Assembly: GCA_963796685.1 (NCBI GenBank) | Contig: CAWCMR010000010.1 | Span: 96,001 to 160,000, forward strand | DNA: 64,000 bases | From: an uncultured delta proteobacterium | Lineage (GTDB): Bacteria; Myxococcota_A; Polyangia; Fen-1088 | Reading direction: 5' to 3' | Part shown: piece by piece, positions 1-64,000 of the stretch | How positions within the stretch are numbered: the stretch's first letter is position 1 | Layout: each line of letters starts with the position of its first letter | Made by a program: the position numbers and the translations under genes | The notes under the pieces: model-generated | Databases searched by the model: none | What the model was told of the DNA's origin: nothing | Seen by the model: only the letters and a program-made list of their open reading frames with translations

Positions 1-668
1 TCTCCCTCGTCGAGAAATGGGGTCTGCACCGCGCGTTCGTCGACCTGGCGCGTGTTCGAAGGTCGCAGTGCCACGGGCGGCAACGTCCATTCCCGGCGGT
101 TCCTGCCCGCCCCCCAGTGCAAGAGCAGCGGGCCCTCCAAGTCGGTGGCCAGCGCCACCTCGACGCCGGCTTCCGACCGGTGCATGGCGACGGCCAAGGC
201 GTAGCCTTCGTCCAAGGTGTACAGGCCTTCGTGACAAGGCGCCTCCGCGCCGGTCAGCGCGCGCGCCGCCATCGCTGGCGTGCGGGCAAGCGGCCTAGGC
301 GGGGGCAAGGCGACGCGGTAGTTGCGGCCCTGGTTGCTGTCCCAGCGCGAGGTCTTGGCGTCGCGCAAGGCGAACTCGAAAAAGGCGAATCTCCAGGCGG
401 CCTCGATGTGCAAGGTCAAGCCATCCTCGGCTGCGGCCAGGGGGGTGTCGACGGCACGGTCGGCAGACGTGGAATCTCTTGGCCAGGCGGATTTCGGCGG
501 TTGCCGCCACAGCGCACCCGCATGGCGCGCGAACCCCCAATGCAGGATGCACGCGGGGCCGGCCAGCTTGTCGATCACGAGGTCGAAAGCTTGGTCGCGC
601 GCGCGCACCGTCGTCTGCAAGACGACGCCGCTCGCGGTCGCGATCTTCTGCGTGATTTCGTTCTCCAC
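1..668 (-). CDS. Partial protein (runs off window start) with two tandem CBM45-like starch-binding motifs; likely N-terminus of an alpha-amylase or glucan-water-dikinase-like enzyme
   Basis: Not in the ORF track because there is no stop in the window. Manual translation from GTG at 668: MENEITQK...CILHWGFARHAGALWRQPPKSAWPRDS...AVDTPL...WDSNQGRNYRV...PLLLHWGAGRNRREWTLPPVALRPSNTRQVDERAVQTPF. Co-directional with the GH57/GT4 genes. Confidence 0.75.
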   Translation of the reverse strand, partial: MENEITQKIATASGVVLQTTVRARDQAFDLVIDKLAGPACILHWGFARHAGALWRQPPKSAWPRDSTSADRAVDTPLAAAEDGLTLHIEAAWRFAFFEFALRDAKTSRWDSNQGRNYRVALPPPRPLARTPAMAARALTGAEAPCHEGLYTLDEGYALAVAMHRSEAGVEVALATDLEGPLLLHWGAGRNRREWTLPPVALRPSNTRQVDERAVQTPFLDEG

Positions 669-759
669 TCGGCCCTCGTCCCTCTCGCGAATGCAGTCGC
701 TTCTCCCAGTGGCCGCTCTAGCACGAATCCGCGCCTCTGCACGTCGAAGCAGGCGGCCG

Positions 760-2349
<1,590 letters not shown>

Positions 2350-2364
2350 GGTGTCCTCCGCGGG

Positions 2365-3426
2365 TCAGGTGTCCGAGGGCGACTTCGCCGTGCCCACTTC
2401 TTCAGCACCGGCTCCGGCAGCCGGCGGCCTTTCGCCAAGCTCGTCCACGACCTTGCGGTAACCGCACAGGCCAAGGCGATGCCCGAGGTCGGGATCGGAG
2501 AGCACGCGGTGGATGCCCGCGACGAAGCTGGCGGCTTCGGCGTCGACGAGGACGCTGTTTTTCTCGTGTCGGCACAGCTCGCCCGACACGGCGCGGGTGG
2601 CCACCACCGGGCGGCGCGCGGACCAGCCGGCGAGAATTTGCCAGTCCTCGGTCTGCACCGGGCTCGGCACGGCCACGAGGTCGGCCGCGGCGACCAATTC
2701 GCGGATCTCGCTTCCGCCGACATGACCCACGATGCGGACGGCGTAATCGAGCAGCATGTAGCGCGACATCACCCGCAACGGCCACAGCAGCGGACCGTCG
2801 CCGACGAGCACCAGGCGCGCTTGCGGGTGCTTTTTGAGAATCGCCGGCATGGCGCGAACCAGGACATCGGGCGCGTGGCGATCGTCCAGATCCCCGACGA
2901 ACAAGATGGTTGGATCCACGGGACCGATGAGGTAGCGCGCCTTGACCGTTCCTGGATCCAGGTCAGACGCGAACTCCTGATAGGGGAAGGTGCGCCGGGG
3001 AGCCTCGGGCTCGGGCGGTGGGGCCGGCAGCTGCTCGTGCAGGACAAGTGCTGTGATGGGCGGCTCGGGCGGTGGGGCCGGCGGTTGCTCGTGCAGGACA
3101 AGTGCCACGATGGGCGGCTCGGGCGGTGGGACCGGTGGCTGCTCGTGCAGGACAAGTGCCGCGATGGGAGGCTCGGGCGGCGGGGCCGGCGGTTGCTCAT
3201 GCAGGACAAGTGCCGCGACGGGCGCCGAGGCCGCGACAGGCGGCTCGGCCGGCGCCTCGGGCGCGATCCTCGCAACGCTGGCGGCCTTATCGTGGCCCGT
3301 CCTGGCGAGGGCGGTCTCGGGCTTCATCCGCGGCCACGCGTTGGCGTTGACCGCCTCGGCCCCGACCTCGGAGCGATTCCCGGGCAATCGTCGGTGGGCC
3401 TCGGCATGCGAGCGGGCGGGGATCAT
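2365..3426 (-). CDS. GT4-like glycosyltransferase C-terminal domain with Pro-rich repeat N-terminus
   Basis: ILFVGDLD...LVLVGDGP...ADLVAVPS. ATG at 3426 overlaps the upstream stop (ATGA). Usual E.FG...E motif is degenerate (QTEDWQILAGW). Confidence 0.7.
   Translation of the reverse strand: MIPARSHAEAHRRLPGNRSEVGAEAVNANAWPRMKPETALARTGHDKAASVARIAPEAPAEPPVAASAPVAALVLHEQPPAPPPEPPIAALVLHEQPPVPPPEPPIVALVLHEQPPAPPPEPPITALVLHEQLPAPPPEPEAPRRTFPYQEFASDLDPGTVKARYLIGPVDPTILFVGDLDDRHAPDVLVRAMPAILKKHPQARLVLVGDGPLLWPLRVMSRYMLLDYAVRIVGHVGGSEIRELVAAADLVAVPSPVQTEDWQILAGWSARRPVVATRAVSGELCRHEKNSVLVDAEAASFVAGIHRVLSDPDLGHRLGLCGYRKVVDELGERPPAAGAGAEEVGTAKSPSDT
3006..3220. repeat. Coding tandem repeat, about 4 x 54 bp (IAALVLHEQPPAPPPEPP)
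   Basis: GCAGGACAAGTG recurs at 3039, 3093, 3147 and 3201. Confidence 0.92.
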
Positions 3427-5321
3427 CGCTGTCCCCTTGCGCGCTCCGAGCTCGAAGCGGTGACCAGGCCGGTCTCGCTCAGCTCCGGAAAGGTCCGCGC
3501 GCAAAGGTCGGCATAACTTTGGGCGAGCCCGCTCCAGCTCGCGCCCTCTCCTTGCCGCCCGCCGGTTCTTCCCATCTGTTCGCTGTGGCGAGGGTCGTCG
3601 AGCAATCGACTCATTCCCCAGACCAAGGAAGGCGGATTGTCGTAGACCAGCAAGCCGTCTTCTTCGTGGCGAATCAGGTACGCCGGGCCCCCGTGGGTCG
3701 TGAGCACCGGCCGGGACGCGCGGCGGGCAAGCTCGGCCACCGCATGGTCCTGCGCCAAACGGTGGCGGGCCGGCATGAGCAGCGCCTCGCTGGCGCGCAG
3801 AAGGGGAACCAATCGTGCGCGTTCCACGTGTCCCAACACGCGGATGGCGTGTCCAACCCCGAGCTGGTTGCCGCGGCCCACGAGATGACCGCGCATGCCT
3901 CCCTCGCCGGCGAAGACCAGGCCAACGTTGGGGGTGCGGGAGAGAACCGTGGGTAAGGCCTCGATGAGCAAGTCAGGGCCGGCGGCCCACTCGAGTGGGC
4001 CGACGAAGAGGAGCACGCGGTCGAAGGGGTGCAGGCCCAGGTCGGCTTTGACTCTGCCGTGGTCGAGCGGCGTCTCCCATTCGTCGACGGGACGACCTTC
4101 CATGGGGAAGGGATGGATATGTGCGCTGTCGGCGCCAAGGTCGGTCGCGGCGCGGGCATGCAGCCACGTGGGGACGATGAGGCACTCGGCGGCACGCGCG
4201 AGCTCGCGCTCGGTCTTTTCGATCTCCATCGACATCTCGGTGGCCGCGGTGCCGTTGCGCCGGGTGGGCTCGATCGACGTGAGCGCCAGGGTGGCCGGCC
4301 TGGTGCCCATCCATGGCACGAGGGCGGTCATCCACTCTTGCATGTGGAAGTAGTCGAAAGGAGGCAGGCCACGCAAGCACGTCTCCAGCGAGCGCGCGAA
4401 GGCCAAGGCGGTGTCGATCGGACCGCTCGTGGGGCCAAGCACGAGCGGGTGGTAGGCGACGCCTGCGCACTCCGCGTCGGCTTGGAAGTCCTCGTGGGCC
4501 GGCACGAAGGCATGCACCTCTTGCCCCTGCGCGTGTAGCTCGCTCCCCAACGAGGTCACGAAGGTGGCCACCGGCCCTGCGTGCCCGACCGCCTCAGCCT
4601 CGAAGCTCAGCATGGCGATGCGCAGATCCCGGCGCAGGCGGGGTTTGCTGCGCTCGCGAACGTAGCTCGTGCTCTCCCATGGGCTCGGCACCGGTTCGGG
4701 CGCCAAGCGATCGTCGACATAGAGGGCGGCATCATCGTGGTGCGACGACACCGTCGGGGATGGAAAGGCGGTGGCCGTGCTGCGCGCCGCCGCGATGAAC
4801 TCTCCATTGCGCAAGACGAAGCCGACCTCCGCGAGTTGCGTGGTTCCGGCGAGCGGAAAGGCCACCAGCCGCTGGCCGCTCAGGCCATCGATGGCGATGT
4901 CGCGCAGGCGGTGCGCGTTCATCCCGTTGAACTCGAGAAAGGAGACGTCGTAGAGGCGAACCACGAAGCGCGAACCGTTCCAGTGATCGCGCCTGCGCGC
5001 CGACGTGGACTCGATCCAGGAGGGCTGCACCCGCCACACGACGAACGCCTCACCGGGTGAGACCGCACACAGATTCACATAGGTATCCGGGCAAACATGG
5101 GCATCGTGCGCGCGCCGGGAGCCGATCTCCCAGGCGTAACGTCGCAGGCCGACCACGTCGAGCTGCGGGGGTGCTGGAGCGTGACCTTCTCCTTCTCGAT
5201 CGGGTAAGGAATCCGTACCCCGCCGCAGCGATCGCTCCGCGTAAGCATCCTCGGTCGGCGTCGAGCTCTCGGCCCGTATCGTCGGCGCAGTCACTTCACT
5301 TTCGACTCCTGCACGCATCAT
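3423..5321 (-). CDS. DUF4912-like domain fused to GT4 glycosyltransferase
   Basis: N-terminal TYVNLCAVSPGEAFVVW...VRLYDVSFLEFNG; C-terminal GT-B fold segments (LRIAMLSFE, LLFVGPL, LVFAGEG). Confidence 0.8.
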   Translation of the reverse strand: MMRAGVESEVTAPTIRAESSTPTEDAYAERSLRRGTDSLPDREGEGHAPAPPQLDVVGLRRYAWEIGSRRAHDAHVCPDTYVNLCAVSPGEAFVVWRVQPSWIESTSARRRDHWNGSRFVVRLYDVSFLEFNGMNAHRLRDIAIDGLSGQRLVAFPLAGTTQLAEVGFVLRNGEFIAAARSTATAFPSPTVSSHHDDAALYVDDRLAPEPVPSPWESTSYVRERSKPRLRRDLRIAMLSFEAEAVGHAGPVATFVTSLGSELHAQGQEVHAFVPAHEDFQADAECAGVAYHPLVLGPTSGPIDTALAFARSLETCLRGLPPFDYFHMQEWMTALVPWMGTRPATLALTSIEPTRRNGTAATEMSMEIEKTERELARAAECLIVPTWLHARAATDLGADSAHIHPFPMEGRPVDEWETPLDHGRVKADLGLHPFDRVLLFVGPLEWAAGPDLLIEALPTVLSRTPNVGLVFAGEGGMRGHLVGRGNQLGVGHAIRVLGHVERARLVPLLRASEALLMPARHRLAQDHAVAELARRASRPVLTTHGGPAYLIRHEEDGLLVYDNPPSLVWGMSRLLDDPRHSEQMGRTGGRQGEGASWSGLAQSYADLCARTFPELSETGLVTASSSERARGQR

Positions 5322-5346
5322 CTTGATTCCTCCTTGCCAGCGTGTC

Positions 5347-6510
5347 TCAGCTCACCTCGCAGTACAGCGATTCGGTCTGCTCGGCGATGCAATCCCAGGT
5401 GAACACGGCGTCGACCGCCACGCGGCCGTTGCGTCCCATCCAGCATCCTTTCTCGTAGTCGGCCAAAAGGGTTCCAAGACCCCATGACACCGAATCGGGG
5501 GTGTCGTCCACCTGCAATCCGTTCACCCCGTGCCAGACGAATTCGGCCGGTCCGCCCCGTTTGGTGCTGACCACGGGCCGGGCCGCGCTCCATGCCTCGA
5601 GAATCACGATGCCGAAAGGCTCGTTACGGCTGGGCACAACCACCACATCGGCGGCCTTGAAGATGTCGGCCAACTCTTGTCCACCTATGTGCCCCAGAAT
5701 GCGCAGGGCGTGGGCGACCCCGAGTTGGTGGGCGAGCGCGCACAGCTCGCCTCGCATGTGGCCGTCGCCGGCGAAGACGAACTTGGCGCTCGGATAATAG
5801 CGCATGACCGAAGGCATGGCGCGCACGAGAATGTCCGGGCCCTTTTGCACCGTGAGACGGCCGGTGAACAGGATCATCGGATCCAGCGGGCCGATGGCGT
5901 AGCGACGTTTCACCTCGCCCGGGTCGAGCTGGTAGTCGAAGCGGTGCGCGTTGACACCATTGTAGATGACCTTGGCCTTGGTGTCGGGGACCTGGTACAG
6001 CCATTTCAACTCGCTCTTGAGCTGATTGGAGACCGCGATGACCCGGTCGACGCAGTAGGTGCCGTTTCGCTCGTGATCCGCAATTCTCTGAGCCGTGCCC
6101 CCGTAAAGCCGATTGCCGTTGCGCCCGAATTCGGTCGAGTGCATGGTCAGCACCGCCTTGCGGTGGCGGCTTTCCCTGGCCCACACCACTGCGTTCGAGG
6201 ACAGCCAATCGTGGGCGTGCAGGACATCGAAGGGTCCCAGCGAGTCCTCCACCGCAAAGCACTCGCCGACGAAGGCGCGGCACATGTTGTTGATCTCGTC
6301 GACGAAACTGGGGTGCAACGGGAACGGGCAACGATGGTAGTGGACGTCGTCAATGTGGTCGTAGGTCGACTGGCCGTGCCCGATACGGGTGAATACATGG
6401 ATGTCGTGGCCCCGGCGCGCCAGCGCGGCCGCCAACTCGGAAACGTGGACGGCAACCCCTCCTACCGCGATGGAATGCAAAGACTCCCATGCAAAAAGCG
6501 CTACGCGCAT
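5347..6510 (-). CDS. GT4 glycosyltransferase, probable alpha-glucan/glycogen synthase
   Basis: MRVALFAWESLHSIAVGGVAVHV, HAHDWL, GRLTVQKG, PSRNEPFGIVILEAW (intact GT4 motif). Confidence 0.88.
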   Translation of the reverse strand: MRVALFAWESLHSIAVGGVAVHVSELAAALARRGHDIHVFTRIGHGQSTYDHIDDVHYHRCPFPLHPSFVDEINNMCRAFVGECFAVEDSLGPFDVLHAHDWLSSNAVVWARESRHRKAVLTMHSTEFGRNGNRLYGGTAQRIADHERNGTYCVDRVIAVSNQLKSELKWLYQVPDTKAKVIYNGVNAHRFDYQLDPGEVKRRYAIGPLDPMILFTGRLTVQKGPDILVRAMPSVMRYYPSAKFVFAGDGHMRGELCALAHQLGVAHALRILGHIGGQELADIFKAADVVVVPSRNEPFGIVILEAWSAARPVVSTKRGGPAEFVWHGVNGLQVDDTPDSVSWGLGTLLADYEKGCWMGRNGRVAVDAVFTWDCIAEQTESLYCEVS

Positions 6511-6845
6511 TCCCGGTCTCCCAAGAGCTCTGAAGAATGTTTTGCCCCTCGACTTGGACTTCGGATCGTCCCCGGGGCAAGGAGAGCGATCCCGCAGCAT
6601 TGCAGTTCCACCTATAGATGCCGGGTCGGTAGGCTAGGTGACCATCCCACCTCACCTATTGCCTCACCCATTGCGCGGCTTAGCGCGTCGCGATGCCAGA
6701 GCGTCCGTCGACGATCTAACCGAGGCTGCCGGCTCGCCCAACTGGCAATGGGAGCGGAGGGACGCCATCTGATTTGACAACCATTCCGTGTTTGAACAGG
6801 ATAACGCCCTGCCGTGAGCAGTCGAAACGCACCAAGGGGGATGCC

Positions 6846-7064
6846 ATGAGATGCTGGTTCTGCAACGAGGAGGCCCGCGGCAGTTGCGCCGTCTGCGGGC
6901 GTGGCCTGTGCCGTGGACATGCCAACGTCCATGACGAGCTCACGCTCGTCAAGTCCGATACCTCAACCGGCTATGCGACCTACTTGAACGCCTATGACAC
7001 CTTGAAGTGCAGCGAGTGCCGTTTGGAATGGCGATCGTACGGGCCACATGGGCCGAATCCGTGA
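6846..7064 (+). CDS. Small Cys-rich zinc-finger (B-box-like) protein
   Basis: AAGGGGG RBS; MRCWFC...CAVCGRGLCRGH...KCSEC. Confidence 0.7.
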   Translation: MRCWFCNEEARGSCAVCGRGLCRGHANVHDELTLVKSDTSTGYATYLNAYDTLKCSECRLEWRSYGPHGPNP

Positions 7065-7090
7065 CCACGCTCGCGTGCTCCTCGTGGCTG

Positions 7091-9312
7091 CTAATCGGCC
7101 GGTCCTTCCGCGACTTCCCGTTTGACCAGCTCCAGTCGGTCGGCAAGCACGCGCAAGAGCTTGGGCAGGGCAACGTGGCGCGCCCGGAGTGCCTCCAGGT
7201 GTTCCCAGACGATCTCCTGTACGCGCCGCCAGTCATTCGTCGGCGCGATGCTCCCCGCGTGATCGACCAGTGTGAGCGCTAGCTGCCAATCGGCTGGCTC
7301 CTCGTTCTGGCCTCGTGCTCCGCCACGAGTCGCGTCGATGCGAGCCTCGAGATAGGTGACAAGGGCGAGCGTCATCAGGCGCGTGAGATCCGCCTGCTCG
7401 CTGGTGGTGCATGGCGCGAGCTTGTCCGCCACCGCTAGGAGCGCGCGGCATCCGCTGGCCTCACGTGTGCCCGGAGCCATGCGCCAGAGCGCACCCAGGC
7501 GCAGGGCCTGAACGGCCGCCGCGTCGAGATCGTCGAGGCCCAGGGTGCGCCGCCCGATCTCGCAAGCGAATCCGGCGCCGCCGTCGTAGGTGCCAGAAAA
7601 TTCAACGGTGGTCGTGTTCCCCGTGGTCCGCTCAATCACCTCGGCCTTGCCCCGAACGGCTCGTTGCGCTCGACCGATGTCCAGGCTCTCGCTCTCGAAG
7701 CTCGAACCCCGGTAATTCGGCGACACTCGGGTGCGTGGAAATGAAGGACGAGAACGCCGCGCGTGCCACGACGAGCTCGGGCGTGAAACGATCGCGGCAG
7801 GCGCGCTCATACGCGTCGGCGCCGGTGCCCGATTTCGGTTGATTGCTGCGCGCCTGGGCGAGCACGGCGATGAGCTCCTTTTCGGGTGGCTCCCCGCCGA
7901 AGCGTCGCCACAGATCCATGGCGTGGGCAGCCCTGCGCAGGGCGATCGCCGACTCGGCTCCGGCAATATCGTCGAAGAACCAGGCGCAACTGGCGTACAT
8001 GAGCAGCAGCGAGCGCTGCATTTCCATGAGCAGCAACGCGCGCGTGGCCACTCCCCCACGGTCGTGTTGCAGGATCGGCTTGGCGATCTGGCGTAGGCGC
8101 TGTTTGCGCCCGTCAGGTCCATCGTGTGCCACGGCGCCGTAGTCGTCGCGCGCCTGCCATGGATCGACGAACCAATCCCCGGCTGCGTCCTCGAAGAGAG
8201 CGGCGGCTCGGTCCCGCAATAGATCGAGCGCGCGGCGCAAGGGTGCGCGCCACGCCTGGCTGGTGTTCTTGGTGCTGTCCATGCGGCAGCCACAGTCGCG
8301 CAACCAGCGACCGAGACCGTGGCTGCAGCTCCAGGCCGTGCCCTCGCCGTTTTCGCCCGGCCGCAGGCGCGCTTCCCAGGTCGCGGGTGAATCGGCCAAG
8401 AAGGCTTGCAGGTTCGTGACCTCGATACCCTGGGCCGGTGCCATCACGCTGGCGGCGTAGGCCAGGGTGAGGTCGGCGAACTTCTTGTGGTGCCCGTAGA
8501 GCTTCTCCGTCGGAGGCGGCCAACACCAGACGCTTGCCGGAAACCTTGGATCGTTCAGCCGCGCGCTGGATGGCCTGCAAGAAATTGCCGGCGTCATGGG
8601 TCATGGTGCCAAAGGCCAGGTCTCGCGAGAGCGGGCCGTTGAATACGGCGAGGGCGATGGAGCGGCCCGAGCCATCGGGATGAAGAAAACGATAGGCTCG
8701 GCCGGTATCCACGGTTTCACTCGTGACCTCTTGCCAGTGGCCACCCGGCAAGCGCACGGCCTGAATCTGTTCGGGTGCCAGGATGGTGAAGCGAATGCCG
8801 GCGTCGATCAGCGCGGCCAGGGTTGCGTCGTTGGCCGCCGTTTCCGGCAGCCACATCCCGATTGCGTCGCGAGCGAAGTGGCGCCGAAAATCGGCCAGGC
8901 CCCAGACAATCTGCGTACGCAGATCGTGCGGCGAGAGCAGGGGCGTGATGGGATGGGCCCAGACCTGGGCCAAGGCACCGCCTCCGGAAAGTCGTTCCTG
9001 CTGGTCTTCGTCGCCGTTCCGTATGCGCCGCAGAGTCTGCTCGCCGCGTCGCTCGAGCCATTGGGCCAGGGTCGGCCCCACGTCGAAGGACATGTGCGCG
9101 TAGTTGTTGACGATGGAAGCGACGCGATCCTGGGCTCCGTAGATGCGCGCGGAGGCGTTGGCCTTGTAGCACTCGGCATGAATGCGTGCATTCCAGTTCG
9201 GAAAGGGGGCGGCGCTTGGCTCGCGCGGCACCTCGTCGGTCCACGGATTCTCCCGCGGCGGCTGGTAGAAGTGCCCGTGCACGACCAGAGCGATGGCAGA
9301 ACGCGCCTTCAT
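7091..9312 (-). CDS. GH57-family DUF3536 protein, split by two frameshifts (about 8505 and 7700)
   Basis: VHGHFYQPPRENPW, MWLPETA, ASDGE / LYGHHKKF, AWSCSHGLGRW, MYASCAWFFDD spread over three frames; may be an intact gene with assembly indels. Confidence 0.85.
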
Positions 9313-9439
9313 GGAGGCAAAAATGTACCGTGGGCCAATTGGGTTTGCACGCGACCGCCGCCCGGCCTCGGGCCGTCGTCAACGTTTGCACGCGTGCCCT
9401 ACTCCCGCGACGAACGTAGCAATATCGTGGAAGGTGGCA

Positions 9440-9600
9440 CTTGCGCCTCCGACACGACCACGCCCGATTTCGCGAAGACGCACCGCATGCTACTCGGAAG
9501 AAGTTGAATTTTCCGTGCTTGACCTGGTATCAGTCAACGCGGCATACATTCGCCTCCCACTGGGTGACGGACAGTCGCTCGGCTGGGAGCACTGCGACAA
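9440..9600 (+). pseudogene. Tyrosine integrase C-terminal relic
   Basis: LTWYQSTRHTFASHWV resembles the box II ..RH.FAS motif; lies just upstream of tRNA-Ser. Confidence 0.55.
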
Positions 9601-9683
9601 TCGCAGAAGAAGGAGTGACAGGGCACGAAGGACAATGGCACAACAGCTGCGCTGATGCGTCGCAAGTAGCTGAAATTACTCAT

Positions 9684-9768
9684 GGAGAGATGGCCGAGTG
9701 GCCGAAGGCGCCTGATTCGAAATCAGGTTTACCGAAAGGTAACGTGGGTTCGACTCCCACTCTCTCCT
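9684..9768 (+). tRNA. tRNA-Ser(CGA)
   Basis: GGAGAGA/TCTCTCC acceptor stem; CCTGA-TTCGAAA-TCAGG anticodon arm; long variable arm; GTTCGAC T-loop; CCA not directly encoded. Confidence 0.95.
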
Positions 9769-9807
9769 CTCACCATTAAATAGCGAAATAGCGAGTACTC
9801 TTCACAT

Positions 9808-10056
9808 AGAATAACGCGTGAGCGACGGCAAGCATGGCTTGACGGCGCTCGACGCGGGGGTTTTAAAGGACCCTCCCAGGGTCCTTTTCTGGAATAACGC
9901 GTGAGCGACGGCAAGCATGGCTTGACGGCGCTCGACGCGGGGGTTTTAAAGGACCCTCCCAGGGTCCTTTTCTAGAATAACGCGTGAGCGACGGCAAGCA
10001 TGGCTTGACGGCGCTCGACGCGGGGGTTTTAAAGGACCCTCCCAGGGTCCTTTTCT
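9808..10056. repeat. 3 x 83-bp tandem repeat between the tRNAs, two hairpins per unit
   Basis: Units start at 9808, 9891 and 9974; each contains AAAGGACCCT-CCC-AGGGTCCTTT. Confidence 0.95.
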
Positions 10057-10061
10057 AGATC

Positions 10062-10146
10062 GGAGAGATGCCCGAGTGGCCGAAGGGGCATGATTGGAAA
10101 TCATGTGTACCGCAAGGTACCGTGGGTTCGACTCCCACTCTCTCCT
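10062..10146 (+). tRNA. tRNA-Ser(GGA)
   Basis: GGAGAGA/TCTCTCC acceptor stem; CATGA-TTGGAAA-TCATG anticodon arm; long variable arm. Confidence 0.95.
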
Positions 10147-10325
10147 CAGTTTTGATGGGAACCCTGAGAGGGTTCCCAAACCCTCCCGCGCTCTGGCGAC
10201 GGCGGGCAAAGCCCGCCTTCGCCAACGCGATTGACGGGAACGGGAGGAGCGGACGAAAACCGAACAGGGCGGTGACGGCGGGCAAAGCCCGCCTTCGCCA
10301 ACGCGGTGATGGGAACGGGAGGGTA

Positions 10326-11366
10326 GTCCTTTCAAGATGTTGAAAAGCCAGCGACTGAAAGCGGGATTGGCGTCCTGGCGGCCGCGTAGCGGCCATATCT
10401 CCTCGCCCCGCGGCCACTCGGGGAGAGGACGCCGCGCGAAGCGCGGCAGGCGAGGGGCCGACGCGCTCGCTCTTTCGCGCGCCCCTCACCCGCCGACGCG
10501 GACGTCGGCGGCCTCTCCCCGACGGGGAGAGGCTGGGATCTTGGCCCGCGCGAACACCTTGAAAGCTCGCAGAACACCTGGGCGTCGCCGTCCGCGTTGA
10601 GGCTGGGATCTTGGCCCGCGCGAACACCTTGAAGGGGTTGCCCTGGGAGGGTTCGCTTCGCAACCGGCACTCGCCAACCCGCACTGCCGCTCCCGCGCTA
10701 CGCGCGGCCTCGCCAAACCCTCGGCCCCTACCCGTCACCCACCACCCCCACCCCGCCACTGCGCTCGGCCCCGCGCGCTTTGGCATCAGACCGGTAGGCC
10801 GTGGGCAAAGCCCGGCTACGCCAACGCGGTTATGATGGGAACCCTGGGAGGGTGTCCTTTCAAGATGTTGAAAAGCCAGCGACTGAAAGCGGGATTGGCG
10901 TCCTGGCGGCCGCGTAGCGGCCATATCTCCTCGCCCCGCGGCCACTCGGGGAGAGGACGCCGCGCGAAGCGCGGCAGGCGAGGGGCCGACGCGCTCGCTC
11001 TTTCGCGCGCCCCTCACCCGCCGACGCGGACGTCGGCGGCCTCTCCCCGACGGGGAGAGGCTGGGATCTTGGCCCGCGCGAACACCTTGAAAGCTCGCAG
11101 AACACCTGGGCGTCGCCGTCCGCGTTGAGGCTGGGATCTTGGCCCGCGCGAACACCTTGAAGGGGTTGCCCTGGGAGGGTTCGCTTCGCAACCGGCACTC
11201 GCCAACCCGCACTGCCGCTCCCGCGCTACGCGCGGCCTCGCCAAACCCTCGGCCCCTACCCGTCACCCACCACCCCCACCCCGCCAGCTGCGCTCGGCCC
11301 CGCGCGCTTTGGCATCAGACCGGTAGGCCGTGGGCAAAGCTCGGCTACGTCAATGCGGTGATGGGA
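10326..11366. repeat. Non-coding 528-bp tandem duplication rich in REP-like palindromes
   Basis: GTCCTTTCAAGATGTTGAAAAGCC at 10326 and 10854; identical spurious ORFs offset by 528 bp. Confidence 0.92.
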
Positions 11367-11553
11367 CGCGAAAGAACGGACGAAGTGAGTAGGGCGCGTG
11401 ACAGCGGGCAAAGACCGCCTTCGCCAACGCCGCATGATTGGAAATCCGTTATGATGGGAACCCCGAGGGCAAAGCCGCCCCGCCAACGCGGCCAGGGGAG
11501 TCGCAGCCTTCACCGATTCTCAGCCTTCACCAACCACACGGCAAGGAGCGCCT

Positions 11554-11895
11554 ATGCAACACCGCATTCCCGTCATGACCACCATGGATCCGCCGCCCGG
11601 CTTCGTGGTCGAGAAGATCCTGGGCTCGTGCTGGGGCATCACGGTTCGCTCGCGTAGCGTGGTTGGCACCATGTGCGCGGGTTGCCAGACCTTCTTTGGC
11701 GGTGAGATCACGGCGCTGACCGAGCTGGCCAACGATGCCCGCGGCCAGGCCATGAAGCGACTCGAAGAGCATGCCGTCGCGCTGGGGGCGGATGCCGTCC
11801 TGATGATGCGGTTCGATTCCGGCGAGCTGATGCAGAATACGAACGAGATCGTCGCCTACGGCACCGCGGTCAAGCTGGCGCCCAAGGCATCGTGA
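11554..11895 (+). CDS. YbjQ/UPF0145 family protein
   Basis: GGEITALTELANDARGQAMKRL...LGADAVLMMRFD...EIVAYGTAV. Confidence 0.88.
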   Translation: MQHRIPVMTTMDPPPGFVVEKILGSCWGITVRSRSVVGTMCAGCQTFFGGEITALTELANDARGQAMKRLEEHAVALGADAVLMMRFDSGELMQNTNEIVAYGTAVKLAPKAS

Positions 11896-12509
11896 CGGTC
11901 CCGCGTATCCCTCCGCCCCTGGCCCTGCGAATCGATCGCCTTGCCTGGCGCGCCCACGCCTTTCACCGCGTCGCGCACCATCCTCTGTGCGAGGCTTATC
12001 GAGGCGAAGTCCTGCGCGTCGGCAAGCGCCTCCGCATTTGTCGAGGCTGCACCTTTCTCGTCGCGGGCCTGCTTGCAGGCTTCGCGAGCGGGGCCTACCT
12101 TTGGCCGCCACCCCTGTGGGGCGTGGGCGCGTTGTCGCTGGCTCTGGTTCTGGGCGGGCTGTCGCTTCTGCTGCGCGTGCCGAAAGCGTTGGGACGTTTC
12201 CTTCCCGGCGCGGGGTTGGGCCTGGCCGTGTGGGCAGGCTGGCCGTGCGCGCTTGCTTCGCTCCTCGGTGTGGGATTGGCGGGCATCTTCTACCGTCGCA
12301 AGGGTGTGGACCGCGGTCGCTGCCACACTTGCTACGAGCGCCTGCGCGTTCCCTGCTCCGGCTTTGCGGCTATCGTTCGCCGCGAGCGCGCTTTTAGACG
12401 GAGGGCGAATCGCTGGCTCGGCGCGATCCCAAACGGGCCGACGATTCACCCGGCGATTCACCCGACCGTCCACCCCAGGGATCGCGGCCGCCACCATCAC
12501 CCGGTGTGA
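11892..12509 (+). CDS. Hypothetical membrane protein with His/Cys motifs
   Basis: GTGA overlap with the YbjQ gene; HHPLC...ICRGC, hydrophobic segments, CHTC. Confidence 0.6.
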   Translation: MTVPRIPPPLALRIDRLAWRAHAFHRVAHHPLCEAYRGEVLRVGKRLRICRGCTFLVAGLLAGFASGAYLWPPPLWGVGALSLALVLGGLSLLLRVPKALGRFLPGAGLGLAVWAGWPCALASLLGVGLAGIFYRRKGVDRGRCHTCYERLRVPCSGFAAIVRRERAFRRRANRWLGAIPNGPTIHPAIHPTVHPRDRGRHHHPV

Positions 12510-12525
12510 TCGGGAGGCGATTGTT

Positions 12526-12696
12526 GACATCCTCGACCCCATACGCTTCGCCAAGCGCCTCAGGTTCAACCTCGAGCTCTGGCACTGGGATGATGGCGCG
12601 CAGGTGACCTTCGATACCGTCGCCTACTTCTATCTGGCCCAGGACGGACGTGACAACCTTCCGACGCCTACGTCCATCGACTTTCGTCTCTCCCCC
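12526..12696 (+). pseudogene. Possible C-terminal relic of a DUF2961-type protein
   Basis: DILDPIRFAKRLRFNLELWHW...VAYFY with no start codon or N-terminus. Confidence 0.4.
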
Positions 12697-12706
12697 TTTG
12701 GCCCCC

Positions 12707-13291
12707 ATGCGCAAGCCCCTGCCCATCAAGTCGTCGTCGTTGCTGCTGTCGACGCAGCCGCGGGAGCTGATTCTCGAGCAGCACCGAGAGCAGCTTTTTC
12801 GCTATGTGATGAGCATGCTCCGCGACCGGGGCGACGCCGAGGATCTGCTGCAGGAGATCCTGTTGCGGGCGCACCGCGGGTTCGCCAACCTGCGCGCTGG
12901 CGAGGCGGTGACGACCTGGCTGTTTCGCATCGCCACCCACGCCTGCGTCGATCATTTTCGCCAGCGCGCCCGGCAGCCGGCCATCGACGCGGACGCCGAT
13001 CCCGACGCGCCCGAGCCCATCACTTTGCAAACCACCCTCGAACGGCGGGAGATGTCTGCCTGCGTGCAGCGCTTTCTCGAAGCCCTGCCCGACGACTATC
13101 GCTCGGTGCTGATGCTCGTCGAGCTCGAAAGCCTGAGCGGCACCGAGGCAGCGAGCCTGCTCGGGGTTCCCCTGACCACCGTGAAGATGCGCCTGCACCG
13201 CGCGCGCCACATGCTCCAGACCGCCATGGAGGCAGGTTGCTCGTTTGGCTGCGACGAGCGCGGCGTGATGGTGTGCGAGCCCAAGGACTGA
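12707..13291 (+). CDS. ECF RNA polymerase sigma factor
   Basis: DAEDLLQE, TWLFRIATH, EAASLLGVPLTTVKMRLHRAR; Cys-containing C-terminal tail. Confidence 0.9.
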   Translation: MRKPLPIKSSSLLLSTQPRELILEQHREQLFRYVMSMLRDRGDAEDLLQEILLRAHRGFANLRAGEAVTTWLFRIATHACVDHFRQRARQPAIDADADPDAPEPITLQTTLERREMSACVQRFLEALPDDYRSVLMLVELESLSGTEAASLLGVPLTTVKMRLHRARHMLQTAMEAGCSFGCDERGVMVCEPKD

Positions 13292-13295
13292 CGCC

Positions 13296-14024
13296 ATGAT
13301 AGAGCCAACCAGGTGGCGCACGCGCATGTTGATCGTGCTGGCGGTCGCGCTCGGGGTCGGATCGGTCGCGCTCTTCGCCCTGTGGCCTCTGGGAAGCCTG
13401 CGCATCGCCAGACCCGAGTGGTCGGAGACCCTGATTCTGTCGTGGGATCTCCTGCTGTCGATGATCTTCTTCATCCAGCACAGCTCGATGCTCCGCAAAG
13501 GCGTGCGCGCCCGCATGGCCGTGGTCCTACCAGAGATCTACCATTCCGCCGTCTACGCGGGCGCCTCGGGACTAACCCTGCTGGCGGTCATCCTGCTCTG
13601 GCAGCCCTCGACGGTTCGCCTCTTCGCCCTCGACCCGCCCTGGCGTTACGTCGCGCACGGCTGCGCCCTGGCGGCGCTGGCGCTGTTCATCTGGGGCTTT
13701 CGGTCGCTGCGTTCGTTCGACCCCTTGGGCATCGGGCCCCTGGCGAGCCACCTGCGGTCGAGGCCGCCGCAGTCTTGCCCGTTCGCCGTTCAGGGTGCGT
13801 ATCGTTTCGTGCGCCACCCGCTCTATCTCGCCATCATCGTCCTATTCTGGTCCAATCCTGACCTGACCGCCGACCGGCTGCTCTTCGATGGCTTGTGGAC
13901 CGCGTGGATTGTGGTCGGCACCCTTCTCGAAGAGAGGGATCTGGTGGCCGAGTTTGGCGACGCCTACCGGTCTTACCGTCGCTCCGTTCCCATGCTCATC
14001 CCGCTACCCAGGCCGCGGGGCTAG
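13296..14024 (+). CDS. Isoprenylcysteine methyltransferase family membrane protein (MddA/NnrU-like)
   Basis: QHSSM, YRFVRHPLYL, EERDLVAEFGDAYRSYRRSVPMLIP. Confidence 0.8.
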   Translation: MIEPTRWRTRMLIVLAVALGVGSVALFALWPLGSLRIARPEWSETLILSWDLLLSMIFFIQHSSMLRKGVRARMAVVLPEIYHSAVYAGASGLTLLAVILLWQPSTVRLFALDPPWRYVAHGCALAALALFIWGFRSLRSFDPLGIGPLASHLRSRPPQSCPFAVQGAYRFVRHPLYLAIIVLFWSNPDLTADRLLFDGLWTAWIVVGTLLEERDLVAEFGDAYRSYRRSVPMLIPLPRPRG

Positions 14025-14087
14025 CACCGTTTCTACAGCATTGGCAATGCCACCCCGGCGTCCATCCCGCGATAGGCGCGGGAGGCC

Positions 14088-14156
14088 GTGGTCGTGGCCG
14101 TGGCCGGAGTGATCTTCGTCGGCCACGGCCACGGCCACGGGGACGACTACGACCAC
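14088..14156. repeat. Intergenic GTGGCC/GGCCAC hexamer inverted repeat between convergent genes
   Basis: gtggtcgtggccgtggcc...ggccacggccacggccac...gaccac. Confidence 0.6.
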
Positions 14157-14262
14157 CACTCGCCGTTCCGATTGGGTGCGAGCATTCATCGTGGAAAGGT
14201 GCCCCTTTTTGCCGCCTTCCGCGAGAGCACTGCGCTTGTCGCGGAATTAGGGGGCGTCGCTG

Positions 14263-15246
14263 TCACCAATAGGGATGGACCAGGCTGCGCAGCGTCGCAT
14301 CGTAGATTCTCTGCACGGCTGCCATCGTGTCGTCCGAGAGCGCCGGCAGACTCGCGGCCTCGAGGTTTTCCTCGACCTGGGCGGGACGCTTGGCGCCCGG
14401 AATCGCACACGTCACGGCGTCGTTCATCAAGATCCAACGCAAGGCGAAGGTTGCCATGCTCATGCTCGCGGGGACCAGCGGTCGCAACTCCTCGACCGCA
14501 CGCAACCCGGTTTCGAAGTCGACGCCCGAAAAGGTTTCGCCACGATCGAAGGCCTCGCCGTGGCGATTGAAGGAGCGGTGATCGTCGCTGGCGAAGGTCG
14601 ACTTCATCGTCATCTTTCCGGCCAGCATGCCTGATGAGAGAGGCAAACGCGCCAAGATGCCGACCCGCTTGCGTTTCGCCTCCTTGAAGAAGAGGTCGGA
14701 CGGCCGCTGGCGGAAGATGTTGTAGATGATCTGCACGCTCTGCACGTTGGGATACTCGATGGCCTTGAGCGCCTCTTCCACGCGCTCGACGCTGACGCCA
14801 TAGAATCGAATCTTGCCGGCCTTCATCAGATCGTCCATCACGGCAAAGACCTCGGGCCGGTAGTAGACGTCGGTTGGCGGGCAGTGCAGTTGCACCAAAT
14901 CCAAGGCGTCGACTTGCAGGTTCTTGAGGCTGCGCTCGACAAACGCGGTCAAATTGGCACGGTTGTAGCCATCGGCGTGGTGGGGGTTCAGTCGACGGCC
15001 GGCCTTGGTTGCAATAACGATGGGTTCACTGCGCTCGCGGCGCAGGCGCGCAAGCAATTGTTCGCTGTGGCCGTCGCCGTACACATCCGCGGTGTCGAAG
15101 AAGCTCACGCCCAGATCGACCGCGCGATGAAGCGCCTCGAGCGAGTCGGCATCCTCGACCGGACCCCAGGTGCCACCAATCGCCCACGCGCCGAAGCTGA
15201 TCGAAGAAACATTCCAACCGGTTCTTCCTAGTGGTCGCAGATCCAT
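14263..15246 (-). CDS. Aldo/keto reductase
   Basis: GAWAIGG, FFDTADVYGDG, IATKAG, DLVQLH, IPGAK. Confidence 0.93.
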   Translation of the reverse strand: MDLRPLGRTGWNVSSISFGAWAIGGTWGPVEDADSLEALHRAVDLGVSFFDTADVYGDGHSEQLLARLRRERSEPIVIATKAGRRLNPHHADGYNRANLTAFVERSLKNLQVDALDLVQLHCPPTDVYYRPEVFAVMDDLMKAGKIRFYGVSVERVEEALKAIEYPNVQSVQIIYNIFRQRPSDLFFKEAKRKRVGILARLPLSSGMLAGKMTMKSTFASDDHRSFNRHGEAFDRGETFSGVDFETGLRAVEELRPLVPASMSMATFALRWILMNDAVTCAIPGAKRPAQVEENLEAASLPALSDDTMAAVQRIYDATLRSLVHPYW

Positions 15247-15620
15247 GTGCGCAAGCATACTAGACTCCTTACTCCCGGAGCCAGCTCACCACGAAAAGAC
15301 CGTGGCCGCCACCCTGGGTGACCCCGGTTGACACCGCAGTATTGTTCATGCACTGGTCGAGCTTCCACGACACGCCGCCGAGCGAGGACAAGGATGGGGC
15401 GTGGCAAGTACAGCATGATGTGAGCTCCTGGGATGAAGAACAGCTGCCGACGTGGCGATGGGAACGCAATCACCCAACTTCGCCAACTGGCCCGGCAATT
15501 CTGCCGATGGACATGTCCGGTGTCCGCGGACACTCCGCCTCCAGAAAGGAAGCCGCGGCAGCGAGACAACCGGCCTGTGCGGTACAAGCTGGCCGTCATG
15601 GTATAGAGGTAGGAACGTTT

Positions 15621-16061
15621 ATGAAGAGAATGCGATTCTATCGCGGTGTTTCCTTGCTGTCCGGCGCAGTGACCTTGTGGCTGTCTCTTGGCTGCGGAAC
15701 CATCCTGTATCCAGAGCGTCGAGGACAACGAACCACGGCGCGCATAGACGCCGGTGTGGCGGTGATGGATGGCCTGTGGTGCCTGCTCTTCATCATCCCG
15801 GGCGTCATCGCGTTTGCCGTGGATTTCAACAACGGAGCGATCTACTTGCCGGGCGGGAGTGCGAGCGCCGGGTCCGTGAAGGTCGTGAGAGCTCCCGACA
15901 TTTGCCCAGACCGGGCGGCCATCGAGCGCGCGGTCGAAGAGGGGGCCGGCATCCACATTCGGCTCGACGATCCGGCCGTGATTCGGCGGAAGATCATGCG
16001 CGGCGAAAATATTGCCCGGACGATCGCCGAAGCACGCCAGGGCCATCGCTCGTTCGAGTAG
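15621..16061 (+). CDS. Conserved hypothetical lipoprotein/membrane protein
   Basis: Signal peptide with SLGC lipobox; GTILYPERRGQ...IPGVIAFAVDF.NGAIYLP. Confidence 0.7.
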   Translation: MKRMRFYRGVSLLSGAVTLWLSLGCGTILYPERRGQRTTARIDAGVAVMDGLWCLLFIIPGVIAFAVDFNNGAIYLPGGSASAGSVKVVRAPDICPDRAAIERAVEEGAGIHIRLDDPAVIRRKIMRGENIARTIAEARQGHRSFE

Positions 16062-16168
16062 CGCGGCGACGCCATCGAGCCGGATGCCGGGCCGTAGGTC
16101 GCCGAACGTGCGGCCGGAGAGCGTAGGAAGGTGTGGTAGAAATCCCGGACAACCGGAGCTTGTCGTCT

Positions 16169-17278
16169 ATGCCCAAGAATTCCAAGGTCGCGATTCTGCG
16201 CACACGTCCCGAGACCGTTCTCGACGACTATCAACGTCTGTTCGAGCTAGCCGGAGGACCGCAGGCGCTGGCACCGAGCACGCCCACCATCCTCAAGGAC
16301 AACATTTCGTGGCACTTCCCGATGCCGAGCGCCAACACGACGCCGTGGCAGCTCGAAGGGACAGTGCTCGCGCTTCGCAAGGCGGGCCACACCGATCTGG
16401 TGTGCGTGCAGAACAAGACCGTGGTCATCGACGTTTTCAAGGGCGAGGACCTCAACGGATACCTGCCAATCTTCAAGCACTACGGGATTCCGGTGAGGTA
16501 CAACTTCAAGCCGGAGGACATGAAGTGGATCCCGTTCCGTCCGAAGGGCGAGCTGCTGGCCTTGCACAAGATCTTTCCCGAGGGGCTGCACATTCCAGAC
16601 TTCTTCGCCGGCAAGAACATCGTCCATCTGCCCACGACCAAGTGCCACCTGTACACGACCACCACGGGCGCGATGAAGAACGCCTTCGGGGGGCTGCTCA
16701 ATACCCATCGGCACTACACGCACACCTGGATTCACGAGACGCTCGTGGACCTGCTCACCATCCAGCAGGAGATCCACCCCGGACTCTTCGCGGTGATGGA
16801 CGGCACCACCGCCGGCAATGGCCCCGGTCCTCGCACCATGCATCCGGAGGTCAAGAACGTCATCCTGGCTTCGGCCGACCAAGTCGCCATCGATGCAGTC
16901 GCGGCCAAGATCATGGGCATGGATCCCCTCGGTCTCGCGTACATCCGATTGGCGCATGAGCGCGGCCTCGGCGTGGGCGACCCGCGCGACATCGAGATCG
17001 TGGGTGACGTCGACGCTGCCAAGGAGAACTGGGGCTTCAAGGTCGGAAGCAACTTCCACGGGTTCCTCGCCTGGATGGCCTGGTTCGGGCCGACCAAGTT
17101 TCTGCAACCGCTCATCATGCGCACCCCGCTGGTCAAATTCCCGATCCTCGTCTCCGAGCTCAATCACGACTACGTCCAATGGCCTGTGCGGTACAAGCGC
17201 GTGGCCCGAGAGTGGCAAGCCGGAACGTCCTGGGGAAAGCTCTTCACGCGCTATCAGAACCTGGGCCATCTGGGCTAG
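16169..17278 (+). CDS. DUF362 domain protein
   Basis: ILKDNISW, NTTPWQLEG, TTGAMKNAFGG, DQVAIDAVAA. Confidence 0.85.
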   Translation: MPKNSKVAILRTRPETVLDDYQRLFELAGGPQALAPSTPTILKDNISWHFPMPSANTTPWQLEGTVLALRKAGHTDLVCVQNKTVVIDVFKGEDLNGYLPIFKHYGIPVRYNFKPEDMKWIPFRPKGELLALHKIFPEGLHIPDFFAGKNIVHLPTTKCHLYTTTTGAMKNAFGGLLNTHRHYTHTWIHETLVDLLTIQQEIHPGLFAVMDGTTAGNGPGPRTMHPEVKNVILASADQVAIDAVAAKIMGMDPLGLAYIRLAHERGLGVGDPRDIEIVGDVDAAKENWGFKVGSNFHGFLAWMAWFGPTKFLQPLIMRTPLVKFPILVSELNHDYVQWPVRYKRVAREWQAGTSWGKLFTRYQNLGHLG

Positions 17279-17432
17279 CAGATCCGCGCCATCCCGAGTG
17301 CGCGGGGATCGATCACGGTGGCCGCGATCCAGCCATCGACAGGACCACGGATGGGGAGGGGGTCGGCTCACGTGGATCCGCCCCCCTCTTCCCGGCTCTG
17401 TGCCCTCCCTCGCCCTCTGCGCGCTCTCTTTC

Positions 17433-18698
17433 TTACTTTTGGTCGAGCACCTTGATGGGGGGCATTTCCTTGCCTTCGAGGTATTCGAGGCTGGCGCCGC
17501 CGCCGGTGGAGACGTGGGTCATCTTGTCGGCCAGGCCCATCTTCTCGACCGCCGCGGCCGAATCGCCGCCGCCGATGACGGTGACCGCGCCGCGGCCCGT
17601 GGCTGCCGCGATGGCCTGGGCCACGGCCAGGGTGCCGGCCGCATAGTCAGGGGCCTCGAACACGCCCATGGGGCCGTTCCATACGATGGTGCCGGCCTTG
17701 CCGATGATGTCGCTGAAGGCCTTGATGGTCTTGGGGCCGATGTCCATGCCCATGAGCCCGTCGGGGATGTTGGCGCCGGCGACGACGGTCGGCTTGTCCC
17801 CGGTCATGGCCTTGAAGTCGAAGGTGGCGGCCGCCGCGTGGTCGCTCGGCAGCACGATCTTGCCGCCGGCCTGGCCGAGCAGCTTCTTCATCTCCTCGAC
17901 TTGATCCTCCTCGACGCGGCTCTTGCCCACGGTCACACCGCTCGACTTGAGCAAGGTGTAGGCCATGGCGCCGCCAATGAGGATGTTGTCGACCTTGCCG
18001 AGCAGATTCGAGATGAGCTTGATCTTGTCGCTGACCTTGGCGCCGCCAAGAATGGCCACGAACGGGCGCTTGGGCGACGACACGGCCTCGTGCAGGTAGC
18101 GGATCTCCTTTTCGACGAGATAGCCCGCGACCGCCGCGCCGCCTTTCTGCTGGATGGCCTTGGCCACGCCGAACATGCTGCCGTGCTTGCGGTGGCAGGT
18201 GCCGAAGGCATCGTTGACGTAGAGGTCGCCCAGCTTGGCCAGCCCGGCCACGAACGCGTCGTGCTTGGCCTGCTGCTCGGCGGTGAGCTTCTTGTCGGGG
18301 TTCTTCTTGGCCTTGTCGGGCATGGTCTCGCCGGCATGGAAGCGGACGTTTTCCAGCAGCACCACCTCGCCCGCCTTCATCCCGGCCACCAGCGCCTCGG
18401 CGGCGGGGCCGATGACCTCGTTGGGGCCGAGCTTGACGGGCTTTCCCAGAAGCTCGCCCAGGCGGTCGGCGCACGGCTTGAGGCTGCCCTCGGGATCGTA
18501 GGCCCCGTCGGGCCGGCCGAGGTGACTCATGAGCACGAGCTTGCCGCCTTGATCGATGACCTGCTTGATGCTGGGCAGGGCCGCGCGGATGCGGCGGTCG
18601 TCGGTGATCTTGCCGCCCTTGAGGGGCACGTTGAAGTCGACGCGCATGAGTACGGTTTTGCCGCTGGCATTGATGTCGGAGATCGTCTTGGTAGCCAT
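17433..18698 (-). CDS. pgk: Phosphoglycerate kinase
   Basis: [48 protein letters not shown]. Confidence 0.98.
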
Positions 18699-19079
18699 GG
18701 TCGCTGCCTCGTCATAGTGGGTTGATGGAATGCCCCGTCTTGGGGCGGCGGAAGCATACTACGGTTCGGGTTTCGTGGATCCCACCCGCTCGCGTGTTTG
18801 CCGCGCCGAGGATCCTCACTTTTTTCGTAAGGCGGGACGGGGCAAGGGGACGAGACAAGCATAGGCGACGTTCGCCGCCGTCGTCGAAGGGCCAGTTGGG
18901 CGCGACCGAGCCCGGTCGTCCGCCCGATTGCCAACCGCTCGTTCGTGCCGGGTGCCAACTCGGAGCAGGCAAGTGCCAACCGCTGTTGGCGGTGGGGTGC
19001 GCTGGTCGCGTGTTTTCGCGCGATCGGCCGCCACGGGTCTGGGCACGAGGCTTGCTCTGCAGCGACCAAGGAGGCACCC

Positions 19080-20708
19080 ATGGACACCATCACTCGCAAT
19101 CGCTCTCGCATCCTTTCTTTCACGCGCTGGACGATGGTGCTCCCCGCTCTTCCCTTCGCGGTCTGGGCGTGTGTCTCCCACCCCTTGGCCCAGCCCATCC
19201 CCGACCCGCGCCAAGTGACCGACGCCTACATCACCGTTGCGCCCGTGCGGCACCTGGACCTTCTGTTCATGGTCGACAACTCGCTGTCCATGAAGCCGAA
19301 GCAGGACAAGATGAAGGCGCAGTTTCCCAAGCTCATCGATGCCCTCCGCGACCAGCAGGACCAGACCTTGCCCGACCTGCGCATCGCCATCGTGGACAGC
19401 GACCTCGGGGCCGGGGCTTCTACCCGTTGTTCGACGACCGGCGGCTATGGCGATCACGGCCAGTTTCAGATGCGTGGTGCCAGCGACTGCGGCGCCAAGG
19501 CGGACGCGCGCTGGCTCCAATACACCCAAGGGCAGGCCGTCAACTTCACCGGCGAGCTCAGCACGGTCTTCGGCTGCCTGGCCAGCAACGTGGGCGTGGA
19601 AGGCTGCGGTTACGAGCATCAGCTCGCAGCTCTGGAATGGGCCTTCTATCTTCCCGACAACAAGAGCCAATGGGATTTCCTGCGATCCGAGGCCTATCTC
19701 GGTATCGTGCTCCTGACCGACGAGGACGACTGCTCGGCGCCGCCCGAAAGCAAGATGTTTCAATCAACCAATCCCAACGAATCGGGCAGCCTTCGCTGCG
19801 CCACGCGCGCCCATGCGTGCGACGGCGCGACCTTGACGTACCCGACCACGGCTCCGCTGTCGGTCCCCTACGAATCCTGTCACGCGCGAACCGACGCCAC
19901 CTGCGACGAGTCCCAGGTCGACACCTCCTCGCCGACGAGCTGCAATCCGCTGATGAGTCTCTCGCAACTTGCCGACGAGGTGAAGCAGCTCAAAGGCGGA
20001 GGAGCCGAAGCCGACAGCAAGATTCTGGTTGCGGCCATCTATGGAACACCTCGGGCAGGCGACACCGTCACCAGGCCCTACAAGATCGACCTGACGCCGA
20101 ACCCAGACGCGCCGCCTTCTCCCATCGCCCAAGTCTACGACTACTGGCCGATCTGCTACGACCCGGATTTCATGCCTGCCGGATCGGGTTTCGACAAGAC
20201 GGCGGCCGACCATGGTGCTACCGGCGGACTGCGCATCAAGGCCTTCCTCGACCAATTCAAGCCCGCAAATCGCCTCGACTACAGCATCTGCGAATCCGAT
20301 TTTGGCCCGGCCATGGACGGCATCGGCAAGACTCTCAGGAACATGATGGGCAACCTGTGCGTTCCCTTCAAGCTCGCCGACAGCAGCGATGAACCCGGCG
20401 TGCAGGCCGATTGCAGGGTGGTCTATCGGACTCCGCAAGGCGACGAAAGCCCCGAGTCGCTGCCCCGTTGCGACGCCTCTCGAACACCCGATTGCTGGGA
20501 GGTCAAGCTCGGCAACCCCACCGGCACCGCGGATGAACAGGAGACCGCCAGTCGCTGTCCGGCCAGCGGCTCGGCGCCAAGTCAGATGATCAACATCGTG
20601 CGCAAGCCCGGTACCACGCTCGCGGAAGGGACCAAGGTCGGCATGCAGTGTGTGACGTGCGTTGACCTCGTCCCCGGAATGAAGCCCGGCAAAGGGTGCG
20701 ACTACTGA
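19080..20708 (+). CDS. Cys-rich exported protein with vWA/MIDAS-like motif (myxobacterial type)
   Basis: GGAGG RBS; LDLLFMVDNSLSM (DxSxS), GCGYEHQL, LTDEDDCS; many cysteines. Confidence 0.75.
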   Translation: MDTITRNRSRILSFTRWTMVLPALPFAVWACVSHPLAQPIPDPRQVTDAYITVAPVRHLDLLFMVDNSLSMKPKQDKMKAQFPKLIDALRDQQDQTLPDLRIAIVDSDLGAGASTRCSTTGGYGDHGQFQMRGASDCGAKADARWLQYTQGQAVNFTGELSTVFGCLASNVGVEGCGYEHQLAALEWAFYLPDNKSQWDFLRSEAYLGIVLLTDEDDCSAPPESKMFQSTNPNESGSLRCATRAHACDGATLTYPTTAPLSVPYESCHARTDATCDESQVDTSSPTSCNPLMSLSQLADEVKQLKGGGAEADSKILVAAIYGTPRAGDTVTRPYKIDLTPNPDAPPSPIAQVYDYWPICYDPDFMPAGSGFDKTAADHGATGGLRIKAFLDQFKPANRLDYSICESDFGPAMDGIGKTLRNMMGNLCVPFKLADSSDEPGVQADCRVVYRTPQGDESPESLPRCDASRTPDCWEVKLGNPTGTADEQETASRCPASGSAPSQMINIVRKPGTTLAEGTKVGMQCVTCVDLVPGMKPGKGCDY

Positions 20709-20897
20709 CGTGCGGACCCAAGCTACCCTCTGTGGTTGTCGATGAGCTCGAACGTCTCGCCGAAGACCAGCGGCCTTGCGTTCGCCAGGAAGTCGTGTGG
20801 AAAGCCGAGGTCGATCCTGCGACAAGCTGCTTTGTCGCCATGGGATTTCGTGTTAACAACGTCCGCTGTCGAAAATTTCACAGCGAACGGAGGGCCC

Positions 20898-21794
20898 ATG
20901 AAGACGTTGCTCGTTCTCGCCATCAGCACCTTGACCCTGACGACTGCGGGCACGGCGCGGGCCGCTGACCTGCCCACCAAGCAGGAAGGTCGGGTCTGGA
21001 TCGACCAGAACTTCCTGCTGGCCTTCTCGCCCAACTGGAGCTTGACCACCATGCCGGGCGGGCGCGTGGAATTCGCGCGCAGCCGCGAGGGCAAGGCCGG
21101 CATGCAACTCTTCGAGCTCTTCTTCGGGCCGAACTACGCGCACAAGTGGGGCAACTTCACCTTCAAGGGATCGCTCTGGTACTACTATATGGGCTACCCA
21201 CAGCGCGGGCGCCTGAAAGAACTGTCGAACGGCAGCCTGGCCTGTTCATCTCCAGCCTCTCTGAGCGACTACTGTACCTCGACGTATAACTTCTCGCACA
21301 ATCTGGAAATTGTCCCGTCGGCGGAATACCGCTGGGGACGCTGGTCCATCTACGATCGGATGATCTTTCACAATACCTTTTACGCCGACGTCTACCCAAC
21401 GGTAACCCCGACTGCGACGACAGCGAGCGTGGCGGATCAGCGTTTGGGCTGGGGCACGGTACTCCGCGAGCTCCTGCAACTCCGATACGCGGTCACGGAT
21501 CGCACCGGTGTCTTCGTGTCCGACGAGGTCTTCTTGGGTGTCATCGAGGACGGTGACACGAGTGGCATCGCGGGCGGCAAGGGCTATACGCCGCTGGGCT
21601 ACTGGAAACGTGGCCTGCGCTACAATCGCACGTACGTTGGCTTCGACTACAAGGTGACGCCAAACTTCAGTATTGCGCCGTCCTACATGATCGAGATCGG
21701 GCTGAGCCCGACCGACTCGACCGACGTCACCGACATCACGCACACGCTCTTCATGGTGGCGACGGTCACCTCCTCTATTTTCGGCAACAAGTAG
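20898..21794 (+). CDS. Outer-membrane beta-barrel protein (DUF2490-like)
   Basis: Signal peptide; aromatic alternating strands; SDEVF...NRTYVGFDY. Confidence 0.6.
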   Translation: MKTLLVLAISTLTLTTAGTARAADLPTKQEGRVWIDQNFLLAFSPNWSLTTMPGGRVEFARSREGKAGMQLFELFFGPNYAHKWGNFTFKGSLWYYYMGYPQRGRLKELSNGSLACSSPASLSDYCTSTYNFSHNLEIVPSAEYRWGRWSIYDRMIFHNTFYADVYPTVTPTATTASVADQRLGWGTVLRELLQLRYAVTDRTGVFVSDEVFLGVIEDGDTSGIAGGKGYTPLGYWKRGLRYNRTYVGFDYKVTPNFSIAPSYMIEIGLSPTDSTDVTDITHTLFMVATVTSSIFGNK

Positions 21795-22223
21795 TCAGAG
21801 ATCGAGCAGCTCTTCCCGCGAAAGCACACGCAGGCCCTGCCCAACCAGCCGGGCCCTTGCGCGCTCGAGGTCGTGGGTCTCGACGATGACGACGGCGCGC
21901 TGGTTGGCCACGAAGCCGCTGGTGTTGTCGAGGTTGATGTTGTCCTTGGCCAGGCACTCGGCCACCGCCTGCAAAGCGCCGGGCCGATCCGCGACCTCGA
22001 CCGGAAGGACGTCGAGGAAGCTCGCCGTCACGCCGTCATGCTTGAGTACGTCGTGGGCGCGGTCGGGATCGGTCACCAGGAACTTCATGACCCCGAACGG
22101 ACCGCTGTTGGCGATGGTCACCCAGCGGATGTTGATGCGGGCCTCGGCCAGCAGCCTCGTGATGCGCGCGGTCTGGCCGGGCTTGTTCTCGACGAAAACG
22201 GCAAGCAATCGAACGGTGCTCAT
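21795..22223 (-). CDS. Tandem ACT domain protein
   Basis: LAVFVENKPG...INIR...EVADRPGAL; typical partner of PaaK-like ligases. Confidence 0.88.
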   Translation of the reverse strand: MSTVRLLAVFVENKPGQTARITRLLAEARINIRWVTIANSGPFGVMKFLVTDPDRAHDVLKHDGVTASFLDVLPVEVADRPGALQAVAECLAKDNINLDNTSGFVANQRAVVIVETHDLERARARLVGQGLRVLSREELLDL

Positions 22224-22238
22224 GGCGGTCCTCGGGGT

Positions 22239-23567
22239 TTAGAGCTTTCGGTTGTCGATCACGCGCTTGGCCTTGCCCTCGCTGATGGGCAGGGTTCCGG
22301 GCGGCACGAGGTCGACTTTGGGTTTGGTCAGGATTTCCGCGCGCAAGAGGCCGGCGATCTCGTTCTGCAAGGCCACCACGTGTTCCAGTTGCCCGTCGAA
22401 GCCGGTTTCGGACAGCTCGACCTTGACGGTCATTTCGTCCAGGCCTTCGAGCACGATGAGGTAATTGCGCCCGAGCTTGGGCACGCCCATGAGGATGCGT
22501 TCGATCTGTTGCGGGTAGATGTTCACCCCGCGCACGATGAGCATGTCGTCGGCGCGGCCGGTGATGCGCTGGATGCGCCGGTGGGTGCGGCCGCAGGCGC
22601 AGGGCTCGTCGACGATGGCGGTGATGTCGCGCGTGCGGTAGCGCAGGATGGGCATGGCCTCGCGCACGAGGGTGGTCAGCACCAGCTCGCCGCGTGCGCC
22701 GGGCGGCAGGTTTTCGCCCGATTCCGGGTCGATGATCTCCATGATGTAGTGGTCTTCCCACAGGTGCATGCCGGCCTGGACCTGACACTCGAAGGCCACG
22801 CCGGGACCGTTCATTTCCGATAGCCCGTAGGAATTGAACACGCGCAGGCCGAGGCCGTCCTCGATCTTGCGCCGGGTTTCTTCTGTGTAGGGCTCGGCCC
22901 CCACGAAGGCGCGCTCGAGCGACAGATCCTTGCGCGGATCGATGCCCCGCTTTTCCAGAATGTCCGCGAAGTAGAGCGCGAAGCTGGGCGTGAGGTGAAT
23001 GCTGGTGGTGTGAAAATCTTGCATCAGGAGGAGCTGGCGCTCGCTGTTGCCCGGTCCCGCGGGGATCACCAGGCAGCCGATCTTTTCGGCGCCGTAGTGG
23101 GCCACCAGCGCGCCGGTAAAGAGGCCGTAGGTCATCATGTTCTGGAAGATGTCCCGTCGGGTCATGCCGGTGGCCACGAAGCTGCGCGCGATGAGCTCGG
23201 CGGCGTTGTCCACGTCCTGGCGGGAGAAGAAGAGGGCCTTGGGTTTTCCGGTGGTCCCGCTCGACGTGTGCAGGCGCAGGGTTTCGTCGAGCGGCACGGC
23301 CAACATGCCGGTGGGGTAGGAGTCGCGCAGATCCGCGCCCGTGGTGAAGGGCAAGCGGCGCAGATCGGCCAAGCTGCGAATGCTCTCCGACCCGATCTTC
23401 GCTTGCTCGAGCTTCCCGCGATAGAGCGGCACCTTCTCGCCAACGCGCGCGACGGTGCGTTTCAGACGTTCGAGCTGAAGCGCCTCCAGCGCCGGCCGCG
23501 CAAGGGTTTCTTGCTCGGGCTTCCAATAGACGCGGTCGGTGGTTGCGGCAGACCTCGAGGGGCACAT
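22239..23567 (-). CDS. paaK: Phenylacetate-CoA ligase family protein
   Basis: TSSGTTGKP, YGLFTG, GAEP, YGLSE, RYRTRD, GRADDMLIVRGVN. Confidence 0.85.
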   Translation of the reverse strand: MCPSRSAATTDRVYWKPEQETLARPALEALQLERLKRTVARVGEKVPLYRGKLEQAKIGSESIRSLADLRRLPFTTGADLRDSYPTGMLAVPLDETLRLHTSSGTTGKPKALFFSRQDVDNAAELIARSFVATGMTRRDIFQNMMTYGLFTGALVAHYGAEKIGCLVIPAGPGNSERQLLLMQDFHTTSIHLTPSFALYFADILEKRGIDPRKDLSLERAFVGAEPYTEETRRKIEDGLGLRVFNSYGLSEMNGPGVAFECQVQAGMHLWEDHYIMEIIDPESGENLPPGARGELVLTTLVREAMPILRYRTRDITAIVDEPCACGRTHRRIQRITGRADDMLIVRGVNIYPQQIERILMGVPKLGRNYLIVLEGLDEMTVKVELSETGFDGQLEHVVALQNEIAGLLRAEILTKPKVDLVPPGTLPISEGKAKRVIDNRKL

Positions 23568-23662
23568 GGCAACGCCATCTTGCCAGAAAATAGGGACGAC
23601 TGTGCTTGTTTACAAGCAGGCCTTGCTTTAGCGTAGCCGTACCTTTTTTCACGGAGAGTGCC

Positions 23663-24931
23663 ATGGCCCAAGAGATCCCCGGTTCCATCAAGAACAGAGG
23701 TTGGACGGTCACCTTGGTCGCGCTGTCGATCAACTTGGTTTTGGGCGTGCTCTACGCCTGGGGGGTGATGGCCAAGGCGCTGGTGGTGCAGTGGCACTGG
23801 AGCAAAGCCGATGCCGCTCTACCCTTCACGGTGGCGACCGGGGCCTTCGCCATCACGATGATCTTCGCCGGGCGGCTGCAAGACAAGGTCGGGCCGCGCC
23901 TCATCGCCGCGCTCGGCGGCATCGTGCTCGGGCTCGGCTTGGCCGCGTCGTCCTACGCGCAGTCGCCAGCGTTGATGCTGGTCACCTTCGGGATCGTCGG
24001 CGGCATCGGCATCGGCATCGGCTACTCTGCCACCACGCCACCCGCCATCAAGTGGTTCCCGCCCGGCAAGAAGGGGCTCATCACCGGCATCGTGGTCAGC
24101 GGCGTGGGACTGGCCGCGGTCTACATCTCGCCGCTCACGCAATTTCTGTTGAGGGCGGTCGGCATCCAGCAAAGCTTCATCTATCTCGGCGTTGGCGCCA
24201 TCGTCACCGTCGCGCTGCTCGCGCAGTTTCTACGCAACCCGCCTGTGGGCTATGTGCCCGCCGCGGTGCCTGCCTGCACCCCTGCGGCCAAGGCCGCCGC
24301 GGCCTCTCGCCCAAGCCTCGATTGGAACGAGATGCTGCGCACCTCGCAATTCTATCGTCTTTGGTTGATGTTCATTCTGGCGGCTTCCGCCGGGCTGATG
24401 ATCATCGCTCACGTGGCCATCATCGCCAAAGAGCAGGCGCGCTGGGAATGGGGTTTCGTGCCCGTGGTGCTGCTCGCCATCTTCAACAGCGCCGGGCGCG
24501 TGGCCAGCGGCATCGTGTCGGATCGCATCGGCCGCACCCAGACCATGGTCCTGGCCTTCGTCCTGCAAGCCGGCAACATGTTCGCGTTCTCGCACTACAC
24601 CAGCTCGGCGCTGCTGGTGTTCGGCTCGGCCTTCACCGGCCTTTGCTACGGCACCATCTTCACGCTCATGCCGGCGGCCACCGCCGACTTCTACGGGGTC
24701 AAGAACCTGGGCGTGAACTACGGCTTCGTCTTCACCGGGTTCGGCGTGGCCGGCGTGTTCGGGCCCTTGCTGGGCGGCAAGATCCGCGACATGACCGGGA
24801 CCTATTCGACGTCGTACACCCTCTCGGCCGTCATGCTCCTGGCAGGCGCGGCCTTGGCCTTCACCACGCGCGCGCCCGACTCGGCCCCGGTCAGCGCGCC
24901 CGCGGGCAGCCCCGAGCACGCGTCTTCCTAG
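23663..24931 (+). CDS. OFA-family MFS transporter
   Basis: AGRLQDKVGPR, KWFPPGKKGLITG, DFYGVKNLGVNYG; about 12 hydrophobic segments. Confidence 0.92.
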   Translation: MAQEIPGSIKNRGWTVTLVALSINLVLGVLYAWGVMAKALVVQWHWSKADAALPFTVATGAFAITMIFAGRLQDKVGPRLIAALGGIVLGLGLAASSYAQSPALMLVTFGIVGGIGIGIGYSATTPPAIKWFPPGKKGLITGIVVSGVGLAAVYISPLTQFLLRAVGIQQSFIYLGVGAIVTVALLAQFLRNPPVGYVPAAVPACTPAAKAAAASRPSLDWNEMLRTSQFYRLWLMFILAASAGLMIIAHVAIIAKEQARWEWGFVPVVLLAIFNSAGRVASGIVSDRIGRTQTMVLAFVLQAGNMFAFSHYTSSALLVFGSAFTGLCYGTIFTLMPAATADFYGVKNLGVNYGFVFTGFGVAGVFGPLLGGKIRDMTGTYSTSYTLSAVMLLAGAALAFTTRAPDSAPVSAPAGSPEHASS

Positions 24932-24977
24932 CCGGGAACTTCGGCCTAGCGTTCGTTCTTCCCCGGTCCAGGCAACC

Positions 24978-26282
24978 TTACGGGACGCTGATTTCCCGCA
25001 CGCTGCCCTTCTTGAAGACCAGTCCTTCGGTGCCGACGTTGTCGCTGCGGAAATAGACGGTGATGTTGGGCTTGCCGCTCTCCGAGCCGGCGCGCGTGGG
25101 CGCCTTGGTCAGAGCCATGGCCGGGTCGATGCCGGCCGCGCACGGCGTGGCGCCGAGGCCGAAGTCCTTGCCATAGTCGACGTGCTCGTTGAGCTTGCGC
25201 CAGGTGCCGCCGCCGGCACCGTCGGTCTCGTCGATCCACAACTCCTGCTTCACGCCACCGTCGGCCAGGTCGTAGACCGCGTGCTTGTAGCCGATCCACT
25301 GGTTGGTGGGCAGGGTGCCCGTGCTCCAGTAGGGCTTGTCCAAGATTGCGGTCGAGTCGGTGTGCTTGGTTTCCTTCTCGAAGTCGATGTGGCCGTCGCA
25401 GCGCATGCGCGCATTGATGCCGCGGGTGTCGCACAGGTCGACGGTTTCTTGGCCGGTGGTGCCGTGGTTGGTGCGGGCCAGGGCCGCCATGCCGGCATAG
25501 GCGGCCGAGCAGGTGAAGGCGGGCGACCGCATGAAGTACATGGTGATCTCGACGTCGCGCCACTGATCTTGCTTGGCCGGGTCGTGCACGTACATGCGCG
25601 GGACGCTGCCCGAGATCTTGAGCGTACCGGCTCCGTCCGTGGCGTAGGAGGCGTTGCCGTGGTCGGCGTCGAACCAGGGATCGTTCGGATCGATGCCGGT
25701 GAAGCTGCGCGCCGCGCCGTTGTCCCACGACGACAGCCACGTCTTGCCGCCGGCGAGCGAGGGGTAGAGCTGCGTGATGCCGAAGCAATCGGTGCCCGCC
25801 GCGGTGTCGCCGCCGGCGCCTGTCTTGCCACCTGTGCCGGTGCCACCGACGCCACCTGTGCCGGTGCCACCGACGCCACCTGTGCCTGCGCCACCGACGC
25901 CACCTGTGCCGGCGCCACCGACGCCACCTGTGCCTGCGCCACCGACGCCACCTGCGCCTGCGGTGCTCGTGGCGCCGCCGCTAGCGATGCCACCCTCTCC
26001 GCCCCTGCCACCACTGGCGCTCACGCCGCCCACACCGCCGGTGCCGGTTGCGTTCGAGCCGCCGTTTCCGCCACCGCCCGTGCCCCCTGTCGAACCTCCC
26101 GATCCCGTCCGCCCGCCCGTCGCGATGACTCCACCGGAGCCCGCTTCCTGGGTCGTGCCGCCAGCGCCGCCAGAGCCGGCCCTTCCGGTGCTGGATCCGC
26201 ATGAGCTGGCCGCGGCGAGATACCCAGCCGCGAGCGTTGCAGCGACCACGGTGCGCCATCGGGGACGGAGACGCCGCGACAT
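24978..26282 (-). CDS. Exported lipoprotein with Gly/Thr linker and putative carbohydrate-active beta domain
   Basis: AASSC lipobox-like site, GTGGVGG repeats, globular C-terminal domain. Confidence 0.65.
25828..25955. repeat. Coding 24-bp tandem repeat (GTGGVGGA), about 5 copies
   Basis: CCACCTGTGCC..GCCACCGACG units. Confidence 0.85.
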
Positions 26283-26481
26283 CGTCCCATGGTACCGCGA
26301 ATCGCTCGCGAAACGGCGAGAGACGTCGCCAGAGTGTTCGTTTTTCCCCGCTCCAGGTGAAAAGTCGTCAAGAGCCGCCGGACGCGCCAGTGCGAAACGG
26401 CCGCGCGCAATGCCCGTGCGTGCCGAAGGCACCTGGCCTGCTTTCTGCACAGTGCGGATCCGTCTGTCACTGGAGACCGCA

Positions 26482-27532
26482 ATGGGCACCACCGAGCTTC
26501 CTCGTCTTGAAAGCGTCCGGCCGACTCGCTCGGCAGCCAGCCCGCTCGTCTTCCTTGCCCTGTTGGTCGCGACCTGTGTGCTGCGCTTTCCCGCCCTAGT
26601 CAGCCATCCGTTCAACATCGACGAGTCCTACTACTCGGCCGGAGCGGCCGAGCTGGTGGCGGGCGGGACCTTCTTCCGCGACGTGGTGGATCACAAGCCG
26701 CCGGGCATCTACCTCGTCTATGCGCTCATCTATCGCGTGGCCGGCGTCTTCAATGTGCGACGCGGTGCACGTGGTGCTGATCTTGGTCACGACCCTGACC
26801 GCGTACCTGGTGGGATTGGTTGGGCAAGCATTCTTCGCCGAGCGCACGGGGCGGTGGGCGGGCATGCTCTATGCGGTCGCCAGCGTGATTGGGCCGGCCA
26901 ACGATTTCCAGGCCGCCAATTCCGAGCTGTTCATGAGCTTGCCGCTGGTGGCCGCCCTCTGGTTGGCCGCCCGCCTCTGGGTGCGAGGACATGCGGCGCA
27001 CTGGGAGAGCTTTGCCCTGGGCTTGCTCGTCGGGATCGCCGTTCTCATCCGCCCGCAGGCGGCGCTCGCCCTGATCCCCATCGGGGTCGTGGTGGTCCGA
27101 CGCAAGGTGAACGTCCCGGCGGTGGCCGTCGCCTTCCTCGGTGCGATGCTGCCGCTGCTGGCGACCGTCGCTTGGCTGTGGCGCGCGGATGCCCTCGCGG
27201 ATGCGGCGACGAGCCTGGCCTACGCCCGCTACTACACGAACAGCTTGCCCTTCGAAGTGAAGCTGGCTAACGGGACGCTCAAGACGCTGTTCTTTCTGGC
27301 CATCAATGTGGGGTTGGTCCTTCCCGTGGCGGCATTTCTGGTTCGTGGTCGGCGTGGTGATGTCGTCTGGCGACGTGGGGCAGGCTGCTTGCTTGCGAGT
27401 TGGCTGCTTGCCAGCTTCATGGCCGTCGGCATGGGCGGGCGCTTCTATCCTCACTACTTCATCCAGGTCCTGCCGCCGCTGGCCATCATCGCCGCACGAC
27501 AGCTGACGCTCTGGCGTGGGGCAACGGCGTGA
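26482..27532 (+). CDS. ArnT/PMT-like (GT-C) membrane glycosyltransferase, frameshift near 26755
   Basis: [28 protein letters not shown]. Confidence 0.8.
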
Positions 27533-28053
27533 TGCGCAGCCAACTTCTGCTGGCGAAAGTCGCGATCCTTCTCGTCGCGCTCGGTGCCGTCACCTCGGTG
27601 GCGATTGCCTTGGCGGATCGCCAGGTCTGGCCACGTTCGGCTTGGCACGAAGAGCGCTATCGGGCCGTCGCCGCATACATGCGCGAGCGCACGCAACCGG
27701 ATGCGCGCGTGTTCGTGTGGGGCAATTCGCCTGAGATCTACCTCTTTGCGCGGCGCCGAATGGCGTCTCGATACATGTCGGTAAACTATCAAACTGGGCA
27801 CGTCTGGGGCACGAGCGCCAACGACCTCGGCGGCACTCCTGATCGCAAGAACGTACCCGCCGAGACCTGGGACAAGCTGATGGCCGACTTGCAACGCAAC
27901 CTGCCCGAATTCATCGCCGACGCTGCCGCCGGCAAGCTCGACAAGATGGACGACGAGCCGCTGACCCGCCATCCGCGGATGGCTGCATTCGTGGCCGCGC
28001 ACTACCGGCTCGCAGCCACCGTGCTGGGCGTTCCGCTCTACCGGCGGAGGTGA
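27532..28053 (+). CDS. C-terminal periplasmic part of the ArnT-like GT (separate ORF, TGATG overlap)
   Basis: VFVWGNSPEIYLFARRRMASRY. Confidence 0.65.
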   Translation: MRSQLLLAKVAILLVALGAVTSVAIALADRQVWPRSAWHEERYRAVAAYMRERTQPDARVFVWGNSPEIYLFARRRMASRYMSVNYQTGHVWGTSANDLGGTPDRKNVPAETWDKLMADLQRNLPEFIADAAAGKLDKMDDEPLTRHPRMAAFVAAHYRLAATVLGVPLYRRR

Positions 28054-28412
28054 AGGCGAGCTACGGCAACGGATCCCCCTGCAGGGCGGCACGTTTGCCC
28101 TCCTCAGTGCGGATTCCGCCGGTTGGCGTCCAACAGGGCCCGCCAGGCGTCACGTCGCGTTGTATTGCCTGCACCAGGGAGACTCACCGAGCGATGGTTA
28201 AGGAAATCGTCGTGGGATGCGGGTAGAGTACCCGCCAAAATGGAAATCCGAAGGAAAACGCGCGGTCGGCCAACCCGAGGCAACTCATGGCTGCTCGCGG
28301 CGTCTGGCCGGACGGGAAGGGGTAACACCTTTTTCGTTACGCGGTGTTGATCGCGAAAGCCAGTGGGTACATATAAGGGCGGGCAACGACCGACAACAGG
28401 AAGCAATCGGAG

Positions 28413-29543
28413 ATGAAGAAACCCCTACGTGGCGCCATCGTTGGATATGGGTTCATCATGGAGAAGGGCCATATCGCCGCCTACGGCGAGCGCGCAGAGC
28501 GGGCGCGGGTCGAGAGCCGGGTGCCCGATGTCGAGATCGTCGCCGTGGCCGATGTGTGCCGCGAGCGTCGCGACATGGCCGCCAAGCGCTTTCCCGGAAT
28601 TCGCACCTACTCCGACTTCCTCGAGCTGCTCGACGCCGAGGCCGGCAACCTGGACTTCGTCGACATCGCCACGCCTCCCGCCAAGCACGCGGCAGTGGCC
28701 CGCGCCGCGCTCGGACGTGGTTTGCACGTTCTGTGCGAAAAGCCCCTCGCCACCAGCATCGCCGATGCGCGCGACATGCTCGACAGCGCCTTGGCCGCCA
28801 AGCGCGTGCTCTATCCCTGTCACAACTACAAGCACGCTCCGGTGATTCGCAACGTGCGCCGGATCATCGAGTCGGGCGCCATCGGCCGGGTCCACCTCGT
28901 GACCTTGCAAACCTTCCGCAACACCCACGCCCGCGGCGTCGGCGAATGGCGTCCGGACTGGCGCCGCGAACGCCGTCACTCGGGTGGCGGCATCGCCATG
29001 GATCACGGCAGCCACACCTTCTATCTCGCCTTCGAGTGGATGCGCGCCTATCCCACGGCCATCTCGGCGCGCATGTCCAACATGAGCACCTTCGACACCG
29101 AGGACGACTTCTCGTGCAGTCTGAAGTTTCCCACCGGGGTGGCGTCGGCCCACCTGAGCTGGCAAGCCGGCGTGCGCAAGGTCCTCTACACCATCCACGG
29201 CGACCACGGCGCGATTCGGGTGGAGGACGATCACATCGAGGTGGCGCGCAACCGGGCGGGGCGCGTGGTCGGAGCGGCCAACGTGGACTGGCAGTTCGAG
29301 CGCCACGAGATCCCTTCGGACTGGATGGACTCCAGCCACGCCACCTGGTTCAACACCCTCTTCGACGGCTTCAAGAAGGCCATCGCGGAAGGACAATGGG
29401 TGGGCAAGGAGGCCGAGGAATCCTTCCTTTGCATCCAGCTCATCCAAACCGCCTATGCGTCGGCGCAGCAGGGATCGCGCGAGCTGCTCTTGCCCGAGCT
29501 GGTCTTGGACGAGCAAGTGGCGCTCGTCTCGTCGCGAGACTAG
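28413..29543 (+). CDS. Gfo/Idh/MocA family oxidoreductase
   Basis: AIVGYGFI, IATPP..H, HVLCEKPL, GGGIAMDHGSH. Confidence 0.92.
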   Translation: MKKPLRGAIVGYGFIMEKGHIAAYGERAERARVESRVPDVEIVAVADVCRERRDMAAKRFPGIRTYSDFLELLDAEAGNLDFVDIATPPAKHAAVARAALGRGLHVLCEKPLATSIADARDMLDSALAAKRVLYPCHNYKHAPVIRNVRRIIESGAIGRVHLVTLQTFRNTHARGVGEWRPDWRRERRHSGGGIAMDHGSHTFYLAFEWMRAYPTAISARMSNMSTFDTEDDFSCSLKFPTGVASAHLSWQAGVRKVLYTIHGDHGAIRVEDDHIEVARNRAGRVVGAANVDWQFERHEIPSDWMDSSHATWFNTLFDGFKKAIAEGQWVGKEAEESFLCIQLIQTAYASAQQGSRELLLPELVLDEQVALVSSRD

Positions 29544-29547
29544 CATC

Positions 29548-29973
29548 GTGCCTCGCGGCGCGTTTTCTTGGCTGGGCCAGTGGGTTCGCCACCATGTGGT
29601 GTCGCTGATCGCCACCGGGGTCGACTTCGCCACCATGATCGGGCTGGTCGAGCTGTTTCGCTTTTCGCCGGTCATGGGCACGGTCGCGGGTGCGGCGGCA
29701 GGCGGCGTCACCAGCTTCACGCTGGGAAGGCATTACACCTACCGTTCGCGAACCGATCCCGTTTCCGGTCAGGCCTTTCGCTACAGCCTGGTCTCGGGTG
29801 CGAGCCTGGGGCTCAACGCGCTCGGGGAGTACCTGATTCTCTCCCTGCTACCCACGCACTACGTCCTAGGACGAGCCTTGGTCGCCACCACCGTCAACAA
29901 CGCGTGGAACTACCCCATGCATCGTGGATATGTCTTCGTTCAGCGCAAGCCCGCCAAGGAGAACCCAGCGTGA
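29548..29973 (+). CDS. GtrA family membrane protein
   Basis: ATGVDF..., four hydrophobic segments, WNYPMHRGYVF. Confidence 0.82.
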   Translation: MPRGAFSWLGQWVRHHVVSLIATGVDFATMIGLVELFRFSPVMGTVAGAAAGGVTSFTLGRHYTYRSRTDPVSGQAFRYSLVSGASLGLNALGEYLILSLLPTHYVLGRALVATTVNNAWNYPMHRGYVFVQRKPAKENPA

Positions 29974-31346
29974 CCTCCACCGTCAATCCCTCGCAGCCCA
30001 AGAATCAAAGCGCGCAACTGGCCACGGCCATTCCCGGCCTGAAAAGTCTGGAGCTTCGCCGTCGTGAGGACGCGCACATGGCGCCCGGGCTGCAAGGCTA
30101 CGCCGTCATGGCCGGCATCGTGGTGCAAGAGGGCCGCGGCAGCACCGTGACGGACGTGGACGGGAACACCTTCCTGGACTTCATCGGTGGCATCGCCGTC
30201 AATGCCCTCGGCCATTCCCATCCCCGCTTCGTGGCCGCCGTGCAAGAACAGGTGGCCGCCGCCTCCGTCGGCTCCTTCACCTCGCCTGCCCGCGTGGAGC
30301 TCGTGGAACGCCTGGCACAGAAGCCACCGGCCCCCGGGATCCACCGGTTGCAACTGTACTCGGGCGGTACCGAAGCGGTCGAGAGTGCCCTGCGCCTGGC
30401 CAAATCGCACACAGGCAAATACGAGTTCATCGGCTTTTCAGGAGGCTTTCACGGCAAGACCATGGGCTCGCTCTCGCTCATGGGCTCCACCTTCAAGCAT
30501 CGCCTGGGACCGATGGTGCCGGGCGCGCACCAGGTTCCCTACGCCGATTGCTACCGCTGCCCTCTCGGCATCGCGTACCCGGCCTGCGGGCTGGCTTGCG
30601 CCGACCTCGCTCGCCAGCACGCCAAGACCGCGACCGCGGGGGCCGTGGCGGCGTTCATCATCGAGCCCATGCAGGGAACGGCCGGGAACATCATCCCCCC
30701 CAAGGAATTCCTGCCCGCCATCCGCGGCATCGCGGACGACATCGGCGCGCTCCTCATCGCCGACGAAATGATCACCGGCTTCGGCCGCACCGGGCGGCGC
30801 TGGGGCGTGGATCATTCCGGGGTGCGCCCCGATATCGTCACCATCGGCAAGGCCTTCGGCGGCGGCTTTCCGGTCTCCGGCGTGCTGACCACGGACGAGA
30901 TTTCCCAGGCCAAGCCGTGGAGCGTTCCCTCGGGGTCGTCGTCGAGCTACGGCGGTAACCCGCTGGCCTCGGCGGCCGCGGCGTCGGCGCTACGGATCAT
31001 CGACGAAGAACGACTCGAGGAGAATTCGAAGACGGTGGGCGCCATGATGTTGCGCGAGCTACAGGGCTTCGAAGAGCGCTTCCCCTTCGTGGGTTTCGTG
31101 CAGGGGGCCGGACTTTTTCTGCGCATCGAGCTGGTCAAGGATCGCAAGACCAAAGAGCCGCTTCCGCGCAAGGTCACCGAGCGCATCTTCATGGAGTGCG
31201 TGCGCCGCGGGCTTCTCACCATGAGCTACAGCGCCAGCTTCCGTCTGCAGCCCGCCCTGACCATCGATGAGGCCACGGCGAAGAACGGCCTGGCCATCCT
31301 GGGCGAGGTGTTCGAGACCGTCGAGCGCGAAAAGTGGTGGGTGTAA
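29970..31346 (+). CDS. Class III PLP-dependent aminotransferase
   Basis: DVDGNTFLDF, SGGTEAVE, FHGKT, IADEMITGFGRTG, TIGKAFGGG; GTGA overlap with GtrA. Confidence 0.92.
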   Translation: MTSTVNPSQPKNQSAQLATAIPGLKSLELRRREDAHMAPGLQGYAVMAGIVVQEGRGSTVTDVDGNTFLDFIGGIAVNALGHSHPRFVAAVQEQVAAASVGSFTSPARVELVERLAQKPPAPGIHRLQLYSGGTEAVESALRLAKSHTGKYEFIGFSGGFHGKTMGSLSLMGSTFKHRLGPMVPGAHQVPYADCYRCPLGIAYPACGLACADLARQHAKTATAGAVAAFIIEPMQGTAGNIIPPKEFLPAIRGIADDIGALLIADEMITGFGRTGRRWGVDHSGVRPDIVTIGKAFGGGFPVSGVLTTDEISQAKPWSVPSGSSSSYGGNPLASAAAASALRIIDEERLEENSKTVGAMMLRELQGFEERFPFVGFVQGAGLFLRIELVKDRKTKEPLPRKVTERIFMECVRRGLLTMSYSASFRLQPALTIDEATAKNGLAILGEVFETVEREKWWV

Positions 31347-31396
31347 ATAGCACGTGCTGCCTTGTCATCATGGCTACTTATGACTATCTTATGGTC

Positions 31397-31657
31397 ATGA
31401 AGTCCGTTGGCGTAGCTGACCTGAAGGGGCATCTGAGCGAGCACTTGCGGAGTGTCCGACGCGGTCATCCGTTGATGGTGATGGATCGTGACACGCCTAT
31501 CGCCCAGATCCTGCCGTATCGCGCCGATCCGGCCAGCCTACCCGTGCGCCAACCCAGGCCGGGCGCGGGCAAGCCAATGGATTTCCGTCTACCCGAGGCG
31601 ACGAAATTGCGCCGCGATGCCGTGACCCTGTTACTCGCTGACAGGAACGAGCGGTGA
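31397..31657 (+). CDS. Phd/YefM family antitoxin
   Basis: VGVADLKGHLSEHLRSVRRG..MDRDTPIAQI. Confidence 0.85.
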   Translation: MKSVGVADLKGHLSEHLRSVRRGHPLMVMDRDTPIAQILPYRADPASLPVRQPRPGAGKPMDFRLPEATKLRRDAVTLLLADRNER

Positions 31658-32070
31658 TCGCCTACGTGGATTCCTCGGTGCTGCTGCGCCTCGTGCTCGG
31701 GCAGCGAGGCGCTCTGGCCGAATGGTCGACGGTCGAGGAAGGCGTCACCAGCGCGCTCTCCCAAGTGGAATGCCTGCGAACGCTAGATCGTCTGCGCATC
31801 GTCGAGCACATCTCGGATGTGGATTTGTCCACCCGGCGTGAAGCGATCTTCGGGATTCTCGCGACCTTGTCGGTTGTTGATGTCGCGGGCTCGGTTCTCG
31901 ACCGAGCAGCGCAGCCCTTGCCCACAGCCTTGGGCACACTGGATGCGATTCACCTGGCCACCGCGCAGCTCTGGCGCGAACGAACCGGGACCACCCTTAC
32001 CATGGCCACGCACGACACCGCCCTGGCGACAGCGGCACGCTCCCTCGGCATGCCCGTCGTCGGCGACTAG
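31654..32070 (+). CDS. vapC: PIN-domain toxin
   Basis: YVDSSVL, TLDAIHLATA, THD. Confidence 0.88.
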   Translation: MIAYVDSSVLLRLVLGQRGALAEWSTVEEGVTSALSQVECLRTLDRLRIVEHISDVDLSTRREAIFGILATLSVVDVAGSVLDRAAQPLPTALGTLDAIHLATAQLWRERTGTTLTMATHDTALATAARSLGMPVVGD

Positions 32071-32125
32071 CGAGGTACCCGGGGCCATAGGGAGCGTAGT
32101 TGTTTTAAGCGCCTCTCTTTCCTAA

Positions 32126-32153
32126 ATGTCCGGTAAGAAGCATTACGTTAACT
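32126..32153 (+). other. dif-like (XerC/XerD-type) site
   Basis: ATGTCCGGTAA-GAAGCA-TTACGTTAACT: 11+6+11 layout, right arm close to TTATGTTAAAT. Confidence 0.6.
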
Positions 32154-32177
32154 ACAAAGACCCACACGTCAGCCTCC

Positions 32178-32280
32178 TCGATCTATCCCTGTACCCCGGT
32201 GGGAAAACAAGCCCATTTTTGCGGTGGTCGCCGCCATGGATATGGCCTATCCCGGGCCCTGCTTTCGGGGGCCCACTTCG
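32178..32280 (-). mobile_element. Downstream (ori-like) end of IS91/ISCR-like element A
   Basis: Reverse complement ends GGGTACAGGGATAGATCGA; homologous to 55760-55858. Confidence 0.6.
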
Positions 32281-32697
32281 TCACCACTCGGGGCTGGGCG
32301 GGTCAGCGTAGTCGACCTCGGCGAGGTCGGACGTGCCCGAAAGCTCCGCCTGTGGCGGGGGGCGCGCAGCGGTGCGGAGCGGGGCTTGGCTGGGGATTCC
32401 GAGGTGGTCCAGAATCTTGCGTATCGCTTCTGGCTTTGTGATCGCGGCCAGGATCTTCATGCGCCCATGGCACTTTGGGCATGTCAGCGCGTCTGTCATG
32501 AACACGCGTTTCAGAAGGAGGGCCCAAGGCAGTCGACTGACTCTTGGTATCTTGGTGATGTCGATGTCGCTGGATTCGCCGGTGCCCGCCTTGTCGGTGG
32601 CTACCGAATCGGCGCCCGCCGCATCTGGCGTGGACGGCGCTGGGGGTGTCGGCACCACCTTGGCGCGGTCCTTCGCCGCAGGACCGAAGATCCCGTG
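32281..32697 (-). pseudogene. IS91-like transposase A, C-terminal fragment
   Basis: HGIFGPAAKDRAKVVP...WALLLKRVF..DALTCPKC.GRMKILA...IRKILDHLG. Confidence 0.85.
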
Positions 32698-33047
32698 TTA
32701 TGCGGAGCGCTCGATTATGCGGAGTTCAACCGTCCCCAAGTCCCGAGGCTCGCGTGTCCTGCGGACTGGACCGTCGCTGACTCCGCATAATATCAAGCCG
32801 ACGTCACCCAGGAGCGGAGGTCAGCGGTGTCTTGCTGGGCATCAGCGATGCGATGAGACGGTCCGGCGGCCGGAAGCGCCCGGGGCGTAGTCGGAGGGGC
32901 ACGATGGACTCGATAGCCTCGATCTTCTCGGTCGGATCGGCCTGCAGGTAGATCTCGGTGGTCGACTGGCTCGTGTGTCCGAGCCAGAGCGACACCTTGC
33001 GGAGATCCCCGGTGGCCCGGAGCGTGTCCAACGCGCATGTGTGCCGC
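32698..33047 (-). mobile_element. RIT-B terminal fragment (terminal repeat plus 3' tail of its third recombinase)
   Basis: Matches 48497-48846; encodes TCALDTLRATGDLRKVSLWLGH..TTEIY. Confidence 0.88.
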
Positions 33048-33166
33048 TTATGCCGTGCTCGGCATAAGCGGCATTATGCCGAGTCCCCGGTTATGCCGAG
33101 TTGCCCGCCATTGCATGCAGGAATCACGGGGACTTCGGGTTCGCTTACGTGCGCGACTCGGCATAA

Positions 33167-34165
33167 TCAAAGGCTCTGTAGGAAGGCGAGGAGCTTGTCG
33201 TCGGGGTGGAAGCGAGCAGGTCGCGCTGCCGAGGGTGCTGTCTTGGCCAGCGCCCGCTCTTTGAGCTGGAGACTGGCAGCGAAGTAGATCTGCGTGGTCT
33301 CGACCGACTCGTGACCAAGCCAGAGCGCGATCACCGAGCTGTCGACACCGGCTTGAAGGAGATCCATTGCCGTCGAGTGGCGCAGCACGTGCGGAGACAC
33401 ATGCTTCTCCCTCAGCGAGGGGCAGCGGATCCGAGCGACCTGCACGTGTTTCGCGAGCAGGTACTCGACGCCGTCGCGACTGAGGAAACCGCCCCGCGCG
33501 TTGGGGAAGAGGGGCTCGGTCCCGGTGGCGGCACGTTCGCGCAGCCACGCCCGGAGGACCGAGACGGCCTCTTTGCGCAGGGGCGTGCAACGTTCCTTGC
33601 GGCCCTTGCCGAGGCAGTGAACGTACGCGCCGGGTCCGAGGACCACGTCCTGCACGTTGAGCGCGGCCAGCTCGGATACGCGCAGCCCGGTCTGAACGGC
33701 CACAAGGAGCATGGCGCGATCGCGCCGGCCGGACCATGTGGCCTTGTCGGGAGCTTCGAGGAGTGCGTCGATCTCGGGCCGGGACAGGAAGTGGACGAGC
33801 TCGCGATCGTATTTCTTGCCCTGCATGGCCAGAACCCTCTGGATGACGGCGCTGTAGTCGGGCGCCTGGAGGGCGGCGTACTGGAAGAAGGAGTGGATCG
33901 CCGCGAGCCTGGCGTTGCGGGTGCGCGGAGAGTTGCCGCGGTCCTTCTCGATGTGATCCAGGAACGCGCCAATCGTTGGTGTGTCGAGGTCGTCCAGTGC
34001 GAGCGCCGAGGGAGTCTTCTTCAGGTGCTGCTTCGTGAAGGCCAGCAGTAGGCGGAAGGTATCGCGATAGCTCTGCACTGTATGTGGACTTGCTTGACGC
34101 TGGCGCAGGAGATGGTCCACGAAGAAGGACTCAAGCAGCGCAGGGAATCCGTGGGAGGGCTTCAC
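33167..34165 (-). CDS. RIT-A third tyrosine recombinase
   Basis: TGLRVSEL, GKGRKER, SPHVLRHS, WLGHES..TTQIY. Confidence 0.93.
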   Translation of the reverse strand: MKPSHGFPALLESFFVDHLLRQRQASPHTVQSYRDTFRLLLAFTKQHLKKTPSALALDDLDTPTIGAFLDHIEKDRGNSPRTRNARLAAIHSFFQYAALQAPDYSAVIQRVLAMQGKKYDRELVHFLSRPEIDALLEAPDKATWSGRRDRAMLLVAVQTGLRVSELAALNVQDVVLGPGAYVHCLGKGRKERCTPLRKEAVSVLRAWLRERAATGTEPLFPNARGGFLSRDGVEYLLAKHVQVARIRCPSLREKHVSPHVLRHSTAMDLLQAGVDSSVIALWLGHESVETTQIYFAASLQLKERALAKTAPSAARPARFHPDDKLLAFLQSL

Positions 34166-35097
34166 GGCGACGTCCTATCTCGCTCCAGGAGCGACATGGC
34201 GAGGCTCATCAACTCGGGCACTGCGGTCAGGTACCAGTAGGTATCACTGACGTGGGTGTGCCCGAGGTAGGTCGACAGCTGCGGCAGGTGCCGCTCCACA
34301 TCGACTCCTGCCCGGTACCAGCGCAGCATGGTGTCCACGGCCCACCGATGCCGAAGGTCATGCAGACGCGGCCCATGACCGTGACGACCTTCAGGACCAC
34401 GAAGCCCAATCCGGCGAGACAGATGGACGAAGGTGTCTTCTGCAGTGTTCTTCACCACCCGGGCACCTGTCTCGCCGACGAAGAAGCTTCTCGTCCGTGG
34501 TGTTGGATGAACGCGATCACGGAAGCGTGCGTACCGGCAAAGTGCCAGTTTCGTCGATCGATGAATGGGCACCAGCCGGGTCTTCCCGAATTTGGTCCGG
34601 CGGATTGTCAGGATCCCGCCTTCGAGGTCAACATCCTCGCGGTCGAGAGCGATCGCCTCGCTGATCCTCAGACCGGCCACGGTGAGCAGGCCAAGCAGCG
34701 TGACGTAGGTCTGAGCACGAAGCCCCGTCTGCGATGGGAGCCGTGCCGCCGCATCCATCAGCCGCATGATCTCGTCCTCGCTGTATATGTAGGGGCGCTT
34801 GCGTTGATACCGAGCCCGGAGGAGCCCGAGGGCAGGGACCTCGGTGCGAGAATCGGTGGCGCGCCAATACTGTGCAAAGAGCCGGACCGCCGATAGCCGG
34901 CTGGCCCAATACACGGGCTGGGTCTTGGTCGGCCGCACGGCCCATTCGACGACCAGATCGTTGGTAATGAACGGAGCCTTCCGCTGCTCCATGAAGGACA
35001 CAAATTGCAGCAGTAACCGCCCCGAGCGGTCGAGCTTGTAGCCCAGACGGCGTCGCAGCGACAGGTACTCCTCGGCGCCCTCGCGGAGCGTATTCAT
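34162..35097 (-). CDS. RIT-A second tyrosine recombinase
   Basis: GLRISEA, TKFGKTRLVP, HDLRH, YLGH..SDTYWY. Confidence 0.93.
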   Translation of the reverse strand: MNTLREGAEEYLSLRRRLGYKLDRSGRLLLQFVSFMEQRKAPFITNDLVVEWAVRPTKTQPVYWASRLSAVRLFAQYWRATDSRTEVPALGLLRARYQRKRPYIYSEDEIMRLMDAAARLPSQTGLRAQTYVTLLGLLTVAGLRISEAIALDREDVDLEGGILTIRRTKFGKTRLVPIHRSTKLALCRYARFRDRVHPTPRTRSFFVGETGARVVKNTAEDTFVHLSRRIGLRGPEGRHGHGPRLHDLRHRWAVDTMLRWYRAGVDVERHLPQLSTYLGHTHVSDTYWYLTAVPELMSLAMSLLERDRTSP

Positions 35098-36325
35098 CGC
35101 CTGCCTCCTGGCCATGCAGGAGCGAGCGCACGTAGCGCATGGAAGTCTACCTTCGCGTAAATCGTCGTCGTATCGGCTCGACGGTGTCGCAGGACCTGCC
35201 CGATCTCGGTAAGGGTCGCTCCTCGGCGCAGCATCGAGCAGGCGAGCGCATGGCGGAGGATGTGCCCGCCTTTGCGTGGTGGGTCCAGTTCGGCGCGTTC
35301 CAGCGCTCGCTTCACGATCGTACAGACCGCGCCCGTGGTTGCGAAGCCACGCCGCGGCGCTCTCGCGCGGACGAAGACTCTCCGGCACGAGCATGCTGGG
35401 CGGCCATGGCGCAAGTACCGGGCGACGGCCTTGCCGACATCGGACGGCAACGGGAGGACGTCTTGCCGCCCACCCTTGCCGTGGACCCGCAACGTGCCTG
35501 CGGCCCAGTCGAAGTCTGCCAGATCCAGGCTCACGACTTCTCCACCGCGGAGGCCGAGTCGTGCCATCAGCATAATGACCGCGTGGTCGCGCAGGCCGGC
35601 TTCGGAGTTTCTTCGTCGACAGCGGCGCAACAGATGCTCGACGTCGCGCGCGGGGATCGATTTCGGCACCGTTGAGAAACGCCAGCAGGCGACCGCGGGA
35701 ACCGTGGCCGCGAGGTCTGCAGCCAGGGCTCTTTTCACGTGCACCCACCGCAGAAAACCGCGTAGGGCGGTAACCATCAGAGCGGCTCTCTTTGGATGGA
35801 CCACGTGAACATGCCGGACCAGAAATTCACCCGCATCCTGGGGCCCGAGCGCATTGAGGTGCACCTCCTGCCGTCGAACCGCTCCAGGAGGAACGAGCGG
35901 ACAATGGGCAGGTAGTTGATCTGAGTCAAGACGGACAAGCCGCGGTCCACCAACAGATACCGGCCGAACTCACTCACGATCCGCCCGATCGCAGTGTCAT
36001 CGACCTTGACGGGCGCTGGCGGCGCAAGACCGGCGGAACGGACCCGTTCAAGGACATCACGCAATGTCGCTGCGTCTCCACGCCGGGGTACGCAGGGATG
36101 GCGCCGGACAAAGCGGGCTACGGCCTGCTCGTCGACCTCCTCGACAGTCAGTCCTCGCCGTCCAAGCCAGTCTCCGAACTTCGCTGCCAGGCGCACCTTG
36201 CACGCCACGGTCGCAGGCGGATATCCCCTCTCAGTGAGCGTTTTTGCAAACGTGTCGAGGTGCGGACCCAAGGGGCCAGCGCGCAGTCGTTGCCATTTCA
36301 GAAAATCGTCGTGCATCCGGGGCAT
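35094..36325 (-). CDS. RIT-A first tyrosine recombinase, 1-bp frameshift near 35865
   Basis: Matches 49014-50246 except GGAGGTG versus GGAGGGTG. Confidence 0.88.
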
Positions 36326-37557
36326 GTGTCCTCCTTCGGCCCGGTGGCCAGAAGGAGACGACGACGCCCTGGTTATGCCGAGTCCGCAAGCCCACCTGCC
36401 GAGGAAATCGCCGTTGATCGCGCCAGATCGAGAGGCTCACTCGGCATAACCGGGGACTCGGCATAATGGCGCAAGACGTGGGCGCCTTTGAATGGAAAGG
36501 TCAGCCGCGCACGCGTGAAGGCCAGTCGGACAGCGGCTGTCACAGCCGAGGAGCTGAGCGGCTGGCCCACCGGCAGCTGGTGCCGGACGAACATGTGACG
36601 ATCGTCGGTGTGCGGCCGGCCGCGGCGTAGGTAGTCAACCAGTGCGCGCCCCACCGGTGCGGGCAGCGGCAGGACACTGGCCCGCCGCTCCTTTCCGCGA
36701 CCGACTCGCAAGGTGCCCGCCCGCCAATCCACGTCATCGAGCAACAGCGCAGCGACTTCGCCGGCCCGCAAGCCAAGCCCAGCCATGCACGAAACCATCG
36801 CGTAGTCCCGCCGTCCAGTCGCCGCGGTCAAGTCGAACGACGCAAGCAAGGCGGCGAGTTGCTCGTCGGACAGACCTCGGGGAAGATTCCCTCGGCGCCA
36901 ATGCGCCACCTTGGGAACAGCGGCTGCCAGTGTCCCTTCGCACAGGCCAGCGACTTGCGCAAATCGAAGGAAGCTACGCAACGCCGTTCGGACAAGCCCC
37001 GCCGCGCCCGGCGAGTACTTTCTGGTCTGCTCCGACACGAAGCCAATCAATTCCTTGGGCCCAAGCCGGCGCAGATCGATCTCGCCAGTCCCGTAGAGGG
37101 AAACCAGAAACCGACGAACGTGCAAGACGTTGCCCTGGCTGGTGGCATCGGTCACTCCGCACGTGTTTTGTCGGTAGGTCCTGAAGGACTCGAGCATACG
37201 GTCCACAGGCGTCTGCACTGGCCGCTGTGGGGGGGTGGCTACGCCCTGTGCGCGCAGCACGGCCAACACGTGGTCCAGTGCCGCCCGCATGTGACAACGC
37301 AACCCGTGTGGCACCCGACACTTGCATCGCGGGAGGTGCCCTTCCAGGAACGACGCTAGGGTAACTTCCCCCACCGCGTTCGGGCTGATCCTTTTGAGAT
37401 CTAACCAATGGGAGAAGTGGCCGGCTGCGCACAGGTACGATTGCCCGACTCTCGGTGTATGACCGCGCTTCTCCAAATGCGCAGCGACATCGTCAAGGAT
37501 CCCGCCCAGCGCTCCGCCGCGAAGGCGAGCCAGCACATAGTCATAGGTGAAAAACTT

Positions 37558-38968
37558 GGCTCTCCTGACATCTTCGTAAAGGGAGATCTCGTAGGTGCGA
37601 CGCACGTCGCCGACGGAGATGTGGGCGGCATGAGTTCCGGGTGAGGTGGAGACGAAGTGCGCACGGGCACCTGGGGTATCGTGTGGCTTGTCTGGAACCC
37701 ACAAGCCCAGGAGCCCATGCGCGCAACCACCCTATTCCGAAACCTACTCCAATTTCCACATACCCGTGTCCTGGCGGTCGAATTCGATCTGCTTGGCATA
37801 TTGGTGCACGTGGCGCCAACGACGACCGTTCCCTACTGTTCAGGCTGCGGATGTCGGGTCCATGACGTGTTCGATGCTCGGGCTCGGAACTGGCGGCATC
37901 TGGACGCGTGCGGGATGGAGGTTCTTCTGCGCTACACCCTGCGCAGGGTTGACTGTCCTCGGTGCGGCGTGGTCATCGAGATGGTCCCTTGGGCCGAGCC
38001 GAAGGTCGGCTTCACGCGTGACTTCGAGGACCATGTGGCCTATCTGGCCCAACAAGCAAGCCAGACGATGGTGGCCGAAACCATGCGCATCGCGTGGCGC
38101 ACCGTCGGCGCCATCATCCAGCGGGTGGTGCCGCGGCACCGAGATCCTAGCCTTCTCCTCGAGGACCTCGAACACATCGGCGTCGACGAGTTGTCGTACC
38201 GGCGGCACCATGAGTACGTCACCGTCGTTGTCGACCACGTCTCGCAGCGGGTCGTCTGGGCACACGAGGGCAAGAACGCTGCGACGCTCGGCTGCTTCTT
38301 CGACGCTCTCGGCCCGGAACGAACCAGCAAGCTCAAGACCGTCACCATCGACATGTCCGCGGCCTACATCGACGCGGTCACCTCGCGAGCGCCACAAGCG
38401 CAGATCGTCTTCGACCGCTTCCACGTTCAGAGACTCGTGCAGGAAGCACTCGACGAGCTCCGGCGTGCGGAGGTCCGACTCCTGGAGGACACCGACGAAC
38501 GCGGGCAACTGAAGAAGACCAAGTACCTTCTGCTCAAGAATCCGTGGAACCTATCCAGGGCCGAGTCTGAGAGGCTTTCGACCCTCCCGAAGACCAATGC
38601 CCGACTCTATCGCGGCTACCTGCTCAAGATCGCCATCTGCGACATCCTCGGTCGTCGCCAGGTCAACGTCGTCAAACAGAAGCTCGAAGAATGGATCAGT
38701 TGGGCCAGGCGATCCAGACTACCTTCCTTCAAGAAGGTCGCCGCGACCATCAAGAAATACCTGGACGGCATCGTGGCCATTGTCGCCACAGGGCTCAATA
38801 ACGGAAGAACCGAGGGCCTTAATGGCAAGATCAGGGTCATCACCCGCAGGGCCTATGGCTTCCACAACGCTCAAGCCCTCATTGGCTTCATCTTCCTCTG
38901 CTGCTCAGGCGTTGTCCTTCATCCCGTCTTCAAGGTGCCCGCGCTTCCATGAAGATGTCAGGAGAGCC
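37558..38968 (+). mobile_element. ISL3-family insertion sequence
   Basis: IR GGCTCTCCTGACATCTTC / GAAGATGTCAGGAGAGCC; flanks AAAAACTT and AAAAACTG (7/8 match, target duplication). Confidence 0.93.
37717..38952 (+). CDS. ISL3 transposase
   Basis: CxxC zinc finger, IGVDE, IDMS, DRFHV, EGLNGKIR..RRAYGF. Confidence 0.95.
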   Translation: MRATTLFRNLLQFPHTRVLAVEFDLLGILVHVAPTTTVPYCSGCGCRVHDVFDARARNWRHLDACGMEVLLRYTLRRVDCPRCGVVIEMVPWAEPKVGFTRDFEDHVAYLAQQASQTMVAETMRIAWRTVGAIIQRVVPRHRDPSLLLEDLEHIGVDELSYRRHHEYVTVVVDHVSQRVVWAHEGKNAATLGCFFDALGPERTSKLKTVTIDMSAAYIDAVTSRAPQAQIVFDRFHVQRLVQEALDELRRAEVRLLEDTDERGQLKKTKYLLLKNPWNLSRAESERLSTLPKTNARLYRGYLLKIAICDILGRRQVNVVKQKLEEWISWARRSRLPSFKKVAATIKKYLDGIVAIVATGLNNGRTEGLNGKIRVITRRAYGFHNAQALIGFIFLCCSGVVLHPVFKVPALP

Positions 38969-39107
38969 AAAAACTGCTCCAGCATGAGTGCTCCTTCCTG
39001 GCCAACAGGCCATCAAGAGCGCCCAAGACTATGCTGACAAACAGAACCCACCAATTCGAGCGACCCACCGGGAAATCCAGCACAGATCGCGTGCGGGTCA
39101 CGAGCAA

Positions 39108-39160
39108 CTCAGCATAATCCGAAACTCAGCATAGGACGGTCTATGCTGAGTTCAGCATAG
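39108..39160. mobile_element. RIT-C terminal repeat, 6-mer and 20-bp palindrome
   Basis: CTCAGCATAA-TCCGAAA-CTCAGCATAG / GACGGT / CTATGCTG-AGTT-CAGCATAG. Confidence 0.8.
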
Positions 39161-39757
39161 TCCATCCATCACGATGACGTGGAAGTGAACATTCAGATTC
39201 AGCGACGACCCGAACCGTTGCACGACGGTGAGGCTTCCGGTCTGCAGTCGGCCTCGAAGCTTGCGCATGCGTGCGCGGCGGCGGAGGTCGGAGTTGATGG
39301 CGCTGATGAATGCACCTAAAACCACGCTCGTGGCGTCGGGTGAATAGGCCATTTTGAAGCGCAAGGCATAGGGTAGCGAGAGCACATATTGCCGAGCAGG
39401 CACCTGGGGAAAAAGGTAATCTACGCAGAAAGCTGCCGTGTCTGCCATGCGGCGGCCAAGACAGCTCGGGCAAAATCCACGCCGCTTACACGCGAACGCC
39501 ACGACTCTGCTGTGCCCACAGTCTTTGCATCGGACGCGAAGAAGGCCGTGCACGAGGATGCCACAACGAAGGTAAGCCTCGATCTCGTCAAGCACGAAGG
39601 CGGGCAGCTCGCCGCCTCCTGATTCCAGATCTGCCAGGAACGTCGCCCAGTGTTCCTGTATCGTTCGATAAAGCAAAGTCGCTTCGAAGCTATGCCGCTC
39701 ATACGAGCCCGCGGGCGCGTGGGTGTGACAGCTTGCTGCTGGTTGCGTGGAAAGCAC
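39161..39757 (-). pseudogene. IS91-like transposase A, N-terminal fragment (Zn-binding domain and HUH motif)
   Basis: YLRCG...CKRRGFCPSC...RQYVLSLP...QRFGSSLNLNVHFHVIVMDG, then cut. Confidence 0.9.
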
Positions 39758-40230
39758 CAGCGGAAGTTCTCGGCAACACGGAGATACTTGTTGCTAGCGG
39801 AACGGGCCGACGACGAGACCTGTCAGGCCGACAGGAAGTGATGGATGCGACCTCGCCTAGGCCATAGGCGATTCGAAGAGGTCCTTTTTGAGCGTCGGAG
39901 AACCCTGCCGGACCGCATCGGCGCTGCCACGAGCACTTCTGCGTAGTGCGCTTGACCGGGTTTCTGGGGCCTGACGGGAGCTTTCTCAAGCACGCAGGGC
40001 AGTCTACTGCATCCCGCCCTTGTCGACGTGCCGTCAGTTCAGCCAGTCTCCGCCCTCGCCACCAGATTGCGAGGGAGGTGGTCGTGCGGGCCAGAGTTTT
40101 GGGGCGTCGGTGGGTAGCCTCATGGCAGACAGGATTTTCTGAGAAGCTGGCTCCAAGAAATGTAGTGCGAAAGTGGCAGTGAAGGCTTGTCCTTTTCCTC
40201 GGGTGTCGCCACGGCGGGGACGGGGACGAC

Positions 40231-40380
40231 TTGGGAGGTGGGATGATCGCGGCCAGTCTGGCAATGAGGGCCAGCGGCGCAAGTTCGATCGACGAGGTGG
40301 CGCCAGACCAAGGCCGCTTGAGCTCCAGCCTCACGAGTTTGTCATCCAGGATCTTCAGCCGGGCGTCGTCGCGACCTCGA
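40231..40380 (-). pseudogene. Additional IS91-like transposase internal relic
   Basis: RLELKRPWSGATSSIELAPLALIARLAAIIPPP. Confidence 0.65.
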
Positions 40381-40483
40381 CCTGTGCAACGCACAAAGAG
40401 GCCCGGAGAATGAAGGCTTCTCCGGATCTCGATCCGAACCCTTCATTTCTCATCCGTCTCTGTGTTCTCTGTGTCCTCTGTGG

Positions 40484-43400
40484 TTAGAATCCGGAAATTG
40501 CTCGGGTTTCAAACCGTTCGGTGCTCCACAGCACCTTCCCGTCTTCCTCGCTCCCCGCCGCGCCTTCCTCGCCGGCATCCTCGTCGTCCTCGGACAGGCC
40601 GCTTTTGCGGATCAAATCGAGCAGATCGTCGCCGTCCAGGCGATCGGCGGCGTCGGCGCCATCAAGGATGCTGGCCGCGAGCTGGCGCTTTTCTTCGTGC
40701 AGGGACAGCACGGCCTCCTCGATGGTTCCGCGCGCGACCATGCGGATGACGGTGACGGGACGCTCCTGACCGATGCGGTGGGCGCGGTCGGTGGCCTGAT
40801 CTTCGACGGCGGGGTTCCACCAGGGATCCAGGTGGATGACATACGTGGCCGCGGTCAGGTTCAGGCCGGTGCCCCCCGCGCGCAACGAGAGCAGGAAGGC
40901 GTCGGCGGTCCCGGCCTGGAAGGCGCGCACGCGCTCTTCACGCTCCGCCGCTGGCGTGGAGCCGTCGAGGGTCAGGGTGCGCAGCCCGGCCTGGGTCAAG
41001 AGTGGCCGCGCCAGATCGAGGAAGCTGGTGAACTGGCTGAAGACCAGGGCGCGATGGCCCTCGTCGCGTAGCTCGCCGAGCAGCTCGACCAGCGCGGTCA
41101 GCTTGGCCGAGCCGGCGGTGGCTTCCTTGACCACCAGGCGCGGGTGGCAGCACAGAAGGCGCAGCCGGGTGAGCGCGGCCAGGATCTTGATCCGCTGTCG
41201 AGCGTCGTCTCCGATCGCCGCGGCCGCGCTCTTGGCCAAGCTCTCCAGAATCTCCACGCGCGCGGCCTCGTACAGACGGCGCTCGGCGGGGCCGAGCTCG
41301 ATGGTCTGGTTCATTTCGGTGCGCGAGGGCAGCTCGGGCGCGACCTCGGCCTTGGTCCGGCGCAAGAGAAATGGGCGCACCGCGCGCGCCAGGGCAGCCT
41401 GCCGTTTGCCGTCGTGGTGGCGCTCGATGGGCAAGGCAAAGCGCTCGCGGAAGCGCTCCCACGAGCCGAGCAGGCCGGGCGTGACCAGGCGGAAGATGGC
41501 CCACAGCTCGCCCAGGTGGTTCTCGATGGGCGTGCCGGTGAGGGCCACGCGAAAGTCCGCCTGCACGTCGCGGACCGCGCGGAACCTGTGCGTGAGCGCG
41601 TTCTTCACCGATTGCGCCTCGTCGATGATCAGGGTGGAAAACGCAATCGCACCCAGCGCCTCGGCATCGCGCACGGCAATCGCATAGCTGGTCATGAGGA
41701 GCACACCTTTGCCCAAATTCTCCAGCAGCGCCGCGCGGCCGGGGCCGCGGTAGATGCGCGGCGCAAGCCCGGGGGCGAACTTGGCGCATTCGGCGGCCCA
41801 GTTGGCGACCACCGAGGTGGGTGCGATGACCAGCGCCGGTCCCAGCTCGGCGCGATGCAAGAGCAGCGCCAGGGCCTGCACCGTCTTGCCGAGGCCCATG
41901 TCGTCGGCGAGGCACGCGCCCAGTCCCCAGCTCGGCCAGCCGCGCCAGCCACTCGAATCCGCCGATCTGATAGTGGCGCAGCGTCGCCTGCAGGCCATCG
42001 GGCAGCGCCGCCGTCTCCGTGCGCGCGGCCTCCAGCTTGCCGAGCACGGCGCGGAACGCGGGCACCATGTCGAGCTGGCTTCGATCCTCCACCAGCTCGG
42101 CCAGCACCGGCGCAGCCAGCAGGCCGAGCTCGATCGCACCCTGGTTGTCGAACACCACGTCGTCGAGCGCGGCCAGCCGCTCGCGCAGGTCGTCCTCCAG
42201 CGTGGCGAAGCGGTGTGCGTTCAGCCTCACGTAGCGCCGGCCCGCCCGCACCGCAGCCAGCAACTCGGACAGCGGTACACGCGAGCCGTCGAGCTCGATC
42301 CCGCCCTCGGCGCCGAACCAGTCGCGCCGCCGGTTCACCTGCACCTTCAGCGCCGCGGGCGAGACGTGGTCGACGCGGATCTCGCCCGCCGGCCACTCGA
42401 CCTCGGCCAGCTCGGGCACGCCGCGCAGCTTGCGCAGCACCTCGAGCGCGTCCCCGTCGTCGGGAAGATCCCAGCGCCAGGCGCCGTTGGCAGTGGCCTC
42501 GTCGAGGCCGAGCACCCGCACCAGGTGCGCCGCACGCTCGCGTTCGGCGCCGAGCGCGCGCAGGGCGTGCAGGTGACGCCCGTCGCGTGCGTGCAGCACC
42601 TCGGCCGTGCCTTCGCCGGGGTGAAAGATCGGACCACTCTCGATGGGCCGTACCGCCATGTCCAGCCGCACCCCGGCCTCGGGTAGGGGCTCCAAACGGC
42701 ACAGCGTCGTGGCGGGAGGCTCCACGCGCTCGCCGCGCACCGACTCGGGCAATTGTAGATTCGAGCGACCCCTGCAGCCGCGGCAGCCGGCCCACGAGCT
42801 CGGCCAGACCCTCGGCGGGCAGGTTGACCGGGAATCTGGCCATGGCGTTCAGCAGAGCGGTCGTTTCAGGCTCGAGCAGAGTCAGGAGACATCGGTTGTT
42901 CTTGGCGTCCAGCCACACCCCATGCCGACCGTCCGTGGCCGAGCTGAGCAGGGCGGCCGGTTCGATCTCGGCGTGCCCAAGCCCAAGCTTGAGGCGGAAG
43001 CCGCCTTCGACAGGTTCCACCTTGAGCGTGGGTCGCACCTTGCGCACCGAAATGGGCACTGTGCGCGCAGGATCCGCGAACACGCGCGACGAGCCGGCCA
43101 GTGCGGCGAGCGCTCGCCAGACCTGGCGCGGTGTCTGTTCGCGGGCCGGGTAATAGTACCCGCGGTTGTCGCGCGAATACATGAGCCCCTCGAATGCCTC
43201 CCGATCGGCGACATCGCGCAAGAGCTTCTCGTTGCGCTCGAGCACATCGAGCTTGACTCGCTGGCCGCGCCCCCAGGTTCCGCGCTTGCCCAGTCGCTGC
43301 AGGACGGGATGGATCGCCAAGCCGTGCTTGCTCGCCAACTCCCAGACCAGACGCTGGCCCTGGTCGACCGCGGCGGGCGCGGTCTTGCCCAATCCCGCAT

Positions 43401-44622
43401 CGAGGTGATCGAGCAGGCGCGACCAACCTGGCACGCGCAAAAGCGGCGCCAGGGCCTCGGCCAGCGGATCCGCGGGATCGCGCAAGGCATCCAAGCACTC
43501 CTGGAGCGCCGTCGGACCGTGCGGGCAACGCGAGGGTTCGTGGCAGCGCGTGCACTCCAGACGCAGAACGCCGCTTTCCCAGGCAGCCAAGTGCAGGAAA
43601 AGCATCGTCTCGCCTTCGATGTTGGGCGTCCGCCCCTCGGAGACGGCCCATTCCCGATAGCTCAGGGTGAGCGCATCGGAGCCCACATCGATCCGTCCGG
43701 GCAAGAAGGTGCCGACGGGACGCGGCATGGCCGCGGCCGGCAGAAGCTCTTGTTGCCGTCGCAGGAGATCCTCGAAGCGTCGCAAGAAGGGATCGTCGAG
43801 AGGTCGGGCACGGTCGGAACGTTCGGCCTGCCGCTTGCTCGCGATGGCCACCGCCTGCGCCGCGCGGTGCAGGTGGGACTTGGCCATCCCTACGAGCTGG
43901 GAAGCCAGCGTGGCGCGGAAGTGCCTTGGGGCCGTGAGACTGGCCGGCGTGACCAACACCGACTCGCGGATGGTGCCGGGCAGTCCCTGGATTGCGAATC
44001 CATAGAACGAACGTCGCAGTTGGTCGAGGTTCACCTTGTCGGCGAGCCGATCTTTTACGCCGTATCGCTCGGCCCAGCGGTCCAGCGCCTCGGCATTTTG
44101 TGGCGGTGCCTCGACGGCGGGCAAGCTTTCGCGTGGCCTCGGCGGTGGCAACAGGTGCAAAGGATGGGCATCGGTGGACGACTCGAGCTCCTCACCGACG
44201 TAGGGAACAGGGTCGATTCCATCGTCATCGTCATCATCGTCATCGCCGGCTTCGATGTCATCGTCTTTGTCGTCGCCGGCTTCGATCTCACGGTGGACGT
44301 TGCCATCTCGCTCGCTCTGCGCGTCCGCCAGGCGTGAGCCGGGTCCGGCGGCGTGCATCTGCAGCCAATGCCACAGATCCTCGAGCACTAGTCGGGCGAT
44401 CTCAGACGAGTATCGATTGGCGAGCAAACCCTCTGCCTCGTTGGTGCAAAGGTCGCGGAGGCGGCCACTCCTCAGGATGCCGGCCACCGTGCTCACCGCG
44501 CTGACGACCTTGCGGGAAGACCCATGAGAATCGAGAAATTCTCTGACAGATAGGTCAAGCGCCGACGCGTCGCCGGTGACTTCCAGCGCTGCGGGAATGG
44601 CTGCGAGGCTCTTCGGGATCAT
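40484..44622 (-). CDS. SNF2-family helicase with SWIM-like zinc finger, two frameshifts (about 42750 and 41925)
   Basis: CTRC...CPH; LADDMGLGKT, DEAQ, TGTPIEN, VFSQF, GGTGLNL, QATDRAHRIGQ. Confidence 0.88.
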
Positions 44623-44771
44623 GACGGGGTTCTTTATCGGGCAGAGAGGCGCGTCAGTTGCCTCCCTTCTCGGTTATCACATCTGGCCCGCGTTGGGCGA
44701 GCAGCAACTAACGCTGCGCGAGAATGGTGTTTGGGCGATTCGCAGCTCGCCTCGGTTTCTTCAAGCGACCG

Positions 44772-47312
44772 TCAGGCAGGCGATTGTTCGCTGGCCTTGG
44801 TCTCGCCGTTCGCCTCGCTCCGGCGTCGCCACCACAGCAGCGCTGCCGGCAAGACGATCACGGCGACGGTCAGGCAGGTGATCTCGCCCATGACGGCGAG
44901 GAAGCCGAAGTAGTAGAGGCCCACGTTCTTGGCCACCAGCAGCGACGAGTAGCCGATGATGGTGGTGACGGAGCATAGGCTGACGGCACCGCCGGTGCCG
45001 CGGATGGCGGCGCCCACGTCGCGCCCACCGTCGCCCACGTAGCGGGCCATGACATTCACGGCGTAGTCCACGCCGATGCCGAAGGTGATGGGGAAGGCGA
45101 TGAAGTTGATGAAGTTGATCTTGATCCGCATGACCATGCACAAGGCCAGCATCCACAGCACGCCGACGAGCAGCGCGGACAGCACGTAGGGCGTGGCCAT
45201 GCCGCCGCGGAAGAGCAGCACCACGGTCAGCACCACGCCGAAGAAGGCCAACAGCGAGGCCAGGGGTCCGTCGTGACGCATGGACGCGATGATGTCCGCC
45301 GTGAGCGGCGGCCCTCCGGCCAATCTGGCCGCCTTTCCACCCATGGCTTCCGGCACGCGCGCGATGGCTCGCAGGGCTTTGACGAAGGCCGCGTTGCTCG
45401 GCCCGTCCCACAGCTTGGCCGTGAGCTTGGGGAAGATGAGGACGGCGCGGTCGGCGTGCCCGTCGCGCTCCTTGAGCCCCTTGAGGAGGGTCGTGGGGAT
45501 GTCGCTGGCCTCGATGGTCGGAATCGTTCCCTGACCGAGGAAACGGTCCACCATCTTGCGCTGCTCCTCGGTGAGGTTGGCGCGCACGTTCGGCGTCAGC
45601 TTCTTTCGGATGAGCTCGATCTCTTGCCGGCGCTCGGCCTGATCGGGCGGTACCAAATCGTCCAGGGTGCGGATGCTCGCCACCATGTCCTTGAGCGGTG
45701 GCGAGAGCATGGCCTTGCGCAGCTCGCGTGCGATGGCCCTGGTCTCCTCGGGCCCTCCGGTGAGCATCACGAGCGGGGTCAGGTACTGCCCCAAGAGCGC
45801 ATCCATCTTGTGCCCCCAATAACCTTCGCCGCTCTTCCACGTGTCCGCGCGGCGCAGGCGCGCGAGATCGTATTCGAGCTGGCCGCCGTCGAATCCGCGT
45901 ACCTCGACCATGGCGAGCACAGAAACTACGCCGGCCAGGATCAGGATCAGGTGTGGGGCGCGCGCGACCATGCGCGCGACCCTGGCCATGGGTTGGAACT
46001 TCGCGAACAGGCGCAACGACGACGGCTCGGCGTGCGGCTCCTTGCGATCCATCCAGGCGATGAGCGAGGGCGCGAGGACGAAGGTCGTGCACCAGGCGAG
46101 CACCATACCCAGGCCGCCAATGATGCCGAATTGCCGGAACCCGCGAAACTGCATGGCGATGAGCGAGGCGTAGGACACCGCCGCGGCCAAGGCCGCCGAG
46201 AGCGTGCCCACGCGCGTTCCCCACAGACTGCGTGCCAGGGATTCGCGGACATCCTGACCGGCCCGCCGCTCTTCCATGTAGCGCGCAAGCTGGACGATGC
46301 CGAAGTTGATGCCGTTGCCCACGATGATCGAGCCCAGGAAGGCCGTGTTGGAATTGAGCACGTGCACACCGAGCAGGTTGGCCAGGGCGAAGGCGTAGAC
46401 CGTGGACAGACCGAGCGGCAGGAGCAGCGCCACCACGCAGGGCCACCAGCGAAAGAAGACCAGCAGCGCCAGGCCGACGGCGGCCACCACCAGCAGCGAG
46501 GACAGGGTGAGATCCTGCACCAGCGCCGAGGTTTCCTCGGACGAGATGGCCACGTCGCCGGTGTAGCCCACGCGCATGCCCTTGGCGTAGGCCGCGGGCC
46601 CCCCCAGCGCTGCCACGTCCTTGGCCACTCGACCCATCAGCTCCCTGGCCAAGTGGGCGTTGGTGGTGAACCCTCCGGTTTCGATGAGCAGGAGCGACAG
46701 TCCCATGCTCGGACTGGTGAATCGATCCCCGACCAGGTGCTCCCAGGCCGAGCTCTGCGGGTAGCGCGCCTCGATGTCGGAAAAGTCGAGCGGCGGGGCC
46801 GGCTCGTCCTCGTCGATGAGGGTGCCCGCGCGTTTGCCATATTCGTAACGCACGCGCTCTTCCAGGCGTTCGCGGATGGTTTGCAGATCCGCCTTGTCGA
46901 TGAGCAGGGGAGCGTCGCGTTCGATGAAGGCTCTTTCGGCCGCGAAACCTACGCGCACGCCCCCCACCAACGCGCTCGGATAGGCGCGTACCCGCGCGGC
47001 CAGATCGTCGATGAAGCGCTGGGCAGCGGCGATGCGATCGGGTGGGGCGTTCTCGCCCACGTCGGCCAGCACACCCAGAAACTGCAGCCCCGGCATGCGC
47101 CGCCGCAGCTCCTCGACCGCGCGCACGCTCTCGGCCTCGGGAGGCAGAAGCTCCTCCATGTCGCTGTGCAGGTTTGCGTACAGGTGCGCCGTGCGCCACG
47201 TGGCGGGAATGGCGAGCAGGAGGGCCAGGAGCCAAAGCAGTCGGCCGTGTCGAAGAAGCCAGGCGACGAATGCGCGACTTGTCTCGCGCGGTGGAGCGGT
47301 ATCGGGAATCAC
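44772..47312 (-). CDS. MMPL/RND family lipid transporter
   Basis: Two repeats of periplasmic loop plus TM bundle; GNGINFGI and GIGVDYAV motifs. Confidence 0.9.
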   Translation of the reverse strand: MIPDTAPPRETSRAFVAWLLRHGRLLWLLALLLAIPATWRTAHLYANLHSDMEELLPPEAESVRAVEELRRRMPGLQFLGVLADVGENAPPDRIAAAQRFIDDLAARVRAYPSALVGGVRVGFAAERAFIERDAPLLIDKADLQTIRERLEERVRYEYGKRAGTLIDEDEPAPPLDFSDIEARYPQSSAWEHLVGDRFTSPSMGLSLLLIETGGFTTNAHLARELMGRVAKDVAALGGPAAYAKGMRVGYTGDVAISSEETSALVQDLTLSSLLVVAAVGLALLVFFRWWPCVVALLLPLGLSTVYAFALANLLGVHVLNSNTAFLGSIIVGNGINFGIVQLARYMEERRAGQDVRESLARSLWGTRVGTLSAALAAAVSYASLIAMQFRGFRQFGIIGGLGMVLAWCTTFVLAPSLIAWMDRKEPHAEPSSLRLFAKFQPMARVARMVARAPHLILILAGVVSVLAMVEVRGFDGGQLEYDLARLRRADTWKSGEGYWGHKMDALLGQYLTPLVMLTGGPEETRAIARELRKAMLSPPLKDMVASIRTLDDLVPPDQAERRQEIELIRKKLTPNVRANLTEEQRKMVDRFLGQGTIPTIEASDIPTTLLKGLKERDGHADRAVLIFPKLTAKLWDGPSNAAFVKALRAIARVPEAMGGKAARLAGGPPLTADIIASMRHDGPLASLLAFFGVVLTVVLLFRGGMATPYVLSALLVGVLWMLALCMVMRIKINFINFIAFPITFGIGVDYAVNVMARYVGDGGRDVGAAIRGTGGAVSLCSVTTIIGYSSLLVAKNVGLYYFGFLAVMGEITCLTVAVIVLPAALLWWRRRSEANGETKASEQSPA

Positions 47313-47619
47313 TGCCCGCGCACTATACCCATTGGACCATGCCTTAGCGCGAATTTAACCCTTCAGGATTTTCGCATCTTCTCCGACTGCCTCCATGCTC
47401 ACGTGCCCGCCCACCAAACTTTTTGATCAGGACGGAGACTAGGGTGCGATCCAGGTTTGACCGTTCGACGTGCAGGCCATCTTCCCGGTGTCGGCGTTCC
47501 CCGTGTAGAGCCAGGCGGTGACCGTCTGCGAAGCTCCGGCGGCCGTCGACTTGACCCGGCACCGTCCATCGGCGCCCAGGTGCGAGCATGCCGATGAGGC
47601 GGCACCGTCCGTGCCGGTG

Positions 47620-47845
47620 CAGGCGTTGCGCTGCCCCGTCCGATGGCGACGGGGATGAGCAAGCCCGCGCCTGTCTGCGTCGGCGAGAAAGCGAGCGAGA
47701 GAACCGTTGTCCGCAACCAGGTCCTTGCACGCCGGGCACTCGTCAAGATGCCGCTTGGCCTCGGGCGAGGCGGTGTCGCCGCCACCCAGGACCCTTTGCC
47801 TGATCTGCGTGCAGTCCATGTCAGCTATCTCGCGGCATTTTCTCA
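47620..47845 (-). pseudogene. Truncated duplicate of the anti-sigma gene at 62878-63720
   Basis: MDCTQIRQRVLGGGDTASPEAKRHLDECPACKDLV versus MDCAQIRQRVLGGGDAASPEAKRHLDECPACRDLV; internal deletion. Confidence 0.8.
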
Positions 47846-47918
47846 TCGCTGCCTGGTAGGTCTCGTCCGCGGCGCGTTCCGCTAGCAACAAATATCGCCG
47901 TGTTGCCGAGAGGTCCCG

Positions 47919-48470
47919 TTGGTGCTTTCCACGCAACCAGCAGCAAGCTGTCACACCCACGCGCCCGCGGGCGCGTATGAGCGGCATCGCCCCGAAACAA
48001 CTTTGCTTTATCGAACGAGAAAGGTCACGCGCTACGTAGGGCAGCTCACCGGAGAGGACAGGGATCAGCAGCTGACCCTTGAGCATCTGGCCAATTCTTC
48101 CGTGCAAGGGCTGGTCGCGACGGGGCCACGCCGAGGCTGTCGAGTGTTGCGCCTAGGAGGTACCCGCGAACATGCCCAGGCGGCCATCATAGGCAAGAGA
48201 TGTGCAGATGTGGCCGGTTTCAACGTGCACGCCAACGTGCGCGTGGGCGCCAACGACCGCGACGGCCTCGAACATTTGTGCCGATACCTTGCTCGACCAC
48301 CCATCGCGAATGACCGATTGCAAGAGCTGCCCGACGGCCGACTTGCCTTGCGCTTCAAGCAAGTTTGGCGGGATGGCACGACCCAAATCGTATTCACGCC
48401 GCACGAGCTGATAGAGAAGCTGATCCCATTGATTTCCCGCCCTCGCTGCCATCTGGTCCGATAACACGGC
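47919..48470 (+). pseudogene. IS91-like transposase B, N-terminal part with internal deletion
   Basis: Same N-terminus as copy A, then GFNVHA...LEHLCRYLARPP...WRDGT...PRCHLVR-stop-HG; Zn domain and HUH absent. Confidence 0.85.
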
Positions 48471-48602
48471 TTATGCGGTGCTCTGCATAACCCGTGTTAT
48501 GCGGAGCGCTCGATTATGCGGAGTTCAACCGTCCCCAAGTCCCGAGGCTCGCGTGTCCTGCGGACTGGACCGTCGCTGACTCCGCATAATATCAAGCCGA
48601 CG

Positions 48603-48846
48603 TCACCCAGGAGCGGAGGTCAGCGGTGTCTTGCTGGGCATCAGCGATGCGATGAGACGGTCCGGCGGCCGGAAGCGCCCGGGGCGTAGTCGGAGGGGCA
48701 CGATGGACTCGATAGCCTCGATCTTCTCGGTCGGATCGGCCTGCAGGTAGATCTCGGTGGTCGACTGGCTCGTGTGTCCGAGCCAGAGCGACACCTTGCG
48801 GAGATCCCCGGTGGCCCGGAGCGTGTCCAACGCGCATGTGTGACGC
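48603..48846 (-). pseudogene. RIT-B third recombinase, 3' part
   Basis: RHTCALDTLRATGDLRKVSLWLGH continues the SPHTLRH end at 52267. Confidence 0.85.
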
Positions 48847-49013
48847 TTATGCCGAGCACGGCATAAGCGGCATTATGCCGAGTCCCCGGTTATGCCGAGT
48901 GAGCCTCTCGATCTGGCGCGATCAACGGCGATTTCCTCGGCAGGTGGGCTTGCGGACTCGGCATAACCAGGGCGTCGTCGTCTCCTTCTGGCCACCGGGC
49001 CGAAGGAGGACAC

Positions 49014-50246
49014 ATGCCCCGGATGCACGACGATTTTCTGAAATGGCAACGACTGCGCGCTGGCCCCTTGGGTCCGCACCTCGACACGTTTGCAAAAACG
49101 CTCACTGAGAGGGGATATCCGCCTGCGACCGTGGCGTGCAAGGTGCGCCTGGCAGCGAAGTTCGGAGACTGGCTTGGACGGCGAGGACTGACTGTCGAGG
49201 AGGTCGACGAGCAGGCCGTAGCCCGCTTTGTCCGGCGCCATCCCTGCGTACCCCGGCGTGGAGACGCAGCGACATTGCGTGATGTCCTTGAACGGGTCCG
49301 TTCCGCCGGTCTTGCGCCGCCAGCGCCCGTCAAGGTCGATGACACTGCGATCGGGCGGATCGTGAGTGAGTTCGGCCGGTATCTGTTGGTGGACCGCGGC
49401 TTGTCCGTCTTGACTCAGATCAACTACCTGCCCATTGTCCGCTCGTTCCTCCTGGAGCGGTTCGACGGCAGGAGGGTGCACCTCAATGCGCTCGGGCCCC
49501 AGGATGCGGGTGAATTTCTGGTCCGGCATGTTCACGTGGTCCATCCAAAGAGAGCCGCTCTGATGGTTACCGCCCTACGCGGTTTTCTGCGGTGGGTGCA
49601 CGTGAAAAGAGCCCTGGCTGCAGACCTCGCGGCCACGGTTCCCGCGGTCGCCTGCTGGCGTTTCTCAACGGTGCCGAAATCGATCCCCGCGCGCGACGTC
49701 GAGCATCTGTTGCGCCGCTGTCGACGAAGAAACTCCGAAGCCGGCCTGCGCGACCACGCGGTCATTATGCTGATGGCACGACTCGGCCTCCGCGGTGGAG
49801 AAGTCGTGAGCCTGGATCTGGCAGACTTCGACTGGGCCGCAGGCACGTTGCGGGTCCACGGCAAGGGTGGGCGGCAAGACGTCCTCCCGTTGCCGTCCGA
49901 TGTCGGCAAGGCCGTCGCCCGGTACTTGCGCCATGGCCGCCCAGCATGCTCGTGCCGGAGAGTCTTCGTCCGCGCGAGAGCGCCGCGGCGTGGCTTCGCA
50001 ACCACGGGCGCGGTCTGTACGATCGTGAAGCGAGCGCTGGAACGCGCCGAACTGGACCCACCACGCAAAGGCGGGCACATCCTCCGCCATGCGCTCGCCT
50101 GCTCGATGCTGCGCCGAGGAGCGACCCTTACCGAGATCGGGCAGGTCCTGCGACACCGTCGAGCCGATACGACGACGATTTACGCGAAGGTAGACTTCCA
50201 TGCGCTACGTGCGCTCGCTCCTGCATGGCCAGGAGGCAGGCGATGA
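49014..50246 (+). CDS. RIT-A first tyrosine recombinase
   Basis: LGLRGGEV, HGKGG, HILRH, LRHR..TTTIYAK. Confidence 0.93.
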   Translation: MPRMHDDFLKWQRLRAGPLGPHLDTFAKTLTERGYPPATVACKVRLAAKFGDWLGRRGLTVEEVDEQAVARFVRRHPCVPRRGDAATLRDVLERVRSAGLAPPAPVKVDDTAIGRIVSEFGRYLLVDRGLSVLTQINYLPIVRSFLLERFDGRRVHLNALGPQDAGEFLVRHVHVVHPKRAALMVTALRGFLRWVHVKRALAADLAATVPAVACWRFSTVPKSIPARDVEHLLRRCRRRNSEAGLRDHAVIMLMARLGLRGGEVVSLDLADFDWAAGTLRVHGKGGRQDVLPLPSDVGKAVARYLRHGRPACSCRRVFVRARAPRRGFATTGAVCTIVKRALERAELDPPRKGGHILRHALACSMLRRGATLTEIGQVLRHRRADTTTIYAKVDFHALRALAPAWPGGRR

Positions 50247-51178
50247 ATACGCTCCGCGAGGGCGCCGAGGAGTACCTGTCGCTGCGACGCCGTCTGGGCT
50301 ACAAGCTCGACCGCTCGGGGCGGTTACTGCTGCAATTTGTGTCCTTCATGGAGCAGCGGAAGGCTCCGTTCATTACCAACGATCTGGTCGTCGAATGGGC
50401 CGTGCGGCCGACCAAGACCCAGCCCGTGTATTGGGCCAGCCGGCTATCGGCGGTCCGGCTCTTTGCACAGTATTGGCGCGCCACCGATTCTCGCACCGAG
50501 GTCCCTGCCCTCGGGCTCCTCCGGGCTCGGTATCAACGCAAGCGCCCCTACATATACAGCGAGGACGAGATCATGCGGCTGATGGATGCGGCGGCACGGC
50601 TCCCATCGCAGACGGGGCTTCGTGCTCAGACCTACGTCACGCTGCTTGGCCTGCTCACCGTGGCCGGTCTGAGGATCAGCGAGGCGATCGCTCTCGACCG
50701 CGAGGATGTTGACCTCGAAGGCGGGATCCTGACAATCCGCCGGACCAAATTCGGGAAGACCCGGCTGGTGCCCATTCATCGATCGACGAAACTGGCACTT
50801 TGCCGGTACGCACGCTTCCGTGATCGCGTTCATCCAACACCACGGACGAGAAGCTTCTTCGTCGGCGAGACAGGTGCCCGGGTGGTGAAGAACACTGCAG
50901 AAGACACCTTCGTCCATCTGTCTCGCCGGATTGGGCTTCGTGGTCCTGAAGGTCGTCACGGTCATGGGCCGCGTCTGCATGACCTTCGGCATCGGTGGGC
51001 CGTGGACACCATGCTGCGCTGGTACCGGGCAGGAGTCGATGTGGAGCGGCACCTGCCGCAGCTGTCGACCTACCTCGGGCACACCCACGTCAGTGATACC
51101 TACTGGTACCTGACCGCAGTGCCCGAGTTGATGAGCCTCGCCATGTCGCTCCTGGAGCGAGATAGGACGTCGCCGTGA
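50243..51178 (+). CDS. RIT-A second tyrosine recombinase
   Basis: ATGA overlap; HDLRH, YLGH, TYWY. Confidence 0.93.
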   Translation: MNTLREGAEEYLSLRRRLGYKLDRSGRLLLQFVSFMEQRKAPFITNDLVVEWAVRPTKTQPVYWASRLSAVRLFAQYWRATDSRTEVPALGLLRARYQRKRPYIYSEDEIMRLMDAAARLPSQTGLRAQTYVTLLGLLTVAGLRISEAIALDREDVDLEGGILTIRRTKFGKTRLVPIHRSTKLALCRYARFRDRVHPTPRTRSFFVGETGARVVKNTAEDTFVHLSRRIGLRGPEGRHGHGPRLHDLRHRWAVDTMLRWYRAGVDVERHLPQLSTYLGHTHVSDTYWYLTAVPELMSLAMSLLERDRTSP

Positions 51179-52173
51179 AGCCCTCCCACGGATTCCCTGC
51201 GCTGCTTGAGTCCTTCTTCGTGGACCATCTCCTGCGCCAGCGTCAAGCAAGTCCACATACAGTGCAGAGCTATCGCGATACCTTCCGCCTACTGCTGGCC
51301 TTCACGAAGCAGCACCTGAAGAAGACTCCCTCGGCGCTCGCACTGGACGACCTCGACACACCAACGATTGGCGCGTTCCTGGATCACATCGAGAAGGACC
51401 GCGGCAACTCTCCGCGCACCCGCAACGCCAGGCTCGCGGCGATCCACTCCTTCTTCCAGTACGCCGCCCTCCAGGCGCCCGACTACAGCGCCGTCATCCA
51501 GAGGGTTCTGGCCATGCAGGGCAAGAAATACGATCGCGAGCTCGTCCACTTCCTGTCCCGGCCCGAGATCGACGCACTCCTCGAAGCTCCCGACAAGGCC
51601 ACATGGTCCGGCCGGCGCGATCGCGCCATGCTCCTTGTGGCCGTTCAGACCGGGCTGCGCGTATCCGAGCTGGCCGCGCTCAACGTGCAGGACGTGGTCC
51701 TCGGACCCGGCGCGTACGTTCACTGCCTCGGCAAGGGCCGCAAGGAACGTTGCACGCCCCTGCGCAAAGAGGCCGTCTCGGTCCTCCGGGCGTGGCTGCG
51801 CGAACGTGCCGCCACCGGGACCGAGCCCCTCTTCCCCAACGCGCGGGGCGGTTTCCTCAGTCGCGACGGCGTCGAGTACCTGCTCGCGAAACACGTGCAG
51901 GTCGCTCGGATCCGCTGCCCCTCGCTGAGGGCGAAGCATGTGTCTCCGCACGTGCTGCGCCACTCGACGGCAATGGATCTCCTTCAAGCCGGTGTCGACA
52001 GCTCGGTGATCGCGCTCTGGCTTGGTCACGAGTCGGTCGAGACCACGCAGATCTACTTCGCTGCCAGTCTCCAGCTCAAAGAGCGAGCGCTGGCCAAGAC
52101 AGCACCCTCGGCAGCGCGACCTGCTCGCTTCCACCCCGACGACAAGCTCCTCGCCTTCCTACAGAGCCTTTGA
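51175..52173 (+). CDS. RIT-A third tyrosine recombinase
   Basis: GTGA overlap; catalytic R..K..HxLRH..LGH..Y residues present. Confidence 0.93.
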   Translation: MKPSHGFPALLESFFVDHLLRQRQASPHTVQSYRDTFRLLLAFTKQHLKKTPSALALDDLDTPTIGAFLDHIEKDRGNSPRTRNARLAAIHSFFQYAALQAPDYSAVIQRVLAMQGKKYDRELVHFLSRPEIDALLEAPDKATWSGRRDRAMLLVAVQTGLRVSELAALNVQDVVLGPGAYVHCLGKGRKERCTPLRKEAVSVLRAWLRERAATGTEPLFPNARGGFLSRDGVEYLLAKHVQVARIRCPSLRAKHVSPHVLRHSTAMDLLQAGVDSSVIALWLGHESVETTQIYFAASLQLKERALAKTAPSAARPARFHPDDKLLAFLQSL

Positions 52174-52266
52174 TTATGCCGAGTCGCGCACGTAAGCGAA
52201 CCCGAAGTCCCCGTGATTCCTGCATGCAATGGCGGGCAACTCGGCATAACCGGGGACTCGGCATAA

Positions 52267-53033
52267 TGCCGCAGCGTGTGTGGCGAAACACTTCTGCCGG
52301 CCAGCGATGGGCACGCGACCGCTGCGGCGGCAACGTGCTTGCGAAGCACATATTCGAAGCCCGAGCGCGACATAGGGTGAGCGGTGGCCGCGAGGAACAA
52401 CTCGGGACAGGAGGCAGTGCCTCGGATGGCGAGCCAGGCGCGGATAGCGTCGCCTACTTCCTTCCACAGCAGGAGCGCGCGCTCCTTGCGACCCTTGCCG
52501 AGCACGCAAATCTCGACGTAGCGGCCGTCGAAGCGCACGTTGTCGAGGCGCAGCCCGACGAGCTCGGAGACACGCAATCCGCCAGTGAGTGCGAGGTAGA
52601 GCATGGCGCGGTCGCGAATGCCGAGACGCGACGCTGGGTCCGGCGCGTCGAGGACGGCACGCGATTCCGTGGCCGACAGATGTTTCACCAGGCGGGTGTC
52701 GGTGCGCTGCAACGGGATCGCAAGCACGCGCTGGATCTGGTCGAGCGCCGCGGGAACGCGATACTCGATGAAGTGCATGAAGGATCGGACGGCGGCCAGC
52801 CGCGTGTTGCGTGAGCGGGCGCCGTTGCCGCGCTCGCGTTGGATGTGGTCGAGGAATGCCAGCACGAGAGACGCGTCGATGTGCTCGATCTGGATCTCGG
52901 AGGGCGTTACGCCCAGGCGCCTGCTTGCGAACGCGAACAAGAGTTGGAAGGCATATGCATAGGCGACGCGCGTATTTTCACAGGTGATCCGCTCACGAAG
53001 AAACGCGGTGATGTGTGGAGCGATCGGGGTCAT
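52267..53033 (-). pseudogene. RIT-B third recombinase, 5' part, cut at SPHTLRH
   Basis: MTPIAPHITAFL...GLRVSEL...GKGRKER...SPHTLRH, then RIT-A IR. Confidence 0.88.
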
Positions 53034-53941
53034 CGGCGTCCTCCTTCGAAGCGACGCTGGCAGGCGTCGGCAACCTGCGACATGAGCATTGGCGTGGCCT
53101 GAAAGTACCAGTAGGTATCAGCGATACAGCTGTGGCCGAGGTACGTCGAAACCGCGAGCATGTGCCTGGCGATTCGATCGCGCCGATCAGGAGAGCTTTC
53201 GAGAGCGCGCACGGCGAATGTGTGCCGGATGTCGTGCACGCGCGGTTTGCGTCCTCCCGACCGCGCCGGCAGGCCAGCTTTCCGGAGCACCGTGAGCCAT
53301 GCCTTGCGAAAGCCGCCGTAGGAAAGACGCGTGCCTTTGATGCTCACGAACACGTGGTCGTCGCTGCCGGCCACTGCACGTCGGCGGTCCAGATACTGCT
53401 TGATCCCGCTCTGCGCCGAGGGATGGAGCGGGACCAGACGCGTCTTGCCGAACTTGGTCTTGCGGATGACCAGGCCGTCCGATGTCACGTCAGCCATGCG
53501 CAAGGCGAGTGCTTCTGAGATGCGTAGCCCTGTCGCAAAGAGCAGCGCCAGCATCGTGCTCACGGTGAGCGGCCGGAGCGACTTTGCTGGTCCGAGCCGC
53601 GCTGCGACCTCGACGAGCCGGCGCGTTTCGTCCGGGGTGTAGATGTACGGAACCGGCCGATGCCGCTTTCCCGAGAAGTGGCGATCCGGGGGAATCTCGT
53701 GGCGGGGGTCTTCGGCGTGGAGATAGCGGGCGAGTTGAACGACCCGCTGGAAGAGCCGGCACCGCTGGCCAGGTGTGGCCGCGTGCGATGCCCACGCGAG
53801 GGCGGTTTCGGCGCGAACGTGGTCCTCGCCGCGGGCGGCGGCGAACTCGGCGAATCGACGCAGGTGCCGCTCGTATTTTCTGAGCGCGAAACCGCTTGCT
53901 CGCCGCGTGGCCAGCCAGGTATCGATGAGTGTCATCAGCAT
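53030..53941 (-). CDS. RIT-B second tyrosine recombinase
   Basis: TGLRISEAL, TKFGKTRLVP, HDIRH, YLGH..DTYWY. Confidence 0.92.
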   Translation of the reverse strand: MLMTLIDTWLATRRASGFALRKYERHLRRFAEFAAARGEDHVRAETALAWASHAATPGQRCRLFQRVVQLARYLHAEDPRHEIPPDRHFSGKRHRPVPYIYTPDETRRLVEVAARLGPAKSLRPLTVSTMLALLFATGLRISEALALRMADVTSDGLVIRKTKFGKTRLVPLHPSAQSGIKQYLDRRRAVAGSDDHVFVSIKGTRLSYGGFRKAWLTVLRKAGLPARSGGRKPRVHDIRHTFAVRALESSPDRRDRIARHMLAVSTYLGHSCIADTYWYFQATPMLMSQVADACQRRFEGGRR

Positions 53942-55176
53942 GACGCCCCTCCGATCCACGGCTGCGCCACTGAACGCAGAAGCTCCACATCGACCTTGGC
54001 GTAGTGGGAGGTCGTCTCGACAGATCGGTGCCGGAGCACTATTCCGATCGAAGGAAGGGAGATGCCTTCACGTAGCATCGCCGTCGCGGCAGAGTGACGC
54101 AGTAGATGAGCGCCCCGGGTCGGGGTGGATGCGCCCGCACGGGCGATGGCGCGCTTGACGATGCAGGAAACGCAGGAACTTTCCGCCAACGGCCGCCACG
54201 GTGTACGGGATCTCAGAAAAACCCGGTCACATCCGACAACAGCGCGCCGGGCGCGCAAGTAGGCGAGGATCGCATCTCCGACTTCCTGGGGGAGCGGCAG
54301 CCGCACCTCGCGGCGCCCCTTGCCCGCGACCTGCACGCGAGCGTTTGCCCAGTCGATGTCGCTTAGGCGCATCCGGACGATGTCGCCGCCCCGTAGTCCG
54401 AGCCGGGCGAGGAGCAGCAGGATGGCGCGGTCGCGCGCACCGTCCGGTCGACTCGAATCGCACGCGTCGATGATCCGCTGCACGACTTCGGCGGACACGT
54501 ACCTCGGCAGCGAATCCAAACTCCAACTCGCCACTGGCAGGACGGCCGCATCAAGACCAGGTCGGCACCGTCCCTCCAGTGCGAGGTAGCGCAGAAATGC
54601 GCGTGCGACGGTCGTAACTTGCTTCGCCGTTGCGGCGCCATGTCCACCGACTACCTCACGCACCGCCGCTCGAAGCACGCCCGCCCCGTAGCGAGCGGGG
54701 TCGTCACCGAGGTGTTCCAGGAGTGCGATGGCAACGCGCCTGTAGTGGCGCAAGGTCGTATCTGTGGCGCCACGCTGGCGCCGCATCCACTCGCAAAACC
54801 CCGTCACCAGATCCGGTGTTGCTATCGCCTGCTGCCCCGGAACCGCAACGACCCCCACTGTGCGCAAGTACTGCACGAAGACCCACGTGCGCGGACGGGC
54901 GACTGCATGAAAACCGGCGCGGTTTCCGGGGCAACGGCATCGAGACAGGTGCGCCAAGAATGCGCTCAAAGTTTCCTCGTCCAAATCCCCGATTCGCACG
55001 TCCTCAGCAGTGGCCCAAATGCCGAGATGCACGGCGTAGGTGATGCACCATGTGCCAATCCGCTTGCAGTAGCCGATCTCGCGTAGAGCGGTGGCGAAGC
55101 CGTCGAGATACGACCCAACGGGACTCGATCGAGCTCGCGCGAGCCAGTACGCCGATCGCAGAAAGTACTCCAACAT
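53935..55176 (-). CDS. RIT-B first tyrosine recombinase
   Basis: GAGGAGG RBS, MLEYFLRS; LGLRGGDI, AHLLRHS, LRHRSVETTSHYAK. Confidence 0.92.
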   Translation of the reverse strand: MLEYFLRSAYWLARARSSPVGSYLDGFATALREIGYCKRIGTWCITYAVHLGIWATAEDVRIGDLDEETLSAFLAHLSRCRCPGNRAGFHAVARPRTWVFVQYLRTVGVVAVPGQQAIATPDLVTGFCEWMRRQRGATDTTLRHYRRVAIALLEHLGDDPARYGAGVLRAAVREVVGGHGAATAKQVTTVARAFLRYLALEGRCRPGLDAAVLPVASWSLDSLPRYVSAEVVQRIIDACDSSRPDGARDRAILLLLARLGLRGGDIVRMRLSDIDWANARVQVAGKGRREVRLPLPQEVGDAILAYLRARRAVVGCDRVFLRSRTPWRPLAESSCVSCIVKRAIARAGASTPTRGAHLLRHSAATAMLREGISLPSIGIVLRHRSVETTSHYAKVDVELLRSVAQPWIGGASC

Positions 55177-55341
55177 TGTTTCCTCCTCGGTGGACGGGTC
55201 GGGATCATCCCGGCCCTGAGAGGAGGACACCTCCGTTATGCTGAGCCGTCTAGGGCGCGCCACGCGGTCAACTACCCGCCGACACGCAGGGATCGTGACG
55301 GGCACATCGCGGCACTCCGCATAATCGAGCGCTCCGCATAA

Positions 55342-55758
55342 CATGGCATCCTCGGCCCCGCGGCCAAGGATCGCGCCAAGGTGGTGCCGACCCCGCCCAC
55401 GCCACCCGCGCCAGATGCGGCGGGTGCCGAGGCGGCCGGCGCGGACAAGGCGGGCGAGGGTGAATCTCGCGAGATCGACCTCAGCAAGAGACCAAGAGTC
55501 AGCCGACTGCCTTGGGCCATTCTTCTCAAACGCGTGTTCCTGACAGACGCGCTGACATGCCCGAAGTGCCAAGGGCGGATGAAGATCCTGGCCGCGATCA
55601 CAAAGCCAGAAGCAATACGCAAGATTCTAGAACACCTAGGAATCCCCAGCGAAGCCCCACGCCGCACCTCCGCGCGTCCACCGCCGCAATCTGAGCTTTT
55701 GGGCACGTCCGACCTCGCCGAGGTCGACTACGCGGACCCGCCCAGCCCCGAGTGGTGA
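55342..55758 (+). pseudogene. IS91-like transposase B, C-terminal fragment
   Basis: HGILGPAAKDRAKVVP...CPKCQGRMKILA; close paralogue of 32281-32697. Confidence 0.85.
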
Positions 55759-55837
55759 CGACCCTGGGGCTCCAGAAGTGGGGCCGGGATAGGCCATGTC
55801 CATGGCTACACCGCCTCGCAAAATGGGCTTGTTTTCC

Positions 55838-56817
55838 CCTGGGTATAGGGGTCATCGAAGGGAAAATGGCCCTTGTTCCGCCTACCTGCCTGACCGGCGG
55901 GAGTGCCTGGAGGCCGAAATGGATGAACCCGTGCAGCGTGGTTTGCTCGGCGGCCCAGTCGTAGGCATCGCGCGTTCCCGGCCGCTGCAAGAGCACGGTC
56001 CCAGCCGGCGCCGCGATTGCCCGGCCATTGCGGTAGGCGACGCAATCGCCGCTGGAGCTCCAGTCCGGGAAGCGGCGGCCATACCGATTCTGCGCGCTCG
56101 CGCCGCCATCGAGGCTTTGCCTTGCCGCTCATTGCCGGCTCCATCCTAACCCCGCCGGGTGAATTTCGGGCCCGTCTTCGTGACCCGCGATGAGTCTGGA
56201 GACGGAAATGACCTATGGGGGCCCTATTGTTTGATGAGGAGGTCGGCGCGGGTCAGTGTGAGGGAGGCTGGCTTGCCTTGGATCGACAGGGTCGCGCGCA
56301 CCAAGGTCGGGCCTGAGCTTGACACGCGGGCTTGGCAGTCGGTTCTGCAGCGTAGTTGATGGGAGTCGCCTATCTCCGAGCGGAAGCTGCATACGCGTGC
56401 CGCGTGGCTCAACGGGACGGGTTCGCACGTGGCGTGTCCGACCAACACGTCCCTCTGGAGCAGGTCGATATCGTACTTTGCCCTGAGGTCGCCTTGATAA
56501 GTGGCGTCGAAGTCGATCCAAAAGTGCACCTTCGACTTCGCATCGAGGTCGACCATGGTCTGGTTCCGTCCCGGCCCCGAAAACCGAACCGTGCCAACCG
56601 TGGCACCACAGGCTCCAGGACCGAAGAGAAGAAGGAGCCACCACCATGGCAAGCACCTCATGGCCCGAGTATGTCTCCCCTGAATTGGTTTCACAACGTC
56701 GGGTTCGGGTGCAATGGTCCGCTACCGAGAGCGCTTCGCCGCGGCAGTACTCCGTCATCGGGACGATTCGTGGCCAGTGTCAGAGACTGTCCCCGGCCTG
56801 GGTATAGGGGTCATCGA
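55838..56817 (+). repeat. Perfect 21-bp direct repeat of an IS91/ISCR ori-like end bracketing about 0.94 kb
   Basis: CCTGGGTATAGGGGTCATCGA at 55838-55858 and 56797-56817. Confidence 0.85.
56224..56694 (-). CDS. Hypothetical exported protein
   Basis: Hydrophobic N-terminus, GACG, beta-rich body with cysteines; start uncertain. Confidence 0.55.
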   Translation of the reverse strand: MKPIQGRHTRAMRCLPWWWLLLLFGPGACGATVGTVRFSGPGRNQTMVDLDAKSKVHFWIDFDATYQGDLRAKYDIDLLQRDVLVGHATCEPVPLSHAARVCSFRSEIGDSHQLRCRTDCQARVSSSGPTLVRATLSIQGKPASLTLTRADLLIKQ

Positions 56818-56836
56818 TTGGGTGTGTGGGACATGT

Positions 56837-56865
56837 AGGTTACGTAACATCCCTTTATCGGCGTT
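56837..56865 (-). other. Second dif-like site, inverted relative to 32126
   Basis: Reverse complement AACGCCGATAA-AGGGATG-TTACGTAACCT (6-7 bp spacer depending on register). Confidence 0.5.
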
Positions 56866-56970
56866 TTTGCTGGTGAAGGCAAAACGGTGCTTCAAATACC
56901 TACGCTCAAATGGCTGTCGTGAACACCGTTGGTCGGTGTGGCTCCCGCGCTCTTCACGGTCAGGGCGCGT

Positions 56971-57366
56971 TCAGGTAGTCCACCGGATGCGCACTTCAGG
57001 ATAGCGGCAAATGGTCTCGTCTTTGGTCGCGAGCTCTGCGTTGTGTTCCAGGGCCGTGGCGACGAGGACACGGTCGATTGGGTCCTTGTGAATGTCGGGG
57101 AGAAATGCCGAGCGTGCAGCGATCCTTGGTGTAAGCGGCAACAGCAGAATGCCCGCGCCGTCGATGGCTTTGAGAAAGAACTCATCGATCGGAACTGGCA
57201 ACGCCACGCGGCCTTTCTTGGACAGCCACGCGACCTCAAGGCAAGACACCGATGCAACCGCAATGGGATCGGGCGAATTGCTGATGAGGTTGCGCATGGC
57301 CTGCGGCAACTCGGACGCGTCACCGCGTATCCACCACAGCCAGGTGTGGGTGTCGAGAATGATCAC
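56971..57366 (-). CDS. vapC: PIN-domain toxin
   Basis: IILDTHTWLWW, SCLEV, HKDPIDRVLVATA, TKD. Confidence 0.9.
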   Translation of the reverse strand: MIILDTHTWLWWIRGDASELPQAMRNLISNSPDPIAVASVSCLEVAWLSKKGRVALPVPIDEFFLKAIDGAGILLLPLTPRIAARSAFLPDIHKDPIDRVLVATALEHNAELATKDETICRYPEVRIRWTT

Positions 57367-57584
57367 CCGGTGATATTCCAGTCCTGCAAATCTATCGCGG
57401 GTCCTACGACGTCGCCCGTGATCCGCAGTGCCGAGAGCTCGGGCGGGGGGGTGCGAACGCCTGCGGCCCTCTCCGGGTCGAGAACCAGGAAGATGGCTTC
57501 CACCTTGGCGTGCGGGGGCAGCGGTGGCACGGCGCCAAGCCGCCCATTCTCGTCCGTCTCCAGCAATACCCTGTGCGCTTGCAT
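57363..57584 (-). CDS. Putative antitoxin
   Basis: 73 aa, GTGA-coupled to vapC; C-terminal ITGDVVGPAID..DW. Confidence 0.7.
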   Translation of the reverse strand: MQAHRVLLETDENGRLGAVPPLPPHAKVEAIFLVLDPERAAGVRTPPPELSALRITGDVVGPAIDLQDWNITG

Positions 57585-57609
57585 AGATAGAGCGTAGCAC
57601 GCGACTTGG

Positions 57610-60600
57610 TTACAGCCCAGATTCGAGCACCTGGGCAGAACGATGGATGCGCCTCGGCGGCGGCTCGAAGCTCAGGCCCGGTCCAGACCCTGGCAACGCG
57701 CAGCGCCATCGTGGTGGGGGCAACGTCGTGGTGGCCCCTGGCCCGGGGTGGTCGAGGTGAGCCGAGGCAAGCCGGGCCAGCGTTTGTTCCTCGCGCGCCT
57801 CGCGTATCCACGCTCGGTCAAGCACTCGGAGAGCGCCATCCACGTCTCCACGGGCAACATGCCTGTCTGCTTGGTGTGCGGCCCACACCAGCCCCGTCAG
57901 GCCGGGGCCCGTGTCCAAGTCTGGCGGTGCTGTCTCAGACTGTCCGGCAACCAGGGCCGAAGCCAGCTCGCGAAGGGACTCGATGTGACAGTGCTCGTCC
58001 GTCGGTGTGGCCGACCAGATCTCCCGCGCCTCCTCTGGCCTATTCAGCTGGAGAAGAACGAGTCCCTGTAGATGGAAGAGGTGCTCGCGCATGTGTGCAT
58101 CCGCCGTCTCTGCCAGCAGGATGTCCCCGGTCCATCGACCCGCCTCGGCGTCGCGCTCGACGCCCCCGAGGCGCACATGGATGTCCCTCGGGTAATGCTC
58201 CTCTGCGAAGCGAAGGATTCTCGTTGGCCGTGTCGTCGTTTTCGGCATCTTTCAGGAGTCCAAGAAGAAGGAGCATTGCCGCAGGTGAATCGGCCGAACG
58301 GCAGCGCTCCATGGCCCACGCCGGGCGACGTGCTTCGGGGACCTGGTAGAATTCCCTTTGCAGGGCGTCGTGCATCTTGGAATCAGGCCTTGGCGAGCAC
58401 CACAGCGGCCATTCCATCATGGGTATCGCGATGAAGTCCATGGCCTCGCCGACGAAAGTCGGTGCCGTCTTGCCCAGGCGCGTGAGCTCTACGCCCTTGG
58501 CAATTCTGCGAAGCGCGACGGCAACCGTGGCGGCCTCGTCCTGAAGGATGGTGCAATGGCCGTGGGTTGGCGAGTCCGAGCACACCGTGAGGGTACCTGC
58601 CTCCTCTCGAAGCACGACGAGGTGGTCCTCGACGTCTATTGGATCGCAATAGCAGACGTACGTCCGTTGGTCGGGGAGAACGGTCGCAATGGTCGAGATT
58701 CTCTCCCCATCGCCGGAAAGGCTGACATGGGAACGCAGCGAACCTTGAGCGGCCGTGGCAAACACATCGATGGTCACATTCGGCGCTTCCTCTGTGCAGG
58801 CCAGCGCAAGAAAGCCCGTTCCCGATGGATGTCGGGCGATATCAAGGACGCGATAGCAGGGTGGTAGCGACACGACAACGAGAGATGCTCCGCGAACTCC
58901 CGCGACACGCGCAGCCTCGTTGGCATAGATCGCGCGGGCTACCAGAGGTGGTGCCGTTCCGGGAATTTGCCCAACGTGCGTGTCCTTTCCTCCCTCTCGT
59001 AGCACTCGGTTGTCTTCGACGTCGATCACGTAGCTGTGTTGGACATCGTCTCGTGGGCGCTCCGTGGTCTGCAGCCACACCACGCTATCCTGCGGGATGG
59101 CGATGCCCCCTTCGAATTGCGCGCCAGCAGGGATATGGGGCTTGAGGGAACACCAGCGTCTCGGCAACCAGTCGTCGCACGAGAATTCCAGGAATTGGAA
59201 GCCATCACCGATGATCCATAGACAGTTGCCCGCCAGCCCGTGGGCGGCAAATCCAAGGGGCTCAGGCGCGCGCAGGATCAGCACGCGCTGTATCTCGCCA
59301 GACTCCACACCGACGATTCGCACGAAGACCAGCCTGCCCCGGATGGACGCGAGCACGGCGGAGTGGCCACCTGGTAGGAGGATGATCTCCACGCCATCGT
59401 TGCTGCCACGTGGCCAGGTCATTTCGGGAGCATCGCTGGCGCGTAGCCCAGGGCCAGGCCGATGATCCAGGACAACCCAAGCCTTGCGCAGCGGCGTCTC
59501 AGCCTCGGCAAGCCGTGCCTGCCAGGCGTGCATCTCCTTCGTCGTGCCGCCCGCATCCAACAGTCGAATGAGGAGCCGCCGTGCGCGGATGAAGTCACCC
59601 GTTTGGAAGTAGAGCTCCTCGGCCGTCTTCTCGGCGAGATGAATTGCGGCATCCATCTCTGCCGCAGTCTTCGCCTCTGCGCCGAGCGATCGGGTCGTGG
59701 CGAGGGCTTGTCGCGCGCGTTTGAATTCGCCTGCGTCGATAGCCGCTCGCACCTGGGCCAGTGCGGCCATCAGCTCTTCCCTTCGGGCAACGGCCGCAGC
59801 CTCCTTCAGAACCCGCCGCGCGGGGACGCTGCCTGGATGTTCCGCCACTATCTGGCGTGCAAGATCCACTGCATTCACGAGCTTGTTGCTTGCGACCATC
59901 TCTTCCAGCTCGGCCTCGCGTGGTTTCACCGCCGCGGCTCGCGCCTGCGCCAATCGCTCCTGCAGGACGACCAGGTCCGGGTGGCCTGCAAAGGCCTGCC
60001 GGGCTCGATCCATCGCCGCAGTCGCGTAGGCAAGGTCACCGGCGACGATCGCCGCGGTGGCGAGTATCCGGTGGACTTCGCCGGCGGGTTCATTTGCCAG
60101 CTGTCGCACCCACTGCTCGGCTTGCTCTCTCTTGCCAGCGCGGGCCGCCGCGAGCGCAAGAGGGGCCAGCACATCGGGAGAATCCAGCAGGCTGGCGTCC
60201 AGAGAACCCGCCAGATCGAGCGCCTCGGCGTCGAGGCCAAGCCGATTGACCAGCAGGTCGAGCAAAGCGCATAGGGGCTCCGGTGCCAAGGGCGCCGCAA
60301 GGCGAGCCTGCTCGAAGGCCTGGCGTGCGGCGTCGAAATCGTACTCATCGAGCGCTCGTTGGCCCTGGTCGAGGTCTTCCTCGATTGATGACCTCGAATG
60401 GGCGAGGTTCTCGCTGGATCGTCGATGGGGAACCTCGACCAGGGATTTATCGTCGTCCGGGCCCAGGTCAAGCTGCATCTGTACCCAGGATCTGGCCTCG
60501 TCATCGAGGTCGGCGATCATCGCGTGGCTCGCCGTAACGCCAAGATACCTGTGGCGAAGAAGGACAACCCCTTCATCCTCGCTCCGTTCGATCACGAGCT

Positions 60601-60868
60601 CGGCGCGAAAGCGTTGCACCAGCAGACTTTGCAGCTTCGACTTGACCGCATACCGGCGCTCGGCCTCACGTTTCGATGCGTCTTTCCCCGCCACTGGTGG
60701 CGGGGGTGGAAGTCCCGTACTGTGCATGTTACCTGAGGGTATGCATTGCGACGACCCGCTGTCGTGCAATCCTGGGGACTTACAAGCAACCGTTGGAGAC
60801 GCAGGTCCGCCGGACCCAGGCGGGGCTGCGGTTGTCTGCAGCGGCACTTGGTCGGATGGCATTCCCAT
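57610..60868 (-). CDS. Large hypothetical protein with TPR-like helical region and beta-rich region; frameshift near 58250
   Basis: 942-aa ORF continued by a 212-aa ORF; Ala/Leu-rich helical repeats; start uncertain. Confidence 0.6.
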
Positions 60869-60940
60869 TCAACCGCCTGGCTCATCCGCTGATGGAGGTG
60901 AGTACCCGCGGACTGGGTTCACGGGACTGGGTTCACGCCA

Positions 60941-62104
60941 TCACCCTTCTATTGCTCGCAACCGGTCGAGTATCCGGGGAAGCTTGAGGTAGGGCACGAA
61001 CTCGACCTCGATTTCGCCGAAAGAGCGCTTGTGCTCGTTGGTGTCACGGAACGTGACGACCAGGTTCCGTCCCCGGGGATGTCTCCTACGAAACGCCATC
61101 AAGCTCGTCGGGTCGAGCTTCTGGGCTGCGCTCTTGCACTCGATAGCAACCACATCACGACGTCGGGCGACCTTGAAGACGAAGTCTACCTCATGCTGCT
61201 GCTTGTCGCGCCAGTAGTGCAGGCGCGAGACCCCGAATCGAGCGGCGATTTCACCCAGCACCAGGTGTTCGAGAAGTTGGCCGCGGTCCTCGTCGCGCAA
61301 CGAGTCCCAGCCACGGTGATAGGCGACAAAGCCAGTGTCGAACCCGTAGACCTTGGGCTGAGTCCTGATCTCGGCGGCACCGCCTCCGTGGTAGGGTCGG
61401 ATCACTGTGGCAAGCAGCGTGGTCTCGAGGATCGACAGATAGCTCTGCACAGTCGTTCGCGATACCTCGCAGGGAGCCGCGAAGGCCTGAGCCTCGAATA
61501 GACCGCCACTTTGCGCGAAGATGAGCTCGGCGAACTTCATGAAGGCCGCGCGTTTGTCGACGACGAAGAGATCCGAAAGATCCTTCGCCCAGTAGGAGCT
61601 CATCCACTCTTCGTAGTCCTTGTCGTCGACGCGCGGGGCGAGAAAGAACGGTGGCAGCCCGCCGTGCAGCATGCGCCGGTCGAGGTCTGCGCTGCCGAAT
61701 GCTTCGAGGTCGGCGGCAATCATCGGCGTAAGCCATACCTCACGCTTGCGTCCGGCAAGCGTATCCTTGAATTTTCGCTTTGCCGCCAAGGTCGATGACC
61801 CAGTGGCGACAACGCGCACCTTGGGAAAGTGGTCGGCGGCGATCTTCAGCACCTCGGAGGGATTCATCAATCGATGGATTTCGTCGAGAACGACCAGCGA
61901 TCCGGCAGGCTGATCGCGCCAAAACAACTCGGGCTCCTCGAGCGCACGCCGTACCCGGACGAGCTCGCAGTCGAAATAGCGTGCCCCTGGCAGGGAGCGC
62001 GCAAGTGTCGTCTTGCCGACGCGACGGACGCCGCCCAGCCAAACCACGGATCTCGACCCGAAGGCGGCCTCCATTTCGCGCACCCAAAAGGCTCGATTGG
62101 CCAC
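60941..62104 (-). CDS. AAA_14 ATPase with DUF4143 and nuclease-like C-terminus
   Basis: GVRRVGKT, LDEIH, TGSS, KVYGFDTG, YWRDKQQHEVDFV...IECK. Confidence 0.88.
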   Translation of the reverse strand: MANRAFWVREMEAAFGSRSVVWLGGVRRVGKTTLARSLPGARYFDCELVRVRRALEEPELFWRDQPAGSLVVLDEIHRLMNPSEVLKIAADHFPKVRVVATGSSTLAAKRKFKDTLAGRKREVWLTPMIAADLEAFGSADLDRRMLHGGLPPFFLAPRVDDKDYEEWMSSYWAKDLSDLFVVDKRAAFMKFAELIFAQSGGLFEAQAFAAPCEVSRTTVQSYLSILETTLLATVIRPYHGGGAAEIRTQPKVYGFDTGFVAYHRGWDSLRDEDRGQLLEHLVLGEIAARFGVSRLHYWRDKQQHEVDFVFKVARRRDVVAIECKSAAQKLDPTSLMAFRRRHPRGRNLVVTFRDTNEHKRSFGEIEVEFVPYLKLPRILDRLRAIEG

Positions 62105-62222
62105 GTCACTATACTTGCATATGGTCAGACCAAACGCAAGCATGATGGAAGAGAAGTCCGCGCAGGCGCCTGGCCTTGGCGCGCCCGTGCCATGGGAGTA
62201 CTCTGAGAAGCGAGGAGGCCCC

Positions 62223-62654
62223 ATGACTTGAGCGTCGAAGACATCTGCGTTCCTTCTTGTTCTTTCTCTCGTTCTCGCTGGCGGGTGCGGCGGGGGATCG
62301 GCGGGCGGAAACGACGGCGGCACTCCCTCGGGTACCACGTCCGGGGTCACCGGGACGAAACGCTTGCCCGATCTGACTGATGCGGACAGGAAGGCCATCT
62401 GCGACTGGACCGCCAGTCTCTACGGTGGCTACGGGAAGGCGATCGATTGCGGCAGCAGCGGGGGTGTCTCTCTCACCATCACCGGGCCCGCAAGCCAGGC
62501 CGACTGCCTTGCCGAAGCCGCGTTGGTCCCCGCCACCTGCCAGGCCACGGTTGCGCAATCCGAGGGATGCGTGAAAGCCATTGCGGGCTGCGACCAGACG
62601 AATGATCCGACCGCCTGTGCGGCTATGGCGAGGTGCCTGCCCACAGGGCCGTGA
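62223..62654 (+). pseudogene. Cys-rich lipoprotein with in-frame TGA at codon 3
   Basis: GAGGAGG RBS, ATG ACT TGA, then signal peptide with LAGGC lipobox in the same frame. Confidence 0.55.
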
Positions 62655-62682
62655 GGGGGGCGACGTAGGCGCGACTTCTCTT

Positions 62683-62739
62683 CCCCTCACCGGCCGCGCT
62701 TCGCGCGTCGGCCTCTCCCCGCGTGCCCGCGGGGCGAGG
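62683..62739. repeat. REP-like palindrome
   Basis: CCCCTCACC...CCTCTCCCC...GGGGCGAGG; same family as 10482-10532 and 11010-11060. Confidence 0.65.
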
Positions 62740-62877
62740 CGATAGGGCCGCTGCGCGGCCGCTACAAAACAGCGTCCGGGCTCAGAGGCGGGCTCTCAGG
62801 ACCTTGAAAGGGCTGGCCTTGAGGGCACGAAGACTACGGAGCGATCCAGGCCTGGCCGTTCGTTGTTTGTAGCCCAC

Positions 62878-63720
62878 CTACTGTCCGGTTGCCGCCTTAC
62901 GGCTGGACCTGAACAAGAGCAACATGATGAGCGGCAGTACCAGGGCGAGGGGGGCGTGACCGGCGAGAAGGTGCGCGGGTGAGGCATCGGGGCAATGAAG
63001 CTCGAGGCCGATCAGCCCCGCCAGGGCGCCCGCGGTCGCGGGCAGCAGCCAGAAGCCGGGGACGCGTCTTCCGCGCCGGCCCAGCAGGGCCACCATGGCG
63101 ATGACCGGCAGGGCGATGGCGCTGCCGAAGGCGAAGCACGAGGCCGCGCGGAAGAGCGCCCCGTGGCCGGCCGGCGCAGACAAGATCGGCACGGTTCCCA
63201 CGACGATGGGCAGGGCGGCGATCATCCAGGGCAGGAGCAGGGCGGCGGTGAGGATGATGAAGAGCGTCCGAGCTCGCGGCTGCACCTTGTGCATGGGGCG
63301 CAGCCACAACCAACACGTCGCCAGCGCCATGACCAGGAGCCCGGCGATCTCGCCCCCCAGGCGAGCGGCCGGAAAGAAGCCGAGATCGGGTCGATGCTTG
63401 GCGAGCCCGACCACGACGGGGATGAGCAAGCCCGCACCGGCGAGCAACCACCGCGTGCGGCTGCCCAGGCTGCCGATTCGGGCGGGAAATCGTCGTTCGC
63501 CGGCAAGCAGCCGTTCGATCTCTTGCTCTTGCTCCTGGAACGAAGGCGCCGGTGGGGTGTCGCTGGCCGGCATCTCGGCGTCGGCGAGAAAACGGGCGAG
63601 AGAGCCGTTGTCCTCGACCAGATCTCGGCACGCCGGGCACTCGTCGAGATGGCGCTTGGCCTCCGGCGAGGCGGCGTCGCCGCCGCCCAGGACCCTTTGC
63701 CTGATCTGCGCGCAGTCCAT
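62878..63720 (-). CDS. Membrane anti-sigma factor (HxxxCxxC zinc finger, NrsF/DUF1109-like)
   Basis: HLDECPAC; TM helices; LELHCP...HLLAGH. Confidence 0.8.
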   Translation of the reverse strand: MDCAQIRQRVLGGGDAASPEAKRHLDECPACRDLVEDNGSLARFLADAEMPASDTPPAPSFQEQEQEIERLLAGERRFPARIGSLGSRTRWLLAGAGLLIPVVVGLAKHRPDLGFFPAARLGGEIAGLLVMALATCWLWLRPMHKVQPRARTLFIILTAALLLPWMIAALPIVVGTVPILSAPAGHGALFRAASCFAFGSAIALPVIAMVALLGRRGRRVPGFWLLPATAGALAGLIGLELHCPDASPAHLLAGHAPLALVLPLIMLLLFRSSRKAATGQ

Positions 63721-63802
63721 GTCAGCCTGTCTCGCGGCATCTTCCCACCGCTCGGGATTTCGTACATCCTCGAATCATTCATACGAAAGACTCCCGGCAT
63801 GG

Positions 63803-64000
63803 TTACACCTCGCGACCAAGATCCAGGTTTTCGCGCAGGCGCGTGTAGGCGCGGTGGGCGCGAACCTTCACGGCGCTGAGCGATACGCCGAGGGTCGCGG
63901 CAACCTCGGGCAGGGGAATCCCGCCGAACCAGTGCAACTCCACCACCTGGCGTTGATCCGGGGAAAGCGTCGCCAGCGCGGCGTGCAAGCGCTCCGCCCG
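63803..64000 (-). CDS. ECF sigma factor, C-terminal region 4 (partial)
   Basis: LSPDQRQVVELHWF...EVAATLGVSLSAVKVRAHRAY. Confidence 0.85.
   Translation of the reverse strand, partial: RAERLHAALATLSPDQRQVVELHWFGGIPLPEVAATLGVSLSAVKVRAHRAYTRLRENLDLGREV

Follow-up and report, generated by a model that had tools for sequence, protein, structure and literature searches.

The ISCR-like insertion sequence of the IS91 family that we name IS91-W ends in a block of ~110 bp that carries a close copy of the host's dif site. Judged by its sequence and position, this block is the oriIS-terminal segment of the element, and decayed copies of IS91-W lie in both accessory clusters of a 26-kb region (31397..57584) of the window, by which we mean the whole 64,000-nt stretch of DNA that was analyzed. 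It is quite probable that this structural reading and the dif mimicry are both real. The source genome, G000, encodes XerD (above the NCBIfam cut-off) and a XerC-like protein, and we think it likely from the sequence that the host XerC and XerD would bind the block core in vivo.

The initial annotation had described two similar edges, each with an ori-like end of IS91/ISCR type. All of the features it quoted are present at their coordinates, and the similarity of the edges goes beyond chance in a search with a block profile built only from 18 copies in other genomes. This profile matched the window at 56909-56797 (E 3.7e-26), at 32090-32198 (E 1.5e-9), and at 55891-55857 (E 2.5e-6), the last being a third, shortened copy. 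The left and right blocks share the same base at 65 of the 111 positions that align. The left edge reads GAGCGTAG at 32092, a dif-like 28-mer at 32126-32153, CCCACAC, and CCCTGTACCCC ending at 32200; the right edge, on the reverse strand, reads GAGCGTAGG from 56907, a dif-like site at 56865-56837, CCCACAC, and CCCCTATACCCAGG ending at 56797.

The ISCR-type terminus of the block and its position after the transposase gene bear out its assignment as an ori end. In intact IS91-W copies (two in G010 and one in G003), the block lies about 100 bp after the transposase stop codon. In the transposase sense, the element terminates in ...CCTAYGCTC about 210 bp 3' of the stop codon. The end is GGTGCTTCAAATACCTACGCTC in block R, falls 212 bp 3' of the stop codon in the intact copy L054, and reads ...CTACGCTC at the outer terminus of the left copy, IS91-L, whose transposase is on the minus strand. 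This terminus is similar to those of ISCR1 and ISVsa3; the ISCR1 end, GGTTTATACTTCCTATACCC / CCTATACCC, falls 232 bp after its stop codon. The intact transposase aligns with those of ISCR1 and ISVsa3 along 92% of its length at 39% identity, and fragments match Pfam Zn_Tnp_IS91 (E 3.1e-16) and Y2_Tnp. Against NCBIfam models, L054 matches ISCR clade Ia (E 1.1e-98) with 331 bits, below the cut-off of 925, and IS91 with E 2.9e-25. IS91-W therefore has the predicted HUH/Y2 transposase with an N-terminal zinc-binding domain and, 3' of its gene, a putative oriIS end with a terminal motif and subterminal palindrome. A 9-bp subterminal stem is seen in block copy C11a, and no fold conserved across the block family was found. 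The element has in common with ISCR/IS91 the Zn-binding plus Y2_Tnp transposase, distinct oriIS and terIS ends, and a CCTAT-type ori terminus about 210-230 bp after the stop codon. Its ter end, one and the same in three copies, is GTTC adjoining a palindrome, as described for the IS91 family (PMC13181058); solo blocks could be minimal copies. A one-ended pattern, with the same ori end and differing other ends, is clear for a second IS91-family type (C9 type), whose 12 copies in G000 have one common 3' end, ...CGCCTATGGCC, and variable 5' ends. Our literature search found no described IS91/ISCR member with a dif-like site in its ori end.

What does the core of the block resemble? The lineage dif, ATGTCCGATAA-CAGATA-TTATGTCAACT, lies at G000:C13:401374, where the cumulative GC skew of a 700-kb contig peaks. 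All 13 genomes of the genus have this site, differing at 0-3 positions and set in unrelated flanks; 11 of them have it once, and G003 and G004 each have an extra block-type match. A reversed-pattern control gave 0 matches. Across all of G000, block cores are the top dif matches, with 20 (copy C25a), 19, 19, 19, and 18 of 22 arm positions. The chance tail in this genome, at a 6-nt spacer, has 61 sites scoring 15, 13 scoring 16, and 3 scoring 17, and by extrapolation about 0.03 sites would be expected at 19/22. Only two dif-like sites of at least 15/22 fall within the window. The comparison with the genome's own dif and GC skew that had been suggested as a check thus came out in favor of mimicry, with 19/22 at 32126 and dif at the skew turn. 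The copies are imperfect. In our reading of alignment A1 (26 blocks), spacer lengths are 6 nt (17 blocks), 7 nt (8), and 5 nt (1). With this variation in length, and with spacer sequences unlike that of dif, many of the copies may be unable to recombine. One arm is imperfect in every block, in the f1 family at right-arm positions 3-4 (TTAC, TTCT, or TTCC for TTAT).

The dif-like site persists beyond close relatives. Among IS91-W-like loci in the host family, 10/16 have a site of at least 15/22 and 7 a site of at least 17, roughly 100-150 bp 3' of the stop codon by coordinate reading and antisense to the transposase gene. The site is detectable even in loci where the remaining block is not, and an arm match of 18-19/22 is kept where transposases are 49-53% identical and block flanks unalignable. 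No site was found in 6/16 host-family loci and 3/5 f2 loci, several of which have <230 bp of downstream sequence. Relatives of IS91-W span three other host groups, whose candidate dif arms differ. Against the candidate dif of the respective host, the sites of the elements in G336, G025, G056, and G207 score 20, 19, 19, and 16 of 22, these candidates resting on one pattern match per genome and identity between related genomes rather than on GC skew. For the XerC-side arm, the own host is the best match in 7/8 cases, and the dif-like sites of the other element families are in the opposite orientation. Because the relatives' sites follow their own hosts' differing candidate dif (16-20/22), the coupling of an HUH element to a Xer-type site, as first proposed, is supported.

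The 26-kb region itself is a mosaic of more than one element (Table 1). Accessory clusters at 31347-40529 and about 47640-62900 lie on either side of conserved chromosomal genes, and each is nested mobile DNA with one decayed copy of IS91-W. The two copies lie in opposite orientations, with their oriIS ends on the outer sides.

Table 1. Features of the accessory clusters and the chromosomal genes between them
Feature	Coordinates	Strand	Evidence or remark
TA-L antitoxin, Phd/YefM-like	31397-31657	+	Pfam PhdYeFM E 1.5e-5 (below gathering score); NCBIfam phd_fam 22.2 bits (over cut-off)
TA-L VapC PIN toxin	31654-32070	+	Pfam PIN E 5e-10
Putative oriIS-end block of IS91-L	32092..32200	-	Directly after transposase 3' part; profile match E 1.5e-9
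dif mimic ATGTCCGGTAA-GAAGCA-TTACGTTAACT	32126..32153	+	19/22 arm positions as in lineage dif
IS91-L 3' part: Y2/HUH transposase C-terminus, from ...ILGPAAK codons on	32201..32691	-	tblastn matches to other IS91 copies
RIT-A fragment (end repeat and ritC 3' end; type as RIT-B)	32692..33041	-	99% identical to 48491-48866; junction sequences
RIT element E copy 1, with 20-bp linker 33048-33067	33042..36472	-	Three tyrosine recombinase genes
RIT-3 fragment: ritA 5' part, end repeat 39107-39134, linker 39141-39160	36473..39166	-	Junction sequence
ISL3 element interrupting RIT-3	37556-38970	+	Pfam and NCBIfam
IS91-L 5' part: Zn-binding domain to HUH motif ...NVHFHVIVMDG	39167..39828	-	Pfam Zn_Tnp_IS91 and start of Y2_Tnp
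Remnant of second IS91-family type (C9 type), ori end near 39868	39850..40420	-	
SNF2 helicase and MMPL transporter genes	40530-47375	-	Conserved chromosomal backbone, outside any element
IS91-R 5' part, terIS end at 47851	47851..48470	+	
RIT-B (ritA, ritB, ritC)	48471..55347	-	Within IS91-R transposase, at His-Gly codons of RYHG motif
E copy 2	48841-52272	+	Inside RIT-B ritC
IS91-R 3' part (transposase C-terminus)	55348..55837	+	
Shortened putative oriIS block of IS91-R	55838..55890	+	Both termini present, dif mimic deleted; sequence and profile matches
Solo block R	56797..56907	-	dif-like site 56837-56865, 16/22 arm positions, 7-nt spacer
TA-R VapC PIN toxin	56971-57366	-	Pfam PIN E 5.8e-14
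TA-R antitoxin candidate, 73-aa ORF upstream of toxin	57363-57584	-	No family match (Pfam, NCBIfam)

The genes at the center are contiguous in congeners (92-93% match in G002, 85-87% in G010), and MMPL is present in 13/13 genomes of the genus, G000 counted. Within 0.7-2.8 kb, the aminotransferase gene is followed by MMPL in G001, G003, and G005 and by SNF2 plus MMPL in G002 and G010; collinearity of G010 with the window picks up again at about 62909. G000 is a draft assembly (88.6% complete, 6.5% contamination), and misassembly could hide behind its identical 3.4-kb repeats. On the left, the terIS end of IS91-L is at 39828 by alignment of three ter ends, and its 3' part is 85% identical to 55850-55314. 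On the right, an internal deletion takes the Zn-binding and HUH regions out of the IS91-R transposase. This copy ends in a 52-bp block without the dif-like middle, and not at the ori-like end at 56817 that had been taken for the right IS end; the full block stands alone about 900 bp outward.

Much of the remaining mobile DNA is recombinase-in-trio (RIT) elements, in which inverted end repeats enclose ritA, ritB, and ritC, three tyrosine recombinase genes in tandem (PMC10214605, PMC3414803, PMC8138268). Elements E and RIT-B have the same predicted layout, with three adjacent same-strand recombinase genes. The region's other Xer-type sites (arms ...CATAA / TTATG..., 6-nt spacer) belong to three RIT elements, which inserted at fixed codons, both in the transposase gene of IS91-W and in one another's recombinase genes. 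Element E (ritA 410 aa, ritB about 303 aa, ritC 332 aa; 34-bp end repeats) has 5 copies in G000 that are 99.9% identical, with RitA intact in 3/5; copy 1 has a frameshift in ritA near 35865. The RIT-B ORFs, as called, are 545, 309, and 326 aa, the last interrupted by E, and the insertion point of RIT-B in intact transposase genes is GTCCGATAC-CACGGC-ATCCTCGG in 3/3. The RIT-3 fragment is 99.8% identical to G000:C12:29776-28529. Whereas Table 1 of PMC10214605 lists RIT target specificity and movement as not tested, insertion points, 6-nt junction words, and the 20-bp linker between ends can here be read directly from the sequence.

In its strong form, the first interpretation makes the whole 26 kb a single unit, an IMEX-like element or a dif-module platform delimited by Xer sites, on which the toxin-antitoxin (TA) pairs are stabilizing cargo. 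The two dif-like sites (32126 and 56837) are inverted relative to each other, and each has a TA operon beside it. The operons do point inward and are of different subfamilies, as first noted, the two VapC proteins having no detectable similarity. Both pairs have the predicted type II VapBC layout, a small antitoxin gene overlapping a PIN toxin gene (by 4 nt in each), and their PIN domains score above the Pfam cut-off. However, the center is conserved chromosome and the flanks are two separate insertions, so the claim of a single element fell away. TA-L and TA-R are neighbors of IS91-L and block R, outside the element; each IS91-W copy happens to abut an unrelated VapC operon. The pairs lie outside the sites rather than between them, and no second dif-like site occurs beside either, the best on the far side reaching 14/22, which does not fit a dif-module platform. 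In relatives, 0/19 blocks have a TA domain within 900 bp. Homologs of TA-L in congeners (74-77% identity) are elsewhere, away from the aminotransferase gene, and the TA-R homolog in G001 (84% identity) is 7-9 kb from the nearest block. TA operons do adjoin 3/8 strong blocks in G000, but with 44 PIN-domain matches TA loci are common in this genome. We regard a single platform as extremely improbable.

Two other explanations concern the block itself. Is it always beside an IS91-like ori and a TA pair, as had been asked? The former holds in the intact copies; the latter does not hold, and 13/19 blocks in relatives lack an adjoining IS91-W transposase gene, as do the majority of the 8 strong G000 blocks. 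With so many standing alone, the block might be a small element in its own right, or a docking site, with a dif-like core, beside which IS91-W inserts at a fixed point after CCCTATACCCAGG. Its termini are alike in inverted orientation (GAGCRTAGG ... CCTATACCC), its inner boundary is sharp in all copies, IS1202-family elements target dif and pdif sites, and insertion sequences targeting dif are reported (PMC10132070). We consider this unlikely, as the outer terminus corresponds to an ISCR oriIS in orientation, stop-codon distance, and sequence type, and IS91-W without the block has no recognizable ori end. Moreover, the site stays in its position in elements with transposases of ~50% identity, even with the remaining block diverged, and the opposite orientation in other families fits an element-borne site better than a shared target. 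The dif-like core could instead be a passive relic, taken up by an ancestor beside dif as its ori end shifted outward and now decaying without function. The variable spacers, the ever-degenerate arm, the copy without a core (55838-55890), and the several loci without a site all agree with this. However, arms so well kept between diverged transposases with unalignable flanks would be unexpected without selection, and the differing dif arms of four host groups, in two orientations, would require repeated independent capture. A relic is thus very unlikely.

With an oriIS end bearing a dif mimic as the preferred reading, IS91-W can be set beside known systems. IMEXs lack a transposase and occur as integrants at dif. 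Like the IMEXs CTX-phi, VGJ-phi, and TLC-phi, IS91-W combines an HUH rolling-circle protein with an imperfect copy of the host dif, here a predicted site matching that of its host. In contrast to them, it has its own transposase and dispersed copies, none of which lies within 1.5 kb of dif in 12/12 relatives' dif loci; in G000 no block was found in the 328 bp around dif. With no copy at chromosomal dif, the IMEX membership suggested by the initial annotation fails on that feature. A pdif module has a XerC/D site at each end, the two in opposite orientation. IS91-W has one site per element, and no pair of sites encloses either TA pair, although the region shares with such modules dif-like sites away from chromosomal dif and near TA genes. 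Acinetobacter pdif modules are described as multiple dif-like XerC/D sites off the chromosomal dif, often near TA genes, and CTX-phi as joining Xer-driven integration to rolling-circle replication (PMC6744903, PMC9226527, PMC4439123).

The close copy of the host dif in the block suggests that IS91-W uses the host Xer recombinases, though any single use proposed for the site is tentative at best. Ordinary spread of IS91-W would be by its HUH transposase. Where rolling-circle transposition yields tandem or co-integrate products, the Xer recombinases might resolve them. The use we prefer is that a double-stranded circular IS91-W may be recombined by Xer into dif or into the site of another copy, which would require no element-encoded protein.

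The 26-kb stretch was described in the initial annotation as a mirror-symmetric region, but its centre is native in congeners and its flanks are separate insertions. In the congeners G001, G003, and G005, an MMPL gene lies 0.7 to 2.8 kb after the aminotransferase gene whose window counterpart ends at 31346; in the closest relatives, G002 and G010, SNF2 and then MMPL genes come further on from the aminotransferase gene. Window positions 40530-47375 are 92-93% identical to G002 and 85-87% identical to G010, and right of MMPL the G010 sequence resumes at window 62909-64000. Because this native SNF2/MMPL stretch is syntenic in relatives, 31347-40529 and ∼47640-62900 are two separate accessory clusters flanking native genes. 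Homologues of the left toxin-antitoxin (TA) pair are found at other loci in relatives, with 74-77% identity. The mirror symmetry is that of two inverted, dead copies of IS91-W, an ISCR-like IS91-family element: the left copy (IS91-L) has a transposase gene without its middle, and the right copy (IS91-R) a transposase without its zinc-binding and HUH parts.

Other repeats were seen in the window. A 177-bp direct repeat, 88% identical, occurs at 47674-47850 and 63575-63752; the terIS end of IS91-R is directly next to one of the two, and G002 and G010 have a single copy, beside their counterpart of window 62909-64000. One-ended transposition may have taken this repeat along as flanking DNA. An ISL3-family element at 37556-38970 has 20-bp perfect inverted ends and at least 14 near-identical copies in the source genome (G000), and self-comparison of the window found tandem and nested direct repeats at 9680-11450 (e.g., 10280-10834 versus 10803-11363 at 97.5%).

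Coordinates of the edge features and of the recombinase-in-trio (RIT) elements (C, contig of G000; L, locus)
Feature	Position	Remarks
Phd-like antitoxin	31397-31657	Left edge
PIN toxin	31654-32070	Left edge; block starts 21 bp after
Left block	32092-32200	GAGCGTAG at 32092; dif-like 28-bp site 32126-32153; CCCACAC; CCCTGTACCCC ending 32200
73-aa unclassified ORF and PIN toxin	57584-56971	Right edge, opposite strand; block starts 63 bp after
Right block	56907-56797	dif-like site 56865-56837; same strand as right TA pair
RIT-B	Window 48471-55347; G000:C11:3531-10398; G000:C25:678524 onward; L075, L079-L134	Splits transposase gene at His-Gly of RYHG
E	Window 33042-36472, 48841-52272; G000:C11:3906-7311, C12:29777-33183, C25:680655-684059	5 copies, 99.9% identical
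Third RIT type	Window 39107-39166; G000:C12:28529-35409	In Met-Asp-Gly codons directly after HUH motif, IS91-L transposase

Both edges carry a block, a motif segment of about 110 bp with a dif-like core. Inward of the left block, 32201-32691 encodes the C-terminus of an IS91-family transposase, as does its inverted partner at 55850-55314 (85% identical). The intact IS91-W copies found in two congeners (two in G010, one in G003) have the block ∼100 bp past the stop codon. Their transposase is 39% identical to those of ISCR1 and ISVsa3 over 92% of its length, and its best NCBIfam match is ISCR clade Ia, with a score under that model's cut-off. A group of IS91 relatives with an integrase gene upstream, for which the literature search brought up unrelated papers only, plays no part in this reading. 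In transposase sense, the block terminus is GGTGCTTCAAATACCTACGCTC in the right copy and GGCGCTTAAAACAACTACGCTC in the left, resembling those of ISCR1 (GGTTTATACTTCCTATACCC, 232 bp past its stop codon) and ISVsa3 (GCGTTTATTCTTCCTATACG), and the outer end of the block lies 212 bp past the stop in the intact copies. The inner boundary has a CCTATACCC-like motif in reverse orientation to the outer end. The other end of IS91-W, common to three copies, has GTTC beside a palindrome, which fits terIS as described in PMC13181058. The IS91/ISCR ori-like end proposed in the initial annotation thus stands: because of its position after the transposase gene, its ISCR-type terminus, and the shared far end resembling terIS, the block is, as judged from sequence, the oriIS end of IS91-W. 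The copies are dispersed, with 19 block-profile matches in G000.

IS91-W is not beside every block copy: 13 of the 19 blocks in relatives are solo. Because many blocks stand alone, we keep the alternative that the block may be a small element in its own right, separate from IS91-W. We rejected a hairpin as a feature of the block: single-strand DNA folds of seven copies were no stabler than shuffles (z, -0.67 to 2.29), and the alignment fold of 26 copies (alignment A1) had 0 pairs. Nothing matched when 29000-61000 and 29000-64000 were scanned for Rfam families and tRNAs.

The features listed in the initial annotation are all present at their positions on a sequence check, and the left and right VapC proteins are unrelated at the BLASTP level. 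A profile built solely from 18 block copies in other genomes matched both window blocks (E values of 3.7e-26 and 1.5e-9) as well as a third, shortened copy at 55891-55857 (2.5e-6). The TA pair did not prove to be a regular partner of the block. TA operons (VapBC twice, HigBA once) adjoin three of the eight strong blocks in G000, a genome with 44 PIN matches, and in relatives no TA domain occurs within 900 bp of any of the 19 blocks; on these counts we rejected the association. No second dif-like site was found flanking either window TA pair. We read the adjacency in G000 as insertion into TA-rich accessory DNA. Two direct dif-like sites were likewise rejected as the usual bounds of an element, since the pattern holds for only one locus, L193, and fails at the four other loci examined; contig C11 of G000 is a weak case, with two direct blocks by profile and just one site passing the score-16 scan. 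A 942-aa ORF (58040-60868, minus strand) has no Pfam or NCBIfam match; the accessory DNA around it is missing in all 12 congeners searched, and contig C26 has a second copy, 92% identical, of part of the adjoining sequence (57741-58407).

How closely do the block cores resemble dif? The E. coli-type dif consensus matches nothing well in G000, where 257 sites score as high as 32126; the resulting view of 32126 as a chance match was overturned by the lineage's own dif. CATAA-N6-TTATG was rejected as a dif proxy, since all eight sites in G000 are RIT junctions (0.75 expected by composition). A looser search of the G000 draft (26 contigs, 88.6% complete, 6.5% contamination) gave one site, ATGTCCGATAA-CAGATA-TTATGTCAACT at C13:401374. 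This is the maximum of the cumulative GC skew on a 700-kb contig, with the skew climbing until ∼400-420 kb and dropping beyond it. With 0 to 3 mismatches, its 28-mer occurs in 13/13 genomes of the genus (single copy in 11; G003 and G004 each have one extra, block-type match) and in 19 of 41 relatives overall; a reversed-pattern control had no matches. The flanks are unconserved. We take this site as the dif of the lineage. The best matches to its arms genome-wide in G000 are all block cores, at 20, 19, 19, 19 (the site at 32126), 18, and 17 of 22, and the chance tail comprises 61 sites at 15, 13 at 16, and 3 at 17. The dif-like character claimed for the left core is borne out by the lineage's own dif. 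The right-hand site (16/22, 7-nt spacer) is a weak match taken alone but, as part of a block of the same family, is homologous. Genes for XerD and an XerC-like protein are present in G000, and the Xer pair of the lineage is at C25:1429670 and C5:107356; the assignment of arms to XerC and XerD is presumably as in E. coli. Contigs from four soil-metagenome runs of one study, which are blind to rare junctions, contained 20-34% of the sampled words around dif.

If the core works as an Xer-binding site, it should be kept as the element diverges. We surveyed 30 loci with IS91-W-like transposase genes from the class, 16 of them from the host family. A site scoring at least 15 against the family dif is present at 10/16 host-family loci (at least 17 at 7/16) and missing at six, three of which have <230 bp of downstream sequence. 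As read from coordinates, these sites lie about 100-150 bp past the stop codon, always antisense to the transposase gene. The mimic is kept in elements whose transposases are just 49-53% identical and in which the rest of the block is beyond profile detection. The candidate dif differs in other host families, where it rests on one pattern match per genome; the 28-mers of G321 and G038 are identical, as are those of G056 and G207, and left arms include TTGTCGCCTAA (G336), GGATCGCATAA (G025), and ATTTCGCAGAA (G056 and G207). Sites in the IS91-like elements of G336, G025, G056, and G207 agree with the candidate dif of the respective host at 20, 19, 19, and 16 of 22 positions, in sense orientation and an estimated 90-180 bp past the stop codon. 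In a cross-table of arms and hosts, the left arm was best for its own host in 7/8 cases. No clear site was seen at three loci of family f2 (two with little downstream sequence) or at those of G026, G434, and G444. Repeated capture is the alternative source of such sites; a working Xer-binding site would be expected both to persist in deeply diverged elements and to follow the host site, as seen here. Whichever way the mimic is oriented, its degenerate arm faces the transposase gene and its well-kept arm the ori terminus (A1 blocks and loci L172, L179, and L181).

A second IS91-family element in G000 has 12 copies (C9:6000-131000) with an identical 3' end, ...CGCCTATGGCC, and variable 5' extents, the textbook signature of one-ended rolling-circle transposition. 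At the 3' ends of these 12 copies, the profile detects no block, and no site matches dif at 16/22 or higher.

The IS91-W genes are themselves targets of RIT elements. RIT-B has the same insertion point in four IS91-W copies of G000, in both orientations, and occurs in metagenome contigs from many samples at the same RYHG His-Gly codons of IS91-family genes. Uninterrupted IS91-W genes read GTCCGATAC-CACGGC-ATCCTCGG at this point in 3/3 cases. A 20-bp linker with two inverted arms, between the RIT-B ends, is found on one side or the other of insertions, as expected if a circle were to open at either of two sites. Identity is 99.9% among the RIT copies and just 85-86% among the IS copies that host them. 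Among 60 loci of RIT-B RitA relatives, 16 have IS91-family transposase matches, with the break at residues 335-338 in 11. The junction word beside the ritA-side end repeat is CAYGGN (synonymous His-Gly codons) at 15 of 18 readable loci, and nine flanks, from at least six transposase lineages, read HG[VIL][LF]A[PS]. The RIT element E always interrupts a recombinase gene of another RIT, ritC or ritA, at its HxLRH codons, and the junction words are G-CGN-CA; its own ritA is frameshifted in two of five copies. An intact RIT-B ritC, the empty site for E, was not found in the genus with the query used, and E-type RitA has a single relative (48% identity) among 250 other genomes of the phylum. Junction words of the third type are GATGGA, GACGGT, and GATGGG, each of which encodes Asp-Gly. 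Between this third RIT and a RIT-A fragment lies E copy 1, an arrangement that a deletion from one E copy to another would produce. In its treatment of RITs, PMC10214605 lists target specificity as untested, with movement not reproduced in the laboratory; against this background, the nested RITs here provide the first readable target sites for such elements.

We tentatively propose, at slightly less than an even chance, that IS91/ISCR-family transposons of this class retain, in the oriIS end, a site mimicking the dif of the host they live in and use the host XerC/XerD, and that RITs home to fixed IS91-transposase (RYHG, MDG) and tyrosine-recombinase (HxLRH) codons, with 6-nt words from earlier targets. 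Ordinary spread of IS91-W would occur via its HUH transposase. In the favoured scheme, Xer would recombine double-stranded circles into dif or another copy's site; about equally likely, it would resolve tandem or co-integrate products. In experiments covered by PMC13181058, the IS91 transposase itself did not insert double-stranded circles. The IMEX-like element suggested earlier fares less well: at the 12 dif loci of relatives, no IS91 transposase gene lies closer than 1.5 kb, so strictly speaking the element is not an IMEX. The mimic always has one imperfect arm, and its spacer is unlike that of dif. IMEX attachment sites, in our impression, are degenerate in a similar way.

If the ori end does contain a host-matched dif mimic, rolling-circle transposition would be joined to the Xer system, a connection that to our knowledge has so far been seen solely in Acinetobacter plasmid modules and phage-like IMEXs. 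The simple prediction is that the element's site follows its host's dif. IS91/ISCR elements mobilize antibiotic-resistance and virulence genes, and the fate of their circular intermediates is debated, as outlined in PMC13181058. If the proposal is true, these would be the first known case of insertion sequences making use of Xer, and their circular forms could be integrated or resolved without their own transposase, for example, after entry into a new cell.

Follow-up and report, generated by a model that had tools for sequence, protein, structure and literature searches.

The 64,000-nt stretch of DNA analyzed here (hereafter the window) comes from an uncultured delta proteobacterium and carries three different, nested RIT elements, RIT-A, RIT-B, and RIT-C, each of which displays next to one of its ends a 20-bp near-palindrome (hereafter P) lying beyond its terminal inverted repeat. 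This raises the question of whether P belongs to the target or to the mobile DNA and, if the latter, what part it may play in movement. RIT elements are found in many bacterial phyla, and the suspicion of the first-pass annotation that parts of the layout might already be described proved right, as a 20-bp palindrome has been in print since 2008 (PMC2430713) and received a remark in 2012 (PMC3414803), to go by the accessible parts of both papers. A mechanistic account of the palindrome was not found in our literature search, although Ricker 2013 may describe ends or targets. Table 1 of PMC10214605, as far as its accessible text goes, marks both the target specificity and the movement of RIT elements as "NT".

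Three Elements of the RIT Class

The window elements belong to RIT, a known class whose mechanism is, as far as we could find, unpublished. All six Rit proteins submitted (RitA, RitB, and RitC of RIT-A, RitA and RitB of RIT-B, and RitC of RIT-C) matched the Pfam domain Phage_integrase, with E-values of 1.2e-23, 2.5e-18, and 3.4e-33 for the three RIT-A proteins, and RitA of RIT-A also has Phage_int_SAM_1, RitA being known for two core-binding domains (PMC8138268). The RIT-A genes are adjacent, share one orientation, and overlap by 4 bp, and their products of 410, 311, and 332 aa follow the RIT pattern of about 410 (RitA), 310 (RitB), and 330 aa (RitC), Rit proteins being quoted at 315–410 aa in the accessible part of PMC10214605. 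Likewise, RIT-A measures 3,394 bp and ends in 27-bp box–7–box repeats (33 bp with the 6-mers), where RIT elements are expected to have repeats of about 28–34 bp and a length of about 3.5 kb, and both RIT-A (n = 5, 99.91–100% identity) and RIT-B (n = 3, 99.9–100%) are multicopy in their genome. In a RitB alignment of 589 relatives, the trio was present wherever the whole unit was visible. A Tn554-type element would carry tnpA, tnpB, and tnpC; here, three tyrosine recombinases are encoded, a TnpC-like gene is absent, and the genes agree with RIT in order and size.

These features resemble the account of RIT elements in PMC3414803, whose accessible text describes units of about 3.4 kb bounded by terminal inverted repeats, in which ritA–ritB–ritC overlap by 4 bp and encode proteins of about 410/310/330 aa; a genome holds several identical copies, in arrangements that are complex, nested, and truncated. 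What appears there as variation is resolved here into a 6-mer, P, and a 6-mer at one end and three boxes per end. The mobile integrase cassettes of Bifidobacterium longum, which lie between the halves of another insertion sequence, are similar in combining three integrase genes in a row with a long inverted repeat and a "conserved 20 bp palindrome", but their box words are unlike ours and the accessible part of their description is structural only: it neither states that P is mobile nor reads the arrangement as a core site, and it gives no evidence from empty sites or junctions (PMC2430713). Tn554, SE, and GInt elements, for their part, have several tyrosine recombinases, are site specific, make no ordinary target duplication, and move a 6-bp flank word from the old to the new site, but they differ by their gene sets (TnpABC; IntA-Tfp-IntB-Srap), and the accessible text reports for them neither a palindrome adaptor nor core sites in a mirror pair (PMC10214605); Tn554 shares only the 6-bp carry-over with the window elements.

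One Layout at All Junctions

The annotation had placed a common layout at four junctions (RIT-A, 33042–33100 and 48841–48899; RIT-B, 48465–48523; RIT-C, 39108–39166), and it is indeed found at all of them: each reads as a 6-mer, P, a second 6-mer, a 10-bp box, 7 bp, and another 10-bp box (table 1). The boxes at the termini are element specific, as had been claimed, and their counts are far above chance: with at most one mismatch, TTATGCSGAG gives 31 matches against 4.5 expected, a number reached in 0 of 100 shuffles, and YTATGCTGAG gives 32 against 3.8. Among the window elements, P changes together with the box cores (GCCG, GCGG, and GCTG), and each end of RIT-A copy 2 has two terminal boxes and one inverted subterminal box. 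Wherever both ends are visible (RIT-A copy 2, RIT-B copy 2, and the copies on contigs C11, C12, and C25), P stands on one side only; the ritC side of RIT-B copy 1, a remnant 100% identical to 48491–48840, is without it. The claim that the two 6-mers are inverted stands in part, as they are mirrored, target-type words, but not always exact inverses (6/6, 5/6, 5/6, and 4/6 in the window). As a single strand, P with its 6-mers folds into a hairpin far more strongly than shuffles do (z of −7.3, −6.9, −4.0, and −4.7 for the four junctions). For annotation, the true RIT boundary lies 32 bp outside one inverted repeat.

Table 1. RIT elements, their junctions, and their host genes in the window.
Feature	Coordinates	Strand	Details
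RIT-B copy 1, 350-bp remnant	32692..32724	+	6-mer 32692-32697; ritC-side repeat boxes 32698-32707 and 32715-32724
RIT-B ritC 3' part	32804..33041	-	Begins right after H-T-L-R-H codons; frame 1 translation RHTCALDTLRATG...
RIT-A copy 1 adaptor	33042..33073	.	Outer 6-mer 33042-33047; P 33048-33067; inner 6-mer 33068-33073
RIT-A copy 1	33074..36466	-	ritC-side repeat 33074-33100; ritA-side repeat 36440-36466
RIT-C ritA 5' part	36467..37560	-	6-mer 36467-36472 first; H-V-L-R-H codons end gene part at RIT-A
ISL3-family transposase ORF, IS near start of RIT-C ritA	37657..38949	+	Pfam DDE_Tnp_ISL3 5.7e-71
RIT-C ritA-side end	39108..39166	.	Boxes 39108-39117 and 39125-39134; inner 6-mer 39135-39140; P 39141-39160; outer 6-mer 39161-39166
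IS91-family transposase gene 5' part, RIT-C target	39167..39754	-	Pfam Zn_Tnp_IS91 3.1e-16
IS91-family transposase gene fragment X, RIT-B target	47919..48464	+	Pfam Y2_Tnp 4.4e-15
RIT-B copy 2 adaptor	48465..48496	.	Outer 6-mer 48465-48470; P 48471-48490; inner 6-mer 48491-48496
RIT-B copy 2	48497..55341	-	Terminal repeats 48497-48523 and 55315-55341
RIT-B copy 2 genes	ritA 53938-55176; ritB 53033-53941; ritC 52273-53033 and about 48603-48840	-	ritC split by RIT-A
RIT-A copy 2 adaptor	48841..48872	.	Outer 6-mer 48841-48846; P 48847-48866; inner 6-mer 48867-48872
RIT-A copy 2	48873..52266	+	ritA 49014-50246; ritB 50243-51178; ritC 51175-52173
Target 6-mer, far junction of RIT-A copy 2	52267..52272	.	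Sole 6-mer copy in empty allele (joint 48840 to 52267)
IS91-family gene continuation Y', split by RIT-B	55342..55806	+	Starts with 6-mer 55342-55347

Conservation of the Palindrome in RIT Relatives

From 80 loci collected across genomes of many phyla, 54 had enough flank, 43 passed the repeat test, and 38 could be parsed. The annotation had asked whether most insertions elsewhere might be devoid of P, which is not the case: in 34 of the 38 parsed loci, P stands beyond one end at a distance of exactly 6 nt, none has it at both ends, and four have it at neither (decayed in two, absent in two), and the control set of random 20-mers passes the same test in 29 of 76,000 cases. The side of P is evenly distributed, with 17 of these 34 loci having it on the ritA side and 17 on the ritC side. 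By eye, the five unparsed loci have P at one end (three), at both (one), or at none (one), and a contig outside the count (L078) has it at both ends.

The arms of P match the boxes of their own element at a mean of 7.65 of 8 positions, against 6.60 of 8 for the boxes of other elements, which, together with the co-variation in the window, supports the idea that the palindrome is made from the element's own box type. The annotation had also read palindrome, 6-mer, and inverted repeat as a core site, and the geometry agrees: the right half of P, the 6-mer of exactly 6 nt, and the first terminal box give a 10-6-10 arrangement conserved in 34 of the 38 parsed loci and at all window junctions. The consensus N-C-G-N-C-A holds at each of the three 6-mer positions, and the two 6-mers of an element are fully complementary in 12 of 34 loci and differ at 2–4 of 6 places in 11.

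The Palindrome Is Part of the Mobile DNA

An unoccupied version of the RIT-A copy 2 target is available in public runs, considered here as contigs that hold for each run at most 0.24 of the sampled words. In three of the four runs (from three studies), RIT-B contigs join 48840 to 52267, with 162–255 matching letters on the shorter side, so that 3,426 bases (6 + 20 + 6 + 3,394) are absent and a single 6-mer is left. In another genus, an intact ritC, 81% identical, reads H-S-L-R-H-T without P. The joint of the empty site falls at the 6-mer, with an ambiguity of 2 nt, when the occupied site has two 6-mers, a pattern compatible with strand exchange in the overlap; the outer one departs at a single base from the 6-mer of the empty site and therefore came with the element.

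Moreover, P is preserved from one insertion to another. That of RIT-A is identical in copies at three different target contexts. In RIT-B, the arms of P differ from the element's own terminal boxes but do not vary among three copies, although the IS91 flanks of these copies are no more than 84–86% alike (paralogues of fragment X on C11 and C25, 85–86% identical, hold RIT-B at the same spot), which implies that P is not made again at each insertion. In the frame of the element, the orientation of P at the ritA or ritC end is constant in all four families that allow the comparison (RIT-A, RIT-B, L016/L017, and L062/L065), as a circular permutation would have it. These copies, the relatives, the empty sites, and one circular contig together show that P belongs to the element rather than to the target, being both inherited and mobile; the notion of a travelling adaptor put forward in the annotation is supported by the shared P of these contexts, the co-variation with the boxes, the empty alleles, and the circular contig described below.

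That P might lie outside the element, as a pre-existing palindromic target, the scar of an earlier excision, or a fresh copy of the terminal box, is a reading that its box-like words and its position could encourage; its place beyond the inverted repeats led earlier descriptions to leave it out of the element. We give this reading next to no credence. The empty alleles, which the annotation had considered might already contain the palindrome, do not, and the targets are conserved coding sequence; the target version is refuted. A P made afresh would need arms always equal to the adjacent terminal box, which RIT-B and L062/L065 contradict, as P can be unlike the terminal boxes and still identical between independent insertions, and its spacing is fixed in 34 of 38 loci.

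An unoccupied IS91 target of RIT-B was sought in the genome and none was found, the three X and three Y paralogues all being occupied; a 14-letter loose end on one contig of run X9, too short to trust, is the sole hint of such a site. A RIT-B relative in genome G084 offers no independent junction, because its left end is truncated, with no ritA and no boxes found.

Targets, Polarity, and Orientation

In most relatives, the target 6-mer encodes an Arg-His pair in the gene of another tyrosine recombinase. In the window, RIT-A occupies such codons in genes of the two other elements, RIT-B and RIT-C, which themselves have entered IS91-family transposase genes. RITs thus home to single conserved codon pairs in the recombinase or transposase genes of other mobile elements, as parasites of parasites, whereby host copies are inactivated and then linked. 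RIT-A copy 1 has chimeric flanks, one being the 3' part of RIT-B ritC and the other the 5' part of RIT-C ritA (36467–37560), 99.8% identical to a copy on contig C12.

Insertion also has a polarity: the terminal repeat adjoins the H-x-x-R-(H) side of the target in 28 of 34 loci, and P the R-H... side in 28 of 34. Exceptional loci keep it, with two repeat-type flanks where P is missing (L006 and L014) and two P-type flanks where P is at both ends (L026), the outcome that homologous exchange between the two types of copy should have. A given target can hold the element in either orientation (RIT-A in RIT-B ritC, RIT-B in IS91, and L062/L065). These pairs could point to a switch in which the element stays in place and flips between a core site at P and another at its far end, and the inner and far 6-mers, inverted relative to each other, make the reaction geometrically possible. 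However, a flip alone would reverse P relative to the element, when its orientation is constant in 4/4 families; the two orientations stand at different loci, with diverged flanks (84–86% alike); and the empty allele and circular contig reflect real loss and joining. On this basis, we regard the switch as very unlikely.

Contigs with Joined Ends

Searching metagenome contigs for the junction pattern returned 17 matches, of which only L106 clearly joins two unlike ends and also has rit genes. Its 3,527 nt, the whole contig, overlap at their termini by 99 nt, which gives a circle of 3,428 nt (3,396 + 32) with three long open frames having tblastn matches to RitA, RitB, and RitC; its junction reads end-6-P-6-end, so that, in answer to the earlier question about circle junctions, P is present between the joined ends. 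The two 6-mers are non-complementary, so that L106 is not a fold-back artefact. It could nevertheless be a tandem pair rather than a circle, and a small chance of assembly error is left.

Among the other matches, two (L099 and L103) join two different ends with a rit gene missing on one side, four have a repeat on one side only (two tandem P in L098, a single box-like word in L100, L104, and L105), three end too early, and seven are mirror images beyond the repeats. The latter fit fold-back artefacts or long repeats, and also a hairpin or head-to-head form that our preferred reading, set out below, does not foresee. Viral contigs, scanned twice with the junction patterns, gave no match. Three contigs of about 3.4 kb made of a RIT alone (L013, L029, and L082) end on both sides at the last two bases of the 6-mers and are uninformative on P.

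The mirror contigs, centered on P and including L107, mirrored over 2 kb in both directions, and L112, whose 6-mers are not complementary, recall a linear intermediate with closed ends, in which telomere-resolvase-like cuts 6 bp apart around the center of P would leave P as a replicated hairpin tip; the center of P is often asymmetric, resembling a copied loop, and hairpin intermediates were proposed in a mobilome study (PMC5737581, in its accessible part). We nonetheless hold such a linear form to be highly improbable: none of the 38 integrated copies has half of P at each end, the single P per element would allow only one end to be closed, and the target joints fall at the 6-mers rather than at the center of P. 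In addition, mirror contigs are a known type of assembly or amplification artefact, and most of these stop 25–62 nt past the center.

Two Probable Core Sites Sharing the Palindrome

Classical core sites, such as dif with XerCD, loxP, or lambda attP/attB, consist of two inverted arms around a strand-exchange overlap of 6–8 bp, and an element site with two good arms can recombine with a poor-armed target site. With regard to this framework, the RIT junction would differ in having two sites back to back on a shared palindrome, in an element encoding three recombinases. The explanation that we find probable is that the palindrome is an integral part of the element and that the junction holds two mirror-image 10-6-10 core sites sharing P, either of which can be used. 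The boxes are predicted from sequence to be recombinase binding sites, with cleavage flanking the 6-mers and a double-stranded circle as intermediate, and the roles of the three recombinases are likewise putative.

The transposition intermediate would be a circle, or something formally equivalent to one, with the ritC end, 6-mer a, P, 6-mer b, and the ritA end joined in this order into one long palindrome, the ends being inverted repeats, and each core site would comprise one arm of P, a 6-bp overlap, and one terminal 10-bp box. Integration would proceed by crossover in one of the two overlaps with a similar target 6-mer, so that the two sides of the target would always have different neighbors, the terminal repeat on one and P on the other, and the core site used would set the orientation after landing. 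Back-to-back sites sharing P would thereby let the element enter in either orientation, and with one site used per integration P should be equally frequent at either end and always face the same target side. In excision, the outer 6-mer next to P would recombine with the one at the far end, so that the target would be restored and P would leave with the element, and the 6-mers would be carried over from earlier targets. Nothing points to the "two successive exchanges" for which the annotation had thought the palindrome might serve; the data fit alternative core sites, one per integration. The junction that retains the element's 6-mer varies (RIT-A copy 2 and RIT-B on C11 versus RIT-B copy 2 of the window and L065), and the order of strand exchange is therefore not readable; a fixed rule for that junction was dropped, as the cases disagree.

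The preferred reading, with its two mirror-image core sites, offers candidate binding places for the three recombinases (the 10-bp boxes), candidate cut places (the borders of the 6-mers beside P), an excised form with both ends joined via 6-P-6, and a reason for the two insertion orientations; it also suggests that a minimal RIT construct must include P.

The same joined junction might instead act as a folded single strand. In CTX phage attP(+) and integron attC, inverted half-sites can fold into a recombination site, and after integration an inverted structure stands at one end; both are recombined in single-stranded form, by recombinases of the host or the integron. The RIT junction, known here from its sequence alone, is like them in its inverted layout: in a hairpin pairing repeat with repeat and 6-mer with 6-mer, with P as the tip, it would form one duplex core site, and one strand exchange at the catalytic-motif codons of other recombinase genes would be followed by replication, in the manner of CTX phage with XerCD, of integron attC, and of the strand-biased SE elements. 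An inverted structure at one end only is the formal product of such integration, and the strong single-strand folding of P with its 6-mers fits it. So do, in the accessible parts of these papers, the single-strand circles of related SE elements (PMC10214605) and the mobilome study in which RIT coverage rose after exonuclease treatment, circle junctions were not found, and hairpin intermediates were proposed (PMC5737581); the lack of circle junctions in that study also counts against the preferred reading. If true, RITs, by way of this roughly 86-bp end-6-mer-P-6-mer-end palindrome, would join CTX-type phages and integron cassettes as the third natural case of tyrosine recombinases acting on folded single strands, and both protected RIT DNA without detectable circle junctions and the mirror contigs would be explained. 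We consider it unlikely: with mostly imperfect complementarity between 6-mers (the 12 and 11 of 34 loci given above), the overlap would often be unpaired in the folded strand. Moreover, its products are indistinguishable from those of a double-stranded circle, and L106 shows only that the joined form exists.

A last observation in favor of a folded strand comes from contig C12, where a group II intron lies 1 nt after P. Some bacterial introns home to stem-loops. This intron also accounts for an arrangement that we had read as a P-less RIT-C copy with P 2.1 kb off as a reciprocal "solo" product, a reading that was wrong, the intron lying between the two.

The RIT Elements of the Window and of Its Host Genome

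The window holds three recombinase-in-trio (RIT) elements, RIT-A, RIT-B, and RIT-C, which form part of a nest of mobile elements (see table). RIT-A measures 3,394 bp and encodes RitA (410 aa), RitB (311 aa), and RitC (332 aa) in genes that overlap by 4 bp, all three products being matched by Pfam Phage_integrase. Each element end carries a direct pair of 10-bp boxes, spaced by 7 bp, and an additional box in inverted orientation about 60 bp further inward, and these box words occur far above chance (31 matches vs. 4.5 expected for the RIT-A/B word and 32 vs. 3.8 for the RIT-C word). RIT-B interrupts an IS91-family transposase gene (Pfam Y2_Tnp), and the RIT-C end at 39134 adjoins the 5′ part of another (Zn_Tnp_IS91).

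Coordinates of features in the window and on other contigs (C11, C12, C25) of the same genome
Feature	Position	Strand	Remark
RIT-A copy 1	33074-36466		inverted relative to copy 2
RIT-A copy 2	48873-52266		inverted relative to copy 1
RIT-B ritC, 3′ part	32804-33041		flank of RIT-A copy 1
RIT-C ritA, 5′ part	36473-37560		flank of RIT-A copy 1
RIT-B	48497-55341	minus	RIT-A copy 2 inside ritC
RIT-B composite on C11	3536-10381		RIT-A inside ritC
ISL3-family IS	37657-38949		just past codon 5 of RIT-C ritA; absent from the C12 copy
Inverted 174-bp repeats (89%)	39655-39828; 47851-48024		in two IS91-family fragments, enclosing an 8-kb stretch
SNF2-type helicase gene	40484-42136		inside the 8-kb stretch
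MMPL-family gene	44772-47309		inside the 8-kb stretch
Palindrome inner arm + 6-mer	48857-48872; 33058-33073		Arg-His-Lys-Arg-His in target-gene frame
Group II intron on C12	26453-28528 (L097 4454-6529)		1 nt after the RIT-C palindrome
RIT-A target on C25 (L003)	680660		H-D-I-R-H codons of RIT-B ritB

RIT-A copy 1 bridges a 350-bp remnant of RIT-B ritC and the 5′ part of RIT-C ritA. Both flank junctions of this chimeric copy are found singly, on C25 and on C12, so copy 1 arose by homologous exchange between RIT-A copies and records a rearrangement of the genome. The 8-kb stretch with the helicase and MMPL genes looks like a segment trapped between mobile-element remnants.

The window corresponds to C10:96001-160000 of the host assembly (7.3 Mb, 26 contigs), a motif scan of which revealed additional RIT copies on C11, C12, and C25. 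RIT-A is present in five genomic copies (99.91-100% identity) and RIT-B in three (99.9-100%), and since the IS91 sequences around the near-identical RIT-B copies are just 84-86% alike, the latter are separate insertions at one spot of diverged targets. The assembly contains 10 palindromes of the 20-bp type made of two element-type boxes (hereafter P), 9 of which lie 6 nt from a terminal repeat. The remaining one, on C12, resembled a solo P lying 2.1 kb from a P-less RIT-C copy, a reading ruled out by the nature of the intervening 2.07 kb: this is a group II intron, with an ORF carrying RVT_1 and GIIM domains and matches to Rfam RF02001 and RF00029, the RF00029 match stopping 5 nt before the RIT-C box. 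As the intron explains this gap, all complete RIT copies of this genome carry P at one end. The intron interrupts the 6-mer that separates P from the terminal repeat and splits the presumed core site of RIT-C; it may have homed to a stem-loop formed by P.

A One-Ended Palindrome across RIT Relatives

A search of a collection of species-representative genomes with the three aligned RitB proteins retrieved 589 relatives. Of the 80 loci retained, 54 had enough flank for an end search and 43 a credible pair of inverted repeats spaced by 3.3-3.5 kb; boxes at both ends were placed by script in 38 of these. A 20-mer was scored as P when it stopped exactly 6 nt short of the first box and its arms were palindromic at 6/8 positions or more and agreed with an own box at 6/8 or more, a test passed by 29 of 76,000 random 20-mers from the same loci. 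The first-pass annotation had described a junction layout of 6-mer, P, 6-mer, and terminal repeat: its four junction coordinates proved exactly right when re-read in the window sequence, and beyond the window P stands at exactly one end in 34 of the 38 parsed loci. None has it at both ends, and four have it at neither (L014 and L046, with a decayed P in L032 and L035). The side is evenly shared between the ritA end (17) and the ritC end (17). Among the five unparsed loci, inspection by eye found a one-end P in L021, L069, and L073, P at both ends in L026, and none in L006.

Target Motif and Polarity of Insertion

Where the target meets the terminal repeat, 28 of 34 loci show H-x-x-R and then CA; beyond P, 28 show R-H, and 27 have both types of flank. 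These RITs thus occupy the Arg-His codons of a conserved H-x-L-R-H motif in another tyrosine recombinase gene. The consensus N-C-G-N-C-A is common to all three 6-mer positions. The split target can be a RitC gene (L018, L049, and L058), a RitB gene (L023, L028, and L033), a RitA-like gene (L061 and L068), or, in four of the eight loci whose neighbors were scanned, a gene for a recombinase of about 300 aa adjoining an IS91-family transposase gene. The polarity is fixed, in that the 5′ side of the motif always meets the terminal repeat and the 3′ side meets P, and the exceptions conform too: L006 and L014 combine the lack of P with two 5′-type flanks, and L026 (3617-7085) has P at both ends with two 3′-type flanks, both being RitB 3′ parts. 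Such patterns are the expected outcome of homologous exchange between a P-left and a P-right copy, a process that does occur between RIT copies in the present genome, since RIT-A copy 1 is chimeric. A 3,550-nt contig (L078) provides a second RIT copy with P at both ends.

A third RIT-A target is found on C25, where about 1 kb between the ritB site and the ritC site is absent, which looks like the result of recombination between two RIT-A insertions. The box word itself resembles codons for Leu-Arg-His; together with the Arg-His-Lys-Arg-His spelled by the inner arm of P and its 6-mer, this may be coincidental, or it may hint at how this branch of RITs acquired its preference for the motif.

The Palindrome Travels with the Element

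The core of the P arms tracks the box of its own element (GCCG, GCGG, and GCTG), and one and the same P accompanies RIT-A in three contexts (RIT-B ritC in both orientations and RIT-C ritA). The P arms of RIT-B are unlike its terminal boxes, yet identical across its three copies, which implies that P is inherited rather than rebuilt. Moreover, when Logan contigs of four public runs were compared with window 48200-52800, contigs from three of these runs, each belonging to a different study, passed directly from 48840 to 52267, skipping 3,426 bases, with a near-perfect match and 162-255 letters on the shorter side. This empty RIT-B ritC allele retains one 6-mer and no P, so that the inserted unit amounts to 6+20+6+3,394 bases; an intact ritC from another genus (81% identical) likewise reads an uninterrupted H-S-L-R-H-T-C-A. 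The outer 6-mer of RIT-A copy 2 and the 6-mer of the empty allele are one base apart, so the former came in with the element, which resembles the 6-bp carry-over of Tn554 and SE elements as outlined in a 2023 comparison (PMC10214605).

All four families showing both arrangements (RIT-A, RIT-B, L016/L017, and L062/L065) keep P in a constant orientation in the element's reading direction, be it at the ritA or the ritC end, which speaks against an element that flips alone next to a fixed P, and we disfavor this alternative. RIT-B illustrates this best: between its window and C11 copies, the paralogous target and the target side of P are unchanged, and the element is reversed together with P and both inner 6-mers; these arrangements are one circle opened at either 6-mer. 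In both places RIT-B is a composite with RIT-A in ritC, inserted in diverged IS91 copies, and the end bearing its P differs between the two. Either movement of the 6.8-kb composite despite its split ritC, with help in trans, or homologous exchange that spread RIT-A between RIT-B copies would explain this.

A Joined Junction and a Candidate Mechanism

A scan of metagenome contigs for the pattern box, 6, arm, 4, arm, 6, box returned 17 contigs. One of them (L106) is a whole contig of 3,527 nt whose 99-nt direct terminal overlap closes it to 3,428 nt, that is, 3,396+32, with three long open frames matched by RitA, RitB, and RitC in tblastn. Between its ritC end and its ritA end, the junction comprises a 6-mer, P, and another 6-mer, in that order, and the interiors of the two ends differ. 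Both 6-mers are of the Arg-His type and mutually non-complementary, and L106 is therefore not a fold-back artefact; its sequence indicates that a joined RIT form exists, as a circle or as a tandem pair. Among the other 16 contigs, 7 are mirror images beyond the repeats, indistinguishable from assembly fold-backs or long repeats, 4 have a one-sided repeat, 3 end too early, and 2 unite different ends with no rit gene visible on one side.

On this basis, the transposition junction is probably one long palindrome, in which two mirror-image 10-6-10 core sites share P and either can recombine with a target 6-mer. P would supply the second good arm, which is missing from a single transposon end; this can be likened to lambda-type att sites, where both core arms of attP are good and those of attB are poor. 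This double-core arrangement accounts for the one-end P, the 17:17 sides, the target polarity, the precise empty site, the carried 6-mers, and the circular contig; we infer binding at the boxes, where cleavage falls, whether the intermediate is single- or double-stranded, and what each of the three proteins does. The main rival, in which a single strand folds into the recombination site on the model of CTX phage or attC, would yield the same sequence products, but the two 6-mers are fully complementary in just 12 of 34 elements, and we consider it unlikely. The earlier suggestion that P is a travelling adaptor is borne out as to its travelling with the element, by the empty alleles, its inheritance, and L106; that interpretation is largely upheld, except that the use of P in two successive exchanges is not supported.

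The window RITs are members of a known element class, and palindromes have been noted in it: a "conserved 20 bp palindrome" drawn next to the inverted repeat in the B. longum cassettes with three integrases (Lee 2008, PMC2430713), an "overlapping palindromic sequence" together with unexplained end variation (Van Houdt 2012, PMC3414803), and imperfect palindromic repeats of 47 and 51 bp for which hairpins were proposed (Nielsen 2017, PMC5737581). Circle junctions went unmapped in the latter mobilome study, which the double-core arrangement may also account for, since an 86-bp palindrome makes it difficult to position the reads that cross it. The 2023 comparison, in its entry on RITs, lists target specificity and movement as not tested (PMC10214605), and a full-text literature search found no mechanistic account of the RIT palindrome. 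The double-core account, which is consistent and, as far as we found, unpublished, offers a testable mechanism for RIT movement.

Two mirrored contigs deserve mention, namely L107 (4,218 nt), a perfect mirror over at least 2 kb on either side of P with ritA and ritB pointing outward on both sides, and L112, mirrored 40 nt past the repeats though its two 6-mers are non-complementary; they are either assembly or amplification fold-backs or a real head-to-head form. Finally, L098 shows, at about 1450-1530, a tandem pair of palindromes with the same 6-mer after each, followed by one terminal repeat.

What the first reader, a model, noticed from the sequence alone, without database searches (positions are those of the whole stretch)
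33042..55347. RITs insert into codons of conserved motifs of other mobile-element enzymes
Seen in sequence. RIT-A cuts two different tyrosine recombinase genes at the same H-x-L-R-H motif (GAHVLRH at 36467; SPHTLRH at 52267, resuming TCALD at 48840). RIT-B sits at the H-G of the HLVR(Y)HG motif in both IS91-like transposases (32692, 48465, 55342). RIT-C sits at the D-G just after the HUH motif NVHFHVIVMDG (39161). Established: HxxR is catalytic in tyrosine recombinases, and HUH is the metal-binding motif of IS91-family transposases. Inference: each RIT is a hyperparasite with a protein-motif-defined target. That gives it a safe site in mobile DNA and disables a competitor.
Basis: partly seen in the sequence, partly recalled or inferred. 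Interest (0 to 1): 0.8.

Follow-up and report, generated by a model that had tools for sequence, protein, structure and literature searches.

The report
Recombinase trios that home into transposase motifs
Three small mobile elements, each carrying three recombinase genes, sit exactly inside the codons of conserved catalytic motifs of other mobile elements' enzymes, and relatives in many other bacteria do the same, so these elements look like site-specific parasites of other mobile DNA.

Summary
The window holds three RIT (recombinase-in-trio) elements, about 3.4 kb each.

- **RIT-A** has 5 near-identical copies in the genome. It sits in the [L/I]-R-H codons of three different Rit recombinase genes.
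- **RIT-B** sits at Y-H-G of three diverged IS91-like transposase genes.
- **RIT-C** sits at D-G after the HUH motif of two IS91-like genes.

All three share one architecture: a duplicated 6-bp target core, box-N7-box inverted repeats, and a 20-bp palindrome on a fixed side of the target. The body can lie in either orientation.

Contigs from three other studies carry RIT-B with exactly 3426 bp missing, which is RIT-A plus palindrome plus core. That is the empty site.

The pattern extends beyond this genome:
- In 42 of 49 RitB-related loci from other phyla, the element lies at the H-x-L-R-H codons of a tyrosine recombinase gene.
- Other lineages hit IS66, IS21, IS4-like and rve transposases, and the RadC JAMM motif.
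- RIT-B relatives hit diverged IS91 genes at the same Y-H-G in 7 further contigs.

The papers I could read mention single radC, IS66 and Tn6049-like insertions, but no general rule. I could not read Ricker 2013.

The parts
32187..32691 (-). C-terminal remainder of an IS91-like transposase gene (IFGPAAKDRAKVV...). It reads away from the RIT-B end.
   Evidence: 82% protein identity to the 55342+ piece.
32692..33047 (-). Left end of RIT-B: 6-bp spacer, box-N7-box IR, and the C-terminal part of ritC of RIT-B (RHTCALD...). The rest of this RIT-B copy is lost.
   Evidence: 99% identical to 48491-48846.
33048..33067 (.). 20-bp palindrome (two inverted boxes) that belongs to RIT-A.
33068..36472 (-). 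RIT-A copy 1, 3405 bp. A 1-nt deletion in a G run breaks ritA. The flanks are chimeric.
36473..39140 (-). Left part of RIT-C. It holds ritA of RIT-C, cut at GAHVL|RH by RIT-A, and its own IR at 39108-39134 with spacer at 39135-39140. An ISL3-family IS (about 37557-38968) is inserted in it.
39141..39160 (.). 20-bp palindrome of RIT-C.
39161..39757 (-). N-terminal part of an IS91-like transposase (Zn_Tnp_IS91 plus the start of Y2_Tnp). It ends at NVHFHVIVMDG, with the D-G codons at 39161-39166.
47872..48470 (+). IS91-like transposase gene with an internal deletion, up to ...HLVR*HG. The core CACGGC is at 48465-48470.
   Evidence: Y2_Tnp profile positions 73-177 of 183.
48471..48490 (.). 20-bp palindrome of RIT-B.
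48491..48846 (-). RIT-B left end: IR, the C-part of ritC, and the 6-bp core at 48841-48846.
   Evidence: In one search, contigs join 48840 to 52267.
48847..48866 (.). 20-bp palindrome of RIT-A copy 2.
48867..52272 (+). RIT-A copy 2, 3406 bp and intact. It holds ritA (49014-50246), ritB (50243-51178) and ritC (51175-52173), with ATGA and GTGA overlaps.
52273..55347 (-). Remainder of RIT-B: the N-part of ritC (52273-53033, ends ...SPHTL), ritB (53030-53941, holds VHDIRH), ritA (53935-55176), the right IR, and the core CATGGC at 55342-55347.
55348..55752 (+). C-terminal remainder of the same IS91-like gene (ILGPAAKDRAKVV...CPKCQGRMKILA...).
   Evidence: In one search, intact relatives read HLVRYHGILGPAAKDR.

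Best explanation
RIT-A, RIT-B and RIT-C are members of the recombinase-in-trio family of tyrosine-recombinase transposons. Each integrates by site-specific recombination into a short DNA target that coincides with the codons of a highly conserved motif in an enzyme gene of other mobile DNA.

Shown
- RIT-A targets the H-x-[L/I]-R-H codons of tyrosine recombinase genes, including those of RIT-B and RIT-C.
- RIT-B targets Y-H-G near the C-terminus of IS91-family transposases.
- RIT-C targets D-G just after the HUH motif.
- Every insertion has this form: target | 6-bp core | box-N7-box ... three rit genes ... box-N7-box | 6-bp core (reverse complement) | 20-bp palindrome of two boxes | 6-bp core | target.
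- The 6-bp target core is therefore duplicated.
- The palindrome always lies on the same side of the target, and the body lies in either orientation.

Inferred mechanism
- The element excises as a circle. Its junction is one long palindrome holding two complete core sites (box-spacer-box) in inverted orientation.
- Either site can cross over with the target inside the 6-bp spacer. This explains both orientations with a fixed palindrome side.
- The spacers are coupling sequences picked up from earlier targets. This explains why they differ between copies yet always spell the target codons.

Inferred consequence
- The target gene is split before its catalytic tyrosine, or within its catalytic core.
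- The RIT lands in dispensable, horizontally travelling DNA and inactivates that element's enzyme.
- Targets in invariant codons stay available across diverged hosts, as they do for homing endonucleases.
For: Own genome
- 19 box-N7-box ends were found, and all belong to RIT-A (10), RIT-B (6) or RIT-C (3).
- All 10 palindromes lie next to a RIT end.
- RIT-A junctions: SPHTL|RHTCALD (ritC of RIT-B), GAHVL|RHTAATRM (ritA of RIT-C, both flanks on C12), and VHDI|RH (ritB of RIT-B, on C25, joined to the first target's C-part with 950 bp deleted).
- The five RIT-A copies differ at 7 positions. Two of these lie in the spacer.
- The spacer, palindrome and body arrangements of the two RIT-B and the two kinds of RIT-A insertion are circular permutations of one another.

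Empty sites
- One contig in each of three runs (X2, X3, X8, three studies) joins 48840 to 52267, skipping 3426 bp. That equals RIT-A less one core, plus the palindrome and one core. This joint was not seen in X1.
- A loose end in X2 continues ...CACGGC with ATCCTCGGTCCCGC.
- Intact IS91 relatives read GTC CGA TAC CAC GGC ATC CTC at one site and ATG GAC GGC GTA TAC at the other.

Other genomes
- Both ends were found in 49 of 80 RitB-related loci.
- In 42 of those 49 loci, at least one end lies at the R-H motif of a recombinase gene.
- Of 97 ends, 40 were N-type and 36 C-type. Background was 41 and 328 of 4050.
- 29 of 33 N-part ORFs match PF00589. The one member shown in detail stops at profile position 134 of 172.

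Other targets
- Confirmed by Pfam: IS66 transposases, RadC, DDE_Tnp_1, rve and IstB.
- IS66 was also hit in S. meliloti and R. leguminosarum plasmids.
- RIT-B relatives lie at Y-H-G in 7 contigs. Y2_Tnp stops at profile position 175-177 of 183 in the 3 that were tested.

Tree
- On the RitB tree the targets cluster: 8 label changes against a shuffled mean of 10.9, with 0 of 200 shuffles as low.
Against: Exceptions and unread cases
- One RIT-A-like copy lies in a Sel1-repeat gene (L004).
- L069 is in AT-rich, apparently non-coding DNA. L087 abuts DUF72, though its ends are doubtful. L015 is next to a peptidase gene.
- L010, L012, L014, L061, L085, L119, L126 and L131 could not be read.
- 21 of 97 ends showed neither motif.

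Coverage
- Both ends were not found in 31 of 80 loci.
- A stricter exact-match pairing script found no ends in 57 of the 64 more distant metagenome loci.

Recognition
- Hit and unhit R-H sites show no clear DNA difference.
- RIT-A target arms barely resemble its boxes, so how the target is recognised is open.
- 12 intact IS91 copies in this genome carry the same 6-bp core as RIT-C and are unoccupied.

Mechanism
- No circular junction was observed. Only contigs could be laid, not raw reads.
- L060 lacks the palindrome.
- Several loci have two N-parts, or two C-parts with two palindromes (L022, L025, L028, L038). A single simple integration does not produce these.

RIT-B in this genome
- The TAA shared by both occupied IS91 copies could mark common descent. 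RIT-B would then have been homogenised by exchange between copies.
Confidence: 0.85

Rival explanations
1. The repeated junctions are copies of a few ancestral insertions that were duplicated together with their flanks. No target preference is needed.
For: - The RIT-B::RIT-A composite on C11 has the same inner junction as the window copy.
- The C25 and C11 IS91 flanks are 99.5% identical.
- Both occupied IS91 copies share the TAA codon.
- The X2 contig shows the same RIT-B/IS91 junction as the window.
Against: - RIT-A has three different target genes with unrelated flanks.
- RIT-C has two targets. Against the intact C9-type relatives of the second target, the window's N-part is 43% identical in protein.
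- The RIT-B flanks are 84-91% identical while the element is over 99.9% identical.
- 42 of 49 loci from other phyla are at the same motif in recombinases that share about 16-30% identity.
- Seven further contigs carry RIT-B relatives in diverged IS91 genes.
Confidence: 0.03
2. RITs insert more or less at random. Only insertions in dispensable mobile-element genes survive selection, so the pattern is survivorship.
For: - Nearly all targets are genes the host does not need.
- A few copies lie elsewhere (L004, L069, L015).
Against: - Survivorship predicts scattered positions inside dispensable genes.
- Observed positions are fixed to the codon. The N-type motif ends 0-3 nt into the element in 39 of 40 cases and 7 nt in the other. 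The C-type motif starts 24-28 nt out in most cases.
- Pfam profiles stop at one position: PF00589 at 134-136 of 172, and PF04986 at 175-177 of 183.
- Background is 41 of 4050.
Confidence: 0.04
3. Targeting is real but is only pseudo-att recognition of a DNA word. Falling on catalytic motifs has no role in competition. The benefit is a harmless landing site and a free ride on plasmids, ICEs and IS elements, and inactivating the target element is a side effect.
For: - The RIT-B target resembles its own box plus spacer: TCCG-ATA + CAYGGC.
- Spacers spell the target codons.
- L047/L048 and L074 have nearly the same boxes but different spacers and different targets.
- One off-target in a Sel1 gene shares the core.
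- RitB relatives are in 246 plasmid records, 153 of them conjugative.
Against: Nothing here separates this from the competitor-disabling reading. Both predict the same sequences. The only hints are that every target lies in the most conserved motif of its family, and that RIT-C, broken by RIT-A in both copies, leaves 12 matching targets unused.
Confidence: 0.45
4. The flanking recombinase halves are not targets. They are products of recombination between recombinase genes, or parts of a larger conserved element.
For: - Some loci have two N-parts or two C-parts (L022, L025, L028, L038).
- Window copy 1 is a chimera.
Against: - Contigs of three runs carry the uninterrupted ritC of RIT-B, with exactly 3426 bp less.
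- Flanking genes belong to many subfamilies, including a P4-type integrase with an arm-binding domain.
- The same architecture is found in IS66, IS91, RadC and IstB genes.
Confidence: 0.02

Closest known systems
RIT (recombinase in trio) elements of Cupriavidus metallidurans CH34, C. necator pHG1 and Bordetella petrii (Van Houdt 2009; Janssen 2010, PMC2864759, passages read; Van Houdt 2012, PMC3414803, passages read; Ricker 2013, not held, not read)
   Same: - Three overlapping tyrosine recombinase genes in one order, in an element of about 3.4 kb.
- Terminal IRs of about 30-34 bp with an overlapping palindrome.
- Identical copies within one genome.
- RitB of RIT-A is 49% identical to a trio gene on pHG1.
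- Those papers note trios that inactivate radC (two species), an IS66 tnpA and a Tn6049-like transposase gene.
   Different: - The passages I read treat those cases as anecdotes.
- A 2023 review table lists RIT target specificity as not tested (PMC10214605).
- Here the insertion point is resolved to the codon and the end architecture is defined.
- The commonest target is shown to be the H-x-L-R-H codons of other tyrosine recombinase genes, other RITs included.
Tn554, strand-biased circularizing integrative elements (SE) and GInts (PMC10214605, passages read)
   Same: - Transposons driven by several tyrosine recombinases.
- Site-specific integration.
- A 6-bp sequence carried from the donor site to the new site.
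   Different: - They have different gene sets (TnpC, Tfp, Srap, GinD) and carry cargo.
- They use a single chromosomal att site.
- RITs carry no cargo, have symmetric box-N7-box ends plus a 20-bp palindrome, and target motif codons in mobile-element genes.
- The coupling-sequence behaviour of RITs is inferred from copy comparison, not observed.
Homing endonuclease genes, inteins and mobile introns (recalled knowledge, no call)
   Same: Selfish elements whose targets lie in the most conserved codons of enzyme genes. The site therefore persists across diverged hosts and cannot easily mutate away.
   Different: - They restore the host gene by splicing and move by double-strand-break repair or retrohoming.
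- RITs move by tyrosine recombination and leave the target gene split.
Target-specific IS and transposons such as Tn7/TnsD-like systems and IS110/IS1111 elements that insert in REP or attC sites (recalled knowledge; PMC10293859 seen in a search listing only)
   Same: Choice of a safe, conserved and often mobile target.
   Different: - The recombinase chemistry is different.
- Their targets are usually outside coding motifs, or downstream of conserved genes, not inside catalytic codons.

Membership tests
RIT (recombinase in trio) elements | Three adjacent tyrosine recombinase genes in one orientation, with overlapping stop and start codons. | tested here: met
   - PF00589 was found in the second and third genes of copy 1. 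In that copy the first gene is frameshifted and gave only a weak SAM-domain hit.
- The intact first gene of copy 2 gives Xer-type recombinase hits, below the curated cut-offs.
- ATGA and GTGA overlaps are at 50243 and 51175.
- The RIT-B and RIT-C trios were read.
RIT (recombinase in trio) elements | Unit of about 3.4-3.5 kb bounded by inverted repeats of about 30-34 bp, with a palindrome overlapping one end. | tested here: met
   - The element is 3406 bp with a perfect 34-bp IR.
- A 20-bp palindrome lies beside one end of every copy.
- Both ends, mostly 3.37-3.42 kb apart (five outliers, 2.97-4.29 kb), were found in 49 of 80 related loci.
RIT (recombinase in trio) elements | Homology to the Rit proteins of the elements named in the literature. 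| tested here: met
   - tblastn of RitB of RIT-A gave 49% identity over 98% of its length to a trio gene on C. necator H16 pHG1, with 6 places in that record.
- NCBIfam has no RIT-specific model. Only Xer-type hits below the cut-offs were found.
RIT (recombinase in trio) elements | RitA has two core-binding domains and RitC has an extra C-terminal helix (Smyshlyaev 2021, PMC8138268, passage read). | not tested
   No structure was predicted.
RIT (recombinase in trio) elements | Several identical copies within one genome. | tested here: met
   There are 5 RIT-A copies, differing at 7 positions.
Tn554 / SE-type tyrosine-recombinase transposons | A 6-bp coupling sequence carried from the donor flank to the new site, with no true target duplication. 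| tested here: inconclusive
   - Spacers differ between copies and always spell the target codons.
- The empty site keeps one 6-bp core.
- No donor-to-recipient pair was observed.
Tn554 / SE-type tyrosine-recombinase transposons | Accessory protein (TnpC, Srap or GinD, Tfp) besides the recombinases. | tested here: not met
   The 3.4-kb unit is filled by the three recombinase genes.

The most novel reading that the evidence does not exclude
RIT elements as a whole are hyperparasitic homing transposons.
- Each lineage is aimed at the codons of a catalytic or invariant motif of another mobile element's enzyme: tyrosine recombinase R-H, IS91 HUH and Y-H-G, three sites in IS66, IS21 IstA and IstB, the DDE-transposase D-G-T, and the RadC JAMM motif.
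- Part of the target address is stored in the element's own DNA, as the 6-bp spacers of two inverted core sites. These are rewritten at each excision.
- One off-target event can therefore re-aim a lineage without any protein change. L047 and L074 may be such a case.
- The three recombinases may divide the work between element boxes and target arms.
Probability: 0.4. Interest if true: 0.85.

Novelty: new variant of a known kind. Interest (0 to 1): 0.78.

Why it matters
RITs have been known since 2009 and occur in many phyla and on hundreds of plasmids. Even so, the papers I could read call their mobility, mechanism and target choice untested.

What this locus adds:
- It gives a concrete rule that can be tested: where RITs insert, what the ends look like, and what the empty site looks like.
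- It gives a mechanistic model that outward PCR and a target-plasmid assay could check.

Practical and conceptual consequences:
- It would explain the many "broken integrase" and "broken transposase" genes next to recombinase trios in annotated genomes.
- It shows nesting three levels deep: IS91, then RIT-B or RIT-C, then RIT-A.
- It adds a tyrosine-recombinase example to the small set of selfish elements that home into invariant codons.
- Recombinases that recognise a short coding motif, with part of the address held in exchangeable spacers, could also interest genome engineers.

Tried and rejected
Dead ends
- A megablast of 32000-56000 against plasmids found only short pieces at 78-84% identity and no close relative.
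- NCBIfam has no RIT model.
- Base-frequency tables of hit and unhit R-H sites showed no clear DNA discriminator.
- A search for solo palindromes, which would be excision footprints, found none in the genome. So the idea that the palindrome is a reusable footprint has no support here.
- The empty HUH site on C11 has a 2-nt deletion a few bases from the RIT-C core. I considered an excision scar but cannot tell it from a chance mutation.
- I did not find the ends of the pHG1 trio (L112) with my script.
- Structure and complex prediction, RNA tools, the protein atlas and the large protein searches were not used. Neighbouring genes alone gave no reason to.
- Read laying: parts of the stretch without cover, and the low shares of words in the runs (0.20-0.29), are not used as evidence of habitat or absence. 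Run X1 showed no joint.

- One search used a filter that was too strict and found nothing. One search replaced it.
- required exact 10-mers and found no ends in 57 of 64 metagenome loci. The 5 of its 7 remaining loci that I could read (IS21 istA in L146/L147, rve in L168/L169, L195 unresolved) were read by eye only.
- The single-end rescue gave false boxes at L121-R and L127-R. I set those aside, and later found the real L121 flank by peptide search.

Rows dropped
- Loci without both ends were dropped before the count (31 of 80), plus one end with less than 45 nt of flank.
- N-part ORFs under 60 aa were dropped before the Pfam tally (7 of 40).

Literature
- Searches for RIT target sites were.
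- I read passages only of PMC10214605, PMC5737581, PMC3414803, PMC8138268 and PMC2864759.
- PMC12306157 had no match.
- Ricker et al. 2013 (Plasmid 70:226) is not held and may already describe insertion sites.
- The supplementary tables of PMC3414803, which list RIT locations, are closed.

Full report
**What is in the window**

The region 32-56 kb lies in a genome of 7.3 Mb, and the window is about 65% G+C. It is a pile of nested mobile elements.

Self-comparison shows a 3406-bp element at 48867-52272 and, inverted, at 33068-36472. Its ends are perfect 34-bp inverted repeats. Each repeat is a 6-bp outer segment followed by two copies of a 10-bp box spaced by 7 bp.

It carries three overlapping tyrosine recombinase genes:
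- ritA at 49014-50246
- ritB at 50243-51178
- ritC at 51175-52173

The overlaps are ATGA and GTGA. This is the layout of a RIT (recombinase in trio) element. RitB is 49% identical to a trio gene on C. necator pHG1, one of the plasmids on which RITs were described (PMC3414803 and PMC2864759, passages read).

Two more RITs have the same build but differ at one box position:
- RIT-B runs from 48491 to 55347 with RIT-A nested in it. A 356-bp fragment of it lies at 32692-33047.
- The left part of RIT-C lies at 36473-39140, with an ISL3-family IS inserted in it. The full element is on contig C12.

**The junctions**

- RIT-A copy 2 splits ritC of RIT-B between ...SPHTL and RHTCALD.
- RIT-A on C12 splits ritA of RIT-C between ...GAHVL and RHTAATRM. 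Window copy 1 shows the N side of this junction.
- RIT-B abuts ...HLVR*HG on one side and HG|ILGPAAKDR on the other.
- RIT-C abuts NVHFHVIVMDG.

Three corrections are needed.
1. The IS91-like pieces at 32187-32691 and 55348-55752 are the C-terminal remainder of the gene, not N-parts reading inward. So 47872-48470 + RIT-B + 55348-55752 is one simple insertion on the plus strand.
2. Window copy 1 of RIT-A has one flank from RIT-C and the other from RIT-B. It is therefore a recombinant between two RIT-A insertions.
3. The Y codon before H-G reads TAA in the occupied copies of this genome. Intact relatives read TAC, as does one occupied metagenome copy, L122.

**A common architecture**

Every insertion reads as follows:

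target | 6-bp core | box-N7-box ... genes ... box-N7-box | 6 bp (reverse complement of the core) | 20-bp palindrome of two inverted boxes | 6-bp core | target

The core spells the target codons:
- G CGN CA (L-R-H) for RIT-A
- CAY GGN (H-G) for RIT-B
- GAT GGN (D-G) for RIT-C

.

All 19 box-N7-box ends and all 10 palindromes in the genome belong to these elements. There is no solo palindrome.

The palindrome always lies on the same side of the target, while the body lies in either orientation. The two arrangements are circular permutations of each other.

Among the five RIT-A copies only 7 positions differ. Two of them are in the outer 6 bp, and two are G-run indels in ritA that may be assembly errors.

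**Independent events in this genome**

RIT-A has three target genes. The third is VHDI|RH in ritB of RIT-B, on C25. There the element is joined to the C-part of the first target with 950 bp missing. This is what a recombinase-mediated deletion between the RIT-A end and a second target would give.

The first target occurs in two configurations, which differ in body orientation, palindrome orientation and spacer.

RIT-B lies in three IS91-like copies whose DNA is about 84-91% identical, while RIT-B itself is over 99.9% identical.

RIT-C lies in two IS91-like genes: the window's gene, and on C12 a remnant of the C9 type (SPHFHVLHLDG | AYAPGRDGG). The window's N-part is 43% identical in protein to the intact C9-type copies.

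Twelve intact C9-type copies carry the same 6-bp core and are unoccupied.

**Empty sites**

I laid contigs of four public runs on 47900-55900. One contig in each of X2, X3 and X8 (three studies) joins 48840 to 52267, skipping exactly 3426 bp. X1 did not show this joint.

That length is RIT-A less one core (3400 bp), plus the palindrome (20 bp) and one core (6 bp). So RIT-B exists elsewhere with an uninterrupted ritC, and the predicted borders are right.

A loose end in X2 continues ...CACGGC directly with the downstream IS91 sequence.

Related genomes hold open IS91-like genes of about 520-530 codons. They read HLVRYHGILGPAAKDR and HFHVIAMDGVYAEQ without interruption.

**Beyond this genome**

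A pattern search for the ends found 29 listed sites in genomes other than the window's. I fetched 15 loci.

Ends with RIT-A-like boxes, 6 with a readable flank:
- Five lie at the R-H motif of recombinase genes.
- One lies in a Sel1-repeat gene.
- A seventh end had too little flank to read.

Other box types:
- Four ends lie at G-R-K-N-W-L-F of IS66 transposases.
- One abuts the C-terminal part of an rve-type transposase gene.
- Four could not be read.

An unbiased sample came from a scan with an alignment of the three RitB proteins, which gave 80 loci from many phyla.
- Both ends were found in 49 of them.
- The ends were mostly 3.37-3.42 kb apart and always had the 17-bp box period.
- Of 97 ends with enough flank, 40 carry H.[LIFMVPT]R[HR] ending 0-7 nt into the element.
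- Another 36 carry RH.FA, starting about 24-28 nt outside in most cases, which is just beyond core and palindrome. 21 carry neither.
- At random flank positions the same tests gave 41 and 328 of 4050.

At locus level, 42 of 49 are in a recombinase R-H motif.

Pfam found PF00589 in 29 of 33 N-part ORFs. The C-parts run on through the LLGH...Y motif.

The targets include RitA-, RitB- and RitC-like genes, Xer-like genes and a P4-type integrase.

The other seven loci:
- RadC at H-N-H-P-S-G: two loci.
- An IS4-like DDE transposase at L-D-G-T-E-Y-F: two copies.
- IS66 at I-S-N-N: one locus.
- Unclear: two loci.

Single ends rescued in the remaining 31 loci added seven more R-H cases and two IstB cases. 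One IstB case was confirmed by Pfam and one was read by eye. Two further ends stayed unclear.

Plasmids of cultured S. meliloti and R. leguminosarum carry RITs in IS66 genes at ...TA|K(L/M)N..DP.

RIT-B relatives (72-82% RitB identity) in metagenome contigs lie at ...YHG| of IS91 genes in 7 loci. The flanking proteins are very different, and Y2_Tnp stops at profile position 175-177 of 183 in the three tested. Two related contigs lie in a weakly bAvd-like gene.

On a RitB tree the target classes cluster. The R-H target is the widespread state, and the other targets are nested offshoots.

L047/L048 (DDE target) are sister to L074 (R-H target). They have almost the same boxes but different spacers.

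**How it most likely works**

Shown:
- The insertions are site-specific.
- The 6-bp core is duplicated.
- The ends are symmetric.
- The palindrome side is fixed and the body takes both orientations.
- Spacers vary between copies.
- A precise empty site exists.

Inferred:
- The element forms a circle whose junction is one long palindrome with two full core sites in inverted orientation.
- Crossover in either spacer with the target core integrates the element.
- Spacer-core matching sets the polarity.
- The spacers are coupling sequences inherited from earlier targets.

Not explained:
- How the target arms are recognised. RIT-A arms do not resemble its boxes, and hit and unhit sites do not differ clearly.
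- Why three recombinases are needed.
- Loci with two N-parts or two palindromes.
- The C-to-A change next to the RIT-B core.

No circle was observed.

**Comparison with what is known**

The elements are RITs by every feature I could test.

The papers I could read report trios that inactivate radC in two species, an IS66 tnpA and a Tn6049-like transposase gene. They also report "complex combinations" of truncated trio genes, an IR with an overlapping palindrome, and no convincing binding sites (PMC2864759, PMC3414803).

A 2023 table lists RIT target specificity and movement as not tested (PMC10214605).

None of the passages I read, and none of the hits of four literature searches, states that:
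- RITs insert at fixed motif codons;
- the usual target is the R-H motif of other tyrosine recombinase genes;
- the ends have the structure described here.

Ricker et al. 2013 and the supplements were not available. This limits the novelty claim.

In behaviour the closest analogues are Tn554, SE and GInt elements (several tyrosine recombinases and 6-bp coupling) and homing endonucleases or inteins (targets in invariant codons).

**Verdict**

The adaptive reading (competitor disabling versus safe hitch-hiking) is open.

The finding is a new, general and testable property of a known but poorly understood family of elements.

Noticed in passing
window 37557-38968: An ISL3-family IS of about 1.41 kb (DDE_Tnp_ISL3, 431-aa ORF) is inserted in ritA of RIT-C. 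More than 15 near-identical copies are spread over the genome, so it looks currently active.
   Followed up: partly
G000 contig C12 26452-28528 (L016 2452-4528): A 2077-bp repeat, present in 12 or more near-identical copies in the genome, is inserted into the inner 6-bp spacer of RIT-C, between its palindrome and IR. The kind of element was not determined.
   Followed up: no
G000 contig C9, 8-130 kb: Twelve or thirteen copies of an open 509-codon IS91-like transposase gene lie on one strand within about 125 kb. This is an unusual density for one IS91-family element.
   Followed up: no
window 48462-48464; G000 C11 and C25 equivalents: The Y codon just upstream of the RIT-B core reads TAA in the occupied IS91 copies of this genome. 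Intact relatives and one occupied metagenome copy (L122) read TAC. The changed base touches the 6-bp core, so the exchanged segment may be 7 bp, or the copies may share ancestry.
   Followed up: partly
G000 C11 about 10940 (L017): The unoccupied HUH-DG site of the IS91-like gene on C11 has a 2-nt deletion three to seven bases downstream of the RIT-C core, which frameshifts the gene. This could be an excision scar or a chance mutation.
   Followed up: partly
window 40484-47312: Between the two RIT clusters lie an SNF2-family helicase gene (551-aa ORF), a 976-aa ORF without a Pfam match, and an MMPL-family transporter gene, all on the minus strand. The helicase piece is the only part of the region with DNA matches in Streptomyces and other plasmids.
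   Followed up: no
L047, L048 and L074: Two RIT copies in one MAG sit in an IS4-like DDE transposase gene at L-D-G-T-E-Y-F. Their closest relative, in another MAG, has almost the same boxes but other spacers and sits at H-D-L-R-H. This looks like a recent switch of target.
   Followed up: partly
L007 5279-5491 and 9750-9962: The 213-bp C-terminal part of an rve-type transposase gene occurs twice: once directly at a RIT end, and once as part of the intact gene 4.3 kb away. This is not what a simple insertion gives.
   Followed up: no
window 2954-3223 and 10280-11363: There is a tandem array with a 54-bp period, and a pair of direct repeats of about 530-560 bp at 97-100% identity. Both are unrelated to the RITs.
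   Followed up: no
runs X1-X20: Parts of the 8-kb stretch (word shares of 0.20-0.29) occur in soil, peat, sediment and permafrost metagenomes of 19 studies. In X2, X3 and X8 the part laid is mainly RIT-B, at about 97-98% identity.
   Followed up: partly

Follow-up and report, generated by a model that had tools for sequence, protein, structure and literature searches.

The coupling sequences of Tn916 and CTnDOT are non-homologous flanks (6 bp in Tn916) that travel in the excised circle and remain at the site of insertion, and recombination by these elements proceeds despite heterology within the overlap. An earlier note on the DNA examined here had likened RIT elements to Tn916-type elements on this basis. 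The 6-bp carry-over in that analogy has stood, but the closest known behaviour is that of Tn554 and the SE elements, which are nearer than Tn916. Elements of the Tn916/CTnDOT type are conjugative, use a single integrase with Xis, show low target specificity and have neither a palindrome nor an inverted relic. A Tn916-type conjugative transposon was rejected as a candidate for the present elements, which contain no conjugation or other Tn916-type genes; three Xer-like recombinase genes and nothing else lie between the ends of the 3.4-kb unit.

Tn554 and the SEs are tyrosine-recombinase transposons that generate no true target duplication, and each new insertion receives, on one defined side, a copy of six bases from one donor-site flank, as described in the available text of PMC10214605. 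The carry-over by RITs is similarly one-sided, being found on the palindrome side in all three decidable events. However, Tn554 and the SEs have TnpC, or Tfp and Srap, as partners (with TnpA/TnpB or IntA/IntB), whereas RITs encode three Xer-like recombinases and none of these proteins. In addition, RITs are accompanied by a 20-bp palindrome and by another 6-mer in inverted orientation, features that the same portion of PMC10214605 does not describe for Tn554 or SEs, and the RITs seen here insert at conserved-motif codons within genes belonging to other mobile elements. Carry-over by RITs is the behaviour of Tn554 and SEs in a different family.

RITs, described in 2009, are spread across many bacterial phyla; Ricker and colleagues reportedly also described such elements in 2013. 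The elements carry overlapping ritA, ritB and ritC genes, are ~3.4-3.5 kb long, have terminal inverted repeats and occur as identical genomic copies (Van Houdt et al. 2009/2012; Nielsen et al. 2017; PMC3414803, PMC5737581, available text). A palindrome beside the RIT and insertions in transposase genes are already noted in the same text, and mobility, target specificity and mechanism are called untested in the accessible portions of PMC3414803 and PMC10214605 (Table 1). The portions of PMC3414803, PMC5737581 and PMC10214605 at hand give no account of 6-bp crossovers, of carry-over, of Arg-His, His-Gly or Asp-Gly targets, or of a fixed host-6-RIT-6-palindrome-6-host form, although Ricker 2013 may bear on these points. 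The junctions described below offer a first sequence-level view of how RITs move.

The window, a 64,000-nucleotide stretch of DNA from an uncultured delta proteobacterium, contains three RIT families arranged as nested transposons: RIT-A (two copies), RIT-B and RIT-C. Against an expectation of 0.23, the window has 25 occurrences of the end motif TTATGCSGWG, and each RIT end has three 10-bp arms that form the terminal inverted repeats. RIT-A copy 2 (48873..52266, + strand, 3394 bp) carries ritA (49014-50246), ritB (50243-51178) and ritC (51175-52173) in the same orientation with 4-bp gene overlaps (ATGA, GTGA). RIT-B has three Phage_integrase ORFs (53935-55572, 53030-53959 and 52053-53033), and its ~3420-bp unit constitutes one whole contig in public run X20. 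All Rit proteins of RIT-A and RIT-B match Pfam PF00589, and HxxRH with a downstream tyrosine is present in all five recombinases checked (RitA, RitB and RitC of RIT-A; RitA and RitB of RIT-B). The genome holds five RIT-A copies of 99.9-100% identity on four contigs. The elements are thus RITs by their gene trio with overlaps, catalytic R-H...Y residues, inverted repeats, length of ~3.5 kb and identical copies.

Each insertion reads host, 6-mer, RIT, inverted 6-mer, 20-bp palindrome, 6-mer, host, wherein the palindrome, which goes unmentioned in the earlier note, comprises two element arms and lies between the inverted and the host-side 6-mers. RIT-C targets Asp-Gly codons of IS91-like transposase genes just past the HUH motif. 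Its junction (39135..39166) consists of GACGGT (39135-39140), the palindrome CTATGCTGAGTTCAGCATAG (39141-39160) and TCCATC (39161-39166; GATGGA in host sense), and is followed by the 5′ part of an IS91-like gene (39167..39828, - strand; Pfam Zn_Tnp_IS91 and Y2_Tnp) whose product ends ...NVHFHVIVM-DG, the HUH motif and then Asp-Gly. The RIT-C head part (36473..39134, - strand) has terminal arms CTCAGCATAA/CTCAGCATAG, a 5′ part of ritA that reaches HVLRH (36473-37556), and an internal ISL3-family IS (about 37557-38975).

RIT-B targets His-Gly codons of IS91-like transposase genes. In a second such gene, the 5′ part (47851..48464, + strand) ends ...PRCHLVR-TAA, where uninterrupted homologues read TAC or TAT at the TAA codon, and the 3′ part (55348..55760, + strand), recognized by translation and tblastn, begins ILGPAAKDRAKVV. 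Between them lie a junction (48465..48496) of CACGGC (48465-48470), the palindrome TTATGCGGTGCTCTGCATAA (48471-48490) and CCCGTG (48491-48496; reverse complement CACGGG), then the RIT-B tail (48497..48840, - strand; the ritC end after Leu-Arg-His and terminal arms), RIT-A copy 2, the RIT-B body (52273..55341, - strand; ritA, ritB, the 5′ part of ritC and head arms) and CATGGC (55342..55347), again His-Gly. A tail remnant of RIT-B (32698..33041, - strand), with terminal arms and the ritC end after Leu-Arg-His, is 100% identical to 48497-48840. It is separated by CCCGTG (32692..32697; CACGGG, His-Gly, in host sense) from its own host, the 3′ part of an IS91-like Y2-transposase gene (32233..32691, - strand; translation and tblastn; starts HGIFGPAAKD...), which forms an 84% inverted repeat with 55281-55806.

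RIT-A targets Arg-His codons of the tyrosine-recombinase genes in RIT-B and RIT-C. Copy 1 (33074..36466, - strand, 3393 bp) carries ritA, ritB and ritC and three TTATGCCGAG arms per end; a 1-nt deletion in a GGG run frameshifts its ritA. It adjoins a perfect 32-bp palindrome (33042..33073) composed of TGCCGC (33042-33047), the palindrome TTATGCCGTGCTCGGCATAA (33048-33067) and GCGGCA (33068-33073), and on its other side is TGGCGC (36467..36472; GCGCCA, from ttG CGC CAc of HVLRH). Copy 2 is preceded by TGACGC (48841-48846; reverse complement GCGTCA), the palindrome TTATGCCGAGCACGGCATAA (48847-48866) and GCGGCA (48867-48872), which together span 48841..48872, and is followed by TGCCGC (52267..52272; GCGGCA, from ctG CGG CAc of HTLRH). 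The codons that are hit thus belong to catalytic or conserved motifs, and the genes are those for recombinases and transposases of other mobile elements, which makes RITs parasites of other mobile DNA.

The earlier note had reported these 6-mers, and each was found at its position. It had also claimed that the 6-mers of one element differ only at wobble positions, and this holds: when read in the frame of the interrupted gene, the variable positions are third codon positions throughout (GAY GGN, CAY GGN and xxG CGN CAx). Considering position only, all variable positions would fall on the two wobble positions of six with a probability of 1/15 x 1/15 x 1/3, or ~0.0015. Two further observations in that note, that the inverted CCCGTG at 48491 equals the host flank at 32692 and that the RIT-B tails match save for one 6-mer, are equally accurate. 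This tail-side CACGGG moves with the RIT-B tail, abutting host DNA at 32692 and the palindrome at 48491, and the two tails in the window are identical at 345/345 positions, the sole difference being the adjoining 6-mer (TGCCGC at 33042 versus TGACGC at 48841). Among the copies in the genome, the same 345-bp tail adjoins GCGGCA in two (C10-1 and C25) and GCGTCA in two (C10-2 and C11).

The flanking 6-mers might instead be a simple target duplication altered by mutation since insertion, or might reflect sequencing errors, with no carry-over at all. Copies do differ by single bases, and the 1-nt indel in the G run of RIT-A copy 1 could be a read error. However, six insertions have unequal outer 6-mers (RIT-A in C12, RIT-A in C10-2, the RIT-A relative in genome G004, RIT-B in the window, RIT-B in C11 and RIT-C in C12), and all six differences fall at wobble positions of a gene that is already disrupted. 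The elements and the 345-bp flank are otherwise 100% identical. Furthermore, C10-2 and C11 bear the same TGACGC independently, and other genomes exhibit two- to three-base AGG/CGN swaps that retain arginine. This explanation is disfavoured, and we consider it extremely unlikely.

No public run held more than 0.45 of the sampled words of the assembly. Empty alleles were obtained from contigs of runs X1, X4 and X20 and from homologues in other genomes. Contigs of all three runs join 48840 to 52267 within an intact RIT-B of 97-100% identity, and the 3426 bp that they skip (48841-52266) equal 6+20+6+3394. Their target reads TGCCGC (GCGGCA in the other sense) with no palindrome, as checked at every letter for X1 and X4 and among the differences listed for X20. 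Therefore, TGACGC at 48841 is not host sequence and arrived with the element, whereas TGCCGC at 52267 equals the empty allele. Likewise, the two junctions of RIT-A within the RIT-C ritA (G000:C12) read GCGCCA and GCGGCA, and the uninterrupted 90% homologue of this ritA in genome G064 reads GCGCCA, as does window copy 1 at 36467. The 90% relative of RIT-A in G004 (L032) has junctions GAGGCA and CAGGCA, and its host gene has two 91% orthologues in genome G002 that are uninterrupted and read GAGGCA. Two of the three native 6-mers are thus read from homologues of 90-91% identity, and wobble positions drift, as between GCGTCA in an 80% RIT-B homologue in genome G101 and GCGGCA in the 97-100% contigs.

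In all three decidable events, a small number (C10-2/C11, C12 and L032 of G004), the foreign 6-mer adjoins the palindrome, and it is each time the native 6-mer of another known target: GCGGCA is native to the RIT-B ritC, CAGGCA is found at the other G004 host, and GCGTCA is present in the 80% RIT-B homologue of G101. Comparison with the empty alleles in X1 and X4 (TGCCGC), G064 (GCGCCA) and G002 (GAGGCA) thus makes it evident that, in three events, a foreign 6-mer was imported at the junction on the palindrome side, and it supports the proposal of the earlier note that RITs carry 6 bp from earlier homologous targets. For RIT-B, either side may be the imported one; CATGGC at 55342 could be native, given that ten uninterrupted IS91-like homologues read CACGGC in nine cases and CATGGC in one.

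It is very improbable, in our estimation, that the element ends contain the 6-mers as a fixed component resembling the target, with variation at positions ignored by the recombinases and a three-base period that is coincidental. Core-site spacers of tyrosine recombinases do often tolerate some change. However, the period follows the frame of each target, at positions 3 and 6 for RIT-B and RIT-C and at 1 and 4 for RIT-A, and the junction between RIT and host matches each host's own empty allele (GCGCCA, CCGGCA, GCGGCA or GAGGCA). The first C of CCGGCA is part of a host Ile codon.

Mixed 6-mers could also arise by homologous recombination or gene conversion among RIT copies and paralogous hosts rather than by transposition. 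Five near-identical 3.4-kb repeats favour exchange, and two copies are chimeric: window copy 1 is flanked by the RIT-C ritA and the RIT-B tail, and the C25 copy lies between a RIT-B ritB and a ritC tail. Inter-copy recombination therefore also reshuffles junctions. As the source of the foreign 6-mers, however, it is highly doubtful, because exchange inside a RIT shifts whole flanks and does not swap a 6-mer when the 345-bp flank and the palindrome on either side of it are identical. The foreign 6-mer is also found in simple, non-chimeric insertions (C12, C10-2 and G004), and the inner 6-mer has no homologous partner.

Very probably, then, the 6-mers are crossover sequences of tyrosine recombinases that record earlier hosts. 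They would constitute the overlap of core sites with the form arm′-6 bp-arm. Each RIT would travel with one 20-bp palindrome in which two outer arms abut, and the mobile unit (the RIT, one 6-mer and the palindrome) would therefore bear two core sites with oppositely oriented 6-mers, one on each side of the palindrome; this two-site intermediate is what we infer from the junctions. Integration would occur at host sequence encoding a conserved motif, with either core site usable. Thereafter, the junction between RIT and host would keep the target's own 6-mer, the junction between palindrome and host would bear the 6-mer brought by the element, and the unused core site would be left as the inner, inverted 6-mer. 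Since successive targets would be homologous genes that encode the same amino acids by other codons, the 6-mers would vary only synonymously. The anatomy of the junctions thus suggests where strands cross and which side keeps target sequence and which receives the carried one.

Carried 6-mers would thereby serve as a short travel log of the earlier hosts of an element copy. The inner inverted 6-mer, always a synonymous form of the same codons, is presumably the older record. Tolerance of overlap mismatch would follow only if both strand exchanges flank the 6-mer. Hosts of RIT-B read TAA next to the palindrome-side 6-mer where all ten homologues have TAC or TAT, and the G004 host reads TTGC versus CAGC in G002 just outside this 6-mer. 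These changed bases indicate that a strict 6-bp overlap is insufficient as an explanation.

The palindrome TTATGCCGAGCTCGGCATAA is present in at least 124 loci from many phyla, and its exact conservation makes it a ready marker for annotating RIT boundaries. Eighty of these loci were fetched and 78 were usable, and in these 78 the 6-mers on either side of the palindrome are inverted copies of each other, perfectly so in 31 and with one to three differences in 43. The differences at positions 1-6 number 20, 13, 6, 29, 3 and 6 and are thus most frequent at positions 1 and 4; AGG/CGN swaps of arginine codons are among them. Among the differing pairs of Arg-His type in other genomes, 14 of 19 keep N-Arg-CA on both sides, whereas random changes yield 2.6 on average and 9 at most (20,000 trials). 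The architecture, the target motifs and the generality of the synonymous pattern are thus apparent from comparison of the loci themselves.

All five RIT-A copies in the genome (at least 99.9% identical) read h5′-X1-[RIT-A, either orientation]-TGCCGC-palindrome-X3-h3′ in host-gene sense, and the mirror form, in which the palindrome is 5′, is found at the RIT-B loci (the tail remnant at 32692 and three that have the palindrome) and in the two RIT-C copies. The asymmetric centre of the palindrome has constant polarity in the element frame at either end, both for RIT-A (AGCA) and for RIT-B (AGAGCACC), as is predicted for a circularly permuted unit. Approximately a tenth of RITs are bounded by palindromes at both ends, and searches of metagenome contigs for a palindrome between two RIT ends yielded 0 and 1 matches. 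A simple circle model does not account for the origin of the palindrome, which could derive from either a two-site circle or a hairpin-ended intermediate.

A bolder and rather unlikely scheme is that RITs move as linear, hairpin-capped 'dumbbell' molecules, not as simple circles, with a full core site (arm′-6-arm) at each end. One Rit protein would resolve the 20-bp palindrome into two hairpins and later fuse hairpins anew, in the manner of a telomere resolvase, and strand exchange at the 6-mer would fall to the other two. If true, this would account for the abutted-arm palindrome with its GAGCTC centre beside RITs in many phyla, the inverted inner 6-mer, the fixed target side of the palindrome with the RIT in either orientation, and the palindromes at both ends. 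It would also account for a mobilome study in which, in the available text, RIT DNA was exonuclease resistant and circle junctions were not found (PMC5737581).

The consensus RIT palindrome has a self-complementary centre, GAGCTC. Telomere resolvases (TelK, TelN and ResT) are relatives of tyrosine recombinases that cut a perfect palindrome 6 bp apart around its dyad. The loci here show the palindrome but no hairpin end, and Rit proteins score only as Xer-like; telomere resolvases offer a mechanistic lead for RITs rather than a family to which they belong. A RitA with two core-binding domains and a RitC with an extra C-terminal helix are hallmarks of RITs in the available text of PMC8138268, and the RitA of RIT-A, at 410 amino acids, has ~115 extra N-terminal residues ahead of its Xer-like match.

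The window holds three different RITs (recombinase in trio elements), namely RIT-A, RIT-B and RIT-C, which are nested in each other and in two IS91-like transposase genes. RIT-A is present as two copies of opposite orientation (copy 1, 33074-36466; copy 2, 48873-52266) that share the end motif TTATGCCGAG, with three arms per end, and whose sole difference is one base in a GGG run. RIT-A copy 2 interrupts RIT-B (arm TTATGCGGAG), leaving a tail at 48497-48840 and a body at 52273-55341, and a second RIT-B tail at 32698-33041 is 100% identical to the first. The head part of RIT-C (arms CTATGCTGAG and CTCAGCATAA) occupies 36473-39134 and contains an insertion sequence of the ISL3 family. The three genes of each RIT overlap by 4 bp and encode Xer-like tyrosine recombinases that bear HxxRH...Y motifs. 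Within the window the arm motif has 25 occurrences, versus 0.23 expected. NCBIfam has no RIT-specific model, and the Rit protein matches found there are all Xer-like and below cut-off. By gene content, gene overlaps, ends and copy behavior, these elements are members of the RIT family.

Two details of these elements were noted in passing. At 35864-35865 (RIT-A element position 604), copy 1 lacks one G of the GGG run, which splits ritA into two open reading frames; the missing base reflects a genuine frameshift or else a read error in the homopolymer. The ISL3-family element within RIT-C (about 37557-38975) has inverted ends GGCTCTCCTGAC and an apparent 7-8-bp duplication, AAAAACT, and about 15 more copies of its end are present in the genome.

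In recombinase genes, the point of RIT-A insertion is precisely the Arg-His codon pair of the HxLRH motif. Its hosts are ritC of RIT-B (HTLRH/TCALDTL; window copy 2 and contig C11 of the same genome), ritA of RIT-C (HVLRH/TAATRMV; contig C12 and the right side of window copy 1) and ritB of RIT-B (HDIRH; contig C25). Both other families reside in IS91-like Y2-transposase genes, RIT-B at His-Gly codons (...LVRY-HG-ILGP) and RIT-C at Asp-Gly codons directly after the HUH motif (...HFHVIVM-DG). Homologues with 80-90% identity in other genera share these targets (genome G101 for RIT-B, G064 for RIT-C). The junction 6-mers listed in the earlier note, which had described them as synonymous-codon variants carried over from earlier target genes, were all found in place, and their variation is confined to third codon positions when read in the frame of the interrupted gene.

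All RIT-A insertions, read in the sense of the host gene, have the architecture h5′-X1-[RIT-A]-TGCCGC-palindrome-X3-h3′, where X1 and X3 are the 6-mers on the 5′ and 3′ host sides and the palindrome is a 20-bp sequence formed by two abutted outer arms, TTATGCCGAG.CACGGCATAA. The palindrome is constantly on the 3′ side of the target, with RIT-A itself in either orientation. RIT-B and RIT-C exhibit the mirror form, h5′-X1-palindrome-rcX2-[RIT]-X3-h3′, in which rcX2 is the reverse complement of X2, the inner 6-mer. Each side of the palindrome thus has an arm′-6-mer-arm arrangement, the classical core site of a tyrosine recombinase, and the 6-mers of these two sites are oppositely oriented. For RIT-A and RIT-B, the asymmetric center of the palindrome has a constant polarity in the frame of the element, whether it lies before ritA or after ritC. 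Given this constant polarity, a RIT plus its palindrome behaves like a circularly permuted unit, able to open at one core site or the other.

RIT-C on contig C12 is an apparent exception to the mirror form. Its left flank was at one point considered to be an inversion, a reading rejected once the inner 6-mer proved to be interrupted by a group II intron; with this intron removed, the junction reads GATGGC-palindrome-GCCATC-RIT-C. The intron (locus L039, C12:24000-40000, at 2453-4528) lies between the RIT-C palindrome and the head arm, between G and CCATC of the 6-mer and immediately after the 20-32-bp palindrome, a position typical of stem-loop-seeking introns. It matches Rfam RF02001 and RF00029, and its reverse transcriptase plus maturase open reading frame is frameshifted.

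Comparison of junction 6-mers with empty alleles, a check suggested in the earlier note, was decidable for three insertions and uncovered a foreign 6-mer at one junction of each. For RIT-A copy 2, contigs from public sequencing runs X1, X4 and X20 (run labels unrelated to those of the 6-mers) join 48840 directly to 52267, skipping 3426 bp (6+20+6+3394), and the unoccupied target is therefore TGCCGC, without a palindrome. Judged against these contigs, the TGACGC that separates the palindrome from the 3′ portion of the host gene (48841) is foreign. In runs X1 and X4 the RIT-B tail is identical to that of the window and the next 160-220 bases carry three differences, none in the 6-mer; run X20 has the entire RIT-B on a single 3423-nt contig. 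None of the public runs contains more than 0.45 of the sampled words of this assembly. For the RIT-A insertion in RIT-C ritA on C12, X1 is GCGCCA and X3 is GCGGCA, and an uninterrupted 90% homologue of this ritA in G064 carries GCGCCA. The third case is a 90% relative of RIT-A in genome G004 (locus L032), where X1 is GAGGCA and both X2 and X3 are CAGGCA; two uninterrupted 91% orthologues of its host gene in genome G002 both carry GAGGCA.

In all three events the 6-mer is native where the RIT itself meets the host and foreign on the palindrome side, and each foreign 6-mer is the native spelling of a different target in that family. RIT-B ritC natively has GCGGCA, the second G004 host has CAGGCA as all three of its 6-mers, and GCGTCA (TGACGC on the other strand) is the spelling in the RIT-B of G101 (80% identity). 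The G101 sequence had initially suggested that GCGTCA might be the native RIT-B spelling, an idea dropped because contigs with 97-100% identity have GCGGCA; a search for the head end of the G101 RIT-B homologue did not find it. A comparison that needs no outside allele points the same way: the 345-bp RIT-B tail is identical in four copies, of which two have GCGGCA beside it and two have GCGTCA. The absence of a palindrome from the empty allele also led us to reject the possibility that RITs insert beside a pre-existing palindrome, which is likewise contradicted by the 6-mers around the RIT being inverted rather than direct.

For RIT-B, CACGGG accompanies the tail both next to the host (32692) and next to the palindrome (48491). 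Among ten uninterrupted homologues of the RIT-B host (an eleventh row, a spurious short match, was left out), nine have CACGGC and one has CATGGC, and the CACGGG on C11 was therefore probably imported. For the window copy of RIT-B, the imported junction cannot be assigned to either side.

These features extend well beyond this genome. The consensus palindrome TTATGCCGAGCTCGGCATAA is found at no fewer than 124 places in contigs representing one genome per species. Eighty loci were fetched, of which 78 were usable, and the record titles include Verrucomicrobiota, Planctomycetota, Actinomycetota, Bacillota, Acidobacteriota, Nitrospirota, Desulfobacterota, Myxococcota, Chloroflexota and Proteobacteria. 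Under a rough arm criterion (no more than three mismatches to the arm motif), a RIT end lies beside the palindrome on one side at 54 loci, on both sides at two and on neither at 22, some of the latter having a different arm type. At four loci (L098, L078, L099 and L055) the same 20-bp palindrome stands beside a quite different end motif, GTTTAGTYCAA, so that the palindrome is better conserved than the arms of its associated elements.

The 6-mers flanking the palindrome are perfect inverted copies at 31 of the 78 loci and show one to three differences at 43, versus only one locus (L049) with direct repeats. Because the 6-mers are inverted and not direct, we rejected the view that the palindrome is an independently inserted 20-bp mini-element. 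Differences at positions 1 through 6 number 20, 13, 6, 29, 3 and 6, respectively. The pair differs at 19 of the 28 loci with an Arg-His-type 6-mer, and in 14 of these 19 pairs both members keep N-Arg-CA, frequently by AGG/CGN swaps of two or three bases. When the same number of changes is randomized, a mean of 2.6 pairs keep it (maximum 9 in 20,000 trials). Two coding origins account for the Arg-keeping pairs; mutation after insertion, or loose recognition of DNA, does not.

Together, the three empty-allele comparisons and the synonymous pairs elsewhere support the earlier note's interpretation. We consider it quite probable that RITs carry over 6 bp, and place less confidence in the mechanistic details. 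An element core site and a target resembling it would exchange strands at the 6-mer borders, and the unused core site, in the opposite orientation, would be left as the inner 6-mer. The fixed side of the foreign 6-mer in the three events may reflect either a one-sided copy or chance segregation of a heteroduplex. One-sided copying of 6 bp is described for Tn554 and SE elements in passages of one report (PMC10214605).

Some changed bases lie outside the 6-mer. All three RIT-B-occupied IS91-like hosts in this genome (window 48462-48464, C11 and C25) read CGA TAA CAC GGN, with a stop codon at which all ten uninterrupted homologues from relatives have TAC or TAT, and the base changed to give TAA matches the arm's final base. 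The explanation is either an exchanged segment longer than 6 bp or TAA alleles being better targets. Similarly, after the imported CAGGCA the G004 host at L032 reads TTGC, versus CAGC in the empty orthologues (L189 and L192, from G002); its two changed bases equal the first two of the arm and also those of the second G004 host (CAGGCA-TTCC). As read from these alleles, a strict 6-bp overlap would not fit either the TAA or the TTGC. A fixed overlap of 7 or 8 bp was considered as the cause and rejected, since neither suits every junction.

A circle carrying the palindrome explains its polarity but not its existence. A hairpin-capped linear intermediate, the palindrome being a pair of fused hairpins, would account for the palindromic form, the self-complementary center and the inverted 6-mer. 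Such an intermediate would also agree with Sphingobium, whose RIT DNA is described in part of one study as exonuclease-resistant and without junctions (PMC5737581). Metagenome contigs were searched for a palindrome bounded by two RIT ends (as in a circle, a tandem or a head-to-head dimer); the exact pattern gave no match and a relaxed pattern gave one, cut by the contig end, which provides direct evidence for neither a circle nor a hairpin.

Rearranged forms also occur. RIT-A copy 1 of the window is chimeric: one of its sides adjoins RIT-C ritA and the opposite side the RIT-B tail. Its simplest history would begin with one minus-strand IS91-like gene (5′ part, 39167-39828; 3′ part, 32233-32691) that once held RIT-C at its Asp-Gly and RIT-B at its His-Gly codons. 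Each would have held one RIT-A in the same direction, and exchange between these two copies would have removed all intervening DNA. Five RITs elsewhere carry palindromes at each of their ends (L070/L071, L076/L077, L088/L089, L100/L101 and L116/L117). On the outside, each is bordered by homologous coding sequence in inverted copies, which in two of the five pairs are about 85% alike for 120 nt or more. Some solitary palindromes lie between two diverging 3′ parts of recombinase genes (e.g. L063 and L108). Recombination among the three kinds of site can yield all of these forms, as can hairpin fusion.

Carry-over of 6 bp is established for Tn916. It is likewise established for Tn554 and SE elements, according to passages of PMC10214605. 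New here are its occurrence in RITs, together with a palindrome and an inverted relic, and its association with targets that are conserved codons within genes of other mobile elements. According to portions of four papers, the mobility, target specificity and movement of RITs have yet to be tested, and the palindrome receives passing mention only (PMC3414803, PMC10214605, PMC8138268, PMC5737581). Full-text searches of a literature collection turned up nothing more recent about how RITs move; Ricker et al., 2013 may contain an earlier description.

Several other features were observed nearby. Homologues of the RIT-B-type IS91-like host gene in three genomes (L174, L175 and L177, from G072, G068 and G063, respectively) carry another insertion about 90 bp upstream of the His-Gly site (equivalent to about 48373 in the window), which starts with CGACTACGCTTCACA and whose ends are not RIT-like. 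At 9684-10147, two 86-nt tRNA-like repeats (91% alike) enclose three 83-nt tandem repeats, and a 300-nt direct repeat is present at 10326 and 10854. The two IS91-like genes face each other, forming an 89% inverted repeat (39655-39828 and 47851-48024), and the approximately 8 kb between them carries a SNF2-family helicase gene and an MMPL transporter gene; the facing genes and their interior may constitute a composite unit.
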